Assembly: GCA_963664705.1 (NCBI GenBank)
Contig: OY761556.1
Span: forward strand, 2,592,001 to 2,656,000
Length of the DNA stretch: 64,000 bases
Direction of reading: 5' to 3'
Source: Acidobacteriota bacterium
GTDB taxonomy: Bacteria > Acidobacteriota > UBA6911
Positions 1 to 64,000 of the stretch are shown in pieces. The notes below the pieces were generated by a model, which saw nothing but the letters and a program-made list of their open reading frames with translations, searched no databases and was not told where the DNA came from. A program made the translations under genes and the position numbers. The number at the start of each line of letters is the position of its first letter. Position 1 is the first letter of the stretch.

Positions 1-758
1 AAGCCCACGTTGTATTCGACCGATGTGAAGTTCATTTCCTCGATTTTGATCAATCCCTGATACACCTCAATCCTGAACGGCATCATCACGCCATTAACGC
101 TCCGGTAATCAGAAAACAAATAGCTGGCAATAAGCGGATACTTCTGGTCGCCAAAAAGCATTGTGTAAAATCCGCCGGTGTCAAATTCGAGACGGGTGAT
201 CAGCGATGTTGAATTATCGATATGATAACGCGTGATCTGTCCGGCCTCGTTGGTCGACTCGATGACGCGACTTAGCGAGCTTTCAGTGGCTGAATCGTGC
301 GGCGCGGGACCCAGATCGCGAAGCGCATATTTTTCTGCATTGGCGAACAGGCTTGAAGAAGATCGGGTCGTTTGGCTTTCAATGAGGAATTTCACACTTC
401 CGACGGCAGGAGCCGAAAAAGGCCCGGATGTTTGCCAATTCCTCTTTCCGTCAGATCCGATTCGGACAACAGTTTCATTTGCCTCCCTGCCGGTCACGAC
501 ACGCTGGACCATTTTGTTGTCTTTGACGGTCAGCGTGAAATCCGCAGGCCCGCCCACCATGCCGGTGATTGTGATTTTGCCGCTGCCTACCCAGTCGGCA
601 ATTGTCATTTTTCCCAATCCCTGGCCATGGGCCTGAGCAGCCTGATCAACTAATTTGATTGTCGAGCCTTGTTGGGCGTATACCTCACAAACGGCGAGAG
701 TGCATAGCAACCCTACAGCCATTAGATTCAGCACCGAGCCTTTTATCTTCCCCACCAT
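1..758 (-). CDS. Secreted LolA-like / outer-membrane lipoprotein-sorting-type protein; 3' end runs off the window
   Basis: Missing from the ORF track because it has no stop in the window. Manual translation from ATG 758: MVGKIKGSVLNLMAVGLLCTLAVCEVYAQQ... (signal peptide) to ...YLFSDYRSVNGVMMPFRIEVYQGLIKIEEMNFTSVEYNVG. GGGGAG RBS upstream. Confidence 0.7.
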   Translation of the reverse strand, partial: MVGKIKGSVLNLMAVGLLCTLAVCEVYAQQGSTIKLVDQAAQAHGQGLGKMTIADWVGSGKITITGMVGGPADFTLTVKDNKMVQRVVTGREANETVVRIGSDGKRNWQTSGPFSAPAVGSVKFLIESQTTRSSSSLFANAEKYALRDLGPAPHDSATESSLSRVIESTNEAGQITRYHIDNSTSLITRLEFDTGGFYTMLFGDQKYPLIASYLFSDYRSVNGVMMPFRIEVYQGLIKIEEMNFTSVEYNVG

Positions 759-774
759 TTTTTCTCCCCTCACG

Positions 775-2049
775 TTAGCGGCAAGCGTAGACAACTTCGT
801 TGGTATAAAAATACGCCCAGGCGGAATCATCAATAGAATCAAGTTGATTTCTAACCCTGACAATGACCCACGTTCCGGGATATGTACTGCAGTCCGCATA
901 GCTCGGGTATTGCCCCCAAGCATTTAGCGCTAATGGATATTCATAGCCGCCCCCCGGGGGGGTTGGATTGTTTATGAGGGCATAAACAGCTTGAGATTGT
1001 TCATTGCCCATTGTGAAGGTTTGCCAAGCCGGCAATTGCAACGGATTGGGCGAGTCCGTCGCACTTGTGGGTTTTGGCGGCCTTTCCAGAAAAGTCGGCT
1101 GCGGAGACAAATAAACCCAATCGTCTCGCATTGTGTTTTTAATTGCGATAAACACGCTCGTCCCAGGAGTATCCGACTGGACTAACTGCCGGAACATCTG
1201 TCCGCCCGCATTCATTTGACCCAGAGTCGTCTGATAGGAAGACGACGATCCTGCCAGAGGATAAAATGTGGCCCATACATCTATGGACATGTTGGCGCCG
1301 TTGCCTACGGTCACCGTAAATGAATCATTGCCGGCAAATCCGCTATTCGGACTGAAAGTCATGGACGTGGGTTGCGGGTAGCTGAACTGGTATACAAACA
1401 GCGATTGACCCGCAATTATAGGAAAACCATACCGGTCTCCGCCACGATTGCCGCCCACAGTGTATCCGACAGTCCCATTTCCATTCCCTGCACCAGGAGG
1501 AGTTATCGTAATCCACGAATTCCCGCCATTGGATGCCGTCCAACTGCATCCAGCCGTAGCATAAACATTGAAGGTTCCGCTCCCACCGCCGACTCCAATG
1601 TATGCGTATGTTGGCGATATGCTGAAGGAACAGCCGGAGTCCTGACTGACTGTAAATGTCTGCCCGCCAATTGTAATCGTCCCATTTCTCGCCGGGCCGG
1701 TATTTTGGGTAACCGCATAAACTACCGTACCATTGCCGGAGCCATTTGAACCGGAGGTGACCGTGAGCCATGAAGTATTGTTACTCACTGCAGTCCAGCC
1801 ACAACCCGCAGGCGCCGTGACAGTGACGCTACTACTTCCGCTGCCCGAGCCGATATTTGCAGCTGTCGGACTGATCTGATAGCTGCAAGTAACCTGTTGC
1901 GTTTCCAACGCAATCACCTGCTGGCCCATATAGACGTAGTCCTTCATCGTTTGTGTTTGGCTCCGGGCATGAGCGGACAGAAGCAAAATACTTATGCATG
2001 AGATTATTCCAACATGCAGCTTGATCGCCCTACAATGCCGTCTCTGCAT
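775..2049 (-). CDS. Secreted protein with two BACON-type domains and a duplicated C-terminal module
   Basis: Two repeats of C[ST][YF]xISPT...VTAxAGCxWTA.SN..W.T.T...GxGNGTVxYxV..N.G..R. Hydrophobic signal peptide. Start uncertain (ORF open to 2091). Confidence 0.8.
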   Translation of the reverse strand: MQRRHCRAIKLHVGIISCISILLLSAHARSQTQTMKDYVYMGQQVIALETQQVTCSYQISPTAANIGSGSGSSSVTVTAPAGCGWTAVSNNTSWLTVTSGSNGSGNGTVVYAVTQNTGPARNGTITIGGQTFTVSQDSGCSFSISPTYAYIGVGGGSGTFNVYATAGCSWTASNGGNSWITITPPGAGNGNGTVGYTVGGNRGGDRYGFPIIAGQSLFVYQFSYPQPTSMTFSPNSGFAGNDSFTVTVGNGANMSIDVWATFYPLAGSSSSYQTTLGQMNAGGQMFRQLVQSDTPGTSVFIAIKNTMRDDWVYLSPQPTFLERPPKPTSATDSPNPLQLPAWQTFTMGNEQSQAVYALINNPTPPGGGYEYPLALNAWGQYPSYADCSTYPGTWVIVRVRNQLDSIDDSAWAYFYTNEVVYACR

Positions 2050-2263
2050 TGCACACCTCACGAATTTCTTGTATTTGGAATTTGACTGCAACCACCCATT
2101 TCCCCGCCAGCTTCGCTTGTGCCGTCATTGAGGGATGCTCTCTTTTTTTGGATTTTCTATGACCGCGAGAATAAGTAGATTCTGCTTGAATGACAACGAC
2201 GAAAAGGATTGATTTTGGATCTAGATCCTTTCTCCACATTTTCGATATCATATATCATATTTC

Positions 2264-2872
2264 CTATACGTTGATATCCGGCTTGATCCCCGATGCCTTG
2301 TATTTTTCCAAATGAGAGCGCTTTCGCAATCCAAGCTTCCTCAATATCTGATGAACGTGGGTTTTCACCGTACTTATACTGATATTGAGGTTCTGTGCAA
2401 TTTCTTTGTTTGCTTGATTTTCCGAGATCAGGCAAGCGATCTGTCGTTCTCTGTTCGTGAGCAATGCATCTTCAGATTCCGCTCCTTTCTTCCCTTCCTC
2501 TTCAGAGCAGATTCCGGCCATCGCGGTTTGTATTTGAGTCGAATTCGATTGGGAAAATTCGGCCGAAACGCTACGCGCAATTGGCGCATTGCGCGAATTG
2601 CGCCAATTGCGCGTAGAACCTTCGGAGATATATCGCTTCACAGCAGGAAGATAAACCTGGTACTTTTTGCCAGTCCGGATCGCCAGAGCAAAGCGCTTTT
2701 TTATCCATAGCTGGAGCGTTCTGCGGCGAATTCCGAGAATATCGGCAGCTAAGGCGGTTGAAGCAAATAGAAGTTTCCTCTGATCCGGTTCAAGAGACAG
2801 ATAAAGATTCTGCAATTCCTGCGTATTTTTCGGATGTAATTCTCTGTTGAATGGAATGATGCGGGCTGTCAC
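2264..2872 (-). CDS. DNA-binding protein: N-terminal excisionase-like HTH fused to a C-terminal LuxR-type HTH
   Basis: STALAADILGIRRRTLQLWIK (HTH_17-like) and LTNRERQIACLISENQANKEIAQNLNISISTVKTHVHQILRKLG (GerE/LuxR). GTG 2872 follows a GGAGG RBS. Confidence 0.8.
   Translation of the reverse strand: MTARIIPFNRELHPKNTQELQNLYLSLEPDQRKLLFASTALAADILGIRRRTLQLWIKKRFALAIRTGKKYQVYLPAVKRYISEGSTRNWRNSRNAPIARSVSAEFSQSNSTQIQTAMAGICSEEEGKKGAESEDALLTNRERQIACLISENQANKEIAQNLNISISTVKTHVHQILRKLGLRKRSHLEKYKASGIKPDINV
2571..2616. repeat. Perfect 18-bp inverted repeat with 10-nt spacer, inside the HTH-LuxR gene
   Basis: CTACGCGCAATTGGCGCA (2571-2588) / TGCGCCAATTGCGCGTAG (2599-2616). Confidence 0.9.
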
Positions 2873-3257
2873 GATGTAAACCTCCATGCAGAATGATCCT
2901 GCCACAGCGGTTTTTTGAGTACTGAGGGATTCTTTTACCAAGAACGCAAAATGGAGGAATTCGCCTACCAGAAAATAGACAAATATTCATTTTTCTCAAT
3001 TTCCAGTTGGCTCACGAATTTGCGCAGCCGTTTCGGAGGTTCCGATTTGATGGAGGTCTTTGTCCAGCAGCTTGCAGGAAAATTTATAGAAATGCAGCTG
3101 CACCCGTGAGCCAGAAGATGTATTGCCAGTTGTATGAAATCAGGCAAGGGGCGGCGGGCGCATGCCACGAGGTGGCAAAATAGACGCGGGTTTCCGGCAG
3201 GCATTGCCGTTCAGATCGACAAGTAATCTGCCTTCAGAAGCCGGCACCGATCCCTGC

Positions 3258-3467
3258 TTACGGCAATCGCTTATGCAGTTCTACCACGATTCGCTCGATT
3301 TCATGTCGCGCGATGCGTTTATGCCCGCCGGGAAGGATTATATGGCTGATGCGCCCCCTTTTTATCCAGCCATAAATCGTTCTTGAAGACTTTAACCCCA
3401 GAATCCTTGCAACCTCGTCCACTCGAAAAAGCTCTTTCTTGGGAAGGTCAATTGCAGCTGACGTCAT
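3258..3467 (-). CDS. Phage excisionase-like helix-turn-helix DNA-binding protein
   Basis: LPKKELFRVDEVARILGLKSSRTIYGWIKRGRI...GGHKRIARHEIERI. GAGGGAG RBS before ATG 3467. Confidence 0.85.
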   Translation of the reverse strand: MTSAAIDLPKKELFRVDEVARILGLKSSRTIYGWIKRGRISHIILPGGHKRIARHEIERIVVELHKRLP

Positions 3468-3509
3468 TTTGCTCCCTCGAATTTTTCCGTGATTATCTGT
3501 CATGTCAGT

Positions 3510-3801
3510 TCAGTCCCGCCCTCGGAATTTCACCATCAGGTCATCTGCGCCGAAGATCCTAATTGTGTTATTGCCGCCGCGGAGCGCTAAACACCAGTCC
3601 TTAAAGGACATCCATGGCGGGCAGAAGGCCTTGATGAACTTGTCTTCTTCCCTTCTTCAGATCAGCTAACAGCGCCGGTACGCAATTGGGACAGACGGCC
3701 TTCGAGCCGAACAGGAAACCGCCCGAGTCGGTCCTGTTTGTAAAGTCCGCCGAGCACCAGTCACATATCACCTGGTTGCCGATGTCTATCGTCTCAATCA
3801 T
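3510..3801 (-). pseudogene. Frameshifted small phage zinc-finger protein (CxxC...CxxC)
   Basis: Frame 1 gives VICDWC...AVCPNC. After ...CTGAAGAAGG a second frame continues EEDKFIKAFCPPWMSFKDWCLALRGGNNTIRIF to TGA at 3510-3512, filling the gap to the next gene. Confidence 0.55.
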
Positions 3802-4446
3802 TCACTTCTTCTCCTCAAGGTCAGGCATGGACATCTTCTCCGTCAGCAGCTTGACGCTCGCATCCATCTCCGGCAATTCCTCAACTTTCGGGATTGGGAG
3901 CGCCTTCACGCTGCCGTCCTCCGCAATGAATTTCGTGGGCGGCACAAAGCCGAGATATCCGCAGCTCCTGTTCGCAGTCTCGTGAATCCCCGGCAAGCGC
4001 TCGTGCATTTCCATCCCACGCGCACTGTAGAGGTCGTAAAGCTTCTCGAACTCCTTCTGAGTCCATGGGGCCTCCGAATCCATCTGGCCGGACAGCCAAA
4101 CCCAACCGCCCATGTCTTTGATCACCCGGTTGATCGTGCCATCCGCAAACTGCACGCTATCGTAGGTGTTGTATTTCACGAGAGTCCGCTGTACCTCTGC
4201 CCACGCTATTTGTCCGGTTTTCTTCGGTTGGCAGGCATGCCGCCTGATGTCTGCCGGTTTCGGCATATAGCTGCCGGCCACCGGATCCTTTAGGTGCATC
4301 TGCAATCCCTTTTCAACCTGGCTCAGTTCCAGATCTCTCAAGGCAAGCCAATACAGATCGATAACTGGCTTGCTGATTTCTTTCTCGTAGATCAGGCCGA
4401 TTCCGAGAATTCGGGTCCCGAACTCAGTCTTCTGGCTGTCCTTCAT
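3802..4446 (-). CDS. DUF6475-like phage replication-associated protein
   Basis: YMPKPADIR, AWAEV...YDSVQFAD..I..VIKDMGGW..L...PWTQKEFEKLY. Overlaps the upstream replication gene. Confidence 0.75.
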   Translation of the reverse strand: MKDSQKTEFGTRILGIGLIYEKEISKPVIDLYWLALRDLELSQVEKGLQMHLKDPVAGSYMPKPADIRRHACQPKKTGQIAWAEVQRTLVKYNTYDSVQFADGTINRVIKDMGGWVWLSGQMDSEAPWTQKEFEKLYDLYSARGMEMHERLPGIHETANRSCGYLGFVPPTKFIAEDGSVKALPIPKVEELPEMDASVKLLTEKMSMPDLEEKK

Positions 4447-5248
4447 GCGCGTGCTGCTCCTCCACTAATTGCTGGTAGACCGCCCGGGCATTTGCCTCTC
4501 TCTGCTGTGCCGGGGTCAGCCTCTGCCCGGGAAGGGGCTTCCCCCCGCTCGGCGGCGCAGGTTTCGGCGGCGGATCGTCTTCCCACCTCCGCTGATTGAG
4601 CCAGGTAGCCGGGTGAGGGATTTTGCTCTTGTCTTGCCACTGCTCGGATTCGCACGCAAGCTTGAGCCACGCGATCATCGTGGAAACCAGCCGCGCATCC
4701 GGGCGGACTTTCATGAACACCTTCCATGCGTTCTGCTTCGCCTCCTTGCGCGGGTATGCCTCCCAGAAAAGGGAAAACATTTCCTCCGATTTCTCCTTTC
4801 CCACGGGCTCCCCTTCATTTTCAGAATTACAATCAGAGTTAGAGTCAAATAAAGAGTTACATACTGAGGGGTTGCGACATTGCGGTGACGACTCCGTTAC
4901 GTCAGGTCCATCCCGATAACGTCGCTGTCGCCTTCTGTTGCATTCACGCTGTTTAGCTTCCCTCTGCATGCGTCTGTTGATCAGCGTTATGCGATCTTCG
5001 CGGATCAACACGATTGCAGTTCCGGTGGTTTTGAGGTCATGGACAGAGGCCATGAGGGAGGGTCCGTCGCAGCGCAGGAGACGCGTCAGTTGCTCAATCG
5101 TCCCCGCGATGACGCCGGATCGTCCGTCTTCATGCATGACGGCTATCGCATCAGCCCAGATACCACGGGTTGCGGGTTGGCACATCGACAGCTTTGGGTC
5201 CTTCAACCAATCGCCGGTGTTGAACTGCATCCAGAAGAGCTTGGTCAT
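4424..5248 (-). CDS. Phage replication initiator / replisome organiser
   Basis: N-terminal WMQFNTGDWLKDPKLSMC...RGIW and C-terminal FSLFWEAYPRKEAK...IPHPATWLNQRRWED. Confidence 0.85.
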   Translation of the reverse strand: MTKLFWMQFNTGDWLKDPKLSMCQPATRGIWADAIAVMHEDGRSGVIAGTIEQLTRLLRCDGPSLMASVHDLKTTGTAIVLIREDRITLINRRMQREAKQRECNRRRQRRYRDGPDVTESSPQCRNPSVCNSLFDSNSDCNSENEGEPVGKEKSEEMFSLFWEAYPRKEAKQNAWKVFMKVRPDARLVSTMIAWLKLACESEQWQDKSKIPHPATWLNQRRWEDDPPPKPAPPSGGKPLPGQRLTPAQQREANARAVYQQLVEEQHAHEGQPED

Positions 5249-5670
5249 TTCATGCTTCCTGGAATGTGTCTGCTTAAATTGGTGAGCAGGTACGAAAATG
5301 ATTCGGAAATGTCGTAAAAGGTATGGTCATAATCCCCGTCGGGGAAACATTCGCTCATCAAATCGTCGGCGGAATCGATCATGGCTTTGGCTTTTTTGAG
5401 CCTAGCTATTCCCTCGGAAATAACGGCTACACGATAGGCCGCCGGATCGTGGTCTGATTTACCTGACAGGAACTTGTGGCATCCCTCGCATAGTCCGAGG
5501 AGGTCTTCCAGCCTCTCATGTCCGATGCGTTCGTAGGTCAGATGGTGCGTCACATCATGGGCGCCGACCTTGCACCGTTCGCATATATTTTCCGAACGCC
5601 GTCTGACTTGCTCTTTCAATACGGCCCATTCCCGGCTTGCCAGGTACTTCTGATAGTCCATCCTATCCAC
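5245..5670 (-). CDS. Phage HNH-endonuclease-like protein
   Basis: YLASREW..LK..V..R....CERC......HHLTYERIGHERLEDLLGLCEGCH. GGGGA RBS; ATGA overlap with the next gene. Confidence 0.85.
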   Translation of the reverse strand: MDRMDYQKYLASREWAVLKEQVRRRSENICERCKVGAHDVTHHLTYERIGHERLEDLLGLCEGCHKFLSGKSDHDPAAYRVAVISEGIARLKKAKAMIDSADDLMSECFPDGDYDHTFYDISESFSYLLTNLSRHIPGSMK

Positions 5671-5995
5671 TAAAAGATTCCCCCTATTCCTCTATTTAGT
5701 GCCGCATTAGACAGAAACCATGAGGTTTGCCATCGTATCCGGCTGCTACCTTTTGGTCCGCCTACTGTCTCTCTGAGCAACTGCCGATAGCGGCCCGGTG
5801 CCTTTTGCCGCAAGCGGGTCAGTCACAGGTCGACTGTGGTAATACTGTGGGGACCCTATCGGTTCCCTGCGGGGTCAGCCGGGGTCAGGCGAGGCCACCC
5901 ACATTCGGCCTAATCTATTGTTTTATTAGTATTTACGCGGAAATACAGAAATGAGTTGCAAATGCGGAAATGCTGGTTTTGGCGGGGGGAAACAA

Positions 5996-6055
5996 ACTCG
6001 AAATCGAGTTAGGGACCAAAAGTCTCTACGTGGGTTCGAATCCCACCCTCTCCGC
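5996..6055 (+). other. 3' half of tRNA-Ser(CGA), probable att site (not an intact tRNA)
   Basis: CTCGAAA anticodon loop, TCGAG 3' stem strand, long variable arm TAGGGAC-CAAAA-GTCTCTA, T-arm GTGGG-TTCGAAT-CCCAC, acceptor strand CCTCTCC-G. No 5' acceptor strand or D-arm upstream. Confidence 0.85.
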
Positions 6056-6106
6056 TCTCCAATCTTTTGCTGCAGATTTTGTACCCGTTGATGCTCTTGT
6101 AAGCTT

Positions 6107-7072
6107 TCATTCCGCAAAAACGCTGGCAGATCCGGACATGACCTGCGCTGCGGCGCCCCCAGCCGATATGCTGGATCCTACCGTTGCAACCGGTTTTGTT
6201 CCCTTATTGAGCTTGATCGTCGGGGCTTTGATCTCCATTACACCGGATGCCGCAAACTGGCCGACAGCCGCTTCTATGCTCGTGACACTGTCTGATTTAA
6301 GGCTGAGGCTCGCGCTCTGTATCGAGGCGGCCGCACTGCTGCGCATCCTCAGATTCACGCCTGAGGTCAGCTCCAAATCCGAACCTCCCTTGATCTTTGT
6401 TGCAGCGCCCGCGTTCACCGTCAGATTTTTCGCGGCACTGATTTCAACATCCATTCCTGAAATTTTTATTACCTGGGAAAGCATGGCAACCTGCTGCTGT
6501 GTCTGGTTCAGCTTCTGCTCCAGCGCTTTGATCTGTGCCTGCAGGTCACTAATCGGCTCCGAACTGCCGACGGCTTCAGTTTTGGCTTCGGTTTTGAAGA
6601 CGTTCGTCGGGAGGGCTATGTTTCGTGACAATCCCGTTTTCTCAACAACAGTGAGCCATATCAGACCATTCCCCTTTTCAGCCTGAGCCCAGTACTCCTT
6701 GCCGTTCTTTACAATTTTCCCGTTCACGAACCGCCTATTGTCCATGAAGAGAATCGTGCCCCCAAGGTCCTTGATGGCGCTCTCATAATTGCGCGTCATA
6801 GCGAGGCCGCTTGTCTCTCTTGCGCGATCCTCCGCTCTGTAGGTCAGCCTGGTGCAGCGCCCTTCAATATACAACTTCTCCCTCTTGCCGGTCTCCAAAT
6901 TGAAAGCGTCAAGGTCCTTGGTATCACAGGCTGAAATGCTGTATCCCGGCATCCGGACCGGGAACAGTGGATGGTCCACGCATTCCCTTCTGTCAGGCAG
7001 TGCGGCACACACAAAGCCGAGGGCGGCTAGAAATACAGCAACCAGGACTATAACGCTTTTAATATCTTTCAC
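6107..7072 (-). CDS. Secreted protein: OmpA-associated (DUF4892-like) N-domain, coiled coil, and gp5/gpV-spike-like beta-repeat C-terminus
   Basis: Signal peptide; DHPLFPVRMPGYSI...RNYESAIKDLGG; ISDLQAQIKALEQKL; about 8-aa periodic repeats ending IKLNKGTKPVATVGS...GSASVFAE. AAAGGA RBS. Confidence 0.7.
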   Translation of the reverse strand: MKDIKSVIVLVAVFLAALGFVCAALPDRRECVDHPLFPVRMPGYSISACDTKDLDAFNLETGKREKLYIEGRCTRLTYRAEDRARETSGLAMTRNYESAIKDLGGTILFMDNRRFVNGKIVKNGKEYWAQAEKGNGLIWLTVVEKTGLSRNIALPTNVFKTEAKTEAVGSSEPISDLQAQIKALEQKLNQTQQQVAMLSQVIKISGMDVEISAAKNLTVNAGAATKIKGGSDLELTSGVNLRMRSSAAASIQSASLSLKSDSVTSIEAAVGQFAASGVMEIKAPTIKLNKGTKPVATVGSSISAGGAAAQVMSGSASVFAE

Positions 7073-7111
7073 TGGAACATCCTTTCACAAGTTGAGAAGA
7101 TGAGCGCGGAA

Positions 7112-7220
7112 ACCCCGAAGGCAGATCGTAGCCAGGGTTCGCTTTGCTCACGCCCGGAAAGATACAGCGGCCGGAGAGCCCTGAACGGGAGAAAGATTTC
7201 TTTCACTCCTTCAGGGGCTC
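7112..7220. repeat. Degenerate REP/BIME-like palindromic element
   Basis: TAGCCAGGGTTCGCTTTGCTCAC followed by the hairpin GAGCCCTGAA-CGGGAGAAAGA...TCTTTCACTCC-TTCAGGGGCTC. Confidence 0.5.
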
Positions 7221-7241
7221 ATTACATGCTGATCGTCCCCT

Positions 7242-7271
7242 TTGACAGTGCAAATATATAATAAATATCAT
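7242..7271 (+). promoter_or_regulatory. Putative sigma70 promoter upstream of the AOR operon
   Basis: TTGACA-N18-TATCAT in an AT-rich intergenic region. Confidence 0.45.
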
Positions 7272-7632
7272 TTACACAGACTTGGCCTTGATAATCCCTC
7301 ATTTTGCCCCACATTTTTCTCAAAGCAGATGGCTACGTTTTAGCCGCCCCGTAATATCCAATAGGTTTTAAAAATGGCAAGGCTTGCCAGCATTTAAACT
7401 CAGTACTCGTTTCTGCATGGAAACCGGCCTCGACAATATTTACTCAAGACAGCGTAGAGACAACCCCCGGGTGCATTCCGGACTGAAGGCTATCGGGCCA
7501 GATTTCACCCTGCAGACAGGCCAGAGATGCGCCAGCAATGGCCGAAATCCCACAAAACTGTGCTAGACTGACCCGAATTTATCTCATCCCGCTTGAGGCA
7601 AATTCGTCAATCCACTAAAGAGGAATGAAGTC

Positions 7633-8328
7633 ATGGATGAATCGAAAATGAGTACTAACAAAGAAAAGAAAGTTTTGCGACGCGATTTTTTGACAGGCAG
7701 CGGAACTGTACTGGCTGCAGGGGCGTTAGCTGTTTGCGCAACAGAGTCCGTCTCAACAGTACTGGCAAAGGAAACGATAGAACCCTCCAAAGGCTATATT
7801 GTCTACGACAGCCGGCTTTGCTTCGGCTGCCAGAGCTGCATGTATGCCTGCTCCATGACACACGACGGCGAAGGAAATCCTTCACTTTCGAGAATACAAA
7901 TCATCCGGGATGCTCCTTCGTTTACAAAATATCCGAATGATATTGTTATGTCTCTCTGCCGTCAGTGCCTTTCACCGCTTTGCGTAGAAAACTGCCCCAC
8001 CGGCGCCTGTCATGTGGATGCGGCGCACGGTAATGTCCGAAGAATCGATCAGGACAAATGTATCGGCTGCACGCGCTGCATCCAATTTTGTCCGCAAAGA
8101 CCGCATCGGACGGTATGGAACCCGATTAAAAATAAATCCAGCAAATGCGATCTTTGCACGGATGCTCCCTACTGGAGCAACAAGGGCGGCTTCGAAGGAA
8201 AACAGGCATGCGTTGAAATCTGCCCGGCTAAAGCACTGAAGCTGGTGAACACGCCGCCTTCCCAAACCGATGTCTCCGGCTACGATGTGAATCTGGCCCC
8301 AGCCCCCAAACCGGCGAGAGGAGTATAG
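7633..8328 (+). CDS. Tat-exported 4Fe-4S ferredoxin-type (DmsB/HybA-like) subunit of the AOR
   Basis: LRRDFL twin-arginine signal; CFGCQSCMYAC, CRQCLSPLCVENCP, CIGCTRCIQFCP, KCDLC...ACVEICP. Lies 5 nt upstream of the AOR. Confidence 0.92.
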   Translation: MDESKMSTNKEKKVLRRDFLTGSGTVLAAGALAVCATESVSTVLAKETIEPSKGYIVYDSRLCFGCQSCMYACSMTHDGEGNPSLSRIQIIRDAPSFTKYPNDIVMSLCRQCLSPLCVENCPTGACHVDAAHGNVRRIDQDKCIGCTRCIQFCPQRPHRTVWNPIKNKSSKCDLCTDAPYWSNKGGFEGKQACVEICPAKALKLVNTPPSQTDVSGYDVNLAPAPKPARGV

Positions 8329-8333
8329 AATTT

Positions 8334-10409
8334 ATGGCAAATGGATATGCGGGAAAGATTCTCAGCATCAATTTAACAAAAAAGACCGTTACAACTCTCG
8401 ATACGGAGAAATACAAGGAATTTGGCGGCGGGATTGGTATCGCTTCCGCCATCTTCTGGGATCTCGCGGTTGCTCCCGGCGACTGGGATCTCAAAGACGC
8501 CTATGATCCCCGGAATGTCATTTCGCTGATGTCCGGCCCGCTGGCAGGCACCGGCATTCCCGGCGCGGGCAGGACCAGCATCAGCGCCGTTTCGCCGGAA
8601 ACTTTTCCCATTCACCAATTCGCACGAACCAGCATGGGCGGCAGATTCGCCACCATGCTCAAACAGGCAGGTTGGGATGGAGTTGTTGTTCAGGGGAAAT
8701 CCGATCGGCCGGTCTGGATCAATATCATCAACGACAAAGTTGTCATCGAAGATGCCCAAAAACTCTGGGGACTCAATACCTATGAGGCCCAGGCCCAGAT
8801 AACAGCCATGGTAGGAGGCAGAACGCGTTTCGGGGATGAGTGGCATCAGATCGAGAAACAATATACGACAGCCCGACCCCAGATCGTCTGCATCGGACCG
8901 ATCGGCGAGACCAAGGCGAAAATAGCAGCATTGATTCACGGCAGCGGCGTCAGTGCACGCATAGGCGGATTCGGAGGGGTTTTCGGTGCGAAAAACCTGA
9001 AAGCGATCAGCGTCATCGGCACGGGCGGCGTGAAAGCGGCAGATCCCAAAGGCGTTGTCGACACGCGACTCTGGCATTTCAATGCTTTTCCGAAACCTCT
9101 TCACAATGATCCAGGCAACGCATCCTGTATGCCATGCCTGCGATGCGACCGCAGACGCAATTCGTATCATGGCGGCGAGACCATGTGCGTCGACCAGCAC
9201 TGGTTCAACGGCCAGGGCGATGCCAATGAGGACAGAGCCGCTGAAATGCTGATGAAATATGGGCTCAGCGGATGGGGTGGCCATTTTGACGGCATGAAAA
9301 TATTCGTGGCCGACGTACCGGGCGCTCCTGCATTTTTCAAAGGAAAGGTCCCGGTGGAACCTGGGATGGGTTGGTATCTCAAGTACCTTTATGATCAAGG
9401 CATCCTTGGCACCGGCAAGAAAATCGATTCGTATCCTTTGCATATGGACCAGTACGACACCTTGAGCTTCCGGGAGGCTTTCCTCGACTGCATCGCCCGA
9501 CGAGTCGGAATTGGGGACGTGCTTGCCGAAGGATTGCTGGAAGCGGCCGAAAAATGGGGGCGGCTCGATGTAGATTTGAACAATGGCGCACTTCGCCTGC
9601 CGGCCTGGGGCGCCGTTTATCACTGGACGCTGCCCGGAGTTGAGTGGTCCTACAATTATCTGCTGGGAACCGGGGATCCGGCATGGCACGGATTCTTCGC
9701 ACTTGGCAAAAATATGGGCGGCGGTCCGGGAGCCCTCGGCGAACCCGCAGGAACTTACAGCGTCGAACGGCTGCTGGAAATAATGTCCGCGAAAACCATT
9801 CCCTTTACCAACGATCCCATGATGTTTAACTACGCATGGAAGGGAGAGGATGCCAGGAAAACCGGCATCTATTCAGAACATAAAGCTAAAGAGGTTGCAT
9901 GGACGCGCCATTTCGCCTCGTTCTGGAACGAATCCATGGCATTCTGCGAAATGCTGTTGCCGGTGTTCATCAATGTAGATCGCAAAGACAATTGGGGCCC
10001 GAGTCCCGATGTCGAATTGCGCTATTACCAGGCTGTGACCGGGAACAAAATTCCTTTCGAAGAGACAATGGCAATCGGAAAGAAGTTGTGGACGCTCGAG
10101 CGCGCTATTCGCGTAATGGGAGGAAGAAACCGGGAGAACGAAAAATTCGCTCCGTTCATGTACAAACCTGGAGCCTGTGCCATGAATTTCCAGGGCGGTG
10201 TTCCGGTTTATGAAAACGGGAAGTGGAGCTGGCAGGATAACCTCGACATGTATCTGGATGATGCCGGGGTCGAACTTTTCAAAACCCGATATTACAAGCT
10301 GGAAGGATGGGATGAAAAGAACGGCTGGCCAACCCGCAACACCCTGGAAGGAATGGGCCTCAAACACGTTGCCGACGGCATGGCAGCCAAAGGCAAGCTT
10401 GGGGCATAA
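8334..10409 (+). CDS. aor: Aldehyde:ferredoxin oxidoreductase family (tungsten-type) catalytic subunit
   Basis: GYAGKILSINLT, GPLAGT, MGGRFATMLKQAGWDGVVVQGKS, GGFGGVFGAKNLKAI, YYKLEGWDEKNGWPTRNTLEGMGL. Confidence 0.92.
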   Translation: MANGYAGKILSINLTKKTVTTLDTEKYKEFGGGIGIASAIFWDLAVAPGDWDLKDAYDPRNVISLMSGPLAGTGIPGAGRTSISAVSPETFPIHQFARTSMGGRFATMLKQAGWDGVVVQGKSDRPVWINIINDKVVIEDAQKLWGLNTYEAQAQITAMVGGRTRFGDEWHQIEKQYTTARPQIVCIGPIGETKAKIAALIHGSGVSARIGGFGGVFGAKNLKAISVIGTGGVKAADPKGVVDTRLWHFNAFPKPLHNDPGNASCMPCLRCDRRRNSYHGGETMCVDQHWFNGQGDANEDRAAEMLMKYGLSGWGGHFDGMKIFVADVPGAPAFFKGKVPVEPGMGWYLKYLYDQGILGTGKKIDSYPLHMDQYDTLSFREAFLDCIARRVGIGDVLAEGLLEAAEKWGRLDVDLNNGALRLPAWGAVYHWTLPGVEWSYNYLLGTGDPAWHGFFALGKNMGGGPGALGEPAGTYSVERLLEIMSAKTIPFTNDPMMFNYAWKGEDARKTGIYSEHKAKEVAWTRHFASFWNESMAFCEMLLPVFINVDRKDNWGPSPDVELRYYQAVTGNKIPFEETMAIGKKLWTLERAIRVMGGRNRENEKFAPFMYKPGACAMNFQGGVPVYENGKWSWQDNLDMYLDDAGVELFKTRYYKLEGWDEKNGWPTRNTLEGMGLKHVADGMAAKGKLGA

Positions 10410-10429
10410 CTGCAGTCGCTGCTAAAGTA

Positions 10430-10467
10430 ACCAGGGATGATCTCTTCCATGAAAGATCATCCCTGGT
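10430..10467 (+). terminator. Hairpin after aor, probable terminator
   Basis: ACCAGGGATGATCT / AGATCATCCCTGGT, 14-bp stem. Confidence 0.6.
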
Positions 10468-10828
10468 ATAACCCTTCAATTTATCTATTCGATCGGTGTG
10501 TTTGCTCTTTTGAGAATCGGTTTTGTAGGAATATCGGGTACGGGAGCTTCCTCTGGAGGCTTTTCATCGCCCGTTTTGTTCTCCAGCAACAACTTCACAT
10601 CTGCCTGCCCTTCCGTCCCATCCGATAAAATGAAATAGGCATTCCCTTTTTCAAGAGGCATTTGATACTCCACCGCAGTGTTGAGTAATAAACAGTTTTT
10701 ATTTGTTATTTTTTATCTCTTTTTACATTATAAGGTTTCCTTCAAGAACAATGTGAAGGCCCTAAATGCCACCGAATGGAGTGGTAAATGCCATCTCCTT
10801 TATTTCAACAAGAATAGAGAAGAACCCA

Positions 10829-13684
10829 ATGAAACTTACAAGATTGAGCCTGACGATCAACGGAATTGAAAGATTTGTTGTCTGCGATCCTGAAAAGGAC
10901 AACCTGGCAGAAGTTTTACGCCGCATGGGCCTCACAGGCGTGAAGGTTGGCTGTGGTACCGGCGTTTGCGGTGCCTGCTCAGTAATTCTCAATGGAAAGG
11001 TGGTACGTGCCTGCTCCAGAAAAATGAAGACGGTTGCGGAGTTTAGCGAAATCACCACAATTGAAGGCATCGGCACTCCGAAAAATCTTCACCCGCTGCA
11101 GCAGGCCTGGATCACATATGGTGGAGTGCAGTGCGGGTTCTGTTCCCCAGGGTTCATCGTCTCCGCCTATCAACTATTAGCTGAAAATAGTACTCCGACG
11201 CGTGAAGAGGTCCGGGACTGGTTCCAAAAGCATCGGAATATCTGCCGCTGTACAGGATATAAACCTCTGGTTGATTCCGTCATGGAAGCCGCCAAGGTTA
11301 TGCGCGGTGAAGCGACAATACAGGACATTACCTATGATTTTGCCGGAGAAAAAGACATCTATGGGTCCCGACATCCCAGACCCTCCGCTCTTGCAAAGGT
11401 GACCGGCCTTGCAGATTACGGCAATGATGTTGAGCAGCAGATGCCTGAAGGCGTCGCGCACATTGCGGTGGTTCTGGCCGATGTTCATCACGCCAAAATC
11501 ATCAGTATTGACAGCAGCGAAGCAGAGAAAATGCCGGGCGTTATCAAAGTCATCACCGCCAAGGATGTAAAAGGCACCAATAGCATGCCAGTTCAAGGCC
11601 ATGTCATTCGTCAAAAAGGCCATGGTGTCCGGGAGTTCCCTGTTATCGCCGGCAAGAAGGTCCTGAGACGAGGCGATGTTATGGCACTGGTAGCGGCTGA
11701 TACCAGAGAGCATGCCCGGGCGGCTGCCAAAAAGGTCAATAAGAACTTTGAAATCCTGCCTTCGTACATGACTTTCCCTGAGGCTGTAATGCCCAATGCA
11801 ATTCAGCTACATGAAACCATACCCAACTTTTATCTTGAACAACCTTGCCTTAAAGGCCGGGATACAGCCGAAGTTTTCGAAGAAGCAGCCTATGTGGCCG
11901 AAGGAAGCTTTCATTCACAGCATCAACCGCATCTTCCTATAGAACCGGATGTCTGCCAGGCATACTGGGGTGTCGACGGGATGCTTACGATTCAATCCAA
12001 GTGTCAGAATCTGTCGGAAAACGCCGAAGGCATCGCCTTGGCATGCGGTATTCCCAAAGAAAACATTCGGATGCTGCTGAATTGCGTCGGGGGGTCTTTC
12101 GGATACTCCATCGCCTCCAACGTTCATGCGCTTGTTGCAGTGGCTGCCATGGAATTGGATATGCCCGTCAGCCTGAGCCTCAGTTATGACGAACACAACC
12201 ATACGACCGGCAAGAGATCGGCTACGTTCACTAATGGTCGTATAGGATGTGACAAGGACGGGAAAATCATTGCGGCCGAATACGACATTGCTTTAGATCA
12301 TGGCGCGTACGCACTCGTACCCATTTTCAATAATCTGGTTTCGGTTGGATTCCACGGTTACAACATCCCCAACTTCAAGGCGCTTGCGCGCGGCGGTTCC
12401 ACGAATCACGCATTTAATACCGCCTATCGCGGCTTTGGTGGCCCCCAAGTCTACACCGCTACCGAAGCCCTTATCGACATGGCTGCCGAAAAAGCAGGAA
12501 TGGATCCCTGGGAGTTCCGGTACAAGAACGCAGCCAGGACGGGCGATCTAACGATTAACAGCCGTCCGTATCACGATTACCTCTATCCGAAGCTGCTAGA
12601 ATTGGCAAAGCCCACATATGACAAATACAAGGCTGAGGCCGAAGCAGCAAAAAAGGAAGGCCGACACGTAGGCGTCGGCATGAGCATGGGCAGTTTCGTT
12701 ATTACCATTGGAGTATGGGACCATGCGGAGGTGGCGTTAGAACTCAATCCCGACGGAACGGTCACACATTACAATACCTGGCAGGATATGGGGCAAGGAG
12801 GTGATATCGGCACTCTGACCCATACGGTCAAGGCGCTTGGGCCTTTGGGCATCCGTGCCGAGCAGGTGCGCCTGGTCATGAACGACAGCAAAAAATGTCC
12901 CGATACTCTCCTTTCGGCCGCAAGCCGCTCACACTATATGGCGGGCAACGCCACGCTTGATGCGGCAAGACAGCTGCTGGATGCAATGCGCAAAAAGAAC
13001 GGTGCGTACCGCACTTATGCCGAAATGACCGCCGAGGGTATTCCCACAAAATATGTAGGTCACTACGACCAGCATAACATCGGACTGGCGCAGGATCTCG
13101 ATCCCGATACCGGCGAAGGTGAAAAGGTGCCAGCCCACATGTATGGGCTCAATCTCGCCTTGGTCGAAGTCGATGTCAAAACTGGAAAATCAAAGGTTTT
13201 AAGGTTCACTTTTGCAGGCGACGTGGGCGTTATCGGCAATAGGCTTTCCGTTGAGGGGCAGGCATACGGTGGCATATCCCATTCCATCGGGTTTGCACTG
13301 ATGGAAGACTACGATGCACAGGACAAGCATGGCAATATGGTCAGCTGCGGGATCCCCTCCATAGACGTAATCCCCGACGATATGCAGCTGATCTTCACAG
13401 AAACACCTCGACCAGCCGGGCCGCACGGATCCTGCGGTTGCTCCGAAGTCTTCCAATGCTGCAACCACATGGCGGTCATCAATGCCATTAATCATGCTTG
13501 CGGTGTTCGAATTTATGCGCTGCCGGCAACACCGGAAAAAATCAAAGCCGGTTGGGAAGCGAAGCAACGCGGAGAGGATCTGACTCCGCCCAAATATTTC
13601 CTCGGAAACGAACTCGAGGAAGAGCTGGAGATTATTAAGGCCCAACCTCTGAGCCAGAGGAAAACACCTGGGGCAGTCCAATAG
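10829..13684 (+). CDS. mop: Molybdopterin aldehyde oxidoreductase (xanthine oxidase family, MOP-type single chain with two 2Fe-2S clusters)
   Basis: GCGTGVCGAC, QCGFCSPGF, CRCTGY, GGSFG, AYRGFGGPQ, MGQGG, C-terminal PATPEKI. Confidence 0.93.
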   Translation: MKLTRLSLTINGIERFVVCDPEKDNLAEVLRRMGLTGVKVGCGTGVCGACSVILNGKVVRACSRKMKTVAEFSEITTIEGIGTPKNLHPLQQAWITYGGVQCGFCSPGFIVSAYQLLAENSTPTREEVRDWFQKHRNICRCTGYKPLVDSVMEAAKVMRGEATIQDITYDFAGEKDIYGSRHPRPSALAKVTGLADYGNDVEQQMPEGVAHIAVVLADVHHAKIISIDSSEAEKMPGVIKVITAKDVKGTNSMPVQGHVIRQKGHGVREFPVIAGKKVLRRGDVMALVAADTREHARAAAKKVNKNFEILPSYMTFPEAVMPNAIQLHETIPNFYLEQPCLKGRDTAEVFEEAAYVAEGSFHSQHQPHLPIEPDVCQAYWGVDGMLTIQSKCQNLSENAEGIALACGIPKENIRMLLNCVGGSFGYSIASNVHALVAVAAMELDMPVSLSLSYDEHNHTTGKRSATFTNGRIGCDKDGKIIAAEYDIALDHGAYALVPIFNNLVSVGFHGYNIPNFKALARGGSTNHAFNTAYRGFGGPQVYTATEALIDMAAEKAGMDPWEFRYKNAARTGDLTINSRPYHDYLYPKLLELAKPTYDKYKAEAEAAKKEGRHVGVGMSMGSFVITIGVWDHAEVALELNPDGTVTHYNTWQDMGQGGDIGTLTHTVKALGPLGIRAEQVRLVMNDSKKCPDTLLSAASRSHYMAGNATLDAARQLLDAMRKKNGAYRTYAEMTAEGIPTKYVGHYDQHNIGLAQDLDPDTGEGEKVPAHMYGLNLALVEVDVKTGKSKVLRFTFAGDVGVIGNRLSVEGQAYGGISHSIGFALMEDYDAQDKHGNMVSCGIPSIDVIPDDMQLIFTETPRPAGPHGSCGCSEVFQCCNHMAVINAINHACGVRIYALPATPEKIKAGWEAKQRGEDLTPPKYFLGNELEEELEIIKAQPLSQRKTPGAVQ

Positions 13685-13704
13685 CTTCGACGTAATTGCA
13701 GCTT

Positions 13705-13741
13705 AGCAATCAGCCGAACGGATGACGTTCGGCTGATTGCT
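13705..13741 (+). terminator. Hairpin after mop
   Basis: AGCAATCAGCCGAACG / CGTTCGGCTGATTGCT, perfect 16-bp stem. Confidence 0.6.
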
Positions 13742-13761
13742 GGCTTGAGGAATGAAACAGG

Positions 13762-14187
13762 GTGAAAAATTTGGCTCCCATCCCAATCAAAGCGGATAAA
13801 GAGTTCGTCGACTTTCTCAATGCCGTACGACTGAAAGAAGTGGAAATCGTCGAGGCAATCCAGGTGACGGTAGACTCTGCTGATTCAGGCGAAGCGTACC
13901 TGCGGAATCTGACCGCAACCATTGAGCTATTCCCTACAGCTCCTCAAAAAGCACGGGCAGTCATTTTTAGACTGCAGGCCCTCTCCTTGATGATGGAAAG
14001 AAACGAACTGAGGAACTGGATGCTGCCCGGCAGCTCATCATTTACCAAAGCGGGACAACGAGCCGTGATCGCAGCATTGACACATCATCCCCTTTCTTTG
14101 ATAAATGGCGAAATTACATTCGAAAAGGAATCATTCCTTCAAAGGATTCTTCTCGCTGCGGAATACGAAGGAAAGGTAACGAGCTAG
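13762..14187 (+). CDS. Hypothetical protein
   Basis: 141-aa ORF filling the intergenic space, GAGGA RBS, protein-like composition; no motif recognised. Confidence 0.65.
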   Translation: MKNLAPIPIKADKEFVDFLNAVRLKEVEIVEAIQVTVDSADSGEAYLRNLTATIELFPTAPQKARAVIFRLQALSLMMERNELRNWMLPGSSSFTKAGQRAVIAALTHHPLSLINGEITFEKESFLQRILLAAEYEGKVTS

Positions 14188-14283
14188 GTTTATTATATTG
14201 CATGGTTCAGCGGGTTAGCCAGATACAAGGCAGGCTGTCTGAAACAGAGACAAACTTTGGTGCATTTGTTCAGGAGTTCATCT

Positions 14284-15435
14284 ATGTCCGGATGGAATAA
14301 GCTGATATTTACTCTCTCCTTATCTGTTTTCGCGATCGTTGTCGGAACCATTTCTTATGCTGCCTATAGAGGGCATGCGGATGACAGCGATATCGACGCT
14401 GTTTTAAGTGCGTATCCTGATCTTAAAGGCACAGCGATTGACTCCTGCGCTACCTGCCACAAAAGCGGAAAAGTGGAGGACGTCCCGGGAACGCTTCGAC
14501 AGGAAGGTCACTGCGGGTACTGCCATGCAACGCATGTAAGAAAAAACCTGCCGGCTAAGGAAACACTGAATCGTTATGGAGCCGATTATCTTGCCGCCGG
14601 CCGGGGAATCAAAGCCGTTCGCGCTATCTCGGCAAAAGATTCAGATAAGGACGGCTTTTCAAATGAAGCCGAATTCCTGAAAGGAACCAACCCGGGCGAA
14701 GATCAAAGCAATCCATCGACTGCAATAGCACCGAACAAAATGTTTTCATCCCCTGAACTCAGGACGCTATTGCCGACCTTGAGTGAAACTGTTTTTTTGA
14801 ATACCTCGCAAAACAAACAGGGCGATTTCTACAACGAATATCGTGGCATGAAAGTTTACGAATTGCTGCAAGCAGTTGGCATTTCTCACGCGGCTGAGAG
14901 CGTAGACTTTATCTCACTGGACGGATTCGAAGGCAGCTTTACCATCAAAGAATTGAAGGCAAAGTGGCCGCAGGGCAAGCCGGTTCTGGGTCTCGACAAA
15001 AAAACGATAGGCCCATGCGGATGGGTGAGCTACAACGTCCCCGGTCTCAATGAGAAAGCAGCGCTTCCTTCGGTACAGGTGATGCTCGCCTATGAAGAGA
15101 ATGGGAAGGAAATCGAAAGGGGCAAATTGGATCCCGCAACAGGTCGTATAATCGGTACCGGTCCTTTGCGGCTGGTTGTGCCGCAGTTCAAGATTTCTCC
15201 TCCGGATCTGCCGAAGTATGCAGAACAATCATGCCGGGAAAGAGTGCCCCAGGAATATCGATTTACTGAAGACTACGATCACAACGGTGGCAGGAGCTCA
15301 TTTTCTATTATTGCGGTGAGAATTAACCCTCTGCCAAAAGGAACGAGAGATTTCGACTGGCATAAAATCAGAGAGGAGTTAATTTCAGGAGAAAAAATAG
15401 TCTTTTTCGGAGCGTTGTCACCAAAGATCCGATAA
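14284..15435 (+). CDS. Exported diheme c-type cytochrome, GEGP-motif diheme protein-like
   Basis: Signal peptide; CATCH and CGYCH; DSDKDGFSNEAE; GTGPLRLVVPQ. CAGGAG RBS. Confidence 0.8.
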   Translation: MSGWNKLIFTLSLSVFAIVVGTISYAAYRGHADDSDIDAVLSAYPDLKGTAIDSCATCHKSGKVEDVPGTLRQEGHCGYCHATHVRKNLPAKETLNRYGADYLAAGRGIKAVRAISAKDSDKDGFSNEAEFLKGTNPGEDQSNPSTAIAPNKMFSSPELRTLLPTLSETVFLNTSQNKQGDFYNEYRGMKVYELLQAVGISHAAESVDFISLDGFEGSFTIKELKAKWPQGKPVLGLDKKTIGPCGWVSYNVPGLNEKAALPSVQVMLAYEENGKEIERGKLDPATGRIIGTGPLRLVVPQFKISPPDLPKYAEQSCRERVPQEYRFTEDYDHNGGRSSFSIIAVRINPLPKGTRDFDWHKIREELISGEKIVFFGALSPKIR

Positions 15436-15538
15436 AAATTCGTGCATGACCTTGCATGTCTCATGCATTTCGCAGCCCCCCATTTGGGCTATGTGCGATC
15501 TGAGATCTTCGGAGTTGAGCGATTGAAATAGAGCGCTG

Positions 15539-15850
15539 CTACGCGATTAAGGCCCAGCGCTCTCTCATTTCCATCAAAGCCTTCGAGTTGGCGACCTTGA
15601 AGCTGCCGGTTCCTACAATGGCGATTGCCTTGAATTTTTGGGATCCAAATTCTCCTCCGAATCCGCCCTAGCCGGCCGCAGTTCCTCCACCATGCTGCAA
15701 CGACGCAATTCTGCTCAATTTCTCACCGGCCTGGCTCGTCGTGACAATCGCGGGCCTGCGCAGGGTGTACTCCTTCCCTTCCGGGTACCCAAGCCTGGCC
15801 GTCAGGTTGCCGCCGGGGGATTCCGCGTCCGGATCGTCGAGAGCGATCAT
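15539..15850 (-). pseudogene. Fragment of an AOR-family gene with an internal stop
   Basis: YTLRRPAIVTTSQAGEKLSRIASLQHGGGTAAG*GGFGGEFGSQKFKAIAIVGTGSFKVANSKALMEMR aligns by eye to YTTARPQIVCIGPIGETKAKIAALIHGSGVSARIGGFGGVFGAKNLKAISVIGTGGVKAADPKGVVDTR of the AOR at 8334. TAG at 15668-15670. Confidence 0.85.
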
Positions 15851-16147
15851 CGGGATCCACCGGAATCGGCAAAACCCAATAAGCCGACAATAAAGTCAAA
15901 GCGTGAAACTGGCAGGGAACGACTTTCGATCTAACGACTGCCTCTGGCGATGTCGATAAGAAAAGAAAACGCACGGCTTGATTGATGACGAGCAAGGACC
16001 AGTTGCAGCAGGGTTTAACATGTAATGCTGTCCACTTGGATCGGGCTGTCTTTTTGGATTGAGAGATTTTTGTGCTGATGTGCAGGGGCTGGTTTCGTAT
16101 CTCCGGCACAAAGAGTCTGCAATTCTAGATTGCATTAGGGGCCGAAT

Positions 16148-19100
16148 ATGCGATTCAAGTGTGCACTGTACTCCCGCAATAGGAATGTTCTACTTATTTC
16201 CCTAGGACGCATAATTCTAGGCTTGAGTGTGTTGGCGGCAATCTACCCGACTCCAGCATATTCCGCGTTTCTAAAGGACCTTCCGATTACCCTAAAACAG
16301 CCAAACGGAGAGCTGGTTCGAGCATTTGTAACCGGCGATGAAAACTGCAATTTCATCCACGACGAAGAAGGATATGTCGCCGTCCGCGATCCGGGCAGCC
16401 GATTCTGGGTTTATGGTCAGCAGGCGGGAGGCCGCATTCGGCCATCCACCCACATCCTGGGTCGAGGCAAGCCGGATCTGCCCCCAATATCCCGCGCAAC
16501 AATATTAAGCCTGCAAAAACCGGCTCTTTCTCGGAGTGACCTGCGTTCCGCACGGGCGGGCTCTAAAACCCGTGGGCCTATGGCCGTCGATTCTCTGAAT
16601 GCATCCAGTGTTTCCAGCGACGGCCCTTGGACGCCGAGTCTCGGAACCGTCAACAATATTGCTATTTTCGTCCGCTTTGCCGACGACCCGGAGTTTACGG
16701 CACCGCTTTCGTCCTATGCGGCATTGTTTAATGCTTCCGGGGATAGCGATGTTTCCTTATATAATTATTATAAAGAGGCTTCCTACAATCAGCTGTCGGT
16801 TGCCACTTCATTTTATCCCAACTCAGCAGGGACCATTGTCTCGTATCGGGATATGAACCCCCGAGCCTACTATCAGGCTTACGATGTACGCTCTAATCCT
16901 CTCGGGTATGCGGATGGCTCGGAATATCTGCAGCGGGAACGGGCCCTCCTGGATAGAGCCGTGAACGCAATCAGTGACCAGGTCCCGAATTCGCTCGAAA
17001 TCGACGGCAATGGAGATGGTTTCATCGATCACATCTGCCTCATTTATCAAGGGCACCCGGACGGCTGGGCATCCATGCTTTGGCCGCACCAGGCATTCGC
17101 GAATGCATCCTCGGCAGCCAGGATTCAGGGCAAACAAATCCGCTCCTACAATGTGCAGATCGATGCAATGCTGCTTCCAGACTGGGTCGGAGTTCTATGC
17201 CACGAATTCTTCCACTCCCTGGGAGCTCCGGACCTTTATAACTACTCCTTGCAGGCACCCGGCGCAGTTGGCAATTGGTTTGACAGCGTCGGTGAATGGG
17301 ACCTCATGGCATCCGACGGTAAAGTGCCGCAACACATGGGTGCCTATATGAAGTACCGCTACGGAAAATGGATCCCGCAATTGCCGGCGATTTCCCAGGA
17401 CGGCTTATATGCCCTTCGTCCCCTGACCGATAACGTTAATAATGCCTATCGCATTGCATCACCCTACTCGAGCACGGAATGGTTCGTGTTGGAATACCGG
17501 AAGAAATCCGGAGTTTTCGAGCAGTCCCTGCCTGGAGAAGGACTATTGGTTTATCGCATCAACACCTCCTATTATGGAGATGCTTCCGGCCCCCCAGATG
17601 AAGTGTATCTTTATCGTCCGGGTGGGACTCTATATACCAACGGTTTTCTGGGATATGCTCCCTACAGTTCAAATTCGGGCCGCACGGAATTGTCGGACTT
17701 GACAGAACCATCGTCGTTCCTTTCCGCCGGTGGGTCCGGCGGTCTTCTCCTGACCTCGGTCGGCAGCCCAGGGGAACAAATTTCCTTTAGGATTGCCATC
17801 GGGCAGGCATTGCATAGGGTCTCGGCTCCGTCCATCACCGACGGGCCGATTCAGGGAAAATCAAGCACATCCTATTCATTCACATCCTCGGCGGCCGTTG
17901 ATTCTAAAGGCTGCACGATGCAATACCGTTTCTTTTGGGATGATGGTACGTTCTCGGATTGGGCCCAGGATCTGACCGTCAGACACTCCTTCTTCGGTGC
18001 GCGATCATACAAAATCCGGGTTCAAGCTCGCTGCGCATCCTCGCCGGACAGCTATTCCCCTTGGTCGGCTCCCTATCTGGTGACCATGGACTTTGAGACT
18101 CCTTCGCAGTTTTACATGAAACAACGCGTCCCGGCACCCACGGACTCGAGAATGATGATCTACAGTATGGCAACAGGGGATTTGGATGCAGACGGCAAAC
18201 AGGAACTCGTTGTCATGTACGCTTACCTTCCCACCAATTATGCCAAGGACCGGATTCAGGATCTGGTGATCTACAGGTGGGTGGATGGGAAGCTTCAGAA
18301 GATATGGAATCGCGCAGGATCCTCTCTGAATTATCCCGAAGGATGGTACATAAAGGTTGCGGACATCGACGGCGACGGGCGTGCTGAAATCATCAAGAAC
18401 GGAGAAATGATCAAATACTCTATGGGGGAGTATATTCCTATCCCCGCCCCTGATCTTGATCTTCCGGTTGCCGTTGGAGATGCCAACAACGATGGGATGC
18501 CTGAAGTAATATCCTTTGACGGTTTCCTGTATCAATACAATGCTGGGGCATGGAAAACCGCGGGACATTTTGATGTAGGGGGCGCCTCCACGGTGATGGC
18601 CCTGGGGGACACGGATGGAGATGGCAAAAATGAAATCGTCGTTTCCACAGGCAACGGCTTCAACACGGGAACCATTACGGTTCTTCGCGCGACTTCGGGG
18701 GGGAATTTCTCCGTGGTCTGGCAGAAGTCAAACTACATGTCGGGCGCGACCGATATCAAGATTGCCGATTGGGATTCGGATGGCAAGAATGAGATTATTC
18801 TTGCCTATGGCCAGGATTCCTCGGTCCATGTCTTGAAATATGCAAACTCAGCCTATTCGGAGATCTGGTCGCATATCTTCAATGCCTATTCCGGAATGGG
18901 ATGGGTGCCGACCCTGGCCCTCGGCAGGTTCAATCCGGCGACAACCGGACTCGATTTAGCGATCGGACTGGGCGGACATTGTCAACAGCCGGCCGAAGGA
19001 AGTGGCGTGTATCTTGAAAATGTAGGGATGCTTTTTCACGATTCCGATACGAGCTATGGCGTGGGAAGCATTATCCTGATGGATATCGACCAGGATGGCC

Positions 19101-20584
19101 AAAACGAGCTTATCGCGGGTTCGACGGACAGTTATATCTACATCCTATCGGCTTACCATACTCCAACGACTCCAACATCGATCGCTGCTTTGGGGGCATC
19201 AACATTTTCAACCCGCGGGCCCAGCGGCGATCTCGTCGACGGATATTCTACTGTCACGCTGAACACGGGACACGTTCCATACGGAACCGCAGTATTCAGC
19301 CTCGTGCAAAATGGATTTATTGTCAGCGAGGCCGGAGTCCCAGCTTCTCCGCCGACTCTCGCAGCCCGCATTTTTGTCGATGCACGGACCAATTTGACGC
19401 CGGGTGCCAATACAGACGTCTCGAGCGTTTCGACCGGATTGGCTGCAGTAAATGCCGGCGTATTCACTGCAAACATGTCGCTGAAACTCCGGGACAGCAA
19501 TGGCTCATTGTTGTCGGAAGGCGTTGTCAGGTTGGATGCAGGGCAACAGATAGCCAAATTCCTCGATCAATTGACTCCTGGTTTTGTACTCCCTGCAGGC
19601 TTCGCGGAAAACGGTTCTGGTTCACTCGAAATTACCAGCGATCAGCCGGTGTCGTTCCTTGCGCTCCGGCTTACCGTGAACCAGCGAGGGGAGTTATTGC
19701 TGACGACCACGCCTGTTGCCGATCTTTCCCGTACGTCCACAACTGGTTCAATGGCATTTCCTCAAATCGCCGTTGGCGGAGGATATCAGACCACTCTCCT
19801 CCTGCTGAACACCTCCGATGAGATAGAGGCGGGAAAACTGAAGTTTTTTAGCGATAAGGGTACGCCATTCGCCCTGCGTTTCATTGACATGAATGTCGCC
19901 GATACCACCTATGCCTATACCATTCCGGCCGGAGGCTTTTTGAGGCTTATAGCGGATCCTGCAGATTCGGAAGTTCGAAGCGGCTGGGCGCAGTTGGTTC
20001 CTGATGCCGGGAAATCTACTCCCGCCGGGGCGGCGGTCTTCAGTCTGACTTCAAATGGGATTCTGGTCACAGAAGCAGCAGTCCCCGCCGCATCGGCGAC
20101 ACAACATGTGCGGATCTTTGTCGACAAATCCGACAGCCACGATACAGGGGTGGCGATTGCAAATCCCGGTGATGTTGCAAACCGTGTTACTGCAACGGCC
20201 TATCAAATGGACGGGATTACCCCTGCAGGGACAGGAGCGATCCCCCTTGATTTGGCTGCTTTGGGTCACGACGCACGCTTTGCCGGTGAGCTTGTCGCAG
20301 GATTGCCAAATGGATTTACGGGAATATTGGATTTGACCGGAACTTTCCCCTTCAGTGCGACCACATTGCGATCTTTGACAAATGGTCGGGGAGATTTTCT
20401 GTTGACCACATTCCCTATTGCCGATATCAATCAGCCTGCACCCAATCCGATCCTGTTCCCGCAGATTGCGGCCGGTGGCGGCTATCAAACCCAGATCATC
20501 TTGCTGGGTAGCGGCGGCGGCACTTCAACAATCACGTTGAGATACTTTGGAAGCGGTGGATCCCCAATTTCTGTTTCGCCCTAA
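16148..20584 (+). CDS. Secreted M6-family (immune inhibitor A-like) metalloprotease with PKD-like, FG-GAP/VCBS repeats and a tandem C-terminal domain
   Basis: LKQPNG...GDE propeptide; LWPH; CHEFFHSLGAPDLY; WDLMA; repeated GDxDxDGxxE; two copies of a ...FPQIAxGGGYQT module. Confidence 0.9.
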   Translation: MRFKCALYSRNRNVLLISLGRIILGLSVLAAIYPTPAYSAFLKDLPITLKQPNGELVRAFVTGDENCNFIHDEEGYVAVRDPGSRFWVYGQQAGGRIRPSTHILGRGKPDLPPISRATILSLQKPALSRSDLRSARAGSKTRGPMAVDSLNASSVSSDGPWTPSLGTVNNIAIFVRFADDPEFTAPLSSYAALFNASGDSDVSLYNYYKEASYNQLSVATSFYPNSAGTIVSYRDMNPRAYYQAYDVRSNPLGYADGSEYLQRERALLDRAVNAISDQVPNSLEIDGNGDGFIDHICLIYQGHPDGWASMLWPHQAFANASSAARIQGKQIRSYNVQIDAMLLPDWVGVLCHEFFHSLGAPDLYNYSLQAPGAVGNWFDSVGEWDLMASDGKVPQHMGAYMKYRYGKWIPQLPAISQDGLYALRPLTDNVNNAYRIASPYSSTEWFVLEYRKKSGVFEQSLPGEGLLVYRINTSYYGDASGPPDEVYLYRPGGTLYTNGFLGYAPYSSNSGRTELSDLTEPSSFLSAGGSGGLLLTSVGSPGEQISFRIAIGQALHRVSAPSITDGPIQGKSSTSYSFTSSAAVDSKGCTMQYRFFWDDGTFSDWAQDLTVRHSFFGARSYKIRVQARCASSPDSYSPWSAPYLVTMDFETPSQFYMKQRVPAPTDSRMMIYSMATGDLDADGKQELVVMYAYLPTNYAKDRIQDLVIYRWVDGKLQKIWNRAGSSLNYPEGWYIKVADIDGDGRAEIIKNGEMIKYSMGEYIPIPAPDLDLPVAVGDANNDGMPEVISFDGFLYQYNAGAWKTAGHFDVGGASTVMALGDTDGDGKNEIVVSTGNGFNTGTITVLRATSGGNFSVVWQKSNYMSGATDIKIADWDSDGKNEIILAYGQDSSVHVLKYANSAYSEIWSHIFNAYSGMGWVPTLALGRFNPATTGLDLAIGLGGHCQQPAEGSGVYLENVGMLFHDSDTSYGVGSIILMDIDQDGQNELIAGSTDSYIYILSAYHTPTTPTSIAALGASTFSTRGPSGDLVDGYSTVTLNTGHVPYGTAVFSLVQNGFIVSEAGVPASPPTLAARIFVDARTNLTPGANTDVSSVSTGLAAVNAGVFTANMSLKLRDSNGSLLSEGVVRLDAGQQIAKFLDQLTPGFVLPAGFAENGSGSLEITSDQPVSFLALRLTVNQRGELLLTTTPVADLSRTSTTGSMAFPQIAVGGGYQTTLLLLNTSDEIEAGKLKFFSDKGTPFALRFIDMNVADTTYAYTIPAGGFLRLIADPADSEVRSGWAQLVPDAGKSTPAGAAVFSLTSNGILVTEAAVPAASATQHVRIFVDKSDSHDTGVAIANPGDVANRVTATAYQMDGITPAGTGAIPLDLAALGHDARFAGELVAGLPNGFTGILDLTGTFPFSATTLRSLTNGRGDFLLTTFPIADINQPAPNPILFPQIAAGGGYQTQIILLGSGGGTSTITLRYFGSGGSPISVSP

Positions 20585-20785
20585 CGGTGATCTGACTGCA
20601 TTCGGAAGAATTCCATTCACGACAGCGGATAAGAACTCCATAGGTGGCGGCATCCGGCGAAACAACTGTTGGTATCAGCCCTTCCCCCAAGTTATTCGCC
20701 CTGTCATATTAATATCCTGTAACGAGCACCTGGTTTCATTTGGTTGCGGATTATTGGGCCGGGCGGCACGAAGCCGCGACTTCAA

Positions 20786-20827
20786 AAATGCATTATAGTT
20801 GCATTCTAAATGCATTATACTTGCATT
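20786..20827. promoter_or_regulatory. Tandem palindromic operator upstream of the glycyl-radical operon
   Basis: AAATGCATTATA(G/C)TTGCATT twice at a 22-bp period; each copy is AATGCA-N7-TGCATT. Confidence 0.65.
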
Positions 20828-20942
20828 TTATTTAGCCGATGATCTTGATAAATCAGGAAAGTGCGGCCAGGCAACATGATCCTATTGGATCCAGAACTAT
20901 TTGCATTTAATGCTTCAGCTCTATTATCGACACTGTGAATCA

Positions 20943-21863
20943 ATGAGCGATTCGGACCATGGGATGATATTCAACATCCAAGGCTACTCCACCCATGATG
21001 GCCCCGGCATTCGCACTTCCGTATTCCTGAAAGGATGTCCACTCCGTTGCCGCTGGTGTCAGAATCCGGAATCACATTCTTTCTATCCCGAATTCCTTTT
21101 TGTTGAGGAAAAGTGCACCGGATGCGGAGGGTGTATACCGGTCTGCCCGGAAAAGGCAATCCACCTGCACGCGAAAGCGTCTCGAACCGACCGCCGGCTG
21201 TGCAGAGGCACAGGATTGTGCGTGGATGCCTGTCCCAACGAAGCAAGAGCTGTGATCGGACGCCTGGCAACCGTGGAGGATGTCTTCCAAGCTATCGCTG
21301 CAGATGCGTTGTTCTATCAGGAGTCTGGCGGCGGAGTGACGTTGACCGGAGGAGAACCTCTGGCGCAACCCCAGTTCGCGGCCCGTATTCTGAGTAAATG
21401 CCGGGATGCCGGGTTTCAAACGGCGCTGGACACCTGCGGATATGCAGACTGGGCAACCGCCCGGGAAGTCCTGCGCCACGTAAACCTCGTACTGTTCGAT
21501 TTCAAGCATATGAATCCCGAACTGCATATGCGATATACAGGGGTATCCAATGCGCTGATTTTGCAGAATGCAGAAAATATCCATCACGAGATGTCGATAC
21601 CGATGCGAGCCCGCATAACACTCGTTCCCGGTTTTAACGATTCTCCTGAAAATCTCGAAGCAACGGCCAAGTTTATCGCCGACAAACTCTCGAACTCCAT
21701 TCCTGTTCACTTGCTTCCCTACCATCGGTTTGGAGAAGCAAAGTGGGAGAGGTTGGACAGGAAGAGTGAAACTGCATCCATCGAGATTCCTGGTGAACGG
21801 CAGTTGGCGGAATGCTGCCGGATTTTTGAATCTTTCGGTCTGGCCACCATCATTGGCGGTTGA
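20943..21863 (+). CDS. Glycyl-radical enzyme activating protein (radical SAM with ferredoxin insert)
   Basis: HDGPGIRTSVFLKGCPLRCRWCQNPES, CTGCGGCIPVCP, GGVTLTGGEP, LLPYHRFG. Confidence 0.95.
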   Translation: MSDSDHGMIFNIQGYSTHDGPGIRTSVFLKGCPLRCRWCQNPESHSFYPEFLFVEEKCTGCGGCIPVCPEKAIHLHAKASRTDRRLCRGTGLCVDACPNEARAVIGRLATVEDVFQAIAADALFYQESGGGVTLTGGEPLAQPQFAARILSKCRDAGFQTALDTCGYADWATAREVLRHVNLVLFDFKHMNPELHMRYTGVSNALILQNAENIHHEMSIPMRARITLVPGFNDSPENLEATAKFIADKLSNSIPVHLLPYHRFGEAKWERLDRKSETASIEIPGERQLAECCRIFESFGLATIIGG

Positions 21864-21933
21864 TTGTACCCGGGGCTGGTCTGCTAAGCGCGACCTTACT
21901 TTTTAGGAATGTGATTTCGGATTGGGGGCTGTT

Positions 21934-24324
21934 ATGGCAACACCGCTAGACAAAATTTGCAGGAGAGGGTTTCCTCTGTGTATCGAGAAGGCGCGCCTGA
22001 TTACGGAATCCTTTCAGAAAACTGAAGGCGAACCATCCATCCTGAGACATGCCATCGCTTTCTCCCATATGTTGGATAACATGCCGGCTTTGATCGACAA
22101 AGACGAACTCTTCGTCGGAGAAGGAGCCAGCAAACCCTGGGGAGCAGAACTGGACCCCTTTCTGGGCGTATGGCGGGAAGAGGAAATCAAGGCTGCTGCC
22201 GAAGAAGGGATTATTTCCATCGACGAGATGGACTGGCCGTTGTTCAGGGAATTGGGCAAGTACTGGGAGACCCGATGCTCGGAATATGCTCAATCGAAAC
22301 TATTTGATGAAAGAATATTCAGGTACCTTCAGCTTGGCATCACCCTTCCGCCGATGAAGAGAAAAGACGAATTCAGAGGAGCCTATGCCGGAAACGGCCT
22401 TTGCCTATCCTTTGCATTCACCGATTGCTATGCAGACTTCTCCCGATGGATGAACGGATTGAATCCACTCATTCTGGAAGCAGAGGAAGAGCTGGGGAAT
22501 CTGCGCTATTTCAATCTGGAAGACGTGGAAAAGAAGCTGTTTTTGGAAGCAGCCATAATGGTTCTTAAGGCCGTTATCCGATTGGCTCATAGATATGCCG
22601 AGGCTGCCGAAGCGCTGGCGGAAAACGAAAATGATGCCCAGCGGAAGGCAGAGTTAAGAAATATCGCGGAAGCATGCCGCTGGACTCCTGCCAATCGGCC
22701 GAAAAGCTTTTATCAAGCCATGCAATCGCTTTGGTTCAATCAAATCCTGTCCGCTCCCACTTCAACCTATAACCTGGGCAGATTCGATCAGTACATGTAT
22801 CCGTTTTATAAAAAGGATATCGAAGAGGGCAGGATCAATGATGATGAGGTCCTGACCCTGCTTTGCGAATTGCGGATCAAATGCATGAAGCCCGAGAATA
22901 TCAAGCTTTCGAGCGCAAAGCGGTCGCAGCATGCAGGTTTCGCCAAATGGCGGAACCTGACTATCGGAGGGGTAACAGCCGATGGCAAAGACGCCAGCAA
23001 TGAACTGACCTATCTGATTCTGGAGGCAGCCAACCGGCTCAGAACAGCCCATCACACCATAACTTTGAGAGTTCACGAAAAGACTCCTGAAGATTTGCTC
23101 ATCAAAGCACTGGAGGTGGTCAAAACAGGCATCGGCATGCCGGCACTAGCTCTGGACAAGTCTTTTCTCGATTACCTGACTTCCGGAGGAATCCCGCTGG
23201 AAGATGCCCGAAATTACCATTTGGCAGGGTGTGTGGATCCCGCCATTCCGGGCAAAGCAAGCTTCCTGGCCGGCAGTTTTTTTGTGGCGCCCAAAGTAAT
23301 GGAGATCTTTTTGAACAACGGATTGGATCCGCGGACAGGCATGGACGCGTATTCAGCGAAGTCTGCAGTTGAGGAGATGAATTCGTTCGAAGAATTTTAT
23401 CGCGAATTTTTGCAGGCGCTGTCGTATTTCATCAGTCTGTGGCACGAACACAGTTTCCTGAGCGGTCATCCTAAAGGTTATTATGACGCAGTTGAAATTC
23501 TGGAGACAGTCCTGGTCCATGATGGGATCAAAGTAGGGAAACCACTTTCGCGCAGGAAGCCCGTTCCGCCCTATGACTTCAGGGCGGCAATGGTGCCTGT
23601 CGGAGTGATTAATGTTGCGGATTCGCTCGCGGCTATCAGGAAGTTGGTCTTCGACGAAAAGAAAATATCCTTACATGTCCTAAAATTGGCGATGGCTGCC
23701 AATTGGGAAGGATATGAACATATTCGAAAAATGTGCCTGGAAACTCCCAAATATGGAAACGATATCGACTATGTTGATTCCATAGCAAGAGACCTCTATA
23801 GATTTCTACTGGACGAGGAAGCCAAATATTTTGCTTTCGGGCGTCCCGAACATGCAAAAATCCGAGGGATTGGCGGCGCATCGATCTCATCCATGTTTGC
23901 GGGCGGCACCATTGTCGGGGCGACTCCCGACGGAAGATATGCCGGCACAACCTTGGCCGATGGGACTGCATCTCCTGCCCAAGGGAAAGACACTCATGGC
24001 CCCACGGCAGCGCTCAGGAGTGCGGCAAAAATCGATCAGGCTTCGTGTGCTTCAACGCTACTGAATATGAAGCTACACCCCTCGTCTTTATCTAACCGCG
24101 AAGACCTGAAAAAACTGGGCAGCCTCGTCAAGACCTATTCTCGTATGGGCGGCAAATGGATTCAGTTCAATGTTGTCGGGAATAAGGAATTGCTCGAAGC
24201 TCAAAAATATCCTGCCAGATATCGCGACCTGATTGTAAGGGTCGCCGGATACAGTGCCTATTTTGTGGACCTGAATAAAGGCGTCCAGGATGATGTAATC
24301 CGACGAATGGAGGTTAGTATCTAA
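21934..24324 (+). CDS. Glycyl-radical enzyme (PFL-like superfamily), substrate unknown
   Basis: GRFDQYMYPFY, Cys loop AGCVDP, PKYGND, GATPDGR, Gly loop LIVRVAGYSAYF. Confidence 0.93.
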   Translation: MATPLDKICRRGFPLCIEKARLITESFQKTEGEPSILRHAIAFSHMLDNMPALIDKDELFVGEGASKPWGAELDPFLGVWREEEIKAAAEEGIISIDEMDWPLFRELGKYWETRCSEYAQSKLFDERIFRYLQLGITLPPMKRKDEFRGAYAGNGLCLSFAFTDCYADFSRWMNGLNPLILEAEEELGNLRYFNLEDVEKKLFLEAAIMVLKAVIRLAHRYAEAAEALAENENDAQRKAELRNIAEACRWTPANRPKSFYQAMQSLWFNQILSAPTSTYNLGRFDQYMYPFYKKDIEEGRINDDEVLTLLCELRIKCMKPENIKLSSAKRSQHAGFAKWRNLTIGGVTADGKDASNELTYLILEAANRLRTAHHTITLRVHEKTPEDLLIKALEVVKTGIGMPALALDKSFLDYLTSGGIPLEDARNYHLAGCVDPAIPGKASFLAGSFFVAPKVMEIFLNNGLDPRTGMDAYSAKSAVEEMNSFEEFYREFLQALSYFISLWHEHSFLSGHPKGYYDAVEILETVLVHDGIKVGKPLSRRKPVPPYDFRAAMVPVGVINVADSLAAIRKLVFDEKKISLHVLKLAMAANWEGYEHIRKMCLETPKYGNDIDYVDSIARDLYRFLLDEEAKYFAFGRPEHAKIRGIGGASISSMFAGGTIVGATPDGRYAGTTLADGTASPAQGKDTHGPTAALRSAAKIDQASCASTLLNMKLHPSSLSNREDLKKLGSLVKTYSRMGGKWIQFNVVGNKELLEAQKYPARYRDLIVRVAGYSAYFVDLNKGVQDDVIRRMEVSI

Positions 24325-24398
24325 ATCCACGGTCCTTTCCCGCGAATAGCCTGTGAGCACATCGCATATTTGCGAAAAAAGACACCCGGGTTTCCTCG

Positions 24399-25451
24399 CT
24401 ATATCTCCTTTTCTTCTGCATCAGCCATTGCCGGTCTGGAGACTATCCTGACCCTATGCTTCTCCAGTTGAGGTCCCCATGAAAGAACCGCAATCGCAAC
24501 AACAAGCAGCGCCACTCCCGTCAGCTCTGCGCCGGTTGGCCGCGGAAGCCAATACTTCCATGCAAGAATATAGGTGGCCATAACTCCGCCAATAACGCTT
24601 GCAGAGCGTTCCAGCGGCACACAGAAAGTGTTTTCCCGCTTATCAAGCAAGATGAAGGCGCCGAAAACTCCCACGGCAGCCGTCATACATCCCAGCGGAA
24701 GCAGGTACCACGCGGCCGCCTGCCCCCATAGATCTGTAAACCCCCATCGAAGCTGGAGGTATGAATTGCCGTTTCCTGTCAAAACCAGTATTCCAAGGAC
24801 AAGCAAAGCTGCCGGGTATGCAACCATCTGTTCTTCCACAAAATAGCGTTTCTGGGCGGCAGCATCCGGTGACTTTGAGCTCCGGGTCATTACCAAAAGC
24901 CGTACGAAGTACCCGAGTGTATACAGAATAATGGCAAAGACGCAGAGCGCCGGCATGCGCAGTCCGCCGCGCTGATGAATGGTAAGTACCAGTGCAACCG
25001 CAACAAGCAGTACCGCAATCCAGGAATACCAGTGCACCTTCCGCCCACAGATCTTGTCCACAAGAGGAGCTATCAGCAGAACGTCGCCGCGCATAATTAA
25101 TTGTATAAACGGGATGCTGACTCCGGGGAAAGTCAATGAAAGGGGAACTGTTATCAATATTAGCGCCGAACCCAGGCCGGCCATGGCAGTCCAGCGGGTG
25201 GGAACAGGCAGATCCATGCCGAACATCCGTGCCTGGTGCGTAGACTTCCACCATCCGGTAGCGGTAAAAAAGGCATAGATCAGGATGCATACAACAATGT
25301 TGGTGCCGGGCAGAATCTCGAGCCCAGTCAGGGGCCGGTTCATGCCTGCGGGAGCAATGTTGGTAATACCCCTGGTGAGAGCTATCGATGGGATCCAACA
25401 TGCAAGGTAGCCAAGGACGAGCGCCCAGAGATGTCCCCTTTTTTCATTCAC
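24399..25451 (-). CDS. Multi-pass membrane protein, DMT/EamA-like
   Basis: About 10 hydrophobic segments; GTG start after a GGGGG RBS. Confidence 0.7.
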   Translation of the reverse strand: MNEKRGHLWALVLGYLACWIPSIALTRGITNIAPAGMNRPLTGLEILPGTNIVVCILIYAFFTATGWWKSTHQARMFGMDLPVPTRWTAMAGLGSALILITVPLSLTFPGVSIPFIQLIMRGDVLLIAPLVDKICGRKVHWYSWIAVLLVAVALVLTIHQRGGLRMPALCVFAIILYTLGYFVRLLVMTRSSKSPDAAAQKRYFVEEQMVAYPAALLVLGILVLTGNGNSYLQLRWGFTDLWGQAAAWYLLPLGCMTAAVGVFGAFILLDKRENTFCVPLERSASVIGGVMATYILAWKYWLPRPTGAELTGVALLVVAIAVLSWGPQLEKHRVRIVSRPAMADAEEKEI

Positions 25452-25645
25452 GCTATTTCCCCCAGACTCCATTTTGTGGAATCAGGATAAAGGTCGTATC
25501 GATCAACATTTTCACTGAATGAGCCAAGCCTTCACTTTCGAGGAATGGCAGCAACAACAGTATGCAGCCGTTTCGATAGGATGCAACTATATGCATTGCC
25601 TGGACCTCCTCGGTTCAATACGGAATCTCATATCATTTTGCACAT

Positions 25646-25680
25646 TGTCAAGAAATATGTCACATATGTGTGACATATTT
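25646..25680 (-). promoter_or_regulatory. Operator plus -35 element, copy A (faces 24399-25451)
   Basis: Palindrome AAATATGTCACA-TATG-TGTGACATATTT. On the minus strand it continues TGTGACATATTTCTTGACA. Confidence 0.7.
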
Positions 25681-25832
25681 CCTGTTCTTGCAAGTGGTTC
25701 ATCAAAGAACGCTGCGTCGCGCCCTAACCGCTTTACCAATAGCAGTAAATAATCGTGGTTGAGAGAACGTATTCGATGCTATTTGATTATCGTATCCAGG
25801 CAATCGGTGAACGGCCAATTCGGACCAAATGC

Positions 25833-25886
25833 TGTCACATATCTGTGCCATATCTATTGACAATGCGTGAACAGGTTGGATAGTTT
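25833..25886 (+). promoter_or_regulatory. Operator plus promoter, copy B (sucrose phosphorylase operon)
   Basis: TGTCACATATCTGTGCCA-TATCTA-TTGACA-N18-TAGTTT. Confidence 0.65.
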
Positions 25887-25949
25887 GGCAGTTCGGCGAT
25901 TGCAGCCTTAAAGTAATTATTTATCCGATAAAGCGAACTAGAAATAACC

Positions 25950-27410
25950 ATGAAAAACCAGGCTCAGCTCATTACATATGTCGACCGTCTTTCCGCTGGA
26001 GGATTCGGCCAGCTTAATTCGTTATTGACGGGGCCCATGAACGGGCTTTTCGGAGGTGCTCATCTTTTGCCTTTTTTTGCTCCCATTGATGGTGCCGACG
26101 CCGGATTCGATCCTGTTGACCACACACAGCCCGATGCACGCTTAGGCACATGGGAAGATGTCAGGGCCCTGGGTAACACGGTTGACCTCATCGCTGATCT
26201 GATCGTGAACCACGTCTCCTCCTCATCACCGCAGTTCCTCGATTTTTTGGAAAAAGGAGCAAACTCAGAGTTTGCAGGCATGTTTCTTACTTTCCACCGG
26301 GTCTTCCCTCAGGGCGCATGCGAGTCGGATATTTTGGGCATTTATCGCCCTCGTCCTACGCTGCCATTCAGTCCGGTAACACTATCTTCCGGAGACAAAA
26401 AGCTGGTGTGGACCACGTTTAACCCGCAGCAGGTAGATATTGACGTCCGGCACCCGCAGGCGGAAGCCTATCTCGATTCCATTCTCCGGCAGTTTCACAC
26501 GGCTGGTATAAAGATGATCCGCCTCGATGCCGTTGGGTATGCAATCAAGAAAGCGGGCACCAGCTGTTTCATGATTCCGGAAACCTTTGACTTTATTTCC
26601 GAGCTGACCGCAAAAGCTCGCGCACGGGAAATAGAGGTGCTGGTCGAAATTCACAGCCACTACTTAAAGCAGATCGAGATTGCGCGCCAGGTGGACTGGG
26701 TGTATGACTTTGCGCTTCCCCCACTCGTATTGCACGCGCTTTATACAGCCGATCCCCATCCGCTTGCCCGATGGCTGGCCATCAGTCCGCGCAATGCCGT
26801 GACCGTTTTGGACACGCATGATGGTATCGGCGTGATCGATGTCGGAGCAGATGCCGCCGGCAACGCGGGACTTCTTTCGCCGGCGGAAATAGACAATCTG
26901 GTGGAAACCATCCATCAGCGAAGTCTGGGCCAAAGCAAGCAGGCAACTGGAGCCGCTGCCAATAACCTGGATCTCTATCAGGTCAATTGCACTTTTCTGG
27001 ATGCTCTTGGAGGGAGAGACCCCGACTATCTGATTGCCCGCGCTCTGCAGTTTTTTGCGCCGGGAATTCCTCAGGTCTATTACGTCGGGCTGCTGGGAGG
27101 AAGGAATGACATGGAACTCCTCGGCCGGACCGGCGTAGGACGAGACATTAACCGTCATTACTACACCGGTGCGGAGGTTGAAACCGCACTTGGTCGTCCC
27201 CTGATACAGAAGCTGATCGAGCTGATCCGGCTTCGGAATATGCATCCGGCCTTTGGAGGAGAATTCTGCGTAGAGGTTCCGGCCGAACATCAAATGCAGA
27301 TCCGGTGGAAACTACGGGAGGAATGGATTGAGTTACATACGGACCTGTCGGTTCCTTGCGCATCCATCACAGGCACAGGCATCCAATCACTAACTATTTC
27401 GGCAGAGTAG
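25950..27410 (+). CDS. gtfA: Sucrose phosphorylase (GH13_18)
   Basis: MKNQAQLITYVDRL, DGADAGFDP, DLIVNH, YRPRP, IRLDAVGY, EIHSHY, VLDTHDGIG, NLDLYQVN. Confidence 0.9.
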   Translation: MKNQAQLITYVDRLSAGGFGQLNSLLTGPMNGLFGGAHLLPFFAPIDGADAGFDPVDHTQPDARLGTWEDVRALGNTVDLIADLIVNHVSSSSPQFLDFLEKGANSEFAGMFLTFHRVFPQGACESDILGIYRPRPTLPFSPVTLSSGDKKLVWTTFNPQQVDIDVRHPQAEAYLDSILRQFHTAGIKMIRLDAVGYAIKKAGTSCFMIPETFDFISELTAKARAREIEVLVEIHSHYLKQIEIARQVDWVYDFALPPLVLHALYTADPHPLARWLAISPRNAVTVLDTHDGIGVIDVGADAAGNAGLLSPAEIDNLVETIHQRSLGQSKQATGAAANNLDLYQVNCTFLDALGGRDPDYLIARALQFFAPGIPQVYYVGLLGGRNDMELLGRTGVGRDINRHYYTGAEVETALGRPLIQKLIELIRLRNMHPAFGGEFCVEVPAEHQMQIRWKLREEWIELHTDLSVPCASITGTGIQSLTISAE

Positions 27411-27417
27411 GAATCCC

Positions 27418-28671
27418 ATGGACATACCGGCGGCGCCAACCCGGAATTTGGCAGCAATCAAATGTCTTACATTTTTAATGTTCATGATGTTTGCCATGAC
27501 AACCGATTCGGTCGGAACCATCATCCCTGAGGTCATAAAAGAATTTCGCTTGAGCATGGTGGCGGCAGGAGCTTTTCACTACGCCCCAATGATTGCGATC
27601 GCAATTGCGGGCATTTTTCTCGGCTACCTGGCGGATAGGCTTGGACGCAAGAAAACCATTATCCTGGGACTCGTTCTGTTCGCGCTGAATTCATATCTGT
27701 TTGCCGTGGGAAATTCCTTCGCATTCTTCCTCACCCTTCTCGTGATCTCGGGTGCATCGATCGGAATTTTCAAAACGGGAGCTCTGGCGCTTGTTGGGGA
27801 TATCTCTCAATCTACTTCGGAACACACCACCACCATGAATACCGTGGAAGGATTCTTCGGAGTGGGGGCAATCATCGGGCCCGCCATCGTTGCAAAACTT
27901 TTGGCGTCAGGCTTTTCATGGAAATGGCTGTATGTGATAGCGGGAAGCATATGCATGCTGCTCATCCTGACAGCGCTGCTGGTGAAATATCCGAAGACTG
28001 TGAAGTCCATGGAGGAGCCGATAGATCTGAAGCGGACGATGCGAATGATGAAGAACCCATACGCATTGGGTTTCTCGCTCGGCATTTTTCTCTATGTCAC
28101 GGCAGAGTGCGCGGTCTACGTTTGGATGCCGACACTTCTGATCGGATATTCAGGATCGTTTGCCTTCATGGCAACGTATGCTCTGTCCGCATTCTTTATT
28201 TTGCGGGCCATCGGTCGGTTTCTTGGATCGTGGGTGCTTACGCGCTTCAACTGGACAGCGGTTATGGCTCTTTTCAGCCTGGCGATTCTAGCCTGTTTCG
28301 CAGGCGCCATTGTGGGAGGCCTTTCAATCGCCGTTTGGCTCATGCCCTTATCGGGGCTTTTCATGTCCATGATATACCCGACACTCAATTCGAAGGGCAT
28401 CAGCTGTTTTCCGAAAACGGAGCACGGCGCCGTTGCCGGGGTTATTTTATTTTTCACCTGCGCTGCGGCTGCCCTGGGGCCGTTGGCGATGGGAGCTGTA
28501 AGCGATGCTCTCGGTCATGCAAAGTATGGGTTCATCCTTGCCACTGGATTTGCGGCGCTTATGTTCGCAGGATTGCTGATCAACTGGATATACGACCCGG
28601 CCAAGGCGCGTTTAGCTGAATTGGAATCGAGCGAATACAGCGGGCAGCCGAAGATGGCCAGTCAGCAGTAA
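27418..28671 (+). CDS. MFS sugar transporter (fucose/glucose permease-like)
   Basis: 12 TM segments, LADRLGRKK motif; in the sucrose operon. Confidence 0.9.
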   Translation: MDIPAAPTRNLAAIKCLTFLMFMMFAMTTDSVGTIIPEVIKEFRLSMVAAGAFHYAPMIAIAIAGIFLGYLADRLGRKKTIILGLVLFALNSYLFAVGNSFAFFLTLLVISGASIGIFKTGALALVGDISQSTSEHTTTMNTVEGFFGVGAIIGPAIVAKLLASGFSWKWLYVIAGSICMLLILTALLVKYPKTVKSMEEPIDLKRTMRMMKNPYALGFSLGIFLYVTAECAVYVWMPTLLIGYSGSFAFMATYALSAFFILRAIGRFLGSWVLTRFNWTAVMALFSLAILACFAGAIVGGLSIAVWLMPLSGLFMSMIYPTLNSKGISCFPKTEHGAVAGVILFFTCAAAALGPLAMGAVSDALGHAKYGFILATGFAALMFAGLLINWIYDPAKARLAELESSEYSGQPKMASQQ

Positions 28672-28681
28672 CAGTTAAAGA

Positions 28682-30034
28682 ATGGAGTCTGAAATGGGAA
28701 TATCCCGGATTGTTATTCTGGCAGTTCTGTTTGCTTCACTTCCATCTGGAGCTTTTGCGCAATCCTCCTCCTTTTTCAAAGCCGGAGCAGCCAAACTGGA
28801 CATAACCCCGGCGCAATTGCCCAAAAATCTCGAAGGAATTCTCGATCACATATTTGCCCGGGCGATTGTAATCGATAACGGCAAAACCACCGCAGCCCTG
28901 GTCTCTGCGGATACCGGTATGCTCGGAGAACAGCTGTTCCAGACGGTATCGCAGAGAATGGAAAAGGAATTAGGAATTCCCGCTCAAAACCTGATCATGG
29001 GTCCGACCCACACCCATAGCGCGTTTGGGGCAACCGCCGAACAGATATTTGGTGTTATAAAGGCGGCCAAGGGGAAGCTTCAGCCTGCTCGTATCGGCTA
29101 TGGGACCGGTGTTTCCTACATCAATATCAACCGCAACATCATCGACCGCAAAACGAACAGATGGTGGGAAGGCCCCAACTATGATGGCCCATCTGACAAG
29201 ACCGTTGCAGTGATCAAGCTCGAAACCGCGGAAGGCGAGCCAATGGCGGTTTACTATAACTACGCCTGCCACGCCGTGGTTACCGGCAACACGGATCTGC
29301 TCAGCGGCGATTATCCCGGCGCAGCGTCCCGATATATCGAAGATTCCTTCGACGACAAAATCGTGGCGCTGTTTTCTGCAGGAGCACAGGGCGATCAGAA
29401 TCCGATTTTTTTCCAGCAGACATTTGACCTGAGGGATATACGCATCAAAGACTATGCAAAACGCGGCCAAGACATCAGCAATGCCATGCCTCCCGGAGGA
29501 CAGGGGTTGAATAAGCAGGATCCCACGGTCAGGAAACTGCTGGATCAACAGAAGCAGATGATCCTCACAATGGGTCAGATGCTCGGCGAAGAGGTAAAGC
29601 GGGTCATGCGCGAGATGGCTCCGATTCGAATGGCAACAGCCGGCAGAATATTTGCCGCTCAAAAAATGATCAACTTCCCGGGCCGCGACAGGATAGGCCA
29701 GGGACGCGCGGGCGTGGAAGGTCAATACAAAGACGGAGCCGATGTCAATCTCAGGCTAAGTCTTCTGATAATCGACAACATTGCGGTCGTGGGTTGTGAC
29801 GCGGAGATCTACAACATGATTGCCGTTAGATTTAAGCGGGAATCGCCCATAGGCCGATCCGTTTTTGTATCGATGGCGAATGGCAGCGGCAATTCCGGAT
29901 ACATCCCGGATGAATCGTCCTTTGGACAGCAGACTTTTGAGGTTCTGTCGTCGCGCTGCAAACCCGGTTACGCCGAAAGCGCCATTGTCAATGGCCTCCT
30001 GGATTTGATCGCGGGCGCCAGCCAAATTCAATGA
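28682..30034 (+). CDS. Exported neutral/alkaline ceramidase-like hydrolase
   Basis: Signal peptide; GAAKLDITP, FARAIV, THTHSA, NYACHAV, SGDYPG, GAQGDQNP, GYIPD. Confidence 0.8.
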   Translation: MESEMGISRIVILAVLFASLPSGAFAQSSSFFKAGAAKLDITPAQLPKNLEGILDHIFARAIVIDNGKTTAALVSADTGMLGEQLFQTVSQRMEKELGIPAQNLIMGPTHTHSAFGATAEQIFGVIKAAKGKLQPARIGYGTGVSYININRNIIDRKTNRWWEGPNYDGPSDKTVAVIKLETAEGEPMAVYYNYACHAVVTGNTDLLSGDYPGAASRYIEDSFDDKIVALFSAGAQGDQNPIFFQQTFDLRDIRIKDYAKRGQDISNAMPPGGQGLNKQDPTVRKLLDQQKQMILTMGQMLGEEVKRVMREMAPIRMATAGRIFAAQKMINFPGRDRIGQGRAGVEGQYKDGADVNLRLSLLIIDNIAVVGCDAEIYNMIAVRFKRESPIGRSVFVSMANGSGNSGYIPDESSFGQQTFEVLSSRCKPGYAESAIVNGLLDLIAGASQIQ

Positions 30035-30075
30035 AACGCAACATGTACGTGCCTTGTAGCTGATATGAGTTTGCG

Positions 30076-31056
30076 ATGGTGGTTGGAATGAATCCTCTGA
30101 TTTTCGCGGGAATTGGGGAAGTTCTCTTCGATGTTTTCGAGGATGGAACCGAAACCCTGGGCGGCGCCCCCCTGAACGTTGCTGTTCATGCGCATCAATT
30201 AGCCCATCAGCTTGGCATTGGGCATGGATGCATCGTAAGTTGCATAGACGCCGACGCTCGGGGATATAGGATTATTGACTCTCTTGACAGGATTGGAATA
30301 TCGACTCGCTATATCGGCAGGGATCGCTGCCACCCGACAGGATCCGTGTCGATTTTTATGAATAACGGAGAGCCTGGCTATCAAATTGAGTCGGGAGCAG
30401 CTTGGGACTACATAAAGCATGGCACCCCCCTCAGGCAATTGGCGGGTCAGTGCGCAGCCGTGTGTTTCGGAAGCCTGGCACAGCGGTCACCGGTATCCCG
30501 CGATACGATAAGAGCCTTTCTGCAGAATGCCCCGCAATCTATTCGCCTCTATGACGTCAATTTGAGAAAAAATACGCTGACGGGCGAATGCGGATATTCG
30601 CCGGAAATCATTGCTTACAGTTGTGCGGCAGCCACGATAATCAAAGCAAACCAGGCTGAATTATTCGAAGTTTTGGATCTATTGAAAATTTCGTGTCCCA
30701 TCGACCAGACTATTGACGGAATCCGCCGTGGCATGGAAGCGCTCCTGGCACGCTTCCCTGCTCAAGCCGTCGTTGTCACGCGAGGGGCCGAGGGTACCAT
30801 TGTCCTGACACGAGGCGGCGAATTTGATCTGAGCGCTCCGGCGACAACTGCGGCCACGCCTTACCCGGTGGGTGCCGGAGACGCCTGTTCGGCGGGCATC
30901 CTGTTTGGGACAGTCCTGGGTTGGAGTATCCATGCAACCATGGAACTAGCCAATCGAATGGGAGCCGATGTCGCGGCACATCCATCGGCCACGCCTCCGC
31001 TGTCAAACCCAACGCTCACTTATGCCCAAACAGAATTGTCCGATACTTATGGCTAG
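30076..31056 (+). CDS. PfkB-family sugar kinase (probable fructokinase)
   Basis: GIGEVLFD, GGAPLNVA, FGSLAQR, DVNLR, VGAGDA. Confidence 0.9.
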   Translation: MVVGMNPLIFAGIGEVLFDVFEDGTETLGGAPLNVAVHAHQLAHQLGIGHGCIVSCIDADARGYRIIDSLDRIGISTRYIGRDRCHPTGSVSIFMNNGEPGYQIESGAAWDYIKHGTPLRQLAGQCAAVCFGSLAQRSPVSRDTIRAFLQNAPQSIRLYDVNLRKNTLTGECGYSPEIIAYSCAAATIIKANQAELFEVLDLLKISCPIDQTIDGIRRGMEALLARFPAQAVVVTRGAEGTIVLTRGGEFDLSAPATTAATPYPVGAGDACSAGILFGTVLGWSIHATMELANRMGADVAAHPSATPPLSNPTLTYAQTELSDTYG

Positions 31057-31328
31057 CTTCAATCTTTGTCACATATCCGTAGACGATATTGCGCTGCATT
31101 CCCCTTTTTTCTGCCCGCCACGAGGTATATGCGGCCTCTTGAACATCAGCGAGTAAACGCTTGCCTGGCTGCGCCTTGGCCTGCACAATAGCAATCCGCA
31201 ATGGCAGTTCCTCGATCTTATGCTTTTGCTATACTCCTGCATGACATACATGCTATATACATACGCGGAATCGAGCCAATTCTCCGATTCACAGATCAAT
31301 TGGATTTGGCATGCAACTATGCTTATCG

Positions 31329-31342
31329 GGTAATCGTTTACC
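31329..31342. promoter_or_regulatory. Putative LacI-family operator upstream of the arabinose operon
   Basis: GGTAATCGTTTACC, a near-palindrome with central CG. Confidence 0.5.
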
Positions 31343-31442
31343 GGAACGGTTCAGAATAATTCAAAGACTTAACCATGAATACCCTGCCAGCCGCTTCCGG
31401 ACCGTCCGTCGTACCAAACAAAACAGGGATGGAGTATATCCT

Positions 31443-32582
31443 ATGAGAAAACCCATCGCATTCTGGCTATTGGTATTTTTGGCATTCTCACTTACAGCCG
31501 CAACCACAAGCGGAAGGGATCAACAGACCATGTCCCCTACCATTTTCGGAAAACTTCAGGATGGCCGTGAAGTTCACAAATATACGCTGACCAATAAAGC
31601 CGGAGCTTCGGCCGAAATCATCGATTACGGAGCCATCCTTGTTTCTCTCCGCGTTCCAGACAGGCATGGCAAACTCGGAGATGTGGTTTTGGGCTATGAC
31701 AATGTTCAGGCATACGCGAACGGCACAGCCTATTTTGGCGCGATTGTTGGGCGATACGGAAATCGCATCGGGAAAGGCAAATTCAAGCTGGATGGGAAAG
31801 AGTATCAGCTAACCATTAACGATGGGGCCAATCACCTTCACGGCGGCAAAATAGGTTTCAGCAAAGTTTTGTGGGAAGTAAAATCCTTTGCAAATTCCAG
31901 CGAACCGTCACTCGCATTGCAGTATGTCAGCCGCGATGGTGAGGAGGGGTATCCCGGGACCGTGGTCCTGAAGGTGAAATATACTTTGACGGATAAGAAC
32001 GAATTGCGGCTGGATTATGAAGGCACTACCGATCGGCCGACAGTCTTGAACCCGACGCATCACTCTTACTTCAATCTTTCGGGAGATTTCACAAAAACGA
32101 TTCTTGATCATCAACTGATGATTGAAGCCGATACCATGACGCCTGTCGACAACGGCCTTATCCCGACAGGTCAGATTGTCAGGGTCGACAATACACCGTT
32201 TGATTTTCGCGCTGCTACCGCCATTGGGGCTCGTATCAACGCCACCAATGAGCAGCTGACATTTGGCAAAGGCTATGATCACAATTGGGTTTTGCGGAGT
32301 AGCGGAGCCAAGCTTGCAAAAGCGGCGGAACTCTATGACCCAACCTCGGGTCGATTGATGACGGTTTTGACCGATCAGCCCGGGCTTCAGTTCTATTCCG
32401 GCAACTTCCTCGATGGATCGGCCAAAGGGAAAAACGGTATTGCCTACCAGCGCAGGACAGGGCTCTGCCTGGAAACCCAGGCTTTCCCAGATACGCCCAA
32501 CAAGGCTCAATTCCCAAGCGTCACGCTGAGACCGGGAAAAACCTATCACCAAACAACTATTTATCAATTCACTACCAGATAG
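31443..32582 (+). CDS. galM: Aldose 1-epimerase (mutarotase) with signal peptide
   Basis: GRYGNRI, NHLHGG, EEGYPG, NPTHHSYFNLSG, GYDHN, QFYSGN, CLETQ. Confidence 0.93.
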   Translation: MRKPIAFWLLVFLAFSLTAATTSGRDQQTMSPTIFGKLQDGREVHKYTLTNKAGASAEIIDYGAILVSLRVPDRHGKLGDVVLGYDNVQAYANGTAYFGAIVGRYGNRIGKGKFKLDGKEYQLTINDGANHLHGGKIGFSKVLWEVKSFANSSEPSLALQYVSRDGEEGYPGTVVLKVKYTLTDKNELRLDYEGTTDRPTVLNPTHHSYFNLSGDFTKTILDHQLMIEADTMTPVDNGLIPTGQIVRVDNTPFDFRAATAIGARINATNEQLTFGKGYDHNWVLRSSGAKLAKAAELYDPTSGRLMTVLTDQPGLQFYSGNFLDGSAKGKNGIAYQRRTGLCLETQAFPDTPNKAQFPSVTLRPGKTYHQTTIYQFTTR

Positions 32583-32603
32583 CGCCTAAGGAGACATACC
32601 TTC

Positions 32604-34358
32604 ATGAACGTATTAAGTCCTCTCGATTGGATTGTCATCCTGGCCTATTTTGCGCTTATTGCAGGAATTTGCGTCTGGGTTGCAAAAAAGCAGAAGAAAA
32701 CTTCAGAAAGCTACTTTCTTGCAGGAAGAGAGCTCGGCTGGTTTGTAATAGGCGCTTCGATCTTTGCTTCCAATATCGGGTCGGAGCATCTGGTAGGATT
32801 GGCGGGATCCGGTGCAACAGATGGTGTGGCGATGGCCCACTACGAACTGCACGCATGGTGCCTGCTGGTTCTGGCGTGGATCATGGTCCCGTTCTACATG
32901 CGATCGAAAGTTTTCACCATGCCGGAGTTCCTGGAAAAACGGTTTTCCCCAGCTGCGCGGACCGTGCTTTCCGTCATTTCCTTGGTAGCATATATTCTGA
33001 CGAAAATTGCTGTGGGGATATTTGCCGGCGGCGTGGTATTTGCTGTTTTGCTTCCGGAAATGAACGTTTGGGGGTTGGATAGTTTCTGGATCGGATCCCT
33101 GTTGGTTGTATTGATCACGGGACTTTATACAATCGTCGGCGGCATGAGTGCTGTCGCTTATACCGAAGCGATGCAGACGATTGTTTTCATCATCGGGTCA
33201 GGGTTGGTCACGTTTTTTGGCTTGGAAGCTATCGGCGGTTGGTCCGGGCTGAGAGCTATCGTTCCACCGGAAATGTTCAACCTTTGGAAACCGCTGGTGC
33301 CGGCAGGGCTTCATGGCACATGGGCTCCAGTGCGCGATGCACACCAGATGGCCTGGTACTTCAATAACAATTATCCCTGGCTCGGAATGCTTGTCTGTGC
33401 GCCGGTCATCGGCTTATGGTACTGGTGCACGGACCAGTATATTGTGCAGAGAACTCTGACTGCGCCAAATGAAACCGAAGCGCGGCGCGGTTCCATTGCC
33501 GCTGGTTTTTTCAAGCTTCTTCCGGTTTTTATCTTCATTGTGCCGGGAATCATCTGCTATGCGCTCGCGGTATCCGGCAAGATTCCTTTGTTTCATAAAC
33601 TCCTGGTTGGGCCCGATGGCAACATCATCCGAGATAATGCGCAACAGGCATTTCCGCTGATGGTGGCACATCTCCTGCCAGTGGGAATCCGCGGCCTTGT
33701 TGTTGCCGGGCTGCTGGCGGCGCTCATGAGCTCTCTGGCAGGCGCATTCAATGCTTGTGCCACTCTGTTTACAATTGATTTTTACGGACGGCTGCGCCAA
33801 AACGTTACTCAGGAACGGTTGGTTTGGGTAGGTAGAGTTGCAACCGCCGTCATGGTTCTCATTGCCGTCTGCTGGATACCCGTGATTCGCGGTGGCCGCG
33901 GTCTCTACGATTATCTCCAGGGCGTTCAGTCGTATCTGGCGCCACCGATATTTGTAGTCTTTTTCCTGGGCGTTTTCTACAAACGGTTGAATGCAAAGGG
34001 ATGCCTTTGGGCATTGAACACCGGTTTTTTTCTTGGAATTATCCGGCTGGCCATCGACACACCTGTAAAAATGATCCAGGGCTTTCAGTATCCGGAAGGT
34101 TCATTCCTGTGGATCGTCAATAACATCTTCTTCCAGTACTACAGTATGATCATCCTGGCTGTTTCTGCCGTGGTGATGATAGTAGTCAGCCATATGAGCG
34201 CCGCACCCGATTATGCAAAAATCAGCGGTCTGACTTATGCCACGCGTACTGAAAAAGACAAGGCGATTTCCAGGGCAAGCTGGACGCCAATCGATGTAAT
34301 CCTCTCGCTTGTCGTTATTGGCCTGATCTTGGCCGCATACCTGTATTTTGTCGGATAG
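32604..34358 (+). CDS. Sodium:solute (sugar) symporter
   Basis: YFLAGR, SNIGSEHLVGLAG, TMPEFLEKRF, WYWCTDQYIVQR. Confidence 0.93.
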   Translation: MNVLSPLDWIVILAYFALIAGICVWVAKKQKKTSESYFLAGRELGWFVIGASIFASNIGSEHLVGLAGSGATDGVAMAHYELHAWCLLVLAWIMVPFYMRSKVFTMPEFLEKRFSPAARTVLSVISLVAYILTKIAVGIFAGGVVFAVLLPEMNVWGLDSFWIGSLLVVLITGLYTIVGGMSAVAYTEAMQTIVFIIGSGLVTFFGLEAIGGWSGLRAIVPPEMFNLWKPLVPAGLHGTWAPVRDAHQMAWYFNNNYPWLGMLVCAPVIGLWYWCTDQYIVQRTLTAPNETEARRGSIAAGFFKLLPVFIFIVPGIICYALAVSGKIPLFHKLLVGPDGNIIRDNAQQAFPLMVAHLLPVGIRGLVVAGLLAALMSSLAGAFNACATLFTIDFYGRLRQNVTQERLVWVGRVATAVMVLIAVCWIPVIRGGRGLYDYLQGVQSYLAPPIFVVFFLGVFYKRLNAKGCLWALNTGFFLGIIRLAIDTPVKMIQGFQYPEGSFLWIVNNIFFQYYSMIILAVSAVVMIVVSHMSAAPDYAKISGLTYATRTEKDKAISRASWTPIDVILSLVVIGLILAAYLYFVG

Positions 34359-34368
34359 GAGAACATCG

Positions 34369-36072
34369 ATGCCACACTATGTTATCGGCCTTGATTACGG
34401 CACGAATAGCTGTCGGTCTCTTGTTGTGGAAGTGGAATCCGGGAGAGAGTTGGCCAGCAGTGTATTCCCCTATCCTTCGGGGACAGAGGGTGTCATTCTT
34501 AATCCGTCAGATCCCAACATGGCTCGGCAGAACCCGGCGGATTATCTCCTTGGAATTGAAAGGACGATCCGGCAGGGACTTGAAAAAGCAAAGAATGCCG
34601 ATCCGGAGTTCAGTCCCGATTGCGTGATTGGCATCGGGGTGGACACAACCGGAAGCAGCCCGATGCCGGTGGACAACCAAGGTCAGCCCCTTTCCTTACA
34701 CGAGCAGTTCAAAGATGATCCGGCTGCAATGGTATGGCTCTGGAAAGACCACACAAGCTATCGTGAAGCAGCCCAGATCACGCAGTTGGCGGCTGATCTC
34801 CGGCCCGAATATCTTTCGAAAATCGGCGGGACCTATTCGTCGGAATGGTGGTGGAGCAAAATACTCCATTGCAAAAACACCGCCGGGCATGTGTTTAATG
34901 CGGCCGCAAGCTGGGTGGAGATCTGCGACTGGATTCCTGCAGTCTTAACGGGGCAGACGAATCCTGGTACGCTGCGGCGCAGCATCTGTGCAGCCGGACA
35001 CAAGGCCATGTTCAACCCATCATGGGATGGACTCCCGGACAGAGAATTTCTTGATAAGCTTTCGCCCGGGCTGGGCTCTCTGCGAGAGCGGCTTTATAGC
35101 AAAGCGTACACCGCGGACTGCCGGGCAGGCACATTATCATCCGAATGGGCCGCAAAACTGGGACTCCCCTCTACGGTTGTTGTTGCCGTAGGCGCTTTCG
35201 ATGCACATATGGGAGCGATCGGTGCCGGCATCGCACCTGGAACTCTCGTTAAGATTATCGGAACCAGCACGTGCGACATCATGATTCATCCCAACAATCT
35301 TCCCCTTCGGGATATCCCGGGAGTTTGCGGAATTGTTGACGGTTCCGTTACATCGGGCTTCTATGGTATTGAGGCGGGCCAATCCGCCGTTGGCGATATC
35401 TTTCTCTGGTTCGTTAATACGTTGGTATCCGAGAAATACGGCCGGACCGTGGAACAGCAGTTTGCCTCTCTCGAGAGCGCGGCAGCGGAGCTTCTGCCGG
35501 GTGAAAGCGGATTGCTGTCTCTCGACTGGAACAATGGGAATCGAACAATCCTGGTCGATGTGCGGCTGGCAGGATTGCTTGTCGGGCAGACGCTGCACAC
35601 GCAGCCGCACGAAATCTACCGCGCACTGATGGAGGCAACGGGGTTTGGCGCTCTCGCGATTATCGACCGGATCGAAGAATATGGGGTTCCGGTCAAAGAA
35701 GTAGTCAATTGCGGCGGCCTGGCCGCTAAAAATCCATTGCTGATGCAGATTTATGCGGATATAACAGGGCGGCCCATGAAAGTAAGCCGGAGCGAACAGA
35801 CGCCGGCTTTGGGTGCGGCTATTTTCGCCGCTGTGGCCGCCGGCGAAACTGCCGGAGGATATCCCTCGGTGGCGTCGGCTCAAACACGCATGGTTGGGAT
35901 TGGCACGGAATACCATCCGGTTGAATCCAATCATCAAACCTATAGAAGATTATATGCCTTGTACCGGCAGTTGCATGATGCTTTCGGGACAGCGCAGTGG
36001 TCGGGACAGATGCACAATCTGATGAAGCAATTGCTGGATATCCGGGATGCGGTCAGGAGTTCGGGGCAATGA
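34369..36072 (+). CDS. araB: Ribulokinase
   Basis: IGLDYGTNSCR, GVDTTGS, LWKDHT, YSSEW, AAGHKA, GTSTCD, EAGQSAVGD, DWNNGNR. Confidence 0.95.
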   Translation: MPHYVIGLDYGTNSCRSLVVEVESGRELASSVFPYPSGTEGVILNPSDPNMARQNPADYLLGIERTIRQGLEKAKNADPEFSPDCVIGIGVDTTGSSPMPVDNQGQPLSLHEQFKDDPAAMVWLWKDHTSYREAAQITQLAADLRPEYLSKIGGTYSSEWWWSKILHCKNTAGHVFNAAASWVEICDWIPAVLTGQTNPGTLRRSICAAGHKAMFNPSWDGLPDREFLDKLSPGLGSLRERLYSKAYTADCRAGTLSSEWAAKLGLPSTVVVAVGAFDAHMGAIGAGIAPGTLVKIIGTSTCDIMIHPNNLPLRDIPGVCGIVDGSVTSGFYGIEAGQSAVGDIFLWFVNTLVSEKYGRTVEQQFASLESAAAELLPGESGLLSLDWNNGNRTILVDVRLAGLLVGQTLHTQPHEIYRALMEATGFGALAIIDRIEEYGVPVKEVVNCGGLAAKNPLLMQIYADITGRPMKVSRSEQTPALGAAIFAAVAAGETAGGYPSVASAQTRMVGIGTEYHPVESNHQTYRRLYALYRQLHDAFGTAQWSGQMHNLMKQLLDIRDAVRSSGQ

Positions 36073-36764
36073 CGGAGAAGCTCAAGGAAGAGGTCTTTCA
36101 AGCCAATCTACTGCTGATGCGCTACGGACTGGTAACTCTAACGTGGGGCAATGTAAGTGGAATTGACAGATCCGTCCCCTGCGTTGTCATCAAACCCAGT
36201 GGCGTTGAATACGAATCGATGAGCGCTCGTGACATGGTGGTTGTTGATCTCGAGGGTAACATTCTGGAGGGGAATCTTCGACCTTCTTCCGACACGGCAA
36301 CCCATCTGGAGCTTTATCGGTCTTTTCCCGAGATTGGGGGTATTGTCCATACCCACAGCACCTATGCAACCATGTACGCGCAAGCTTGCAGTGAGATTCC
36401 CTGTTTTGGAACCACGCATGCCGACCACTTCCGCGGGCCTGTTCCTGTCACGCGATTTTTGACGGAAGCTGAAGTACAGTCCGGGTATGAACGTCACACA
36501 GGCTCCGTTATTATCGAGCGGTTCAGCGGGCTGAATCCTGCCGATATGCCGGCCGTTCTGGTTGCAGGACATGCTCCTTTTGCCTGGGGAAAGAGTGCTG
36601 CAGATGCTGTGAATAACAGTCTGATTCTCGAGCGCGTTGCCCAGATGGCTTTGGGGTCCATTCAATTGCGCGCCGAACTCGGCGCATTGCCTTCATACAT
36701 TCAGGAAAAGCACTATCAACGTAAACACGGACCGCGGGCATATTACGGTCAGAAAAAACCATGA
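36069..36764 (+). CDS. araD: L-ribulose-5-phosphate 4-epimerase
   Basis: TWGNVS, IKPSGV, PSSDT, HTHS, GTTHADHF, HYQRKHG..AYYGQ. Confidence 0.95.
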   Translation: MTEKLKEEVFQANLLLMRYGLVTLTWGNVSGIDRSVPCVVIKPSGVEYESMSARDMVVVDLEGNILEGNLRPSSDTATHLELYRSFPEIGGIVHTHSTYATMYAQACSEIPCFGTTHADHFRGPVPVTRFLTEAEVQSGYERHTGSVIIERFSGLNPADMPAVLVAGHAPFAWGKSAADAVNNSLILERVAQMALGSIQLRAELGALPSYIQEKHYQRKHGPRAYYGQKKP

Positions 36765-36777
36765 GGTCAGTATTTCA

Positions 36778-38256
36778 ATGCAAAACATTCCAGACGTAAA
36801 GCTAGGTATCGTTGCCGTAAGCCGTGATTGTTTTCCTATTGAGCTTTCCCACAAGCGGCGCAACAAGGTTGCTGCGGCTTGCAGCGCGATTCAGGTTCCG
36901 GTCATTGAAATTGAAACGATTATTGAGAACGAGCGCGATGTGTTGAAAGCGCTTGATGAAGCCAGGCAGAAGGGAGTCAATGCTCTCGCCATCTACCTTG
37001 GTAATTTCGGGCCGGAGGGACCGACCACTTTATTGGCGCAGAAATTTGCCGGCCCTGTCATGTTTGTTGCTGCCGCCGAGGATTCCGGAAAAGACATGGT
37101 GAACGGTCGTGGGGATGCATATTGCGGCCTCTTGAGCGCTTCCTACAATTTCGGACTGCGAAGGCTTCGGCCGCATGTTCCGGAATACCCGATAGGGGAT
37201 GCTCAAGACATTGCCGCAATGCTTGCCGACTTCATCCCGGTCGCGCGCATTGTTCTGGGAGTACAAAATCTGAAGATCATTTCCTTCGGCCCGCGGCCTT
37301 TTGACTTTGTGACGTGTCATGCTCCCATTCAGCCTCTGTATGATCTCGGTGTTGAGATCATGGAAAACAGTGAGCTGGATTTGTACGACATTGTTCAGGC
37401 CGAAAAAGGAAATCCGGAAATCCACCGTATTACTGAACAGATGGCGTCAGAATTGGGGAAAGGCAATACCTACCCCGATTTGATGGAAAAACTCGCCCGT
37501 TATGAATTCGCCCTGGAAAAATTCATGCAGGCCAATCTTGGTGCATCGCAATACGCTGCGTTCGCCAATAAGTGCTGGCCTGCTTTCGAGAAATACTTCG
37601 GACATGTGCCCTGCTATCTGAATTCGCGTCTGGCTGCGAAAGGAATTCCATCCGCCTGCGAGGCCGATATATACGGCGCGTTGAGCGAATATATGGTCGT
37701 CTGCGCCACCGGGCTTCCTCCTGCAATTCTCGATATAAACAACTCCGTTCCAAAGGATATGTATGCCGAATGCAAAAAGGAAATCGGCGACTATGCGCTG
37801 AGCGATCTTTGGATGGGTTTTCACTGCGGCAACACTTCCGCGGCATGCCTGATGCAACCATCGATCCAATATCAACTTATTATGCATCGACTGATGGAAC
37901 CGGAACAGACTCCGAATATCACGCGTGGAACTCTCGAGGGACGCATTAAGTCTGGTCCAATCTCGATTTTCCGCATACAGTCAACCGCCGAAGCTCAGAT
38001 CCGCGCCTATGTTGCAAACGGCGAGGTTCTCAATGTAGATCCGAAATCTTTTGGATCCATCGGAGTCTTTGCGATCAAGGAAATGGGACGATTCTATCGT
38101 CATGTTTTGATTGAAAAGCGCTTCCCTCATCATACCGCCATTGCGTTCAGCCATGCAGGAAAGGCCTTATTCTCCGCGAGCCGAATGCTGGGTGTTGATG
38201 ATGTATTCTTCAATCATCCCCGAGGCGTTTATTACCCGACCGAAAATCCCTTCTAG
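36778..38256 (+). CDS. L-fucose/L-arabinose isomerase-family protein (probable alternative L-arabinose isomerase)
   Basis: VSRDCFP, GNFGPE, RGDAYCG, KCWP, CEADIYG, FHCGN, FPHH; follows araB-araD. Confidence 0.85.
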   Translation: MQNIPDVKLGIVAVSRDCFPIELSHKRRNKVAAACSAIQVPVIEIETIIENERDVLKALDEARQKGVNALAIYLGNFGPEGPTTLLAQKFAGPVMFVAAAEDSGKDMVNGRGDAYCGLLSASYNFGLRRLRPHVPEYPIGDAQDIAAMLADFIPVARIVLGVQNLKIISFGPRPFDFVTCHAPIQPLYDLGVEIMENSELDLYDIVQAEKGNPEIHRITEQMASELGKGNTYPDLMEKLARYEFALEKFMQANLGASQYAAFANKCWPAFEKYFGHVPCYLNSRLAAKGIPSACEADIYGALSEYMVVCATGLPPAILDINNSVPKDMYAECKKEIGDYALSDLWMGFHCGNTSAACLMQPSIQYQLIMHRLMEPEQTPNITRGTLEGRIKSGPISIFRIQSTAEAQIRAYVANGEVLNVDPKSFGSIGVFAIKEMGRFYRHVLIEKRFPHHTAIAFSHAGKALFSASRMLGVDDVFFNHPRGVYYPTENPF

Positions 38257-38306
38257 TTGTTTCATGGGGTCACACAGTCTTCACCAGGGGTGAAGACTGT
38301 GTGACC

Positions 38307-39884
38307 CTATTCGCCCCTGGTCGTCCTCGCAGGGATAGTGCAAATGATCAGGAATGCGATGAGCATCGTAACCACACCAATTTGAAATACGCTTCTTATG
38401 CCCGCCGCCATGGCAGTGCGTATCGCGCGCACAGTATCTGGAAACAGCATGTGCATTTCACTGCCACCCCTGTCAAATCTCACTTTGAGTTCGTCCATCG
38501 CAGGCTGCGACAGCAATACGCGTGGGTTGCCGATTGCAGTGACGGTCTCCTGATCAGCGAGCCGATGCAATTCGTACGGTAGCGAACGACGGAGACTTTT
38601 TTCATAGGAAGCATTCATCGCGGATCCCAGCAGTGCGGGAGCAATCGCTACCCCCATCAGAATGGCAAAGAACATCGCGCCCATCGCAACTCCCAGCAGT
38701 CGCTTGGGAACTGAATTCTGAACAACCATCGTATTCACCGTAGGAACTGCCCCCAACCCGAAACCGGCTATCGAAACAATAGCAACACTCCAGACAATCG
38801 GAGTCTGTTCCGTAATGAAGATGACTCCGAACATGTCTACCGTCAGAATTCCAAAACCCACAACATACATCCATTTGAAATTTCCGCGCCTGGCAAGAAG
38901 GAAACCTACCGGCACGCCGACAAAAGCCATCAAAACGCTATATGGAGTGATGATCTGTCCGCTTCTCATCGTACTTATCCCCTGAACTCCCTGCAGAAAC
39001 ATCGGGTAGTACATCATTATTCCCATCTGACCGAAGTAGGAGAACAGAGTGGCAATAGCAACAGTCATAAACGTGCGGTTGCGCAAAACCAAAGGGTCGA
39101 GGATCGGCTCTTCTACATGATTCTCGGTACGAAGGAAAAGGATCCAGAAGAGAAATGAAACCGATAGCAGCCCAATAACCTGAGGAGACCGCCACGGATA
39201 CTTTGTGCCGGCATAGGAAAAGCCTATGATGAGAGTCGATGAGGCAACCGCCACCAATATGCACCCAAGAACGTCAATTTTCCGCTTGCCTCGACGGACC
39301 ACAGAAGGAACTCCAACCGGGACAATAAGGAGGCAAACAACCAACAGCGGCACTGCAATCCAGTAGAGATAGCGCCAACTGAGATTATCAACAAACCAGC
39401 CGCCGAGCGTAGGGCCGATGAGCGAAAACACTCCTGTTGGAATGCGCAGCAGACCGATCCACTTCCCCCGCTTTTCAGGAGGGAATAGATCTCCGACCAC
39501 AGCATACGTAAGCGGCATCATAGCGCCTGTGCCAAGCGCACTTATCACTCCGGCAATTATCAGGAAGATATAATTGGCGCTGATTGCCCCCAAAACTGTT
39601 CCCGCAAGGCAAAAAGCCACGGAAATTATCAGCATAATTCTGCGTCCGTATATATCCGATAATTTACCGAAAACCAGTGTTACGAATGCACTGACCAGAC
39701 TGGGGATGGATACCGCCAGAGAGTAGAGGGACATGCCATTGAGGTCAGCGGCAATTCTTGGCCGAGCAATCCCCAAGGTTTGAACGAAATAGGCCATCGT
39801 TCCATAAACAGCAAAGATGGCGGCAACTCCCAAAGTTATCTGCTTTTGGGTAAAGTTATATTCAGCCCTAGACTCCTGAGACAT
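38307..39884 (-). CDS. MFS transporter, 14-TM DHA2-like
   Basis: GKLSDIYGRR, GPTLGGWFVDNLSWR, YPMFLQGVQG. Confidence 0.9.
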   Translation of the reverse strand: MSQESRAEYNFTQKQITLGVAAIFAVYGTMAYFVQTLGIARPRIAADLNGMSLYSLAVSIPSLVSAFVTLVFGKLSDIYGRRIMLIISVAFCLAGTVLGAISANYIFLIIAGVISALGTGAMMPLTYAVVGDLFPPEKRGKWIGLLRIPTGVFSLIGPTLGGWFVDNLSWRYLYWIAVPLLVVCLLIVPVGVPSVVRRGKRKIDVLGCILVAVASSTLIIGFSYAGTKYPWRSPQVIGLLSVSFLFWILFLRTENHVEEPILDPLVLRNRTFMTVAIATLFSYFGQMGIMMYYPMFLQGVQGISTMRSGQIITPYSVLMAFVGVPVGFLLARRGNFKWMYVVGFGILTVDMFGVIFITEQTPIVWSVAIVSIAGFGLGAVPTVNTMVVQNSVPKRLLGVAMGAMFFAILMGVAIAPALLGSAMNASYEKSLRRSLPYELHRLADQETVTAIGNPRVLLSQPAMDELKVRFDRGGSEMHMLFPDTVRAIRTAMAAGIRSVFQIGVVTMLIAFLIICTIPARTTRGE

Positions 39885-39938
39885 TCGGATCTCTCCGCGA
39901 AAAAATGAAAAGGACTTGAATTAGCTGAGTGAGGAAAG

Positions 39939-40973
39939 CTACTCAATATCTACCACGGCTTTGATGACGCCATCGCGATAATCCGACAGGATCTCAAAAG
40001 CAGTGCCTGCCCGATCCAGGCTGAATCGGTGAGTGATCATAAAGTCGGGCTGAATCCTGCCTTCATGGATCAGATCTATCACGGGCTCGATACACTCATT
40101 CTGGCGCCGAACATTTATATATGTAATGCCTTTGCGCCGGGCATCATGCACCGGAAAGTAGCTTTGGTCTGTCTCTGGAATACCCACGATGAGGATTCGC
40201 CCCATTGGTTTACACAATTGTAAAGCCTGATTGAGAGCGCTCTGCTGGCCGCAACACTCGAAAACCGCATCCAGCTCCAGAGGTTCATGCTGGATAATGT
40301 CACGAACGATATCAGTACGGTCGGGATTCCCTGCCCACACGGCACCTTGCTGCCTCGCGATCTCAAGCCGGTAGTCCAGCCGGTCTGTTACATAAATCGC
40401 TGAAGCCCCTTCTGCCCGCGCTGAAAGAAGCACACTTAAGCCGATCGGCCCACTCCCCAGAATGCCAATGCTTTTGCCCTTCAGCGAACCGGAAAGCCGC
40501 ACCGCATAGTGACCGATAGTTAATGGTTCCACCAGGGTGGCCTGGTCTGCAGTTAATCCTCTAGCGCTGTAACAGCAGTCCTCCGGCATAATCAGGTATT
40601 GGCATAAGCAGCCATCCAGTTGACCCGGGCAGCCCAGAAAGCGCACCTTCCGGCATGTATGGAAATGACCGAGCCGACATTGATCGCAGATGCCGCAGGA
40701 GACGGATGGGTCAACCACAACCATTTCTCCGCGCTGGAATCGTGTTACCTGGCTGCCAACCTCAGCCACAACCGCACTGCATTCATGCCCTATGCAAAAC
40801 GGATATTGCACGACCTGATCTCCGATCCGTCCTTGCGTGTAATAGTGGAGATCGGATCCGCATATGCCGACACGGAGAACTTTGAGAAGTACATCTGTTG
40901 GCCGACGAAGCGCGGGAACGGGTTGATCCACGATTTCATTTTGCCGGATTCCAGTCAATACCATGCTTTTCAT
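39939..40973 (-). CDS. Zinc-dependent polyol/alcohol dehydrogenase (sorbitol dehydrogenase-like)
   Basis: GICGSDLH, GHE, CGICDQC...C, GSGPIG. Confidence 0.92.
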   Translation of the reverse strand: MKSMVLTGIRQNEIVDQPVPALRRPTDVLLKVLRVGICGSDLHYYTQGRIGDQVVQYPFCIGHECSAVVAEVGSQVTRFQRGEMVVVDPSVSCGICDQCRLGHFHTCRKVRFLGCPGQLDGCLCQYLIMPEDCCYSARGLTADQATLVEPLTIGHYAVRLSGSLKGKSIGILGSGPIGLSVLLSARAEGASAIYVTDRLDYRLEIARQQGAVWAGNPDRTDIVRDIIQHEPLELDAVFECCGQQSALNQALQLCKPMGRILIVGIPETDQSYFPVHDARRKGITYINVRRQNECIEPVIDLIHEGRIQPDFMITHRFSLDRAGTAFEILSDYRDGVIKAVVDIE

Positions 40974-41061
40974 AGGGCTATCCCAACTCAGCTTTGATGT
41001 GCACCAGTCCGCTGCCGTCCCGCAGCGATGTTCGGTTGAAAGCAAAACTCTACCACAATGT

Positions 41062-41115
41062 TGTCACATTAATGTGACATATTTCTTGACAAGCCATTAT
41101 TAACTTTTATAGCCT
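41062..41115 (+). promoter_or_regulatory. Operator plus promoter, copy C (selenoprotein/esterase operon)
   Basis: TGTCACATTAATGTGACA-TATTTC-TTGACA-N18-TAGCCT. Confidence 0.75.
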
Positions 41116-41619
41116 GCCAGCGCATTCACAGTCATCATCCTCAAAAAGCTTTTGCGGGTGGCCTGTCCGGCAAAACTCAAAAAGGCTTCGAAAGAATGCA
41201 TTTGATGCACGAACTACCGGCTTTTGGTGACTGACCTCCCAAAAGCGCAACAGGGATGCCAGTCATGGCCGGCACGCCTGCCGCGGAGAGCACTGGTTCC
41301 TCCGTATATGCTACTTCATCCATCAGTGCTTTCTGCGGCAGGAACTATTGCTTTGAGAAAATATATGCCTCTTTTTACCAATGATCACGGTAGATTCTCT
41401 GGATGGAAGGCACTCTCTATTTTGGCAATAACATAGTTCGTGATGACGGGATTGGTTTCTCTAGTCCGGCTCCGAGCTGAGCGCCATTTGCTGCCGGCAT
41501 TATCGCCGGCCTCGGATGCGCAAAGGCTCTGGAGCTGAATTCACCGGGAACACTTCCTTCAAAAGGAAATATTCCCTTCCCTTGCACAGTTTGCTCTATT
41601 CTATCGGGAGATGGGACAC

Positions 41620-43419
41620 ATGAAAATAAAGACATTTGCTTTATCGATTGTTCTTCTCGCGAGCTTTTTTGCATCCGCCGCATGGGCGGCGGGGACTGCA
41701 AAGATTGTCGTGATGAATCCGCGGGGCATCCAGCCGGAAATCCGCAAGATTCCGATGGCAAAACGCCAGGCGACGCTCGATGACAAAACGGTCTACATAA
41801 TCGACATCAAATATCCGAACACAAAACCTTTTGTGGAGGCGATGCTTGCGGCGCTGAAAGCCAAGTATCCGAAGACCACGTGGGTGGTGAAGGAAAAGCT
41901 CGGCGGATACATGGATGATGATCCGGCGCTGTGGAAGGAAACCAAAGAGAAAGCCGCCGCTGCCATCGTCCTGGTGGGGCATTGAAGCAGCTGCTCGCCG
42001 GCAGTTGTCGGCCATGCAGTGACACTGGAAAGAATGGGCATCCCCGCGGTACCGATGATCACAGCGCGTTTCAAAGAGCTGGTAACGACGATCTCGTACA
42101 AAAAAGGGATTCCGAACATGCGGATCACCTATACGCCGCATCCCATCACCGACAGACCCCGGGATCTTTGCGACAAGTATGTGCAGGGCAACGATCCGAA
42201 CAGCGGCCAGCCGATGCTGGAACAGATCTATGGAGCGCTGACGAAGCCTCTGTCCGCGGAAGACGCCAAGGCCGGCTTCCTCAAGCGAGATCCGCGCCCG
42301 AGGCTGTTGCCTCCGGACACGCCGGAAAACCTGCTGGAATACTTCCACGAACACGTCTTCACCGACGGCAACCCGATCATTCTCCCGACCGAACAGAAGG
42401 TGGCGGAAATGCTGAAAGCCACCAGCCGCAAGCCGGATGAATGGGTCGGCCAGATGCGTCCCTCTCCTCCCCATGAAGCCTGGTACTACACGGTGGAAAT
42501 GGTCGCCGTGAATGCCGTCATGGCGGGAGCCAAACCGGAATACTTCCCCACGATCCTGGCGATTGCCTCCAAGGGTTTGACCTCGATGTTCAGCTCGACT
42601 TCGTCGTTTGCCCGCATGGTCGTCGTCAACGGCCCGGTGGTGAAGGAAATCGGCATGAACACCAGCATCGGAGCACTGGGTCCGAACAACCGTGCCAACT
42701 CCTCCATCGGCCGCTGCTGGACGCTGATCTCCAAGAACCTCGGCGGATCCGGGAAACCGGGAGAAACCTACCTGGGCAGCCAGGGGAACCAGTTGAACTA
42801 CAACAACCTCTGCTTCCCGGAAACGGAAGAAGGGTTGCCGGCAGGATGGAATCCGTTGTCGGTGCAGAAGGGTTTCAAGAAGTCCGACAGCGTGGTCAGC
42901 CTGTTCAGCGGCTGGAGCTTCAACGATATCGCCTGGTACTCGCCGCTGCCGCAGCATGAAGTCATCCGCGGCTGGCTGGAACATTTCTTCTCGTTCGGGA
43001 CGACGCAGGCAACGCTGGTGCTCGATCCGATTGTGGCAGCCGACGTAGCGAACATCGGTCACTTTGGGACGAAGGAAGCCTTTGCCCAATGGCTGGCAGA
43101 CAACACCGGGACCCCGGGCTGGCTGTACTGGTCGCAGAACGAAAATGCTCTTAAGCAGGCGAAAGAGGGAGTGGAACCCTATGCCGGCTGGTATAAACAG
43201 GGCACGGGCGCGGTAGTGCCATCCTCCCGCTATAAGCGAAATCGCGGTGGCGTGGCAAGGAATGCCCCACCGAGAAATTCCTCCTTCATTGCATCGGAAA
43301 ATAGCAATGAGCCAACAAATTCAGTCAACATTGTTGTGACCGGCGGCGGGACGAACACGTTCTGGTCGGGCGGCGATTTTGGTTATGCGGGCAGTGCGTC
43401 CGTAGATCTCTGGAGATAG
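41620..43419 (+). CDS. Exported UGSC-family selenoprotein, copy 1 (Sec at TGA 41983-41985, motif GH-U-SSC), about 599 aa
   Basis: ORFs 41611..41985 and 42019..43419 share a frame, separated only by TGA. Read-through gives IVLVGHUSSCSPAVVGHAVTLERMGIP. SECIS-like hairpin follows. Signal peptide ending AWA; GGGAG RBS. Confidence 0.88.
41986..42018 (+). promoter_or_regulatory. Bacterial SECIS-like element, copy 1
   Basis: Stem GCCGGC/GTCGGC with loop AGTT starting 17 nt after UGA; lower TGC/GCA pairing. Confidence 0.7.
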
Positions 43420-43432
43420 GAGGAACGATCTT

Positions 43433-43999
43433 ATGAAAAACCGAACAATAATTATTGCAATAGCGCTGTTGGGATTGGTCGCATGCCTCCAGCCTGTCAT
43501 GGCGCAGGAGAACACGCCCACGAATCCGGTTGCCGTAAAGGTGCCGCTGAAATCGATGGTCGAACTCGGGTCGGTGTATACCAACATCTATGACATCACG
43601 ATCACGGTACTTGAAACTGTTCGCGGCAATGCGGCGCTTGAACAGCTCAAGGCGGCGGATCCGAATGTCAAGGCGCCGGCAGCGGGCTTTGATTACGTGC
43701 TGGCACGCGTCAAGTTCGAACTCAAGGGGCGCTATGTCAGCGACAACCTGTCGTTTGATCTCGGAACCGAACCGTTGCAGTGGGTTTTGCTGTCGGGCGC
43801 GGATCTGACGGAATATGACCGGGTATCGCTGACGGTTCCCAAGCCTGCTTTGGCAGGCATTGTGAAACCCGGCAGTTCGATGGAAGGCTGGGTGGGCTTT
43901 GCCGTTTCTCAAAAAGACGCCAAGCCGGTGATGGTATTTGATCCGGATACCGGCGGCGCTACAGGGCGCGGCAAAACTCTATTTTTTAAGCTGTATTAA
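43433..43999 (+). CDS. Exported DUF4352-like (Ig-fold) protein, partner of selenoprotein copy 1
   Basis: Signal peptide; YDITITVLETVRG...YVLARVKFE...GWVGFAV...KPVMVF. Paralog of 52072-52644. Confidence 0.75.
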   Translation: MKNRTIIIAIALLGLVACLQPVMAQENTPTNPVAVKVPLKSMVELGSVYTNIYDITITVLETVRGNAALEQLKAADPNVKAPAAGFDYVLARVKFELKGRYVSDNLSFDLGTEPLQWVLLSGADLTEYDRVSLTVPKPALAGIVKPGSSMEGWVGFAVSQKDAKPVMVFDPDTGGATGRGKTLFFKLY

Positions 44000-44068
44000 G
44001 GGGTCGAACCGGTGCATTCCAAAGCATGCTATGCACCGCATTATTTACGTTTGGGAGGGGGACCACCA

Positions 44069-45679
44069 GTGAACACAATCAGAACCGGATGGATAAGCAC
44101 TGCCTTAGCGGCTTTCATCCTGCTCGCGTCGAGTCTTGCATGGGCCGACGAGGCAGAATTCCGCAATGCCTGCGTATCTCTGGGTAAATTATCGACGCAA
44201 TCTTTCCGCGTTGATGCCTCGGAGTGGGTTGCAGCCTCGCGTGTGCCTGCAGGACCGGGAGGTGCCACCATGGAGGTCCCCGCCCACTGTCTTTTTCGCG
44301 TCATGATTGACTCTCGCTCATCCGGAATGGATGAGCTGAGCTATGGCACGGGAATCGAAATGCGATTGCCGCTGGACTGGAATGGCCGCATGTTGTTTCA
44401 GGGCGGCGGCGGGTTGGATGGTGTGCTAACGCCCGCATTCGGATCTGTTTCCGGAGCTCCTTCCGCGCTTGCACGCGGGTTCGCAGTAGTTTCCACCGAT
44501 GGGGGCCATCGCGGTCGCAGCAGTGTAGATGGGCGCTTTGCTGTTGACCAACAAGCCAAGCTTGATTTTGCCTATCAAGCGGTTCAACGCACAACTCGCG
44601 AGGCAAAATCGCTCATCAATCGCTATTATGGACGCAAACCGGACTATTCCTACTTTATGGGATGCTCAACGGGCGGGAGGGAGGCGATGCTTTCAGCACA
44701 ACGTCTTCCGCTGGAGTTCGACGGCGTGGTTTCCGGCAATGCCTCCTTTAATTTGACGCGGGTTGCGGCAAACCAGGTCTGGAGTTTGCAGACTGTTACA
44801 CGGATCGCGCCCAAAGACGCAAGCGGCAAACCTCTGCTCTCGGAAGCCTTCACGGACACACAGCTAAAGGCAATATCGAAAGCCGTTCTCAAGCAATGCG
44901 ATGGACTCGATGGACTCGAGGACGGGATGATCAATGATTTCAAATCCTGTCCATTTGATCCGGCTTCTCTTCGCTGCAGTGAAGCGGCGGGTGCGGGCAA
45001 GACGGAGTGTTTGTCTGCGCAGCAAATCAGCGGATTAAAAGACATCCTCGGCGGTGCCCGAAATTCCAGGGGCGAATCACTCTACGGCGCAACCCCATAC
45101 GACACAGGCATTGCCCAGCCAGCCTGGCGGGCAATGCACCTGGGAACTGCAAAAGATGAACCCGCGAATGCATGGCTCGGCCGTGATACTCTGCGCCTTT
45201 TCGCCGTCACACCATCGAATCCTGATCTCGATCCGCTGAAATTCGATTTTGATCGCGATATGGTTTCTACCGCGGAGACCGCCGCCATCAACGATGCAGT
45301 GGCTACGCTGCACACCACATTCGCGGGGCACGGCGGCAAAATGATCGTCTACCATGGCCTATCGGATCAAGCAATGTGGACCGGTGCACTGACTCAGTGG
45401 TATGAACGCCTGACCCCTCGCGACAGCCAGGGGCCTCAATCCTGGGCCCGCCTGTTTCTTGTTCCAGGCATGACTCACTGCGGCGGCGGACAATCGACGG
45501 ATCAATTCGATATGCTCACTGCCATTCAACAATGGGTCGAAAAAGGGCAGGCTCCGGACCGTGTTGTTGCCTCGGGGAAGGCATTCCCCGGCAAGACTCG
45601 CCCACTGTGTCCTTATCCGAAAGTAGCCCGGTTCGACGGCGGCAATCCCGACGACCAGAAAAGCTTTTCCTGTCGCTAA
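44069..45679 (+). CDS. Secreted tannase/feruloyl esterase family hydrolase
   Basis: WNGRMLFQGGGG, STDGGH, GCSTGGRE, YHGLSD, GMTHCGGG, RPLCPYP. Confidence 0.93.
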   Translation: MNTIRTGWISTALAAFILLASSLAWADEAEFRNACVSLGKLSTQSFRVDASEWVAASRVPAGPGGATMEVPAHCLFRVMIDSRSSGMDELSYGTGIEMRLPLDWNGRMLFQGGGGLDGVLTPAFGSVSGAPSALARGFAVVSTDGGHRGRSSVDGRFAVDQQAKLDFAYQAVQRTTREAKSLINRYYGRKPDYSYFMGCSTGGREAMLSAQRLPLEFDGVVSGNASFNLTRVAANQVWSLQTVTRIAPKDASGKPLLSEAFTDTQLKAISKAVLKQCDGLDGLEDGMINDFKSCPFDPASLRCSEAAGAGKTECLSAQQISGLKDILGGARNSRGESLYGATPYDTGIAQPAWRAMHLGTAKDEPANAWLGRDTLRLFAVTPSNPDLDPLKFDFDRDMVSTAETAAINDAVATLHTTFAGHGGKMIVYHGLSDQAMWTGALTQWYERLTPRDSQGPQSWARLFLVPGMTHCGGGQSTDQFDMLTAIQQWVEKGQAPDRVVASGKAFPGKTRPLCPYPKVARFDGGNPDDQKSFSCR

Positions 45680-45791
45680 CCCGGCGTCCTATTCAGCCAC
45701 ACCGAATGGTTCCCGGCGTAGAGGCAATTATTCCCACAGGAAGGTGCGTTTTCCCGACCAAAGTATTTCATAAAATTCGAGGAGGTCATAA

Positions 45792-46790
45792 ATGAAGAAC
45801 TTGATGCACTGCCTTGGCATGCTGGTATTCCTGACGTGCACTGTCTATGCTCAAGCGCCGCCGTCAACGCAACCTGTGGCGAATGCCCCAACCGTTCTTC
45901 CAGCTTCAACACCGCTGGGAACCGGATCGCTAAAGGCAATCATGGAAGCGGACGCTGCCTTGGCCAAGCACACTGTGTATCGACCCAATGATATGAACGC
46001 CATTGGTTCGGCAAAGCTGCCTATCCTGGCCTGGGGCAACGGCGCTTGTGCAGCGGACGGCAACGCCTTCCGCCTTTTCCTGACCGAAATTGCAAGCCAT
46101 GGCTATCTGGTCATTGCAAACGGTCCCATTGGTCCGGACAGGGCGCAGTTTCCACCAACCATGCCGGCCAACCGTGGCGCGACTGCGACGAAACCAAACC
46201 CTGCCACTGCTGCTCCTCCAGTCATTTCATCAACTCCTCCCACCACAACGGCTCAGCTCATTGAAGCCGTTGATTGGGCAATCAAGGAAAACAGTCGCAA
46301 GGGCAGCAGGTACTTTGGCAAACTTGACACAGCGAAAATAGCGGTGGCAGGCATGTCCTGCGGCGGAGTACAGGCGATCGAAGCTTCTGTTGATCCGCGA
46401 GTAAAAACCACCATTGTCGCCAATAGCGGATTAATGACCGTGCCCACGACAATGTCAGGGAGCGGGAAGCCTGTCCCCAAAGAGTCACTGAAACTGATGC
46501 ACGCGCCGGTGCTCTACATGAGCGGCGATGAGTCGGACATCGCGTACGGAAATGCCAATGACGATTTCGAAAAGATCAACCACATACCGGTTTTTCGCGC
46601 CTTTGAAAAAGGTATCGGCCATGGGGGCACCTACCACGATCCGAATGGGGGTGCCTTTGGTAAAGTCGCCCTCGCCTGGCTTGACTGGCAGCTAAAAGGT
46701 AACAAAACGGCTGCGAAGATGTTCCGAGGAACGAAGTGCAGTTTGTGCAGCGATTCGCAGTGGGTTACGCGTAAAAAGAAGATTGATTAA
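45792..46790 (+). CDS. Secreted alpha/beta hydrolase (chlorophyllase/cutinase-like)
   Basis: HTVYRP, AWGNGAC, EIASHGY, AGMSCGG, GHGGTY, WLDWQLKG. Confidence 0.88.
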   Translation: MKNLMHCLGMLVFLTCTVYAQAPPSTQPVANAPTVLPASTPLGTGSLKAIMEADAALAKHTVYRPNDMNAIGSAKLPILAWGNGACAADGNAFRLFLTEIASHGYLVIANGPIGPDRAQFPPTMPANRGATATKPNPATAAPPVISSTPPTTTAQLIEAVDWAIKENSRKGSRYFGKLDTAKIAVAGMSCGGVQAIEASVDPRVKTTIVANSGLMTVPTTMSGSGKPVPKESLKLMHAPVLYMSGDESDIAYGNANDDFEKINHIPVFRAFEKGIGHGGTYHDPNGGAFGKVALAWLDWQLKGNKTAAKMFRGTKCSLCSDSQWVTRKKKID

Positions 46791-46877
46791 ACCTGCATTC
46801 CGGCTCAATCGATGTTAACAGGGAGAACACGGACAAGCAATTCCGTGTTCTCCTTTCTATTCAGTCCTTGTGGCTGA

Positions 46878-48556
46878 TTATGCCCCTGCATCCCACGATC
46901 TGAGCGCAACCGCATGTTTTGCGGCGATTCTACCGGAGAACAAACACTCCCCAATATTCCCACCCGAGTTGTATCCCCAACCCCAGAAGGATCCAAGTTC
47001 CCCAGTTCCATAAAGCCGCGCAATCGGTCTTTTATAGGGATCCACAATCTGACAAAACTTATTGCGCCTCGGTCCGCCCATGGTGTTTGCAGTGTTAGGC
47101 CATTGCTTCATTGCATAAAAAGGTGGTCCGCCGATAGGAGCCAGCGACCCCGGGAATCTGCCGAATTCGAGATCCTTTTTATCGGCACAGAACTGATTGT
47201 ACTGAGCCACGGTCGATTCCAGCTTTTTTGCATCCATCAGATTGCGATTATCCGAATCCCTTCTGATCTTCGCCGCCAGTTCATCCAGTGAATCCGCTTT
47301 CAGTATCCAGCCTTTGGCAATCTCTTCTCTATTATCAGCACTCCAATTGATACCGGAGTGCCACACAAACCAAGTCCATTTCCCTCCCCCACCGATTGCC
47401 TTGGATGAGAGCATAGAGCCAGCTTTAACTGAAGCCTCATCGAAAATTGCCCAACAGGGGACGCTGGACCAATCCATTGCGGCAGCATTGAAATCAAGAT
47501 TGCGGGTCCCGAGTCCGTGGGAGCGAGTGCCGCCTCTTTCATTCATGTATCGTTTTCCCAGCTTGTTGACCAGAATGGAGCTATTGCCTCTTGGACCGGC
47601 AGGCGCCAGACCGATGATGTGGGGATCTGTCCCCGGAACCACAAAGCAACCCGGATGCCCGCCGTTGATTTCGTTCATGTGCCATAGATCCGCACCAACT
47701 TTCTGAGCCATTCGGATTCCATCGCCGGTGTTTCCAGGCGTTCCTACCCCCATGACTGGCGAGCCCCAGAAATACTGCTTTTGCATTGCATAGTCAAACT
47801 CCAGGCCGCCGCAGGCGAGTACGACTGCCTTTTTGGCCTTAATTGCGATTTTGACCCCTTTTTTTCAGCCATCACGCCGGCAATCTCTTTCGTTCCGCTA
47901 TCCTGAATGAGTTCCTTTGCAGGCGTCTCATACAAAACCGGGATTCCTCGCTTCTGCACCTGGTCGCGCATAAACTGCCATAGCCGCCCATCGCCTGTGG
48001 TCCCGCGGCTGGCACCATCCACTGACCAGGCATAGGCCTGATAACAGTCGCTGCCAGGCAGTTCCGGAAAGGCTATATCCGCCATGGCAAGAGGCAGCGG
48101 AGCGAGAGTTGCTCCCAGATTTTTGAGAACCTGCAGGTTTTCCGCCAATCCTTCAGACATGACCTTGAAGATTTCCTCGTCTTCCGTCATTCCGCAATCC
48201 ATGGCTTTGATATACGCAATCCCCTTTTCGACATCCTTGGGCGCCCAGATGAACTGCATACAGACTTTGCTGTTCCCTCCCTCGTACTGCTGCGAGAGTT
48301 TTTCCAGGAGCAGCACCTTGGCACCCGCATCCGCCGCGGCAACAGCGGTCGAGAGCCCTGCCATCCCGGTTCCGACAACCACAAGGTCGGCCGTATGATC
48401 CCATTTTACCGGAATGCCGGAATCGCACTTGGGATGCGCCTTTGCAGACGTAGAAGCCCCCAGGAAGGTCAGGGTGCCTGCCCCGGCAAGCGCCGCAGCA
48501 TCGGCGGCGGCGCCCTTGATAAATTTGCGACGCGTAAGGTTCTTTTCATTCGACAT
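46878..48556 (-). pseudogene. Tat-exported FAD-dependent oxidoreductase (FAD_binding_2, flavocytochrome c-like) split by a -1 frameshift at 47859-47865
   Basis: TRRKFIK Tat motif, VVVGTGMAG, GGNS. After GAA AAA AAG the -1 frame continues GVKIAIKAKKAVVLACGG...GNTGDG...TMGG...RLYGTGE, colinear with the paralog at 54464-56116. Confidence 0.85.
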
Positions 48557-48606
48557 AGGAACTCTCCATCTCTGCAAAACTTGGATCAATCCTGCCAGGA
48601 ATTTGA

Positions 48607-48626
48607 TATGCATAATGCATGCATGT
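48607..48626. promoter_or_regulatory. TGCAT-rich operator between the divergent flavoprotein and CocE genes
   Basis: TATGCATAATGCATGCATGT, 18/20 identical to 63428-63447. Confidence 0.55.
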
Positions 48627-48724
48627 AGCATATTATACGCACTACATGTTCGGAATCAGTGAAAATTCCAATGGAACCCCAAGAACATACTTTTCGTAAA
48701 ACGTGCAAGTCAATCAAGAGATCT

Positions 48725-50500
48725 ATGATGAAAGCAATTATTTGCGTTACGGAATCAATTCTGCTGATATGCGCGGCTTTAGCTCAAACGACGCAGGCAG
48801 CACGGCCGATCTCTTCCTTTGGTCAATATCAGCCGGCGCCGCTTTATAGCGAAGCGATCACAACATCGCACTATTTGACCATGCGCGACGGCGTTCGCCT
48901 GGCAGTCAGCATTACACGTCCCTCTAATAATGGAAAGCCGGTTGAAAAGCGATTCCCGGTTCTTTGGCAACATACATTGGCGATAGCAGCGCCCGGTATT
49001 CAGGCATCCGGAAATGGAAGTGCGGGGGGGTATGGTGCGGTACCCAGCCTTGCCTACAACGGCTATATCGTCGTTCAAGTGGCCAGACGCGGGCAGGGGC
49101 CCTCATTTGGGAAACGCCGCGGATACAACGACCGCTCCGAAGCTTATGATGCCTATGAAGTGATCGACTGGCTTGCTTCGCAACCCTGGTCGACAGGTGC
49201 GGTAGGCGTATACGGCTGTTCAAACACTGGTGACGCATCCATGCACGCGGTTACATCGGCCAATCCGCATTTGAAGGCGGCTTGGGCAGGGTGCTTTTCC
49301 TGGGAAAAATACGATGGCTTCTGGCGCGGGGGAATCTACGCCAATTGGGGAACCGGCCCAGAACGCACCATTGAACAGGACATGGCAAATATTCCGGTGC
49401 AGGGAGATGAAGCAAAGGTGTTGCTGCGCCAGGCGGCAGAGGAACATCAAGGCGGCACCGTGCTCACTCAGATGTGGTCTGCCATGCCATTCCGTGATGA
49501 TTATGCCCCGGGAGTAGGCAGCCGTTTCTGGTATGAAGGGAGCGTCGCAAGCTATTTGCCGCAGATGAACACATCAGGCACCGCCATCTACATTCAAGGC
49601 GGCTGGCGCGATGATCTTCGGGGCCAGGGATTGCTAGCCTACGCCAACCTGACAAATGACCGGCATGTGGTTATAGGTCCATGGGGGCACTGCCAGAATG
49701 ACGATTTCAATATGCTTGCCGAAATGCACCGCTTTTTTGATCAACATCTGAAAGGAATAAATACCGGCATTTTATCCCAGGACCCGATTCACTATTTTAC
49801 GGTCAACGCTCCGGTGGGAACCGAATGGCGTTCCTCTAAAACCTGGCCGGTTGCAGGCACCCAGCAAATCAAATTCTATCTGGCTGGCGGTTCGAACGAG
49901 GGAGGGCAGCTGTTGTCTCAGGCTCCCGCCGGAGCAGAGACGCAAACATCCTTTACCGTTCGTTATGACGTGGATTGCCCCAGCCGGCCCAAAATGCCGG
50001 GAGGGATGCTAACCGGCGCTCCGCCCTGCCCTGTAAATCATGGCGGGCCGCGGTTCATTACGGCTCCGCTGGAATCGAACCTCGAGGTCACGGGCGATGC
50101 CGTCGTAGATCTCTGGCTTTCCTCAAGTGCCGTCGATGCAAATATCTTTGTTTATCTGGAAGATGTGGCACCGGATGGAACGACCACACAGGTCACCGAT
50201 GCACGATTGAAAGCCTCGCTCCGAAAGATCAGTAAGCCGAGGTACGAAAACAACGGCTTACCCTATCATCGCAGTCATAGAGAAGATGCTCAGCCATTAA
50301 AGCCCGGGGAGCCTGCGCATCTCATGTTTGCATTTCTGCCGGCATCCCATATTTTCAAAGCGGGCCATCAAATGCGGATCTCGATTGCAGGAGCGGATTA
50401 TCGAGAGCGCGATCGCACACCGGTTTCCCCTGCACCGGTGGTAACCATCCACAACACCCCAGCACACCTTTCTTTCGTGAGCCTGCCTATTGTCCGATAA
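48725..50500 (+). CDS. Secreted CocE/NonD-family hydrolase
   Basis: MRDGVRLA, RGQGPSFG, DAYEVIDWLASQPWSTGAVG, GCSNTG, GGWRD, IGPWGH, PepX_C-like C-terminus. Confidence 0.9.
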   Translation: MMKAIICVTESILLICAALAQTTQAARPISSFGQYQPAPLYSEAITTSHYLTMRDGVRLAVSITRPSNNGKPVEKRFPVLWQHTLAIAAPGIQASGNGSAGGYGAVPSLAYNGYIVVQVARRGQGPSFGKRRGYNDRSEAYDAYEVIDWLASQPWSTGAVGVYGCSNTGDASMHAVTSANPHLKAAWAGCFSWEKYDGFWRGGIYANWGTGPERTIEQDMANIPVQGDEAKVLLRQAAEEHQGGTVLTQMWSAMPFRDDYAPGVGSRFWYEGSVASYLPQMNTSGTAIYIQGGWRDDLRGQGLLAYANLTNDRHVVIGPWGHCQNDDFNMLAEMHRFFDQHLKGINTGILSQDPIHYFTVNAPVGTEWRSSKTWPVAGTQQIKFYLAGGSNEGGQLLSQAPAGAETQTSFTVRYDVDCPSRPKMPGGMLTGAPPCPVNHGGPRFITAPLESNLEVTGDAVVDLWLSSSAVDANIFVYLEDVAPDGTTTQVTDARLKASLRKISKPRYENNGLPYHRSHREDAQPLKPGEPAHLMFAFLPASHIFKAGHQMRISIAGADYRERDRTPVSPAPVVTIHNTPAHLSFVSLPIVR

Positions 50501-50561
50501 TGAAAGATTGCTTTCGAGTGCGGCCAGTTTTGCTGCTGATTTTGGTTCCCGAGTGCCGAAA

Positions 50562-50612
50562 AAAACGCCACGAATTTCACGAATTTAGGCTCCGTGAAAT
50601 TCGTGGCGTTTT
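50562..50612. terminator. Bidirectional terminator-like hairpin between convergent genes
   Basis: AAAACGCCACGAATTTCACG / CGTGAAATTCGTGGCGTTTT, perfect 20-bp stem flanked by A and T runs. Confidence 0.75.
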
Positions 50613-50624
50613 CGTTTTGCGGCA

Positions 50625-51968
50625 CTAGGCTTGGGCCAGTTCGTCGAGCGATTTGCCCTTGGTTTCTTTTCTGACAAACAGGAAGGCGGCAATAGCGCCA
50701 ATAATGGCCGGGACCAAATAGAACAGGAACGATATTTCCATTCCAAGCTGCATTCCTATAACAGCGCCTGAAACAATAGGAGCGAGCGCTCCACCCACGC
50801 GGCCAAACGCCTGACACCAGGATACGCCGGTATTGCGAAACTCCGTGGGATATCCTTCCGCCATTAGCGGCTGCACTGCCGTGATTGCATAATTTATGGC
50901 GAAGCCCATGAAAATGCTGGCGGCAAGGATTGGGACAAATCCTCCGCCTATAAAGGCCATCAGAATGATAGAAAAACCTCCAAGCAGATAGCTCATGATA
51001 AGGTTTGGCCTTCGGCCTATCACTTCAGAGACAAAACCGGTCGAACAATTGGCAATTACTGCCGCGCCATTGTTGGCGATGGCGAGAGCATATGCGGAGG
51101 TTAACTGAAACCCCTTTTCCAGCATCAGCGATGGAAGCCATGCGTTGAGGCCATATACCGTGAAGCAGCCGCAGAAATAGGTGATCCAGACACCCGCGGT
51201 GATAGTGCGGTATTCTTTTGAGAAAAGCGCCCGGGGGCCCGCGATTTTGGGAACCGGTGGAACTATTAGCGCATTGGGATCTCGATGAGTAATGATGCCG
51301 GTCGCCATGCTCTCGATGCTGGCAAGGATTTCAACCGCTTCCTTTTTGCGTCCTTTGTTGGCCAGCCAGTAAGCGGATTCCTTCATTCGAAAATACAGGA
51401 ATACGGAGTAGAGGAAAGGAATTCCTCCAATCAGGTAGCAGACCCTCCACCCATGGTGCGGAACAAGCAGCGTCGGGATCAGCCCCCCAAGTACCCAGCC
51501 CACAATCATCCATGCCATACCGAAAGTGATGAACAGAGCGCGGCGGGCGGTAGGAGTGGATTCAGAAAAAATTGTTGTGACCACCGGAATGCAGGCGCCC
51601 AAACCCACGCCTGCCAGTACACGGAAGAAGGCAAATTGTCCAAAGGAAGATGAAAAGTAGATCGGTATTGTTAGCAGCGAATAAGCAGCGATGGAAAAGA
51701 TAAGCGTTTTCCTTCGGCCTATCTTATCCGAGATGATTCCGGCACACGCGCCGCCTATGATAAGTCCGATGAGGCTCCAGGAGGACAGGCTTCCGGTCTG
51801 TACCTTGTTTAATGCCCACTCCGCTGATATCTGCGGCATCGTATAGGAAACAACCATATAGTCATAGCCGTCAAAAACCATTGCCATGCCGAGGAAGAAA
51901 AATATGGACCAGGTAAACTTATTGACGCCCAAAGAGTCCATTACTTCAGATATTGTAAAACCTTTCAC
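50625..51968 (-). CDS. MFS transporter, aromatic acid:H+ symporter-like
   Basis: FDGYD, SDKIGRRK, RVLAGVGLG, ESAYWL, EGYPTEFRNTG, GRVGG. AAGGAG RBS. Confidence 0.88.
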   Translation of the reverse strand: MKGFTISEVMDSLGVNKFTWSIFFFLGMAMVFDGYDYMVVSYTMPQISAEWALNKVQTGSLSSWSLIGLIIGGACAGIISDKIGRRKTLIFSIAAYSLLTIPIYFSSSFGQFAFFRVLAGVGLGACIPVVTTIFSESTPTARRALFITFGMAWMIVGWVLGGLIPTLLVPHHGWRVCYLIGGIPFLYSVFLYFRMKESAYWLANKGRKKEAVEILASIESMATGIITHRDPNALIVPPVPKIAGPRALFSKEYRTITAGVWITYFCGCFTVYGLNAWLPSLMLEKGFQLTSAYALAIANNGAAVIANCSTGFVSEVIGRRPNLIMSYLLGGFSIILMAFIGGGFVPILAASIFMGFAINYAITAVQPLMAEGYPTEFRNTGVSWCQAFGRVGGALAPIVSGAVIGMQLGMEISFLFYLVPAIIGAIAAFLFVRKETKGKSLDELAQA

Positions 51969-52071
51969 GATTTCGTTCTCCTTCTGCACCACTGCATTAT
52001 CGGAGGCCAAGCCCTTGGAGTGCGGCCGCCTTACAGCTGCAAAGCGACCGCATTCCATCTTTGGGGCAACA

Positions 52072-52644
52072 TCAGTACAAGCGGAACCAGGAAGTCCCGG
52101 GGTTAAAGATCACCACCGGTTTCCTGTCGCCTTTTGCCACATTTAGTGAAAGCCAGCATTCCAACACATCCCCTGAACGAAGCACTGGACCCCGTCCTGT
52201 CTGCGCGGTCAGAATCGCCGGCTCTTCATAGGGTTTTCGGTCTTCGGAAAAGGCGCTAAACTGCATTCCTTTTACTTCCCAGGGCTTATCCCCGGGAGCA
52301 CCACGCGCTTTGTATTCAAACCGGACACGTGCAAGAACCGGCTCCGAATCCTGTTTTGCCTGCACACCGGACTTACCAAACTTCTTCAGCACTTCGACGC
52401 ACGCCTCACCCCGAACAATCTCGGCCACCGCTATTTTGAGGTCATAGGTCTCGGGCGAAACATACATATCACTGAGTTCAACGATGGTCGACACGGTTGT
52501 TCCAACCAATGCCGCATCTTCGGAGGAAATGCCTGTCCCTGGTTTCTCTTGTTTTGCCGGTTCTGATTTTTCAGAACAGCCGGTCAGAGCGACCAGGGTT
52601 ATAGTCAAGATGCAAGTGCAAATCGCTGGGAATCGCATTGGCAA
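52072..52644 (-). CDS. Lipoprotein, DUF4352-like, partner of selenoprotein copy 2
   Basis: LTGC lipobox; YDLKIAVAEIVRG...VLARVRFEY...KPVVIF...FRLY. Paralog of 43433-43999. Confidence 0.75.
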   Translation of the reverse strand: MPMRFPAICTCILTITLVALTGCSEKSEPAKQEKPGTGISSEDAALVGTTVSTIVELSDMYVSPETYDLKIAVAEIVRGEACVEVLKKFGKSGVQAKQDSEPVLARVRFEYKARGAPGDKPWEVKGMQFSAFSEDRKPYEEPAILTAQTGRGPVLRSGDVLECWLSLNVAKGDRKPVVIFNPGTSWFRLY

Positions 52645-52648
52645 ACCT

Positions 52649-54409
52649 CTATTTCCATTTATCTATGGATGCACTGGCCAGATATCTAAAATCGCCCGCA
52701 TACCAGTAGGGATTGGTCTCGCCACCAACCACGACGATCTCCACCCCTGCTTTTGGGCTAAAAAGCGGCAGGGGAGAATCGGATTCCGGCGCTCGTCTCA
52801 AAAGAGAGGCATATGGCTGAACTCCCGCCTTAGCCTTATTCAGATAATCCGGCATAGCGTTCCAGTAATTCCACATCGTAAAGTGCACATGCTCGGTCAG
52901 CCACTGACTTAGCTTTTCTTTCGTTTCGAAAGCTTCCTCTTCCTGAAGAGCTCTGGCGGTGACCGGATCGACAATCAGTGTTCCTGCCGTCTGGATGTTC
53001 ACCCCTGGAGTATGGTGGGCGCCAGCCCCGCTCATCTCCAACGCCACCATTTGACGCCTCATCAATTCATGATATTTGTCTGGATTATAGGCGCTGTAAT
53101 TCAGGAGCGTCCACCCGTTGAAAACGCTCACAACACTCTCTCTCTGCTTAAAGCCCTTTTGCACATGCAGAGGCTTCCAGCCGGACGGCAAAGCTTCTTC
53201 TTTCTCGGCAAAACATAGGTTGTTGTAATTGTAGTTATTTCCGAATGTCCCAAGATACGTTGTCCCGGCTTTCCCGCCGCCACCGAGGTTTTTGGTGATA
53301 AATGTCCACGTCCTGCCAATCACGGCATTGGCCTCATCGAACGGACCCAAGGCACCTATCCCCATATTCATCTTTAGTTCGTTTCTTATGGGGCCATTGG
53401 TTACCATCATCCGGGCCATGGAGGATGTCGATGAGGGAAGCGAAGCTTGCCCTGTTGCAGCCAAAGCCAGGATGACCGGGAGGTGTTTCGGTTGGGCACC
53501 TGCCATCACGGCATTGACGGCAACCATTTCGACCGTATACTTCCAGGGCGCCTGCGCGGGCGAGGGCATCATCTGACCGACGATTTCATCGGGCTTGTGG
53601 CTCGTCCCTTTAAGCATTTCTAAAACTCTCTGTTCGGTGGGGAGTGCTATCATGAGCCCATCGGTCCAACCGTTTTCTACAAACTGGTGCTCCAGGTTCT
53701 GAACTGTATCCGGTTTCAGCAACCTTTCCCGTGGCTTTTCAACGAATCCAGTCTTCTTGTCTTCCTCCGATAACGGTTTGGTTAAAGCTGCTACGATCTC
53801 GTCAATAACGGGCTTCCCAGTCAACGGATCGCTCCCCTCAATGTATTTTCGGCACTCTTCCGCGGACTTATTCGAAACCGGGTGATGAATAAAGGTAAAC
53901 CGTTCACGCGGCATTCCTTTGCTGATGGCAGTTGCCTCTGCAACCTCTTGAAATCGTCCAGTGACAATAGGGGCTACAGGCACTCCGAGTTTTTCGACCG
54001 TAATAGCATGGCTGGCGACCGCCGGCGTACAGCTGCTTCAATGGCCAACGCCAATGATCATTCCCTGCGCATTCGCTTTGATTTCCTCCCACAGTTTCGG
54101 ATCATCGTCAAAGTAGGTGCCCGCCTTGCTTTTAACCACCCATTTGGTTTTGGGATACTTTTCCGAAAATACTTTTTGAATTTCCTCGAATAACTGGTGC
54201 GTCAGTGGATACATCACGTCCACGATGTATATAGTCTTCCCTTCCAGCGTATCCATCCGAGGCGCCATTGGAAGCAACGGAGTTGGGGAAGGTGCGCCGA
54301 CCGGATTCAGGACAGTTATCGTCTTCTGTTCGGGGTTTTGAGTGCAGGCAACGAACAGACAGGTAAGAAGACAGATTCCAATTTGCAGCCAACCCATGCT
54401 CTTTTTCAC
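52649..54409 (-). CDS. Exported (probable lipoprotein) UGSC-family selenoprotein, copy 2 (Sec at TGA 54038-54040), about 586 aa
   Basis: ORFs 54038..54409 and 52649..53983 are in frame. Read-through gives IIGVGHUSSCTPAVASHAITVEKLGVPVAP. UGA is at the same position as in copy 1; SECIS-like hairpin; FVAC lipobox-like. Confidence 0.88.
54005..54037 (-). promoter_or_regulatory. Bacterial SECIS-like element, copy 2
   Basis: UGA-AGCAGCUGUAC-GCCGGC-GGUC-GCCAGC-CAUGCU; GGUC loop 17 nt after UGA, one C-A mismatch. Confidence 0.7.
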
Positions 54410-54463
54410 GGTCTATCCTCCTTTTAGGGATGCCTCAGTCACCACAACGGCTCGTAAGGAATG

Positions 54464-56116
54464 CTACTTCCAGGGCTTTTCCGCAGCAGCATTTTCACCG
54501 GCGATGCGGCCAAATGCTATCGCTTCCGGAATGTTGCTCCCACCCGGGTATAAAAATCCGAAGAACGAACCGAATTCGCCGGCGGAATAGAGCCTTGGAA
54601 TAGGTTTGTTGTCCTTGTTAAGCGTTTGCGCCCTTCCGTTATGTTTGGGGCCACCCTGCGTATTGGTAACAGTAAGTGCCAATTCCGCCGCATAGTACGG
54701 CGGGCTGGATACAGGAAACAGATTTTCGGGACGACGCTTGAAGTCAGGATCATTACCGGACTGGCAGTATCCATTGTATTTCGATACGGTTGTTTCAAGC
54801 CCGGCTGAATCGATCCCCATCTTTGATGCAAGTTCCTTGATCGTATCCGCTTTCAGAACCCAGCCCTTTTCAATTTCTGCAGTGTTATCCGAACTCCATT
54901 CCACAACCTTGTGAACATGATTCCATTGGAAGGTATTTTTCGGAACCAATGCCTGTTTCGCGCGATAGGCTTCATCAAAGATGATATAGAAGGGCTGATT
55001 GGGGTATTCGACCCTCTCATGGTCAAAGTAGGTTAATTCCAGCGATTCCTTAATATGCGTCAGACTTTTGGTATCGTTCATGAATCGCTTGCCGTATTTG
55101 TTTACAAGGATGTAATTACCCGGAACACCGGCATTGGTGCAAATCCCTGCCATGACCGAGATACCGAATTTCTCGCTGGGAGCTTTGACGCAGGGGCCGT
55201 CCCATTCGAGATTGCAGGTATGCCAAAGCGGAGCGCCAACCTCGGACATCATTTTGATGCCATCCCCCGTATTGTAGGGACTCCCCCAAGGATATATTTT
55301 GATTCCAGGGAAATTGAAGTATACCTGCATCTCGTAATTGGCTTCGTAGCCACCGCATGCAAGCACGACCGCCTTTCTGGCCTTTACATAAATCTGCCTG
55401 CCGTTCTGCTCCGCCACAACCCCCAGGATGGATTTATCTGCCGGATTTTGAACCAGTTCTTTTGCAGGAGTTTCATATAAGACGTCAATGCTCCTATTCT
55501 GCAGGCAGGTTTTGTGAGCCAGATACAGTTCCTTCCCAGTTCCCATGCGGGCATAGCCTTTTGGCGGCACGATTGCGTATATCCTGTTGCCTCCCGCGCC
55601 TGGCAGCAAACTGAGGCCCGAAGGCACCCGAACCGGCGCAGCCGATGCCGGCTTGTTTGCGGGCTTAGCCGAACCCATTTGGACCGGTGCAGTATCTATA
55701 CCGATTTTTTTTAGCTGCGCCGGAACTTGCAGCATTGCTTCCGCCATATCAGCGACAAGATCTTCGGGAACAGTCCCAAAGGCAAGGGCCCGATAATACT
55801 TTCTGGCATCCTCGATGTCTGACGGTATCGACATCCCCCCACCGGAAACCGATGAATTTCCGCCTGCAAATTGCTCCGGCGCTTTTTCAAGGATCAGAGT
55901 TTTCGCACCTGCATCATGGCTGGCAATCGCGGCATTACATCCGGCATACCCGGCACCCACTACCACAACATCCGCTTCACGATCCCATTTTGGAGGAAGC
56001 CAGGGCCGAGAGCCATTGCCCGAAGCGGCGTTACCGCTCACATTCCCAACGAACACTGCGGCTGCAATCCCCGTGGTACTGCTGCGAACAAAGCGCCTGC
56101 GTGTCAGTGAACTCAT
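54464..56116 (-). CDS. Tat-exported FAD-dependent oxidoreductase (FAD_binding_2, flavocytochrome c / ketosteroid dehydrogenase-like)
   Basis: TRRRFV Tat motif, VVVVGAGYAG, GGNSSVSGG, VVLACGGY, NTGDG, TQGG, RLYSAGE, GRIAG. Confidence 0.92.
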   Translation of the reverse strand: MSSLTRRRFVRSSTTGIAAAVFVGNVSGNAASGNGSRPWLPPKWDREADVVVVGAGYAGCNAAIASHDAGAKTLILEKAPEQFAGGNSSVSGGGMSIPSDIEDARKYYRALAFGTVPEDLVADMAEAMLQVPAQLKKIGIDTAPVQMGSAKPANKPASAAPVRVPSGLSLLPGAGGNRIYAIVPPKGYARMGTGKELYLAHKTCLQNRSIDVLYETPAKELVQNPADKSILGVVAEQNGRQIYVKARKAVVLACGGYEANYEMQVYFNFPGIKIYPWGSPYNTGDGIKMMSEVGAPLWHTCNLEWDGPCVKAPSEKFGISVMAGICTNAGVPGNYILVNKYGKRFMNDTKSLTHIKESLELTYFDHERVEYPNQPFYIIFDEAYRAKQALVPKNTFQWNHVHKVVEWSSDNTAEIEKGWVLKADTIKELASKMGIDSAGLETTVSKYNGYCQSGNDPDFKRRPENLFPVSSPPYYAAELALTVTNTQGGPKHNGRAQTLNKDNKPIPRLYSAGEFGSFFGFLYPGGSNIPEAIAFGRIAGENAAAEKPWK

Positions 56117-56509
56117 GGTTTTATCCTTTCGAGTCTTTCAGTTCCCTGCAAACTACTCCGACGATCATCCGCTCAGTCCGGCATCTGTGGCTGCAGGTCG
56201 GCGCGCAGAAGCCATCGCCGGCGGCGGTAGCCTCCCGTTGACAACAAGCAATCTTCCAGGTCTCCCCCTGCTTTGGGCCTGTTTTGTTGGCAGCGAGTTC
56301 GAACGTAGTGCTACGGCATTCCCAAATTGCGGCCCTGGCATGGATCGAAGCCAAGTGGCCGAATGAGGAATCCATGAACGATTCGACCCTCTTCCCCAAA
56401 TTCTCCGCCACATTTGATATATGTGAGTGATTCAGTGCGCGTCCTCAGTCTGGCGACTATTCGCAACGGAGATTAATATATCATAATTTTCACATGTGGA
56501 ATAACCATG

Positions 56510-56563
56510 TGTCACATTTATGTGACATATCTCTTGACAATGCGTCCGCACATCGCGTAGCTT
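56510..56563 (+). promoter_or_regulatory. Operator plus promoter, copy D (TonB-dependent receptor)
   Basis: TGTCACATTTATGTGACA-TATCTC-TTGACA-N18-TAGCTT. Confidence 0.75.
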
Positions 56564-56845
56564 AAAATCACTGTCAGTAGCGACTGGAGCCCTTGAGAAG
56601 GGGCCCCTGTAGTGGATAGGTCTTTTCAAGCAGATTTAGTATTCCCCAGATTGTAGAAATTTGCATGTTGCCTCGGGACGTTGTTGTCCAAAGAGGGTAA
56701 GCTGCCACCGGCGTTAGAGTGGGAGCCCTCTCAAAGGAAGCAGTTTGTTCACGAGGCGCAGCTGTCTAAACAGGTTGGCTGATATACCAAACCGGCCGGT
56801 ATTTTTGTGCGTCTGTTCAATTGCAGGCGCTAGGGGGTGTTGCCC

Positions 56846-59800
56846 ATGCGTTCAAGTAGGTGCTTGATTGCAGTTGCTTGCCTTATCCTCGTAGCAGTCC
56901 CGGCTTTGTGCCAAAGCGACCGAGGTACCATAACCGGGACCATTTCGGATCCCGCCGGCGCTATGATTTCGAATGCCCCGATTGAAGCCAAGAACACACA
57001 AACAGGAGCTGTTTATCAGACTGTCAGTTCCACCACAGGCAATTTCACTCTACCCCAACTGCCTGTCGGAGTTTATCAACTGACTGCGACGCAACCTGGA
57101 TTTAAGCAGTATTCGCGAACCGGAATCACGGTCATGGTTGCGCAGACTCTTCGCATTGATATTCCGCTGGAAGTCGGAAACATCAGCGAAACCGTTTCAG
57201 TGAGCGCGGATGCTCCCCTCCTGAAAACGGAGAGCGGAGAGCTGAGTCACAATGTCACAGCTGAACGTATGGAGAGCCTTCCCTTAGTGGGATTTTCCAC
57301 CGTCCTGCGCGATCCATTAGCCGTTATGGCACTCATCCCGGGCACGCTGTACCAGAACAGAAACTGGTTTCGCGTCAATGGAGCTCCTTCAGCTACGCTG
57401 AGCATGCGCGTGGAAGGTATGGAGGCCACCAATGGAATGCTGGCACAGAGCACTGGGATGAATCAACAAAGCATGGCTGCAATCGAGGAGTATGCGATTC
57501 AGACCAGCAACTATGCCGCTGAGTATGGACAGGCCGGCGGTGGTTATATCAACATGACCATGAAGTCCGGCACCAACAACTATCATGGGAGTGCGTACGA
57601 TTACTTTTCCAATGAGGCCCTCAACGCCGCGCAGCCCTATGTGAACACCAAACCGCGCGTGCGCAGAAACGACTTTGGGTTCACGCTTGGAGGCCCCGTA
57701 TACATCCCAGGCATTTATAACGGCCACGACAAGACGTTCTTCTTTTTCAACTTCGAGGAATACCGCGAGCAAACGCGATATAACAATACTACCTACACGA
57801 TGCCGACAGACGCCTACCGCAACGGTGATTTTCGCCAGGCTTTGACCGGCAAGAATCTATGTGGACCAGATAATTTGAGCACGCCACAGGATGAATCGAA
57901 ATGCGATCCGCTGGGCCGCACCATTATGGAAGGCACAATCTACGATCCGCAGACCGAACGCCTCGTCAACGGTGTGCGCGTTCGAGATCCGTTCCAGTAC
58001 CAGGGGGTCCTTAATACAATTGATCCGGCCCGATTCGATCCGGTTGCGGTCAATATCCAGAAATTTATTCCACTGACTACGAATTCGGGTATAACCAACA
58101 ACTATCTGCATGTATGGGATAGTCCCAATATTCGATGGATTCCAGGCTTCAAGATCGATCACAACATAGGCAGCCGCTCCAAGCTGGCATTCTTCTGGTC
58201 TGCAACACATAACAATCAAATTCAGGCCCCCGGGCCTCCGGGAGGGGACGGCATTCCAACGGAAGCCTCTACTGCAAGGCAAACGCTCCAAAATGCATAT
58301 TTGACACATCTGAGCTTTGATCAGACGCTCACCCCAACCATGGTGCTTCATCTGGGCACCGGCGTTCAGAGTTTGATTTTCGAGGACCCGGCGGCCAATA
58401 CCCACTTCGACCAGCAAAAAGAGCTCGGCCTCCCAGGATCGCTGTACACCGTCTTCCCATTCATTTCGGGACTCTCGGCGGCTCGCGGCGGCATGTCGGC
58501 ACGATCTGTTACGGTGCCGACAGGCAACATGGGACCTTTCATGCAAACCCGCTCTGTTATGTTCAAGCCCGCCGCAAATGTCAGCCTCACCTGGGTAAAA
58601 CAAAACCACACCTACAAGTTCGGTGCGGAAGGGCGTTGGGAAAAATTTCCCACCATCCTCTATTACCCCTCCTACGGTGGATACAACTTCAGTGCCGACC
58701 AGACCGGGCTTCCCTCAACTCTGGGGCAGAATTTGGGGGGCGGCACAGTCGGATTCCCGTACGCGAGTTTCCTCCTGGGGCTCGTTGCAGATGGCAATAC
58801 CGGAGTTGCCAGCGCTCCCCGGCTGGCCAAATCGGCATGGTCTATGTTTGCTCAAGACACCTGGAAAGTGACCCGCAAATTCACGCTTGACTATGGATTA
58901 AGGTGGGATTACCAGGATTACTTTAAGGATTCGCAGGGCCGCGTTGCAAGTTTCTCGCCCACCACGCCGAATCCTTCAGCGGGCGGCCTGATGGGAGCCG
59001 TGATCTATGAAGGCCCCGGAACTGGGCATTGCAACTGTGACTTCGCGCGGGTTTATCCTTTCGCATTTGGCCCTCGATTGGGAGCCGCCTATCAGATAAC
59101 GCCCAAAACAGTCCTGCGCATGGGGATAGGCATTTCTTACGGGCAAACGGCAAGCGAGAGTCAGACATCGTGGAAAGTTGGAGCCAATAACCCGTATAAA
59201 AATCCTGAGTTCGGCACGGCGGCGGGTCTTTTGCGCAATGGCATGCCAACTCCGCCTTCGTGGCCCATCTTAAACGCCGGGTTGTATCCCCGTGCGGGTA
59301 CGCTCAGCGCGCCCCCGGTTGCCATCGATCGCAACGCCGGTCGGCCGCCGAGGCAGATACAATGGAGTATAGGAATTCAGCGCGAGATCTTTGCCAACCT
59401 TGCCGTGGAAGCCTCTTATGTCGGCAACCGCGGTGCCTGGTGGGAAGCAAACGAACTGATCAATGTCGACGCGCTGACACCTGAACGGATTGCCGCGGCC
59501 GGGCTCGATGTTACCAGCGCGGCAGACCGACTTCTGTTGACCTCTCCGCTGAATTCAACGCTGGCAGCGCAACGCGGCTTCAACAAGGCGCCCTACGTGG
59601 GTTTTCCGATGACGGCTACGGTGGCCCAATCGCTGCGCCCGTTCCCGCAATTTCAGGGCTCGGCCAACAATGTACCGGCAGTCTCCTATCTCTGGGCTCC
59701 TCTCGGCAGAACCTGGTATGACTCGCTGCAGGTAAAGGTAACCAAGCGCTTTTCCCAGGGGTTGGATCTCACCAGCACATTTACCTGGCAGAAAGAGTTG

Positions 59801-60502
59801 ACCATGGGCGCGGAACAGGTGGGGAGTTCGACCGGATCGAGCGGCGCGTCGGTAAACGATGTATTCAACCGGGGCTCGAACAAATACATCTCCATGCTTT
59901 CCCGCCCCTTCGTTTCTGTAACTGCACTCAATTACACCCTGCCGAAATTGAATATCAACCGATTTTTGTCCATGGCAATCCGGGATTGGACGTTCGGCGC
60001 ATCGCTGCAATACGCAAGCGGCTTGCCGATCAAGGCTCCAGTAGCTCAATCCTCGCTCAGCTCAGTGCTCTTCCGGGATACCTTTGCCAATCGGGTTTCG
60101 GGACAGCCCCTCTTCCTTAAGAACCCCAATTGTCATTGTGTCAACCCGTACCAAGACTTAATTCTTAATCCCAGCGCCTGGGCCGATCCGGCTGCCGGGA
60201 CATTTGGCTCCGGGGCTGCCTATTACAATGATTATCGTCAACAGCGCCGACCCGGGGAATCCATGAGTCTTGGGCGGACCTTCCGGATTAGGGAAGGTGC
60301 TTCATTGAACATCCGCGCGGATTTTCAAAACATATTCAACCGCACGGAGATGAATAGTCCAACATCAACCAACGCCAAAGCCTCTACTACGTGGAATGAT
60401 ACTGCCCATACGATCCTCGCTTCGGGCTTTGGATATGTCAATCCGGCCAGCGTGGCCGCTGCTCCCAGAGCAGGGATGATCGTCGCCAGTTTCAAGTTTT
60501 AG
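56846..60502 (+). CDS. TonB-dependent receptor, Oar-like, with carboxypeptidase-regulatory-like N-domain
   Basis: QSDRGTITGTISDPAGA, YAAEYG, KSGTNNYHGS, FGFTLGGP, FAQDTWKVT, FGPRLGAAY, C-terminal aromatic F. Confidence 0.95.
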   Translation: MRSSRCLIAVACLILVAVPALCQSDRGTITGTISDPAGAMISNAPIEAKNTQTGAVYQTVSSTTGNFTLPQLPVGVYQLTATQPGFKQYSRTGITVMVAQTLRIDIPLEVGNISETVSVSADAPLLKTESGELSHNVTAERMESLPLVGFSTVLRDPLAVMALIPGTLYQNRNWFRVNGAPSATLSMRVEGMEATNGMLAQSTGMNQQSMAAIEEYAIQTSNYAAEYGQAGGGYINMTMKSGTNNYHGSAYDYFSNEALNAAQPYVNTKPRVRRNDFGFTLGGPVYIPGIYNGHDKTFFFFNFEEYREQTRYNNTTYTMPTDAYRNGDFRQALTGKNLCGPDNLSTPQDESKCDPLGRTIMEGTIYDPQTERLVNGVRVRDPFQYQGVLNTIDPARFDPVAVNIQKFIPLTTNSGITNNYLHVWDSPNIRWIPGFKIDHNIGSRSKLAFFWSATHNNQIQAPGPPGGDGIPTEASTARQTLQNAYLTHLSFDQTLTPTMVLHLGTGVQSLIFEDPAANTHFDQQKELGLPGSLYTVFPFISGLSAARGGMSARSVTVPTGNMGPFMQTRSVMFKPAANVSLTWVKQNHTYKFGAEGRWEKFPTILYYPSYGGYNFSADQTGLPSTLGQNLGGGTVGFPYASFLLGLVADGNTGVASAPRLAKSAWSMFAQDTWKVTRKFTLDYGLRWDYQDYFKDSQGRVASFSPTTPNPSAGGLMGAVIYEGPGTGHCNCDFARVYPFAFGPRLGAAYQITPKTVLRMGIGISYGQTASESQTSWKVGANNPYKNPEFGTAAGLLRNGMPTPPSWPILNAGLYPRAGTLSAPPVAIDRNAGRPPRQIQWSIGIQREIFANLAVEASYVGNRGAWWEANELINVDALTPERIAAAGLDVTSAADRLLLTSPLNSTLAAQRGFNKAPYVGFPMTATVAQSLRPFPQFQGSANNVPAVSYLWAPLGRTWYDSLQVKVTKRFSQGLDLTSTFTWQKELTMGAEQVGSSTGSSGASVNDVFNRGSNKYISMLSRPFVSVTALNYTLPKLNINRFLSMAIRDWTFGASLQYASGLPIKAPVAQSSLSSVLFRDTFANRVSGQPLFLKNPNCHCVNPYQDLILNPSAWADPAAGTFGSGAAYYNDYRQQRRPGESMSLGRTFRIREGASLNIRADFQNIFNRTEMNSPTSTNAKASTTWNDTAHTILASGFGYVNPASVAAAPRAGMIVASFKF

Positions 60503-60509
60503 CTATAAT

Positions 60510-60549
60510 CTCCCGGGGAGGCGGGCCGCTGGTTTCGCCGCCCCGGGAG
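60510..60549 (+). terminator. GC-rich hairpin after the receptor gene
   Basis: CTCCCGGGG...CCCCGGGAG with inner GGCG/CGCC pairing; no U-tract. Confidence 0.45.
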
Positions 60550-60591
60550 CATAAGCCGTATGGTTGTCTTGGCTTTGTACGAGGTTTAAGC

Positions 60592-61041
60592 ATGATCGGA
60601 AATATCCGTATCCGCTCCGTCGCGGTTTTAATAAATCTGACATGGATTCTTTCTGTCTTTGCCCTGGCTGAGGACAAAGATGCTTCTCCAAAATTCCCCA
60701 GCATAAAATGTGAAGAGCTGAAGAAACTGATCGACGATAAGTCGGCCAATATTCTGGTGGTCAGCAATGATCCGCAGGAGTCCTTTAATGAAGGCCATAT
60801 CCCAGGAGCAACCAGTTTCCCCTGGACAGACGATCTCAGGCCGCCCATCACACTCCCCCGCAACAAGACGCTCGTTCTTTATTGTTCATGTGCACACGAG
60901 GAAGATTCGAGTGACATGGCAGCCAAACTGAAAGTTTTTGGGTATCGAAATATAAAGGTACTTGAGGGAGGTTGGCTGCAGTGGCTAAAGCTTAAATATC
61001 CTATCGCGGCGCTTAAAACTCGCAGACCCAATGCACCTTAG
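60592..61041 (+). CDS. Exported rhodanese-like protein
   Basis: Signal peptide; FNEGHIPGA, LVLYCSC, VLEGGWLQW. Confidence 0.88.
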   Translation: MIGNIRIRSVAVLINLTWILSVFALAEDKDASPKFPSIKCEELKKLIDDKSANILVVSNDPQESFNEGHIPGATSFPWTDDLRPPITLPRNKTLVLYCSCAHEEDSSDMAAKLKVFGYRNIKVLEGGWLQWLKLKYPIAALKTRRPNAP

Positions 61042-61787
61042 CGCATGCGCTCCTGCAATGCTTCGTTTCCAATGCTCTCGCCCCCTGAATCATTGGTTGA
61101 TGAATCGATAAATTCCGGCGCATGGAATCCAGCTATTGCATAGGGCAGCAGGTGATTAAAACTAGCCTCACCATTGCTGGAATCGCAACGCCTTCCCGAC
61201 ATGGCCATTAGAGCTCCGGGCTGTATCAGCCCAAAAACCAGTGCCCCCATTACAAAATGAAGGCGCCATATTATTGTCTCCTGCGAAAGATAAGGCAAAC
61301 AGGAGTGCAGCGCTTTTACAAACGCTTTATGCACCGGATCCATAGGGGCAAGAGCCTTTTTTGTGTTTTCAACTCCTTCACGAGACATATTGGCAAAGAT
61401 GCCAAGGTGCAGTGACCTGGCATGGGAACTTTCGCGAGCCTGCAGCCATGGGATGAGCCATGCTCTAAGGATTTCCTCAACAGATGGAGCGCGCCCGTTT
61501 TGGGTAATAATTTTCAACTGTTGCATCAGTTCTTGCGACAGCGGAGCCGTGTGAGCACGCAATACTTCGGAGAACAGTGCCCGTTTCCCGCCGAAATAAT
61601 ATCCTACAAGCCCCGAATTAACCCCGGCATGCGCGGCAATTTCCCGGACCGAAACATGTCGGTATTCCTTGGATGAAAACAATTCCTCTGCAGAACGAAG
61701 CAGTCTTTCCCTTGAATTCAGTCGACCGGCATTGTTGTCGCTCTCCGAATTACTCCCACATACAACCTTGGATACAAATTTTGTCAT
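61038..61787 (-). CDS. TetR-family transcriptional regulator
   Basis: RERLLRSAEELF...VSVREIAAHAGVNSGLVGYYFGGKRAL. Confidence 0.92.
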   Translation of the reverse strand: MTKFVSKVVCGSNSESDNNAGRLNSRERLLRSAEELFSSKEYRHVSVREIAAHAGVNSGLVGYYFGGKRALFSEVLRAHTAPLSQELMQQLKIITQNGRAPSVEEILRAWLIPWLQARESSHARSLHLGIFANMSREGVENTKKALAPMDPVHKAFVKALHSCLPYLSQETIIWRLHFVMGALVFGLIQPGALMAMSGRRCDSSNGEASFNHLLPYAIAGFHAPEFIDSSTNDSGGESIGNEALQERMR

Positions 61788-61858
61788 CGTGATGAGTCCA
61801 TTGCTTGGTATAGAAACACTCCGCTTCCACTCTTGCGGCTCTCCAACAAGCCATTATT

Positions 61859-61870
61859 GTAAACGTTTAC
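61859..61870. promoter_or_regulatory. Palindromic operator upstream of the TetR gene
   Basis: GTAAACGTTTAC, perfect palindrome (LacI-like, or TetR autoregulatory). Confidence 0.5.
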
Positions 61871-62156
61871 TATGCAATATATCACAGGATTCCGAATCAC
61901 TTTCCCCATGATATCCCCATGTTTTATCCTTATTTTATGAGACTCACATTACAATATCCATATCATTTATTTGTTGGTTCGGTGTAATGCCCTATTTGCA
62001 TTGTTTGATCCTCTTGGCAATCGTTTTCCCATCCGGATAAATTTCGCGTCATGCGCCGGCCTGGCAACTGCCCGCTAAAATCGGGCTATCCTGATGTGCC
62101 GATAAAACGCAGAATGGGAACAAGAGCTATAATTTGGATTGAGCTAATAATTGATA

Positions 62157-63167
62157 TTACTTTTCATTCCAGACGGCTGTCGAACCGCGCAAAACCAAGC
62201 CTGTTTCAAGCAGGTATTCTGTGCCCTTTTCGGAAGGTTTCTCACGTTCGAGCTCTGTTAACAGGGCCTTGAATGAGATGCGCGCCAGATCGGTTTGTGA
62301 CATCCGAACCGTTGTGAGTGGAGGCAGGACATACTGGGCCAGCTTAATATCATCAAAACCAATGAGCGACAGATCTGCTGGAATGGACAAGCCTTCCTTA
62401 TGACAAGCGTGCATGACCCCCAATGCGGTCATATCGTTTGAACATAGAACGGCGGTGGGATGCCGGGGCAATTTCAGAAGCGACTGCATGGATCTGACGC
62501 CGCCCTCCAGAGTGTGATCTCCTTCCACTATAAAGTTTTTGTGAATTTTCAAACCTATCTCACCCATCGCCTTCTGGAATGCGGCGCGTCTTGATATTGC
62601 AGACTTAAGAAACATTGGCCCCGAGATAAAGCCGATTCTTTCGTGCCTGAGAGCAGCCAGGTGTTGTACGGCCTGCCGTATCCCATGCAAATAGTCGATC
62701 CTAATGTTGCTGACGCGTGGACGCTTCGGGCCTACATCGACAAAAACAAGAGGTACATTGCCGAGTTCCCTGTCTTCAAGAAGCAGTTCTTCCATGCCAA
62801 ATGTCATCACCGCGATACCATCGACGCGTCGTTCAGTCATGCGTCGAACCGAAATATCCATGCGCTCAGAATCATGCACGGTGGATACCAGAAGAATCTC
62901 ATATCCATGCTCAACGGCAATGCTCTCAAAAGCCTGAACAATCTCCGGGAAAAACGGATTTGTGATTTCCGATACCACCAGCCCCAGGATGTGGCTTCGT
63001 CCGGAGACAAGCGCACGTGCCTGGATATTGGGACGGTACCCGAGCTCATCAATCACCTTCCATACACGCTTGGCGAGACGCGGATCTACCGTCGGTATGT
63101 GGTTAACCGTTCGCGAAACGGTCGCTGTCGATACTTTGGCTCGTTTGGCAACTTCCCGAATATTCAT
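62157..63167 (-). CDS. LacI-family transcriptional regulator
   Basis: MNIREVAKRAKVSTATVSR, LGYRPN, NPFF, CSND, GFDD, PPLTTV. Confidence 0.95.
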   Translation of the reverse strand: MNIREVAKRAKVSTATVSRTVNHIPTVDPRLAKRVWKVIDELGYRPNIQARALVSGRSHILGLVVSEITNPFFPEIVQAFESIAVEHGYEILLVSTVHDSERMDISVRRMTERRVDGIAVMTFGMEELLLEDRELGNVPLVFVDVGPKRPRVSNIRIDYLHGIRQAVQHLAALRHERIGFISGPMFLKSAISRRAAFQKAMGEIGLKIHKNFIVEGDHTLEGGVRSMQSLLKLPRHPTAVLCSNDMTALGVMHACHKEGLSIPADLSLIGFDDIKLAQYVLPPLTTVRMSQTDLARISFKALLTELEREKPSEKGTEYLLETGLVLRGSTAVWNEK

Positions 63168-63427
63168 TGAACTCACTTCCACGCTATCAGATGGGCATGC
63201 CAATTATCATTGGAATCCGGATCTTCTGCAATGACAGATGTATTCTTTAGGCAAATATAGTTGGATCGGCGAGCACTCCGTTGTGGACCGTGACAGAATC
63301 TGCGGTTATCTCAGTATAAACCGGGGCAAGGGCTCCGGGCATTCGAGCCCCGTTGCCGCACCGATAGATTTGTTCTCTGGGATCTCAACAGTGGCAGGGA
63401 CACGCAGCGGTATATATTTCAAACATT

Positions 63428-63500
63428 TATGCATTATGCATGCATATGCCATGCATCTCGCATTATGCACTTGACAAGACTGAGGCCATAAACCTAACCT
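63428..63500 (+). promoter_or_regulatory. TGCAT-rich operator plus promoter for the downstream hydrolase
   Basis: TATGCATTATGCATGCATAT, then TTGACA(63471)-N18-TAACCT. Confidence 0.55.
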
Positions 63501-63592
63501 AGACTATCAGAATTAGGAAAACATACTGCAACTATTTGACAAACACGCGTTCCCCTAATAGTGGGCACAATTGCTTAACAGGAGGAATCATA

Positions 63593-64000
63593 ATGCTTAA
63601 ACGGCTTTGCATGCTGATATGCGCATGGACCCTGATCGTAACAGCCGTGAACGCCCAAACAGCGTCCAGCGGTTCGGGCCCATATCCTGCTATCACGGAG
63701 GGAGACACTGGAGTCCCCGGCCATACCATCTACCGCCCCGAAAATCTCGGCTCCTTTACCAAATCAAATCCTCTGCCGGTGGTGGCCTGGGGCAATGGAG
63801 GATGTGCCAACTCATCCACATTTTATGCTCCTTTCCTGGCGGAAATCGCCTCCCGTGGATTTCTGGTCGTAGCCATCGGCCCATTTACCCCGGGAGGTGC
63901 AGCTAAGCCAGCCGGAATGGGCGGCGGTATGGGAATGGGTCAGGCAACGAAATCCGCGCAATTGTTGGAAGCGCTGGATTGGGCAACAGCCGAAAACAAA
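63593..64000 (+). CDS. Secreted alpha/beta hydrolase, paralog of 45792-46790; runs off the window
   Basis: Missing from the ORF track. GGAGG RBS; MLKRLCMLIC...GSGPYPAI...HTIYRP...AWGNGGC...EIASRGF...QLLEALDWA. Confidence 0.88.
   Translation, partial: MLKRLCMLICAWTLIVTAVNAQTASSGSGPYPAITEGDTGVPGHTIYRPENLGSFTKSNPLPVVAWGNGGCANSSTFYAPFLAEIASRGFLVVAIGPFTPGGAAKPAGMGGGMGMGQATKSAQLLEALDWATAENK

Follow-up and report, generated by a model that had tools for sequence, protein, structure and literature searches.

The two selenoprotein genes found in the 64,000-nucleotide stretch of acidobacterial DNA analysed here (the window) belong to a UGSC-domain family with 35 full-length copies in this genome, and each is followed directly by the gene of a small DUF4352-like protein. 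From sequence comparison and structure prediction we tentatively propose that these selenoproteins are exported, periplasmic selenolate reductases with diversified substrates and with the small partner as a likely accessory subunit, a proposal that is plausible while falling somewhat short of probable. The surrounding genes resemble a regulon more than they do a complex of three subunits, and likely represent a co-regulated island of ester-degrading enzymes.

Gene content of the block

The features of the block are collected in Table 1, in which the assignment of export signals relies on a hydropathy rule and on visual inspection. A preliminary description of this DNA had recognized a selenoprotein-partner pair present twice in opposite orientation amid hydrolases, transporters and Tat flavoproteins, and its gene order and gene types were borne out: a partner of 188 aa directly follows each selenoprotein, while the tannase, CocE hydrolase, aromatic-acid-type MFS transporter, TonB receptor, rhodanese and FAD_binding_2 proteins were located by profile matches where it had placed them. 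The alpha/beta hydrolase (fifth gene) is likewise present, although with just a weak PETase-like match, and the second Tat flavoprotein occupies its expected place, although a 1-nt frameshift breaks its ORF. The tannase scores above its profile cut-off (380 bits against 29.8), which by sequence places it in the family, its substrate being putative. An Rfam search of the window returned 0 matches, and sigma-70 and terminator scans stayed at chance level (12 versus 14 and 30 versus 22, respectively).

Table 1. Positions of genes and sequence elements of the block, numbered from the first letter of the window.
Feature	Position	Strand	Basis
Candidate GntR operator, perfect palindrome TGTCACA-N4-TGTGACA	41062..41079	.	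motif scan
Selenoprotein 1: signal peptide, UGSC domain (GHUSSC, Sec codon 41983-41985), Unknown_1 domain	41620..43419	+	
SECIS-like hairpin of selenoprotein 1, 6/6 pairs, G in loop	41997..42012	+	
Partner 1: exported (predicted), DUF4352-like, mature chain without Cys	43433..43999	+	
Tannase/feruloyl-esterase-family protein, signal peptide	44069..45679	+	PF07519, E 3e-113
Exported alpha/beta hydrolase (putative)	45792..46790	+	weak PETase-like match, E 3e-4, below cut-off
Tat FAD_binding_2 flavoprotein 2, likely pseudogene with a frameshift at ~47855-47865 (A7G4 run)	46878..48556	-	
CocE/NonD family hydrolase, signal peptide	48725..50500	+	TIGR00976, over cut-off
Terminator-like hairpin, 20 bp, by MFS gene	50564-50610		
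MFS transporter, nearest aromatic acid:H+ symporters	50625..51968	-	TIGR00895, 285 bits, below cut-off 418
Partner 2: lipobox-like N-terminus (LTGC, by eye)	52072..52638	-	
Selenoprotein 2: GHUSSC, Sec codon 54040-54038, lipobox-like N-terminus (FVAC, by eye)	52649..54409	-	
SECIS-like hairpin of selenoprotein 2, 5/6 pairs	54011..54026	-	
Tat FAD_binding_2 flavoprotein 1	54464..56116	-	
Further perfect copy of the palindrome, between the divergently oriented flavoprotein 1 operon and TonB receptor gene	56510..56527	.	
TonB-dependent receptor	56846..60502	+	
Exported rhodanese (putative), CSC motif, Cys form	60592..61041	+	resembles NF041203 (seleno)protein family, 76 bits, cut-off 115

Selenocysteine and family assignment

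Incorporation of Sec at the UGA of both window selenoproteins is supported by comparison of homologous genes. Each ORF reads through one in-frame TGA at G-H-U-S-S-C, and a TGA occupies this one aligned column in 31 of the 35 paralogs of the genome, while other genomes hold 70 Sec versus 13 Cys copies there (77 loci). selA, selB, selC (tRNA-Sec) and selD are encoded in the genome, two of each. A SECIS-like hairpin lies at +15 to +30 after the UGA, and in it the Sec copies have more pairs in register than any of 500 synonymous shuffles, whereas 200 of 500 shuffles reach the number seen in the Cys copies. A folding-energy test of this hairpin failed to separate Sec from Cys copies, consensus folding of 28 ungapped post-UGA stretches yielded no common structure, and a DUGSC subclade does not fit the hairpin. 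UxxC is absent altogether from four of the 35 paralogs and non-Sec paralogs have Ser, Ala or Gly at the Sec site, while the presumed resolving Cys (the Cys of UxxC) is present in 32 of 34 aligned paralogs. That translation ends at the UGA and each locus comprises two genes, as the best 120 database relatives (all recorded as C-terminal pieces of 393-460 aa) might suggest, is hardly credible in view of the common TGA column, the Cys codons at that column in 13 homologs, the Sec machinery and hairpin, and the one confident predicted fold that spans the UGA site; rather, the UGA truncates these genes in gene calls.

The Pfam model UGSC (PF24696) matches both window selenoproteins (E 1e-27 and 3e-29; 98 and 103 bits, cut-off 25) and all 35 paralogs, and the equivalog NF041046, with a cut-off of 125 bits, assigns the window proteins 68 and 74 bits. 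Both are UGSC/Unknown_1 fusions, as judged by eye from the Unknown_1 segment AVNAVMAG...VNGP against Fig. S1A, an architecture known since 2008 (excerpts of Zhang and Gladyshev 2008, PMC2398784). The two sets of proteins have in common the UxxC in a PF24696 domain fused to Unknown_1, with function unassigned in both. The window copies differ from those described in these excerpts in having HUSSC in place of the UGSC motif and in scoring below NF041046, as does their family in its export signals, its 35 copies per genome, its dedicated partner gene and its fold, predicted to be flavodoxin-like where the 2008 paper had proposed a thioredoxin-like one. The 'conserved Cys' (AGC) reported there for Unknown_1 is moreover replaced by Ala in 31 of the 35 paralogs and retained in 3 (genome alignment).

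Expansion within the genus

Of the 35 paralogs, 31 contain Sec and 29 have export-like N-termini. Family matches number 9-47 per genome in 18/18 genomes of the genus versus 0-1 in 12 genomes from other families of the class, and PF24696 matches 6-36 in 19/19 genus genomes versus 0-2 in 21 genomes of other genera. Identities among the 35 copies range from 23 to 95%, which suggests many substrates and not one housekeeping reaction. The window pairs had been described as duplicated; two pairs do exist, but they reflect old paralogy, and local tandem duplication was rejected owing to the 47% identity between selenoprotein copies 1 and 2 and to their tree placement, copy 1 sharing 93% identity with copies in other parts of the genome. 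Duplicated Sec machinery was rejected as the cause of the expansion, as one selB is present in 5/5 other genus genomes. The 31 Sec genes of this one family may be compared with 2-12 Sec genes per family in the Olavius dataset (PMC1976440, in part) and with whole-genome selenoprotein records of 57-63 (PMC13188914, in part). Lineage-specific expansion to tens of signal-peptide redox paralogs resembles the exported respiratory reductase arsenals of Eggerthella, Sutterella and Holdemania, as outlined in part of bioRxiv 10.1101/2022.12.26.521950, and the Tat FAD_binding_2 proteins of the window fall in the same PF00890 superfamily; the family expanded here, however, is a selenoprotein of unknown cofactor and not a flavin or molybdopterin enzyme.

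Predicted fold and likeness to selenoprotein reductases

Structure predictions (pLDDT 89 and 93) gave a flavodoxin-like N-domain (Z 8-10), and the best 50 structural matches of the model were flavodoxin-, receiver- and Rossmann-like, with no thioredoxin among the matches listed. A PDB sequence search returned no match for the selenoprotein or for a 35-row profile. For the 370-residue C-domain the best fold matches were at E 0.37 (Foldseek) and Z 4.9 (VIA-align, 48,161 chains), which does not prove a new fold. The Sec region aligned with D-proline reductase PrdB and glycine reductase GrdB (PF07355; PMC13188914, in part) in hhalign at a probability of 88% with U..C in register, in a comparison chosen for a resemblance already suspected and covering only 67 columns (pairwise E-value 2.8e-6), and 20 column-shuffled controls all remained at or below 1.9%. 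Further shared features are a helix after UxxC, an E-x-x-G-I-P stretch and an R..P segment beyond it, together with an association with thioredoxin-reductase-like genes, seen in the non-exported clade of the family. By contrast, PF07355 matches 0/35 paralogs at E <= 1 and nothing in the genome at 1e-10; a pyruvoyl proprotein (PrdA/GrdE), GrdA or PrdC is absent from the 61 annotated neighbours and from the recurrent neighbours of 77 loci; and the window family has the additional C-domain and is predicted to be exported.

Partner gene and wider neighbourhood

The proposed link between selenoprotein and partner proved to be conserved. Partner genes adjoin a family gene in 8 of 9 cases in this genome and 21 of 28 in relatives, and the link recurs in 6 of 77 GTDB loci, among them those of Desulfatiglans and further deltaproteobacterial groups, and on no fewer than four distinct branches of the tree; in this genome, 6 of 7 partners have a family gene at most 10 kb away, against 0.6 expected, and 27 of the 35 selenoprotein copies have no adjacent partner. 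Partners 1 and 2 are 27% identical to each other. Their likeness to DUF4352 (PF11611) stands, as 5/8 partner sequences match at E <= 1 (best 5e-7) and the nearest Atlas clusters include DUF4352 members, but it stays below the Pfam cut-off (partner 1, 14 bits versus 25.9; partner 2, no match). Gene order indicates that the DUF4352-like protein is likely an accessory subunit of the selenoprotein.

Neighbours were surveyed at 77 GTDB loci and among 61 annotated genes. A tannase, CocE or alpha/beta hydrolase occurs near a family gene in 0/77 GTDB loci; the most frequent neighbour there is a thioredoxin-reductase-like (TrxB-like) gene with CxxC (24/77). It accompanies 22/46 loci without an export signal versus 1/29 with one, and as the TrxB-linked copies form one clade this contrast represents a single event. 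Near family genes, aldehyde ferredoxin oxidoreductases (5/16) and Mo-hydroxylases (5/20) show stronger enrichment than do flavoproteins or tannases (uncorrected, with 26 families tested), pointing to a context wider than esters. The block had been expected to give the UGSC family a functional context; for the family as a whole it does not do so, given the TrxB-like neighbours elsewhere and the 30 of 35 copies located outside the island in this genome.

The scatter of copies and their heterogeneous neighbours would suit a general periplasmic sulfur/thiol system, in which the selenoproteins reduce polysulfides, persulfides, disulfides or sulfoxides together with exported rhodaneses and are placed in the ester island incidentally. 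A rhodanese gene stands directly 3' of the family gene in 4/77 loci and directly 5' of the copy at 6.773 Mb of G000, and a TlpA-like gene is found near it in 3 loci. We regard this as unlikely, since the divergence of the paralogs suggests many substrates, 5 of the 35 copies fall within the 2% of the genome that forms the island (p 8e-4), and a thioredoxin-like fold is absent from the best 50 structural matches.

Tat flavoproteins

Flavoprotein 1 carries the motifs TNTQGG and, C-terminally, LYPGG. With ketosteroid dehydrogenase (KstD) it has only the YPG motif in common, and it scores 201 bits versus an equivalog cut-off of 789; it differs from fumarate reductase/flavocytochrome c in the absence of HHTMGG and RLGG, presumably the catalytic motifs of those enzymes, and in its TIGR01813 score (193 bits versus 285). 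Flavoprotein 2 is likely a pseudogene, judging by its orthologs in G005 and G006, which have one extra base at the frameshift, the former being a single 558-aa ORF. Short-read contigs from two runs of one sample, which may be the assembly's own source, match the window without a gap at this spot. The break falls within A-AAA-AAG, which we take to be a slippery motif, and leaky slippage is possible; programmed -1 frameshifting was rejected, and a recent deletion is preferred because the hairpin that follows is unremarkable (z -0.74) and the orthologs are without the deletion.

The flavoprotein had been presented as a constant third member, and here the neighbourhood evidence, so favourable to the partner, was adverse: 1 of 7 other flavoprotein homologs in this genome has a family gene within 10 kb (expectation 0.6), 3/28 loci in the genus have a family gene or partner within 1.5 kb, and elsewhere the figure is 1/77 GTDB loci. 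It is accordingly improbable that the flavoprotein joins selenoprotein and partner in a single redox unit of the periplasm, with electrons exchanged between FAD and the Sec/Cys centre as esterase-released aromatic acids are converted. In its favour are the order flavoprotein-selenoprotein-partner in this genome, in G001 (orthologous) and in G005 (with different flavoprotein and selenoprotein subfamilies), the order selenoprotein-partner-partner-flavoprotein in G006, the confinement of the flavoprotein clade to the genus (16/19 genomes; 0/21 of other genera), the operator common to both operons, and the need of exported copies without a TrxB neighbour for another reductant. Against these stand the 25/28 unlinked loci, the 3-4 such flavoproteins against 35 selenoproteins in the genome, the frameshift in flavoprotein 2, and a motif resembling those of C=C dehydrogenases that use a small-molecule substrate of their own. 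From gene distribution, the flavoproteins would be pathway neighbours and not selenoprotein subunits.

Candidate operator and ester island

The palindrome TGTCACA-N4-TGTGACA has 22 sites in the genome (up to 1 mismatch, spacer 4) versus 0-1 at other spacers, all of them intergenic and 17 within one 147-kb island, where it flanks both selenoprotein operons and other esterase and flavoprotein genes. It occurs in 16/19 genus genomes (reversed control 0-1), directly 5' of the tannase orthologs in G016 and G018, and its position at 56510..56527 is retained in G001. The palindrome is a candidate GntR operator that tracks one GntR gene (G000 2,681,339), being found (up to 2 mismatches, within 900 nt) 5' of 8/13 GntR orthologs versus 0/11 paralogs, and the three genus genomes without it also have no GntR match. 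The target of the 41062 site is ambiguous, as it lies ~90 nt from the start of a leftward Zn-dehydrogenase gene and ~540 nt 5' of selenoprotein 1, whose closest paralogs have no such site. The preliminary description starts at 41062, exactly at this site, and its text does not include the palindrome. A sigma-54 enhancer reading was rejected, 1/22 sites lying near a match to what we take to be the sigma-54 promoter consensus versus 5.8% of background. The likeness to a Bacillus MtlR site in a primer table (PMC3217849, in part) was treated as coincidence.

The common operator, the partner link and the rearranged versions of the block in G001, G005 and G006 therefore back the suggested ester-catabolism context inside the genus. 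The dominance of esterases and glycosidases in the island would also accommodate a Sec that serves as nucleophile in a hydrolase or acyl transferase via a selenoester intermediate, making the selenoprotein another ester- or ether-cleaving enzyme without net redox, and the Ser, Ala or Gly of non-Sec paralogs is in keeping with this. Such a role appears to us decidedly unlikely given the conserved second Cys of UxxC, the TrxB-like neighbours of the non-exported clade and the likeness to reductase subunits.

Proposed function and significance

For the reductase that we favour, the UGA in frame at UxxC, with its hairpin and Sec machinery, would place Sec at the start of a helix in the predicted flavodoxin-like domain, where the motif region aligns with PrdB/GrdB. 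The C-domain, with a conserved cluster of Asp250, Ser327/Thr328, Asn361, Arg366 and Glu402, would bind the substrate and have diverged among paralogs; by a mechanism like that of proline or glycine reductase, Sec would attack this small molecule, and the neighbouring Cys may resolve the adduct. The Se-S bond would be re-reduced by periplasmic thiol relays, namely the one DsbD of the genome and TlpA-like or rhodanese neighbours, and in the non-exported clade by the thioredoxin-reductase-like enzyme. The DUF4352-like protein, adjacent in gene order, would bind and serve a subset of copies. The two window copies may be co-regulated through the GntR operator with the TonB receptor, esterases and Tat flavoenzymes, the last two of which would degrade ester-linked, probably plant-derived compounds. 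A bolder extension, which we consider rather doubtful, is a genus-wide arsenal of up to ~45 exported selenoenzymes with a new-fold catalytic domain, each of which, with its small subunit where present, would have its own organic compound to cleave reductively in the periplasm.

UGSC ranks with the most abundant selenoprotein families of the environment, and since 2007-2008 it has been without an assigned function. The paralog series would allow comparative assays on a domain without a solved relative, while partner, operator and candidate GntR provide concrete handles, with the ligand of GntR expected to indicate the class of substrate. If the arsenal is real, it would add a third class to the expanded extracytoplasmic reductases, of which flavin and molybdopterin enzymes make up the other two, and the first substrates for the UGSC family would be named through the GntR island.

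Recoding and selenocysteine machinery

Each of the two window selenoproteins is encoded by a pair of table-11 ORFs in one frame, joined through a single TGA that sits at G-H-U-S-S-C. The two proteins are 47% identical, and both have a Pfam UGSC match in residues 1-190 but score under the cut-off of the NCBIfam equivalog. Approximately 10-13 nt after each selenoprotein gene lies that of a partner, both partners being exported proteins of 188 aa with 27% mutual identity. The remaining genes of the preliminary description stood as listed, apart from flavoprotein 2, a Tat protein of the FAD_binding_2 type, whose reading frame is interrupted near 47860 by the loss of 1 nt; an extra base is present at this break in the orthologs of two same-genus genomes (G005 and G006), and contigs built from short reads in two runs of one sample span 43930-50500 and show neither a difference nor a gap.

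The genome that holds the window (G000, contig C1) encodes two SelA, two SelB and two SelD proteins above cut-offs and two long tRNA-Sec candidates. A profile search returned 35 full-length family paralogs in this genome, of which 31 carry TGA at the aligned UxxC position. At 77 loci of other genomes the aligned column is occupied by Sec in 70 copies and by Cys in 13. A post-UGA hairpin of six base pairs (+15..+20 with +25..+30) was examined in the 24 of 31 G000 Sec copies captured by the pattern plus 70 from other genomes, in a register derived from copy 1; its pairs were commoner in Sec copies than in 500 of 500 synonymous shuffles, and in Cys copies were not beyond chance (reached by 200 of 500). 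Real sequences also beat shuffles in folding energy in all three sets, and this test therefore does not discriminate between them.

Several further observations concern selenocysteine. A DUGSC subclade (G000 copies at 1.684, 1.727, 2.672, 3.015 and 6.773 Mb) has a longer post-UGA hairpin outside the +15..+30 register, a second SECIS type. Four full-length paralogs (0.444, 2.728, 2.730 and 5.838 Mb) lack both Sec and Cys at the motif, which reads GDMGTS, GQLDTC, DNGMGG and PSSSTT, respectively, and three of these lack an export signal. Five of five other genus genomes have one selB each, as against two in G000. A crude 59-site scan gave more Sec candidates in G000, many of them likely false. 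At three alphaproteobacterial loci (L080, L081, L086) selD immediately follows a family gene, and selA and selB-like genes are found nearby.

Coordinates of features in the window and elsewhere in G000
Feature	Coordinates	Strand	Remarks
Selenoprotein 1, ORF halves	window 41611-41985 and 42019-43419	+	
Selenoprotein 2, ORF halves	window 54038-54409 and 52649-53983	-	
Palindrome, perfect	window 41062 and 56510		TGTCACA-N4-TGTGACA
Palindrome, two further sites	window 25658-25675 and 25833-25850		Flanked on one side by a glycyl-radical-enzyme region and on the other by a run of sugar-utilisation genes, the last of them for FGGY kinase, class II aldolase and fucose/arabinose isomerase
TetR gene	window 61038-61787		Converges on rhodanese; no link to the palindrome in any test made
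tRNA-like element, 90 nt (ARAGORN)	window 5966-6055		Anticodon unreadable; no Rfam match at gathering score
tRNA-like element, 72 nt	G000:C1:1625651-1625722		TCA anticodon; upstream of rtcA/rtcB-like genes, with an rtcR-like gene opposite (genes named by their N-termini)
Second complete Sec set (L031)	G000:C1:3066849-3078309		selB-selA <> selD, tRNA-Sec; SelD with extra Cys-rich N-terminus; adjoins a corrinoid methyltransferase-like module (judged from N-termini alone)
Two rhodanese-like candidates with Y-C-T-U	G000:C1:4399622 and 4666877		Sec counterparts of the window's CSC rhodanese

An expanded family with export signals

The UGSC family and the UGSC/Unknown_1 fusion are already known, the C-terminal domain being Unknown_1 of Zhang and Gladyshev 2008 (PMC2398784, Fig. 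S1A), and the family comprises 9,430 clusters at 50% identity (E <= 0.001). In the literature consulted on UGSC (with selenoproteins or proline reductase), on Acidobacteriota and Methylomirabilota selenoproteomes and on periplasmic selenoproteins, including PMC2398784, PMC13188914, PMC12013277, PMC1976440, PMC3217849 and bioRxiv 10.1101/2022.12.26.521950, we found no exported clade, genus-wide expansion or partner described among the matches listed; the supplements of recent selenoproteome surveys could nevertheless include these genomes. The phylum was taken to be Acidobacteriota, to which the nearest named relatives belong. All 18 same-genus genomes have 9-47 family matches, which in fragmented assemblies are not exact copy numbers, and 12 genomes from other families of the class have 0-1; PF24696 matches number 6-36 in 19 of 19 genus genomes and 0-2 in 21 genomes of other genera of the same family. 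By a hydropathy or twin-arginine rule, 29 of the 35 G000 copies are predicted to be exported. A PQQ dehydrogenase gene adjoins twin-arginine copies in Acidiferrales-type genomes at 6 of 77 loci (L040, L050, L054, L056, L079, L099).

AlphaFold gave confident models, with a pLDDT of 89 for the full length and 93 for the C-domain. Flavodoxin-, receiver- and Rossmann-like chains match the N-domain at Z 8-10, and comparison of the C-domain with known structures gave nothing above Z 4.9. The N-domain profile aligned with PrdB-like selenoproteins, drawn from 12 loci of the same phylum, at 88% probability over 67 columns with U..C in register, as compared to at most 1.9% in 20 shuffled controls; the likeness had been noticed before it was put to this test.

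Partner and other gene neighbours

The proposed link between selenoprotein and partner was borne out, as 8 of 9 partner genes in G000 adjoin a family gene, and 28 of the 49 partner matches in relatives were retrieved as loci, 21 of which lie within 1.5 kb of a family gene. The partner is absent beside 27 of 35 G000 family genes, the pair occurs at 6 of 77 loci outside the genus, and partner-linked copies are spread over at least four tree branches. The partner has no conserved Cys and resembles DUF4352 with a score under the cut-off. Lipobox-like N-termini, read by eye, are present in both proteins of operon 2 and in neither of operon 1.

A flavoprotein-coupled unit, as advanced in the preliminary description, is distinctly improbable. 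Within the genus, G001 retains TonB receptor <> flavoprotein-selenoprotein-partner, G005 has the order flavoprotein-selenoprotein-partner-tannase, and a 40-kb region of G006 combines a TonB receptor and four flavoproteins with several selenoprotein and partner genes, CocE and an alpha/beta hydrolase. The flavoprotein did not emerge as a constant neighbour, the link being absent or nearly so outside the genus (1 of 77 loci). Of 42 flavoprotein matches in the genus, 28 loci were retrieved, and a family gene or partner is next to the flavoprotein in three, those of the informative genomes G001, G005 and G006. Outside the window in G000, 1 of 7 flavoprotein homologs has a family gene within 10 kb (0.6 expected). 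Flavoprotein 1 has no fumarate-reductase motifs and has a YPG motif in common with ketosteroid dehydrogenases, and thus probably has a C=C substrate of its own.

Outside the genus, tannase, CocE and alpha/beta hydrolase genes were found near family genes at 0 of 77 loci; in G000 outside the window, a family gene is within 10 kb of 3 of the 12 tannase homologs (1.0 expected). Stronger enrichment was observed for aldehyde ferredoxin oxidoreductases (5/16), Mo-hydroxylases (5/20) and carboxylesterases (4/15), in uncorrected counts in which the radical SAM control family also gave 2/4. G000 encodes at least 17 aldehyde ferredoxin oxidoreductase and at least 21 Mo-hydroxylase large-subunit homologs, several adjoining family genes. 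It also encodes 28 proteins in which CxxCH motifs number at least three.

The palindrome and its island

Window matches to the palindrome with up to two mismatches number four, as against 0.12 expected. Genome-wide, 22 sites have at most one mismatch, all intergenic by our gene calls, and control spacers of 2, 3, 5, 6 or 7 gave 0-1 sites each. An island at 2.617-2.764 Mb holds 17 of the 22, and two sites outside it precede the remaining close Tat flavoproteins. Among the 51 of 110 listed island genes that were scanned are those for carboxylesterases, PF00756 and GDSL esterases, GH3 and GH43 glycosidases, FAD enzymes, glycyl-radical enzymes and 2-hydroxyacyl-CoA dehydratase subunits. Five of the 35 family genes fall inside the island (p 8e-4) and 30 outside.

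The palindrome occurs in 16 of 19 genomes of the genus, and 3 of 21 others have it once each; reversed controls gave 0-1. In G016 and G018 a site immediately precedes the tannase ortholog, and in G005 one separates flavoprotein 2 from CocE. The leftward dehydrogenase may be the target of the site at 41062, whose counterpart in G009 precedes the ortholog of that gene. One perfect site adjoins a GntR gene; the palindrome is present upstream of this gene's orthologs in 8 of 13 cases and upstream of its paralogs in 0 of 11. No paper on this putative operator was found among the matches listed for the palindrome halves.

Proposed function

Of 75 loci scored in other genomes, 46 lack an export signal, and at 22 of these the family gene is accompanied by a thioredoxin-reductase-like gene with CxxC; the same holds for 1 of the 29 loci that have a signal, which looks like a false signal call. 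The family copies so linked form one clade in the tree. G000 has a single such reductase hit, some 54 kb from the nearest family copy, and one DsbD. A rhodanese gene lies near a family gene at 4 of 77 loci outside the genus. A general role of the family in sulfur and thiol handling is possible, though unlikely; that the family proteins are selenoester hydrolases is less probable still, and about as improbable as the flavoprotein-coupled unit.

We tentatively favour the reading, short of regarding it as probable, that the window selenoproteins are exported selenolate reductases of the PrdB/GrdB type, in which the C-domain would be an uncharacterised substrate-binding domain, the partner an accessory to some copies, and regeneration would proceed through periplasmic thiol relays. 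The recoding, the export signals, the order of the genes and the palindrome were observed directly, and the chemistry, substrate, binding and regulation are deduced from them. In the window block, such selenoproteins would act on compounds released by the esterases, working alongside the flavoenzymes rather than in complex with them.
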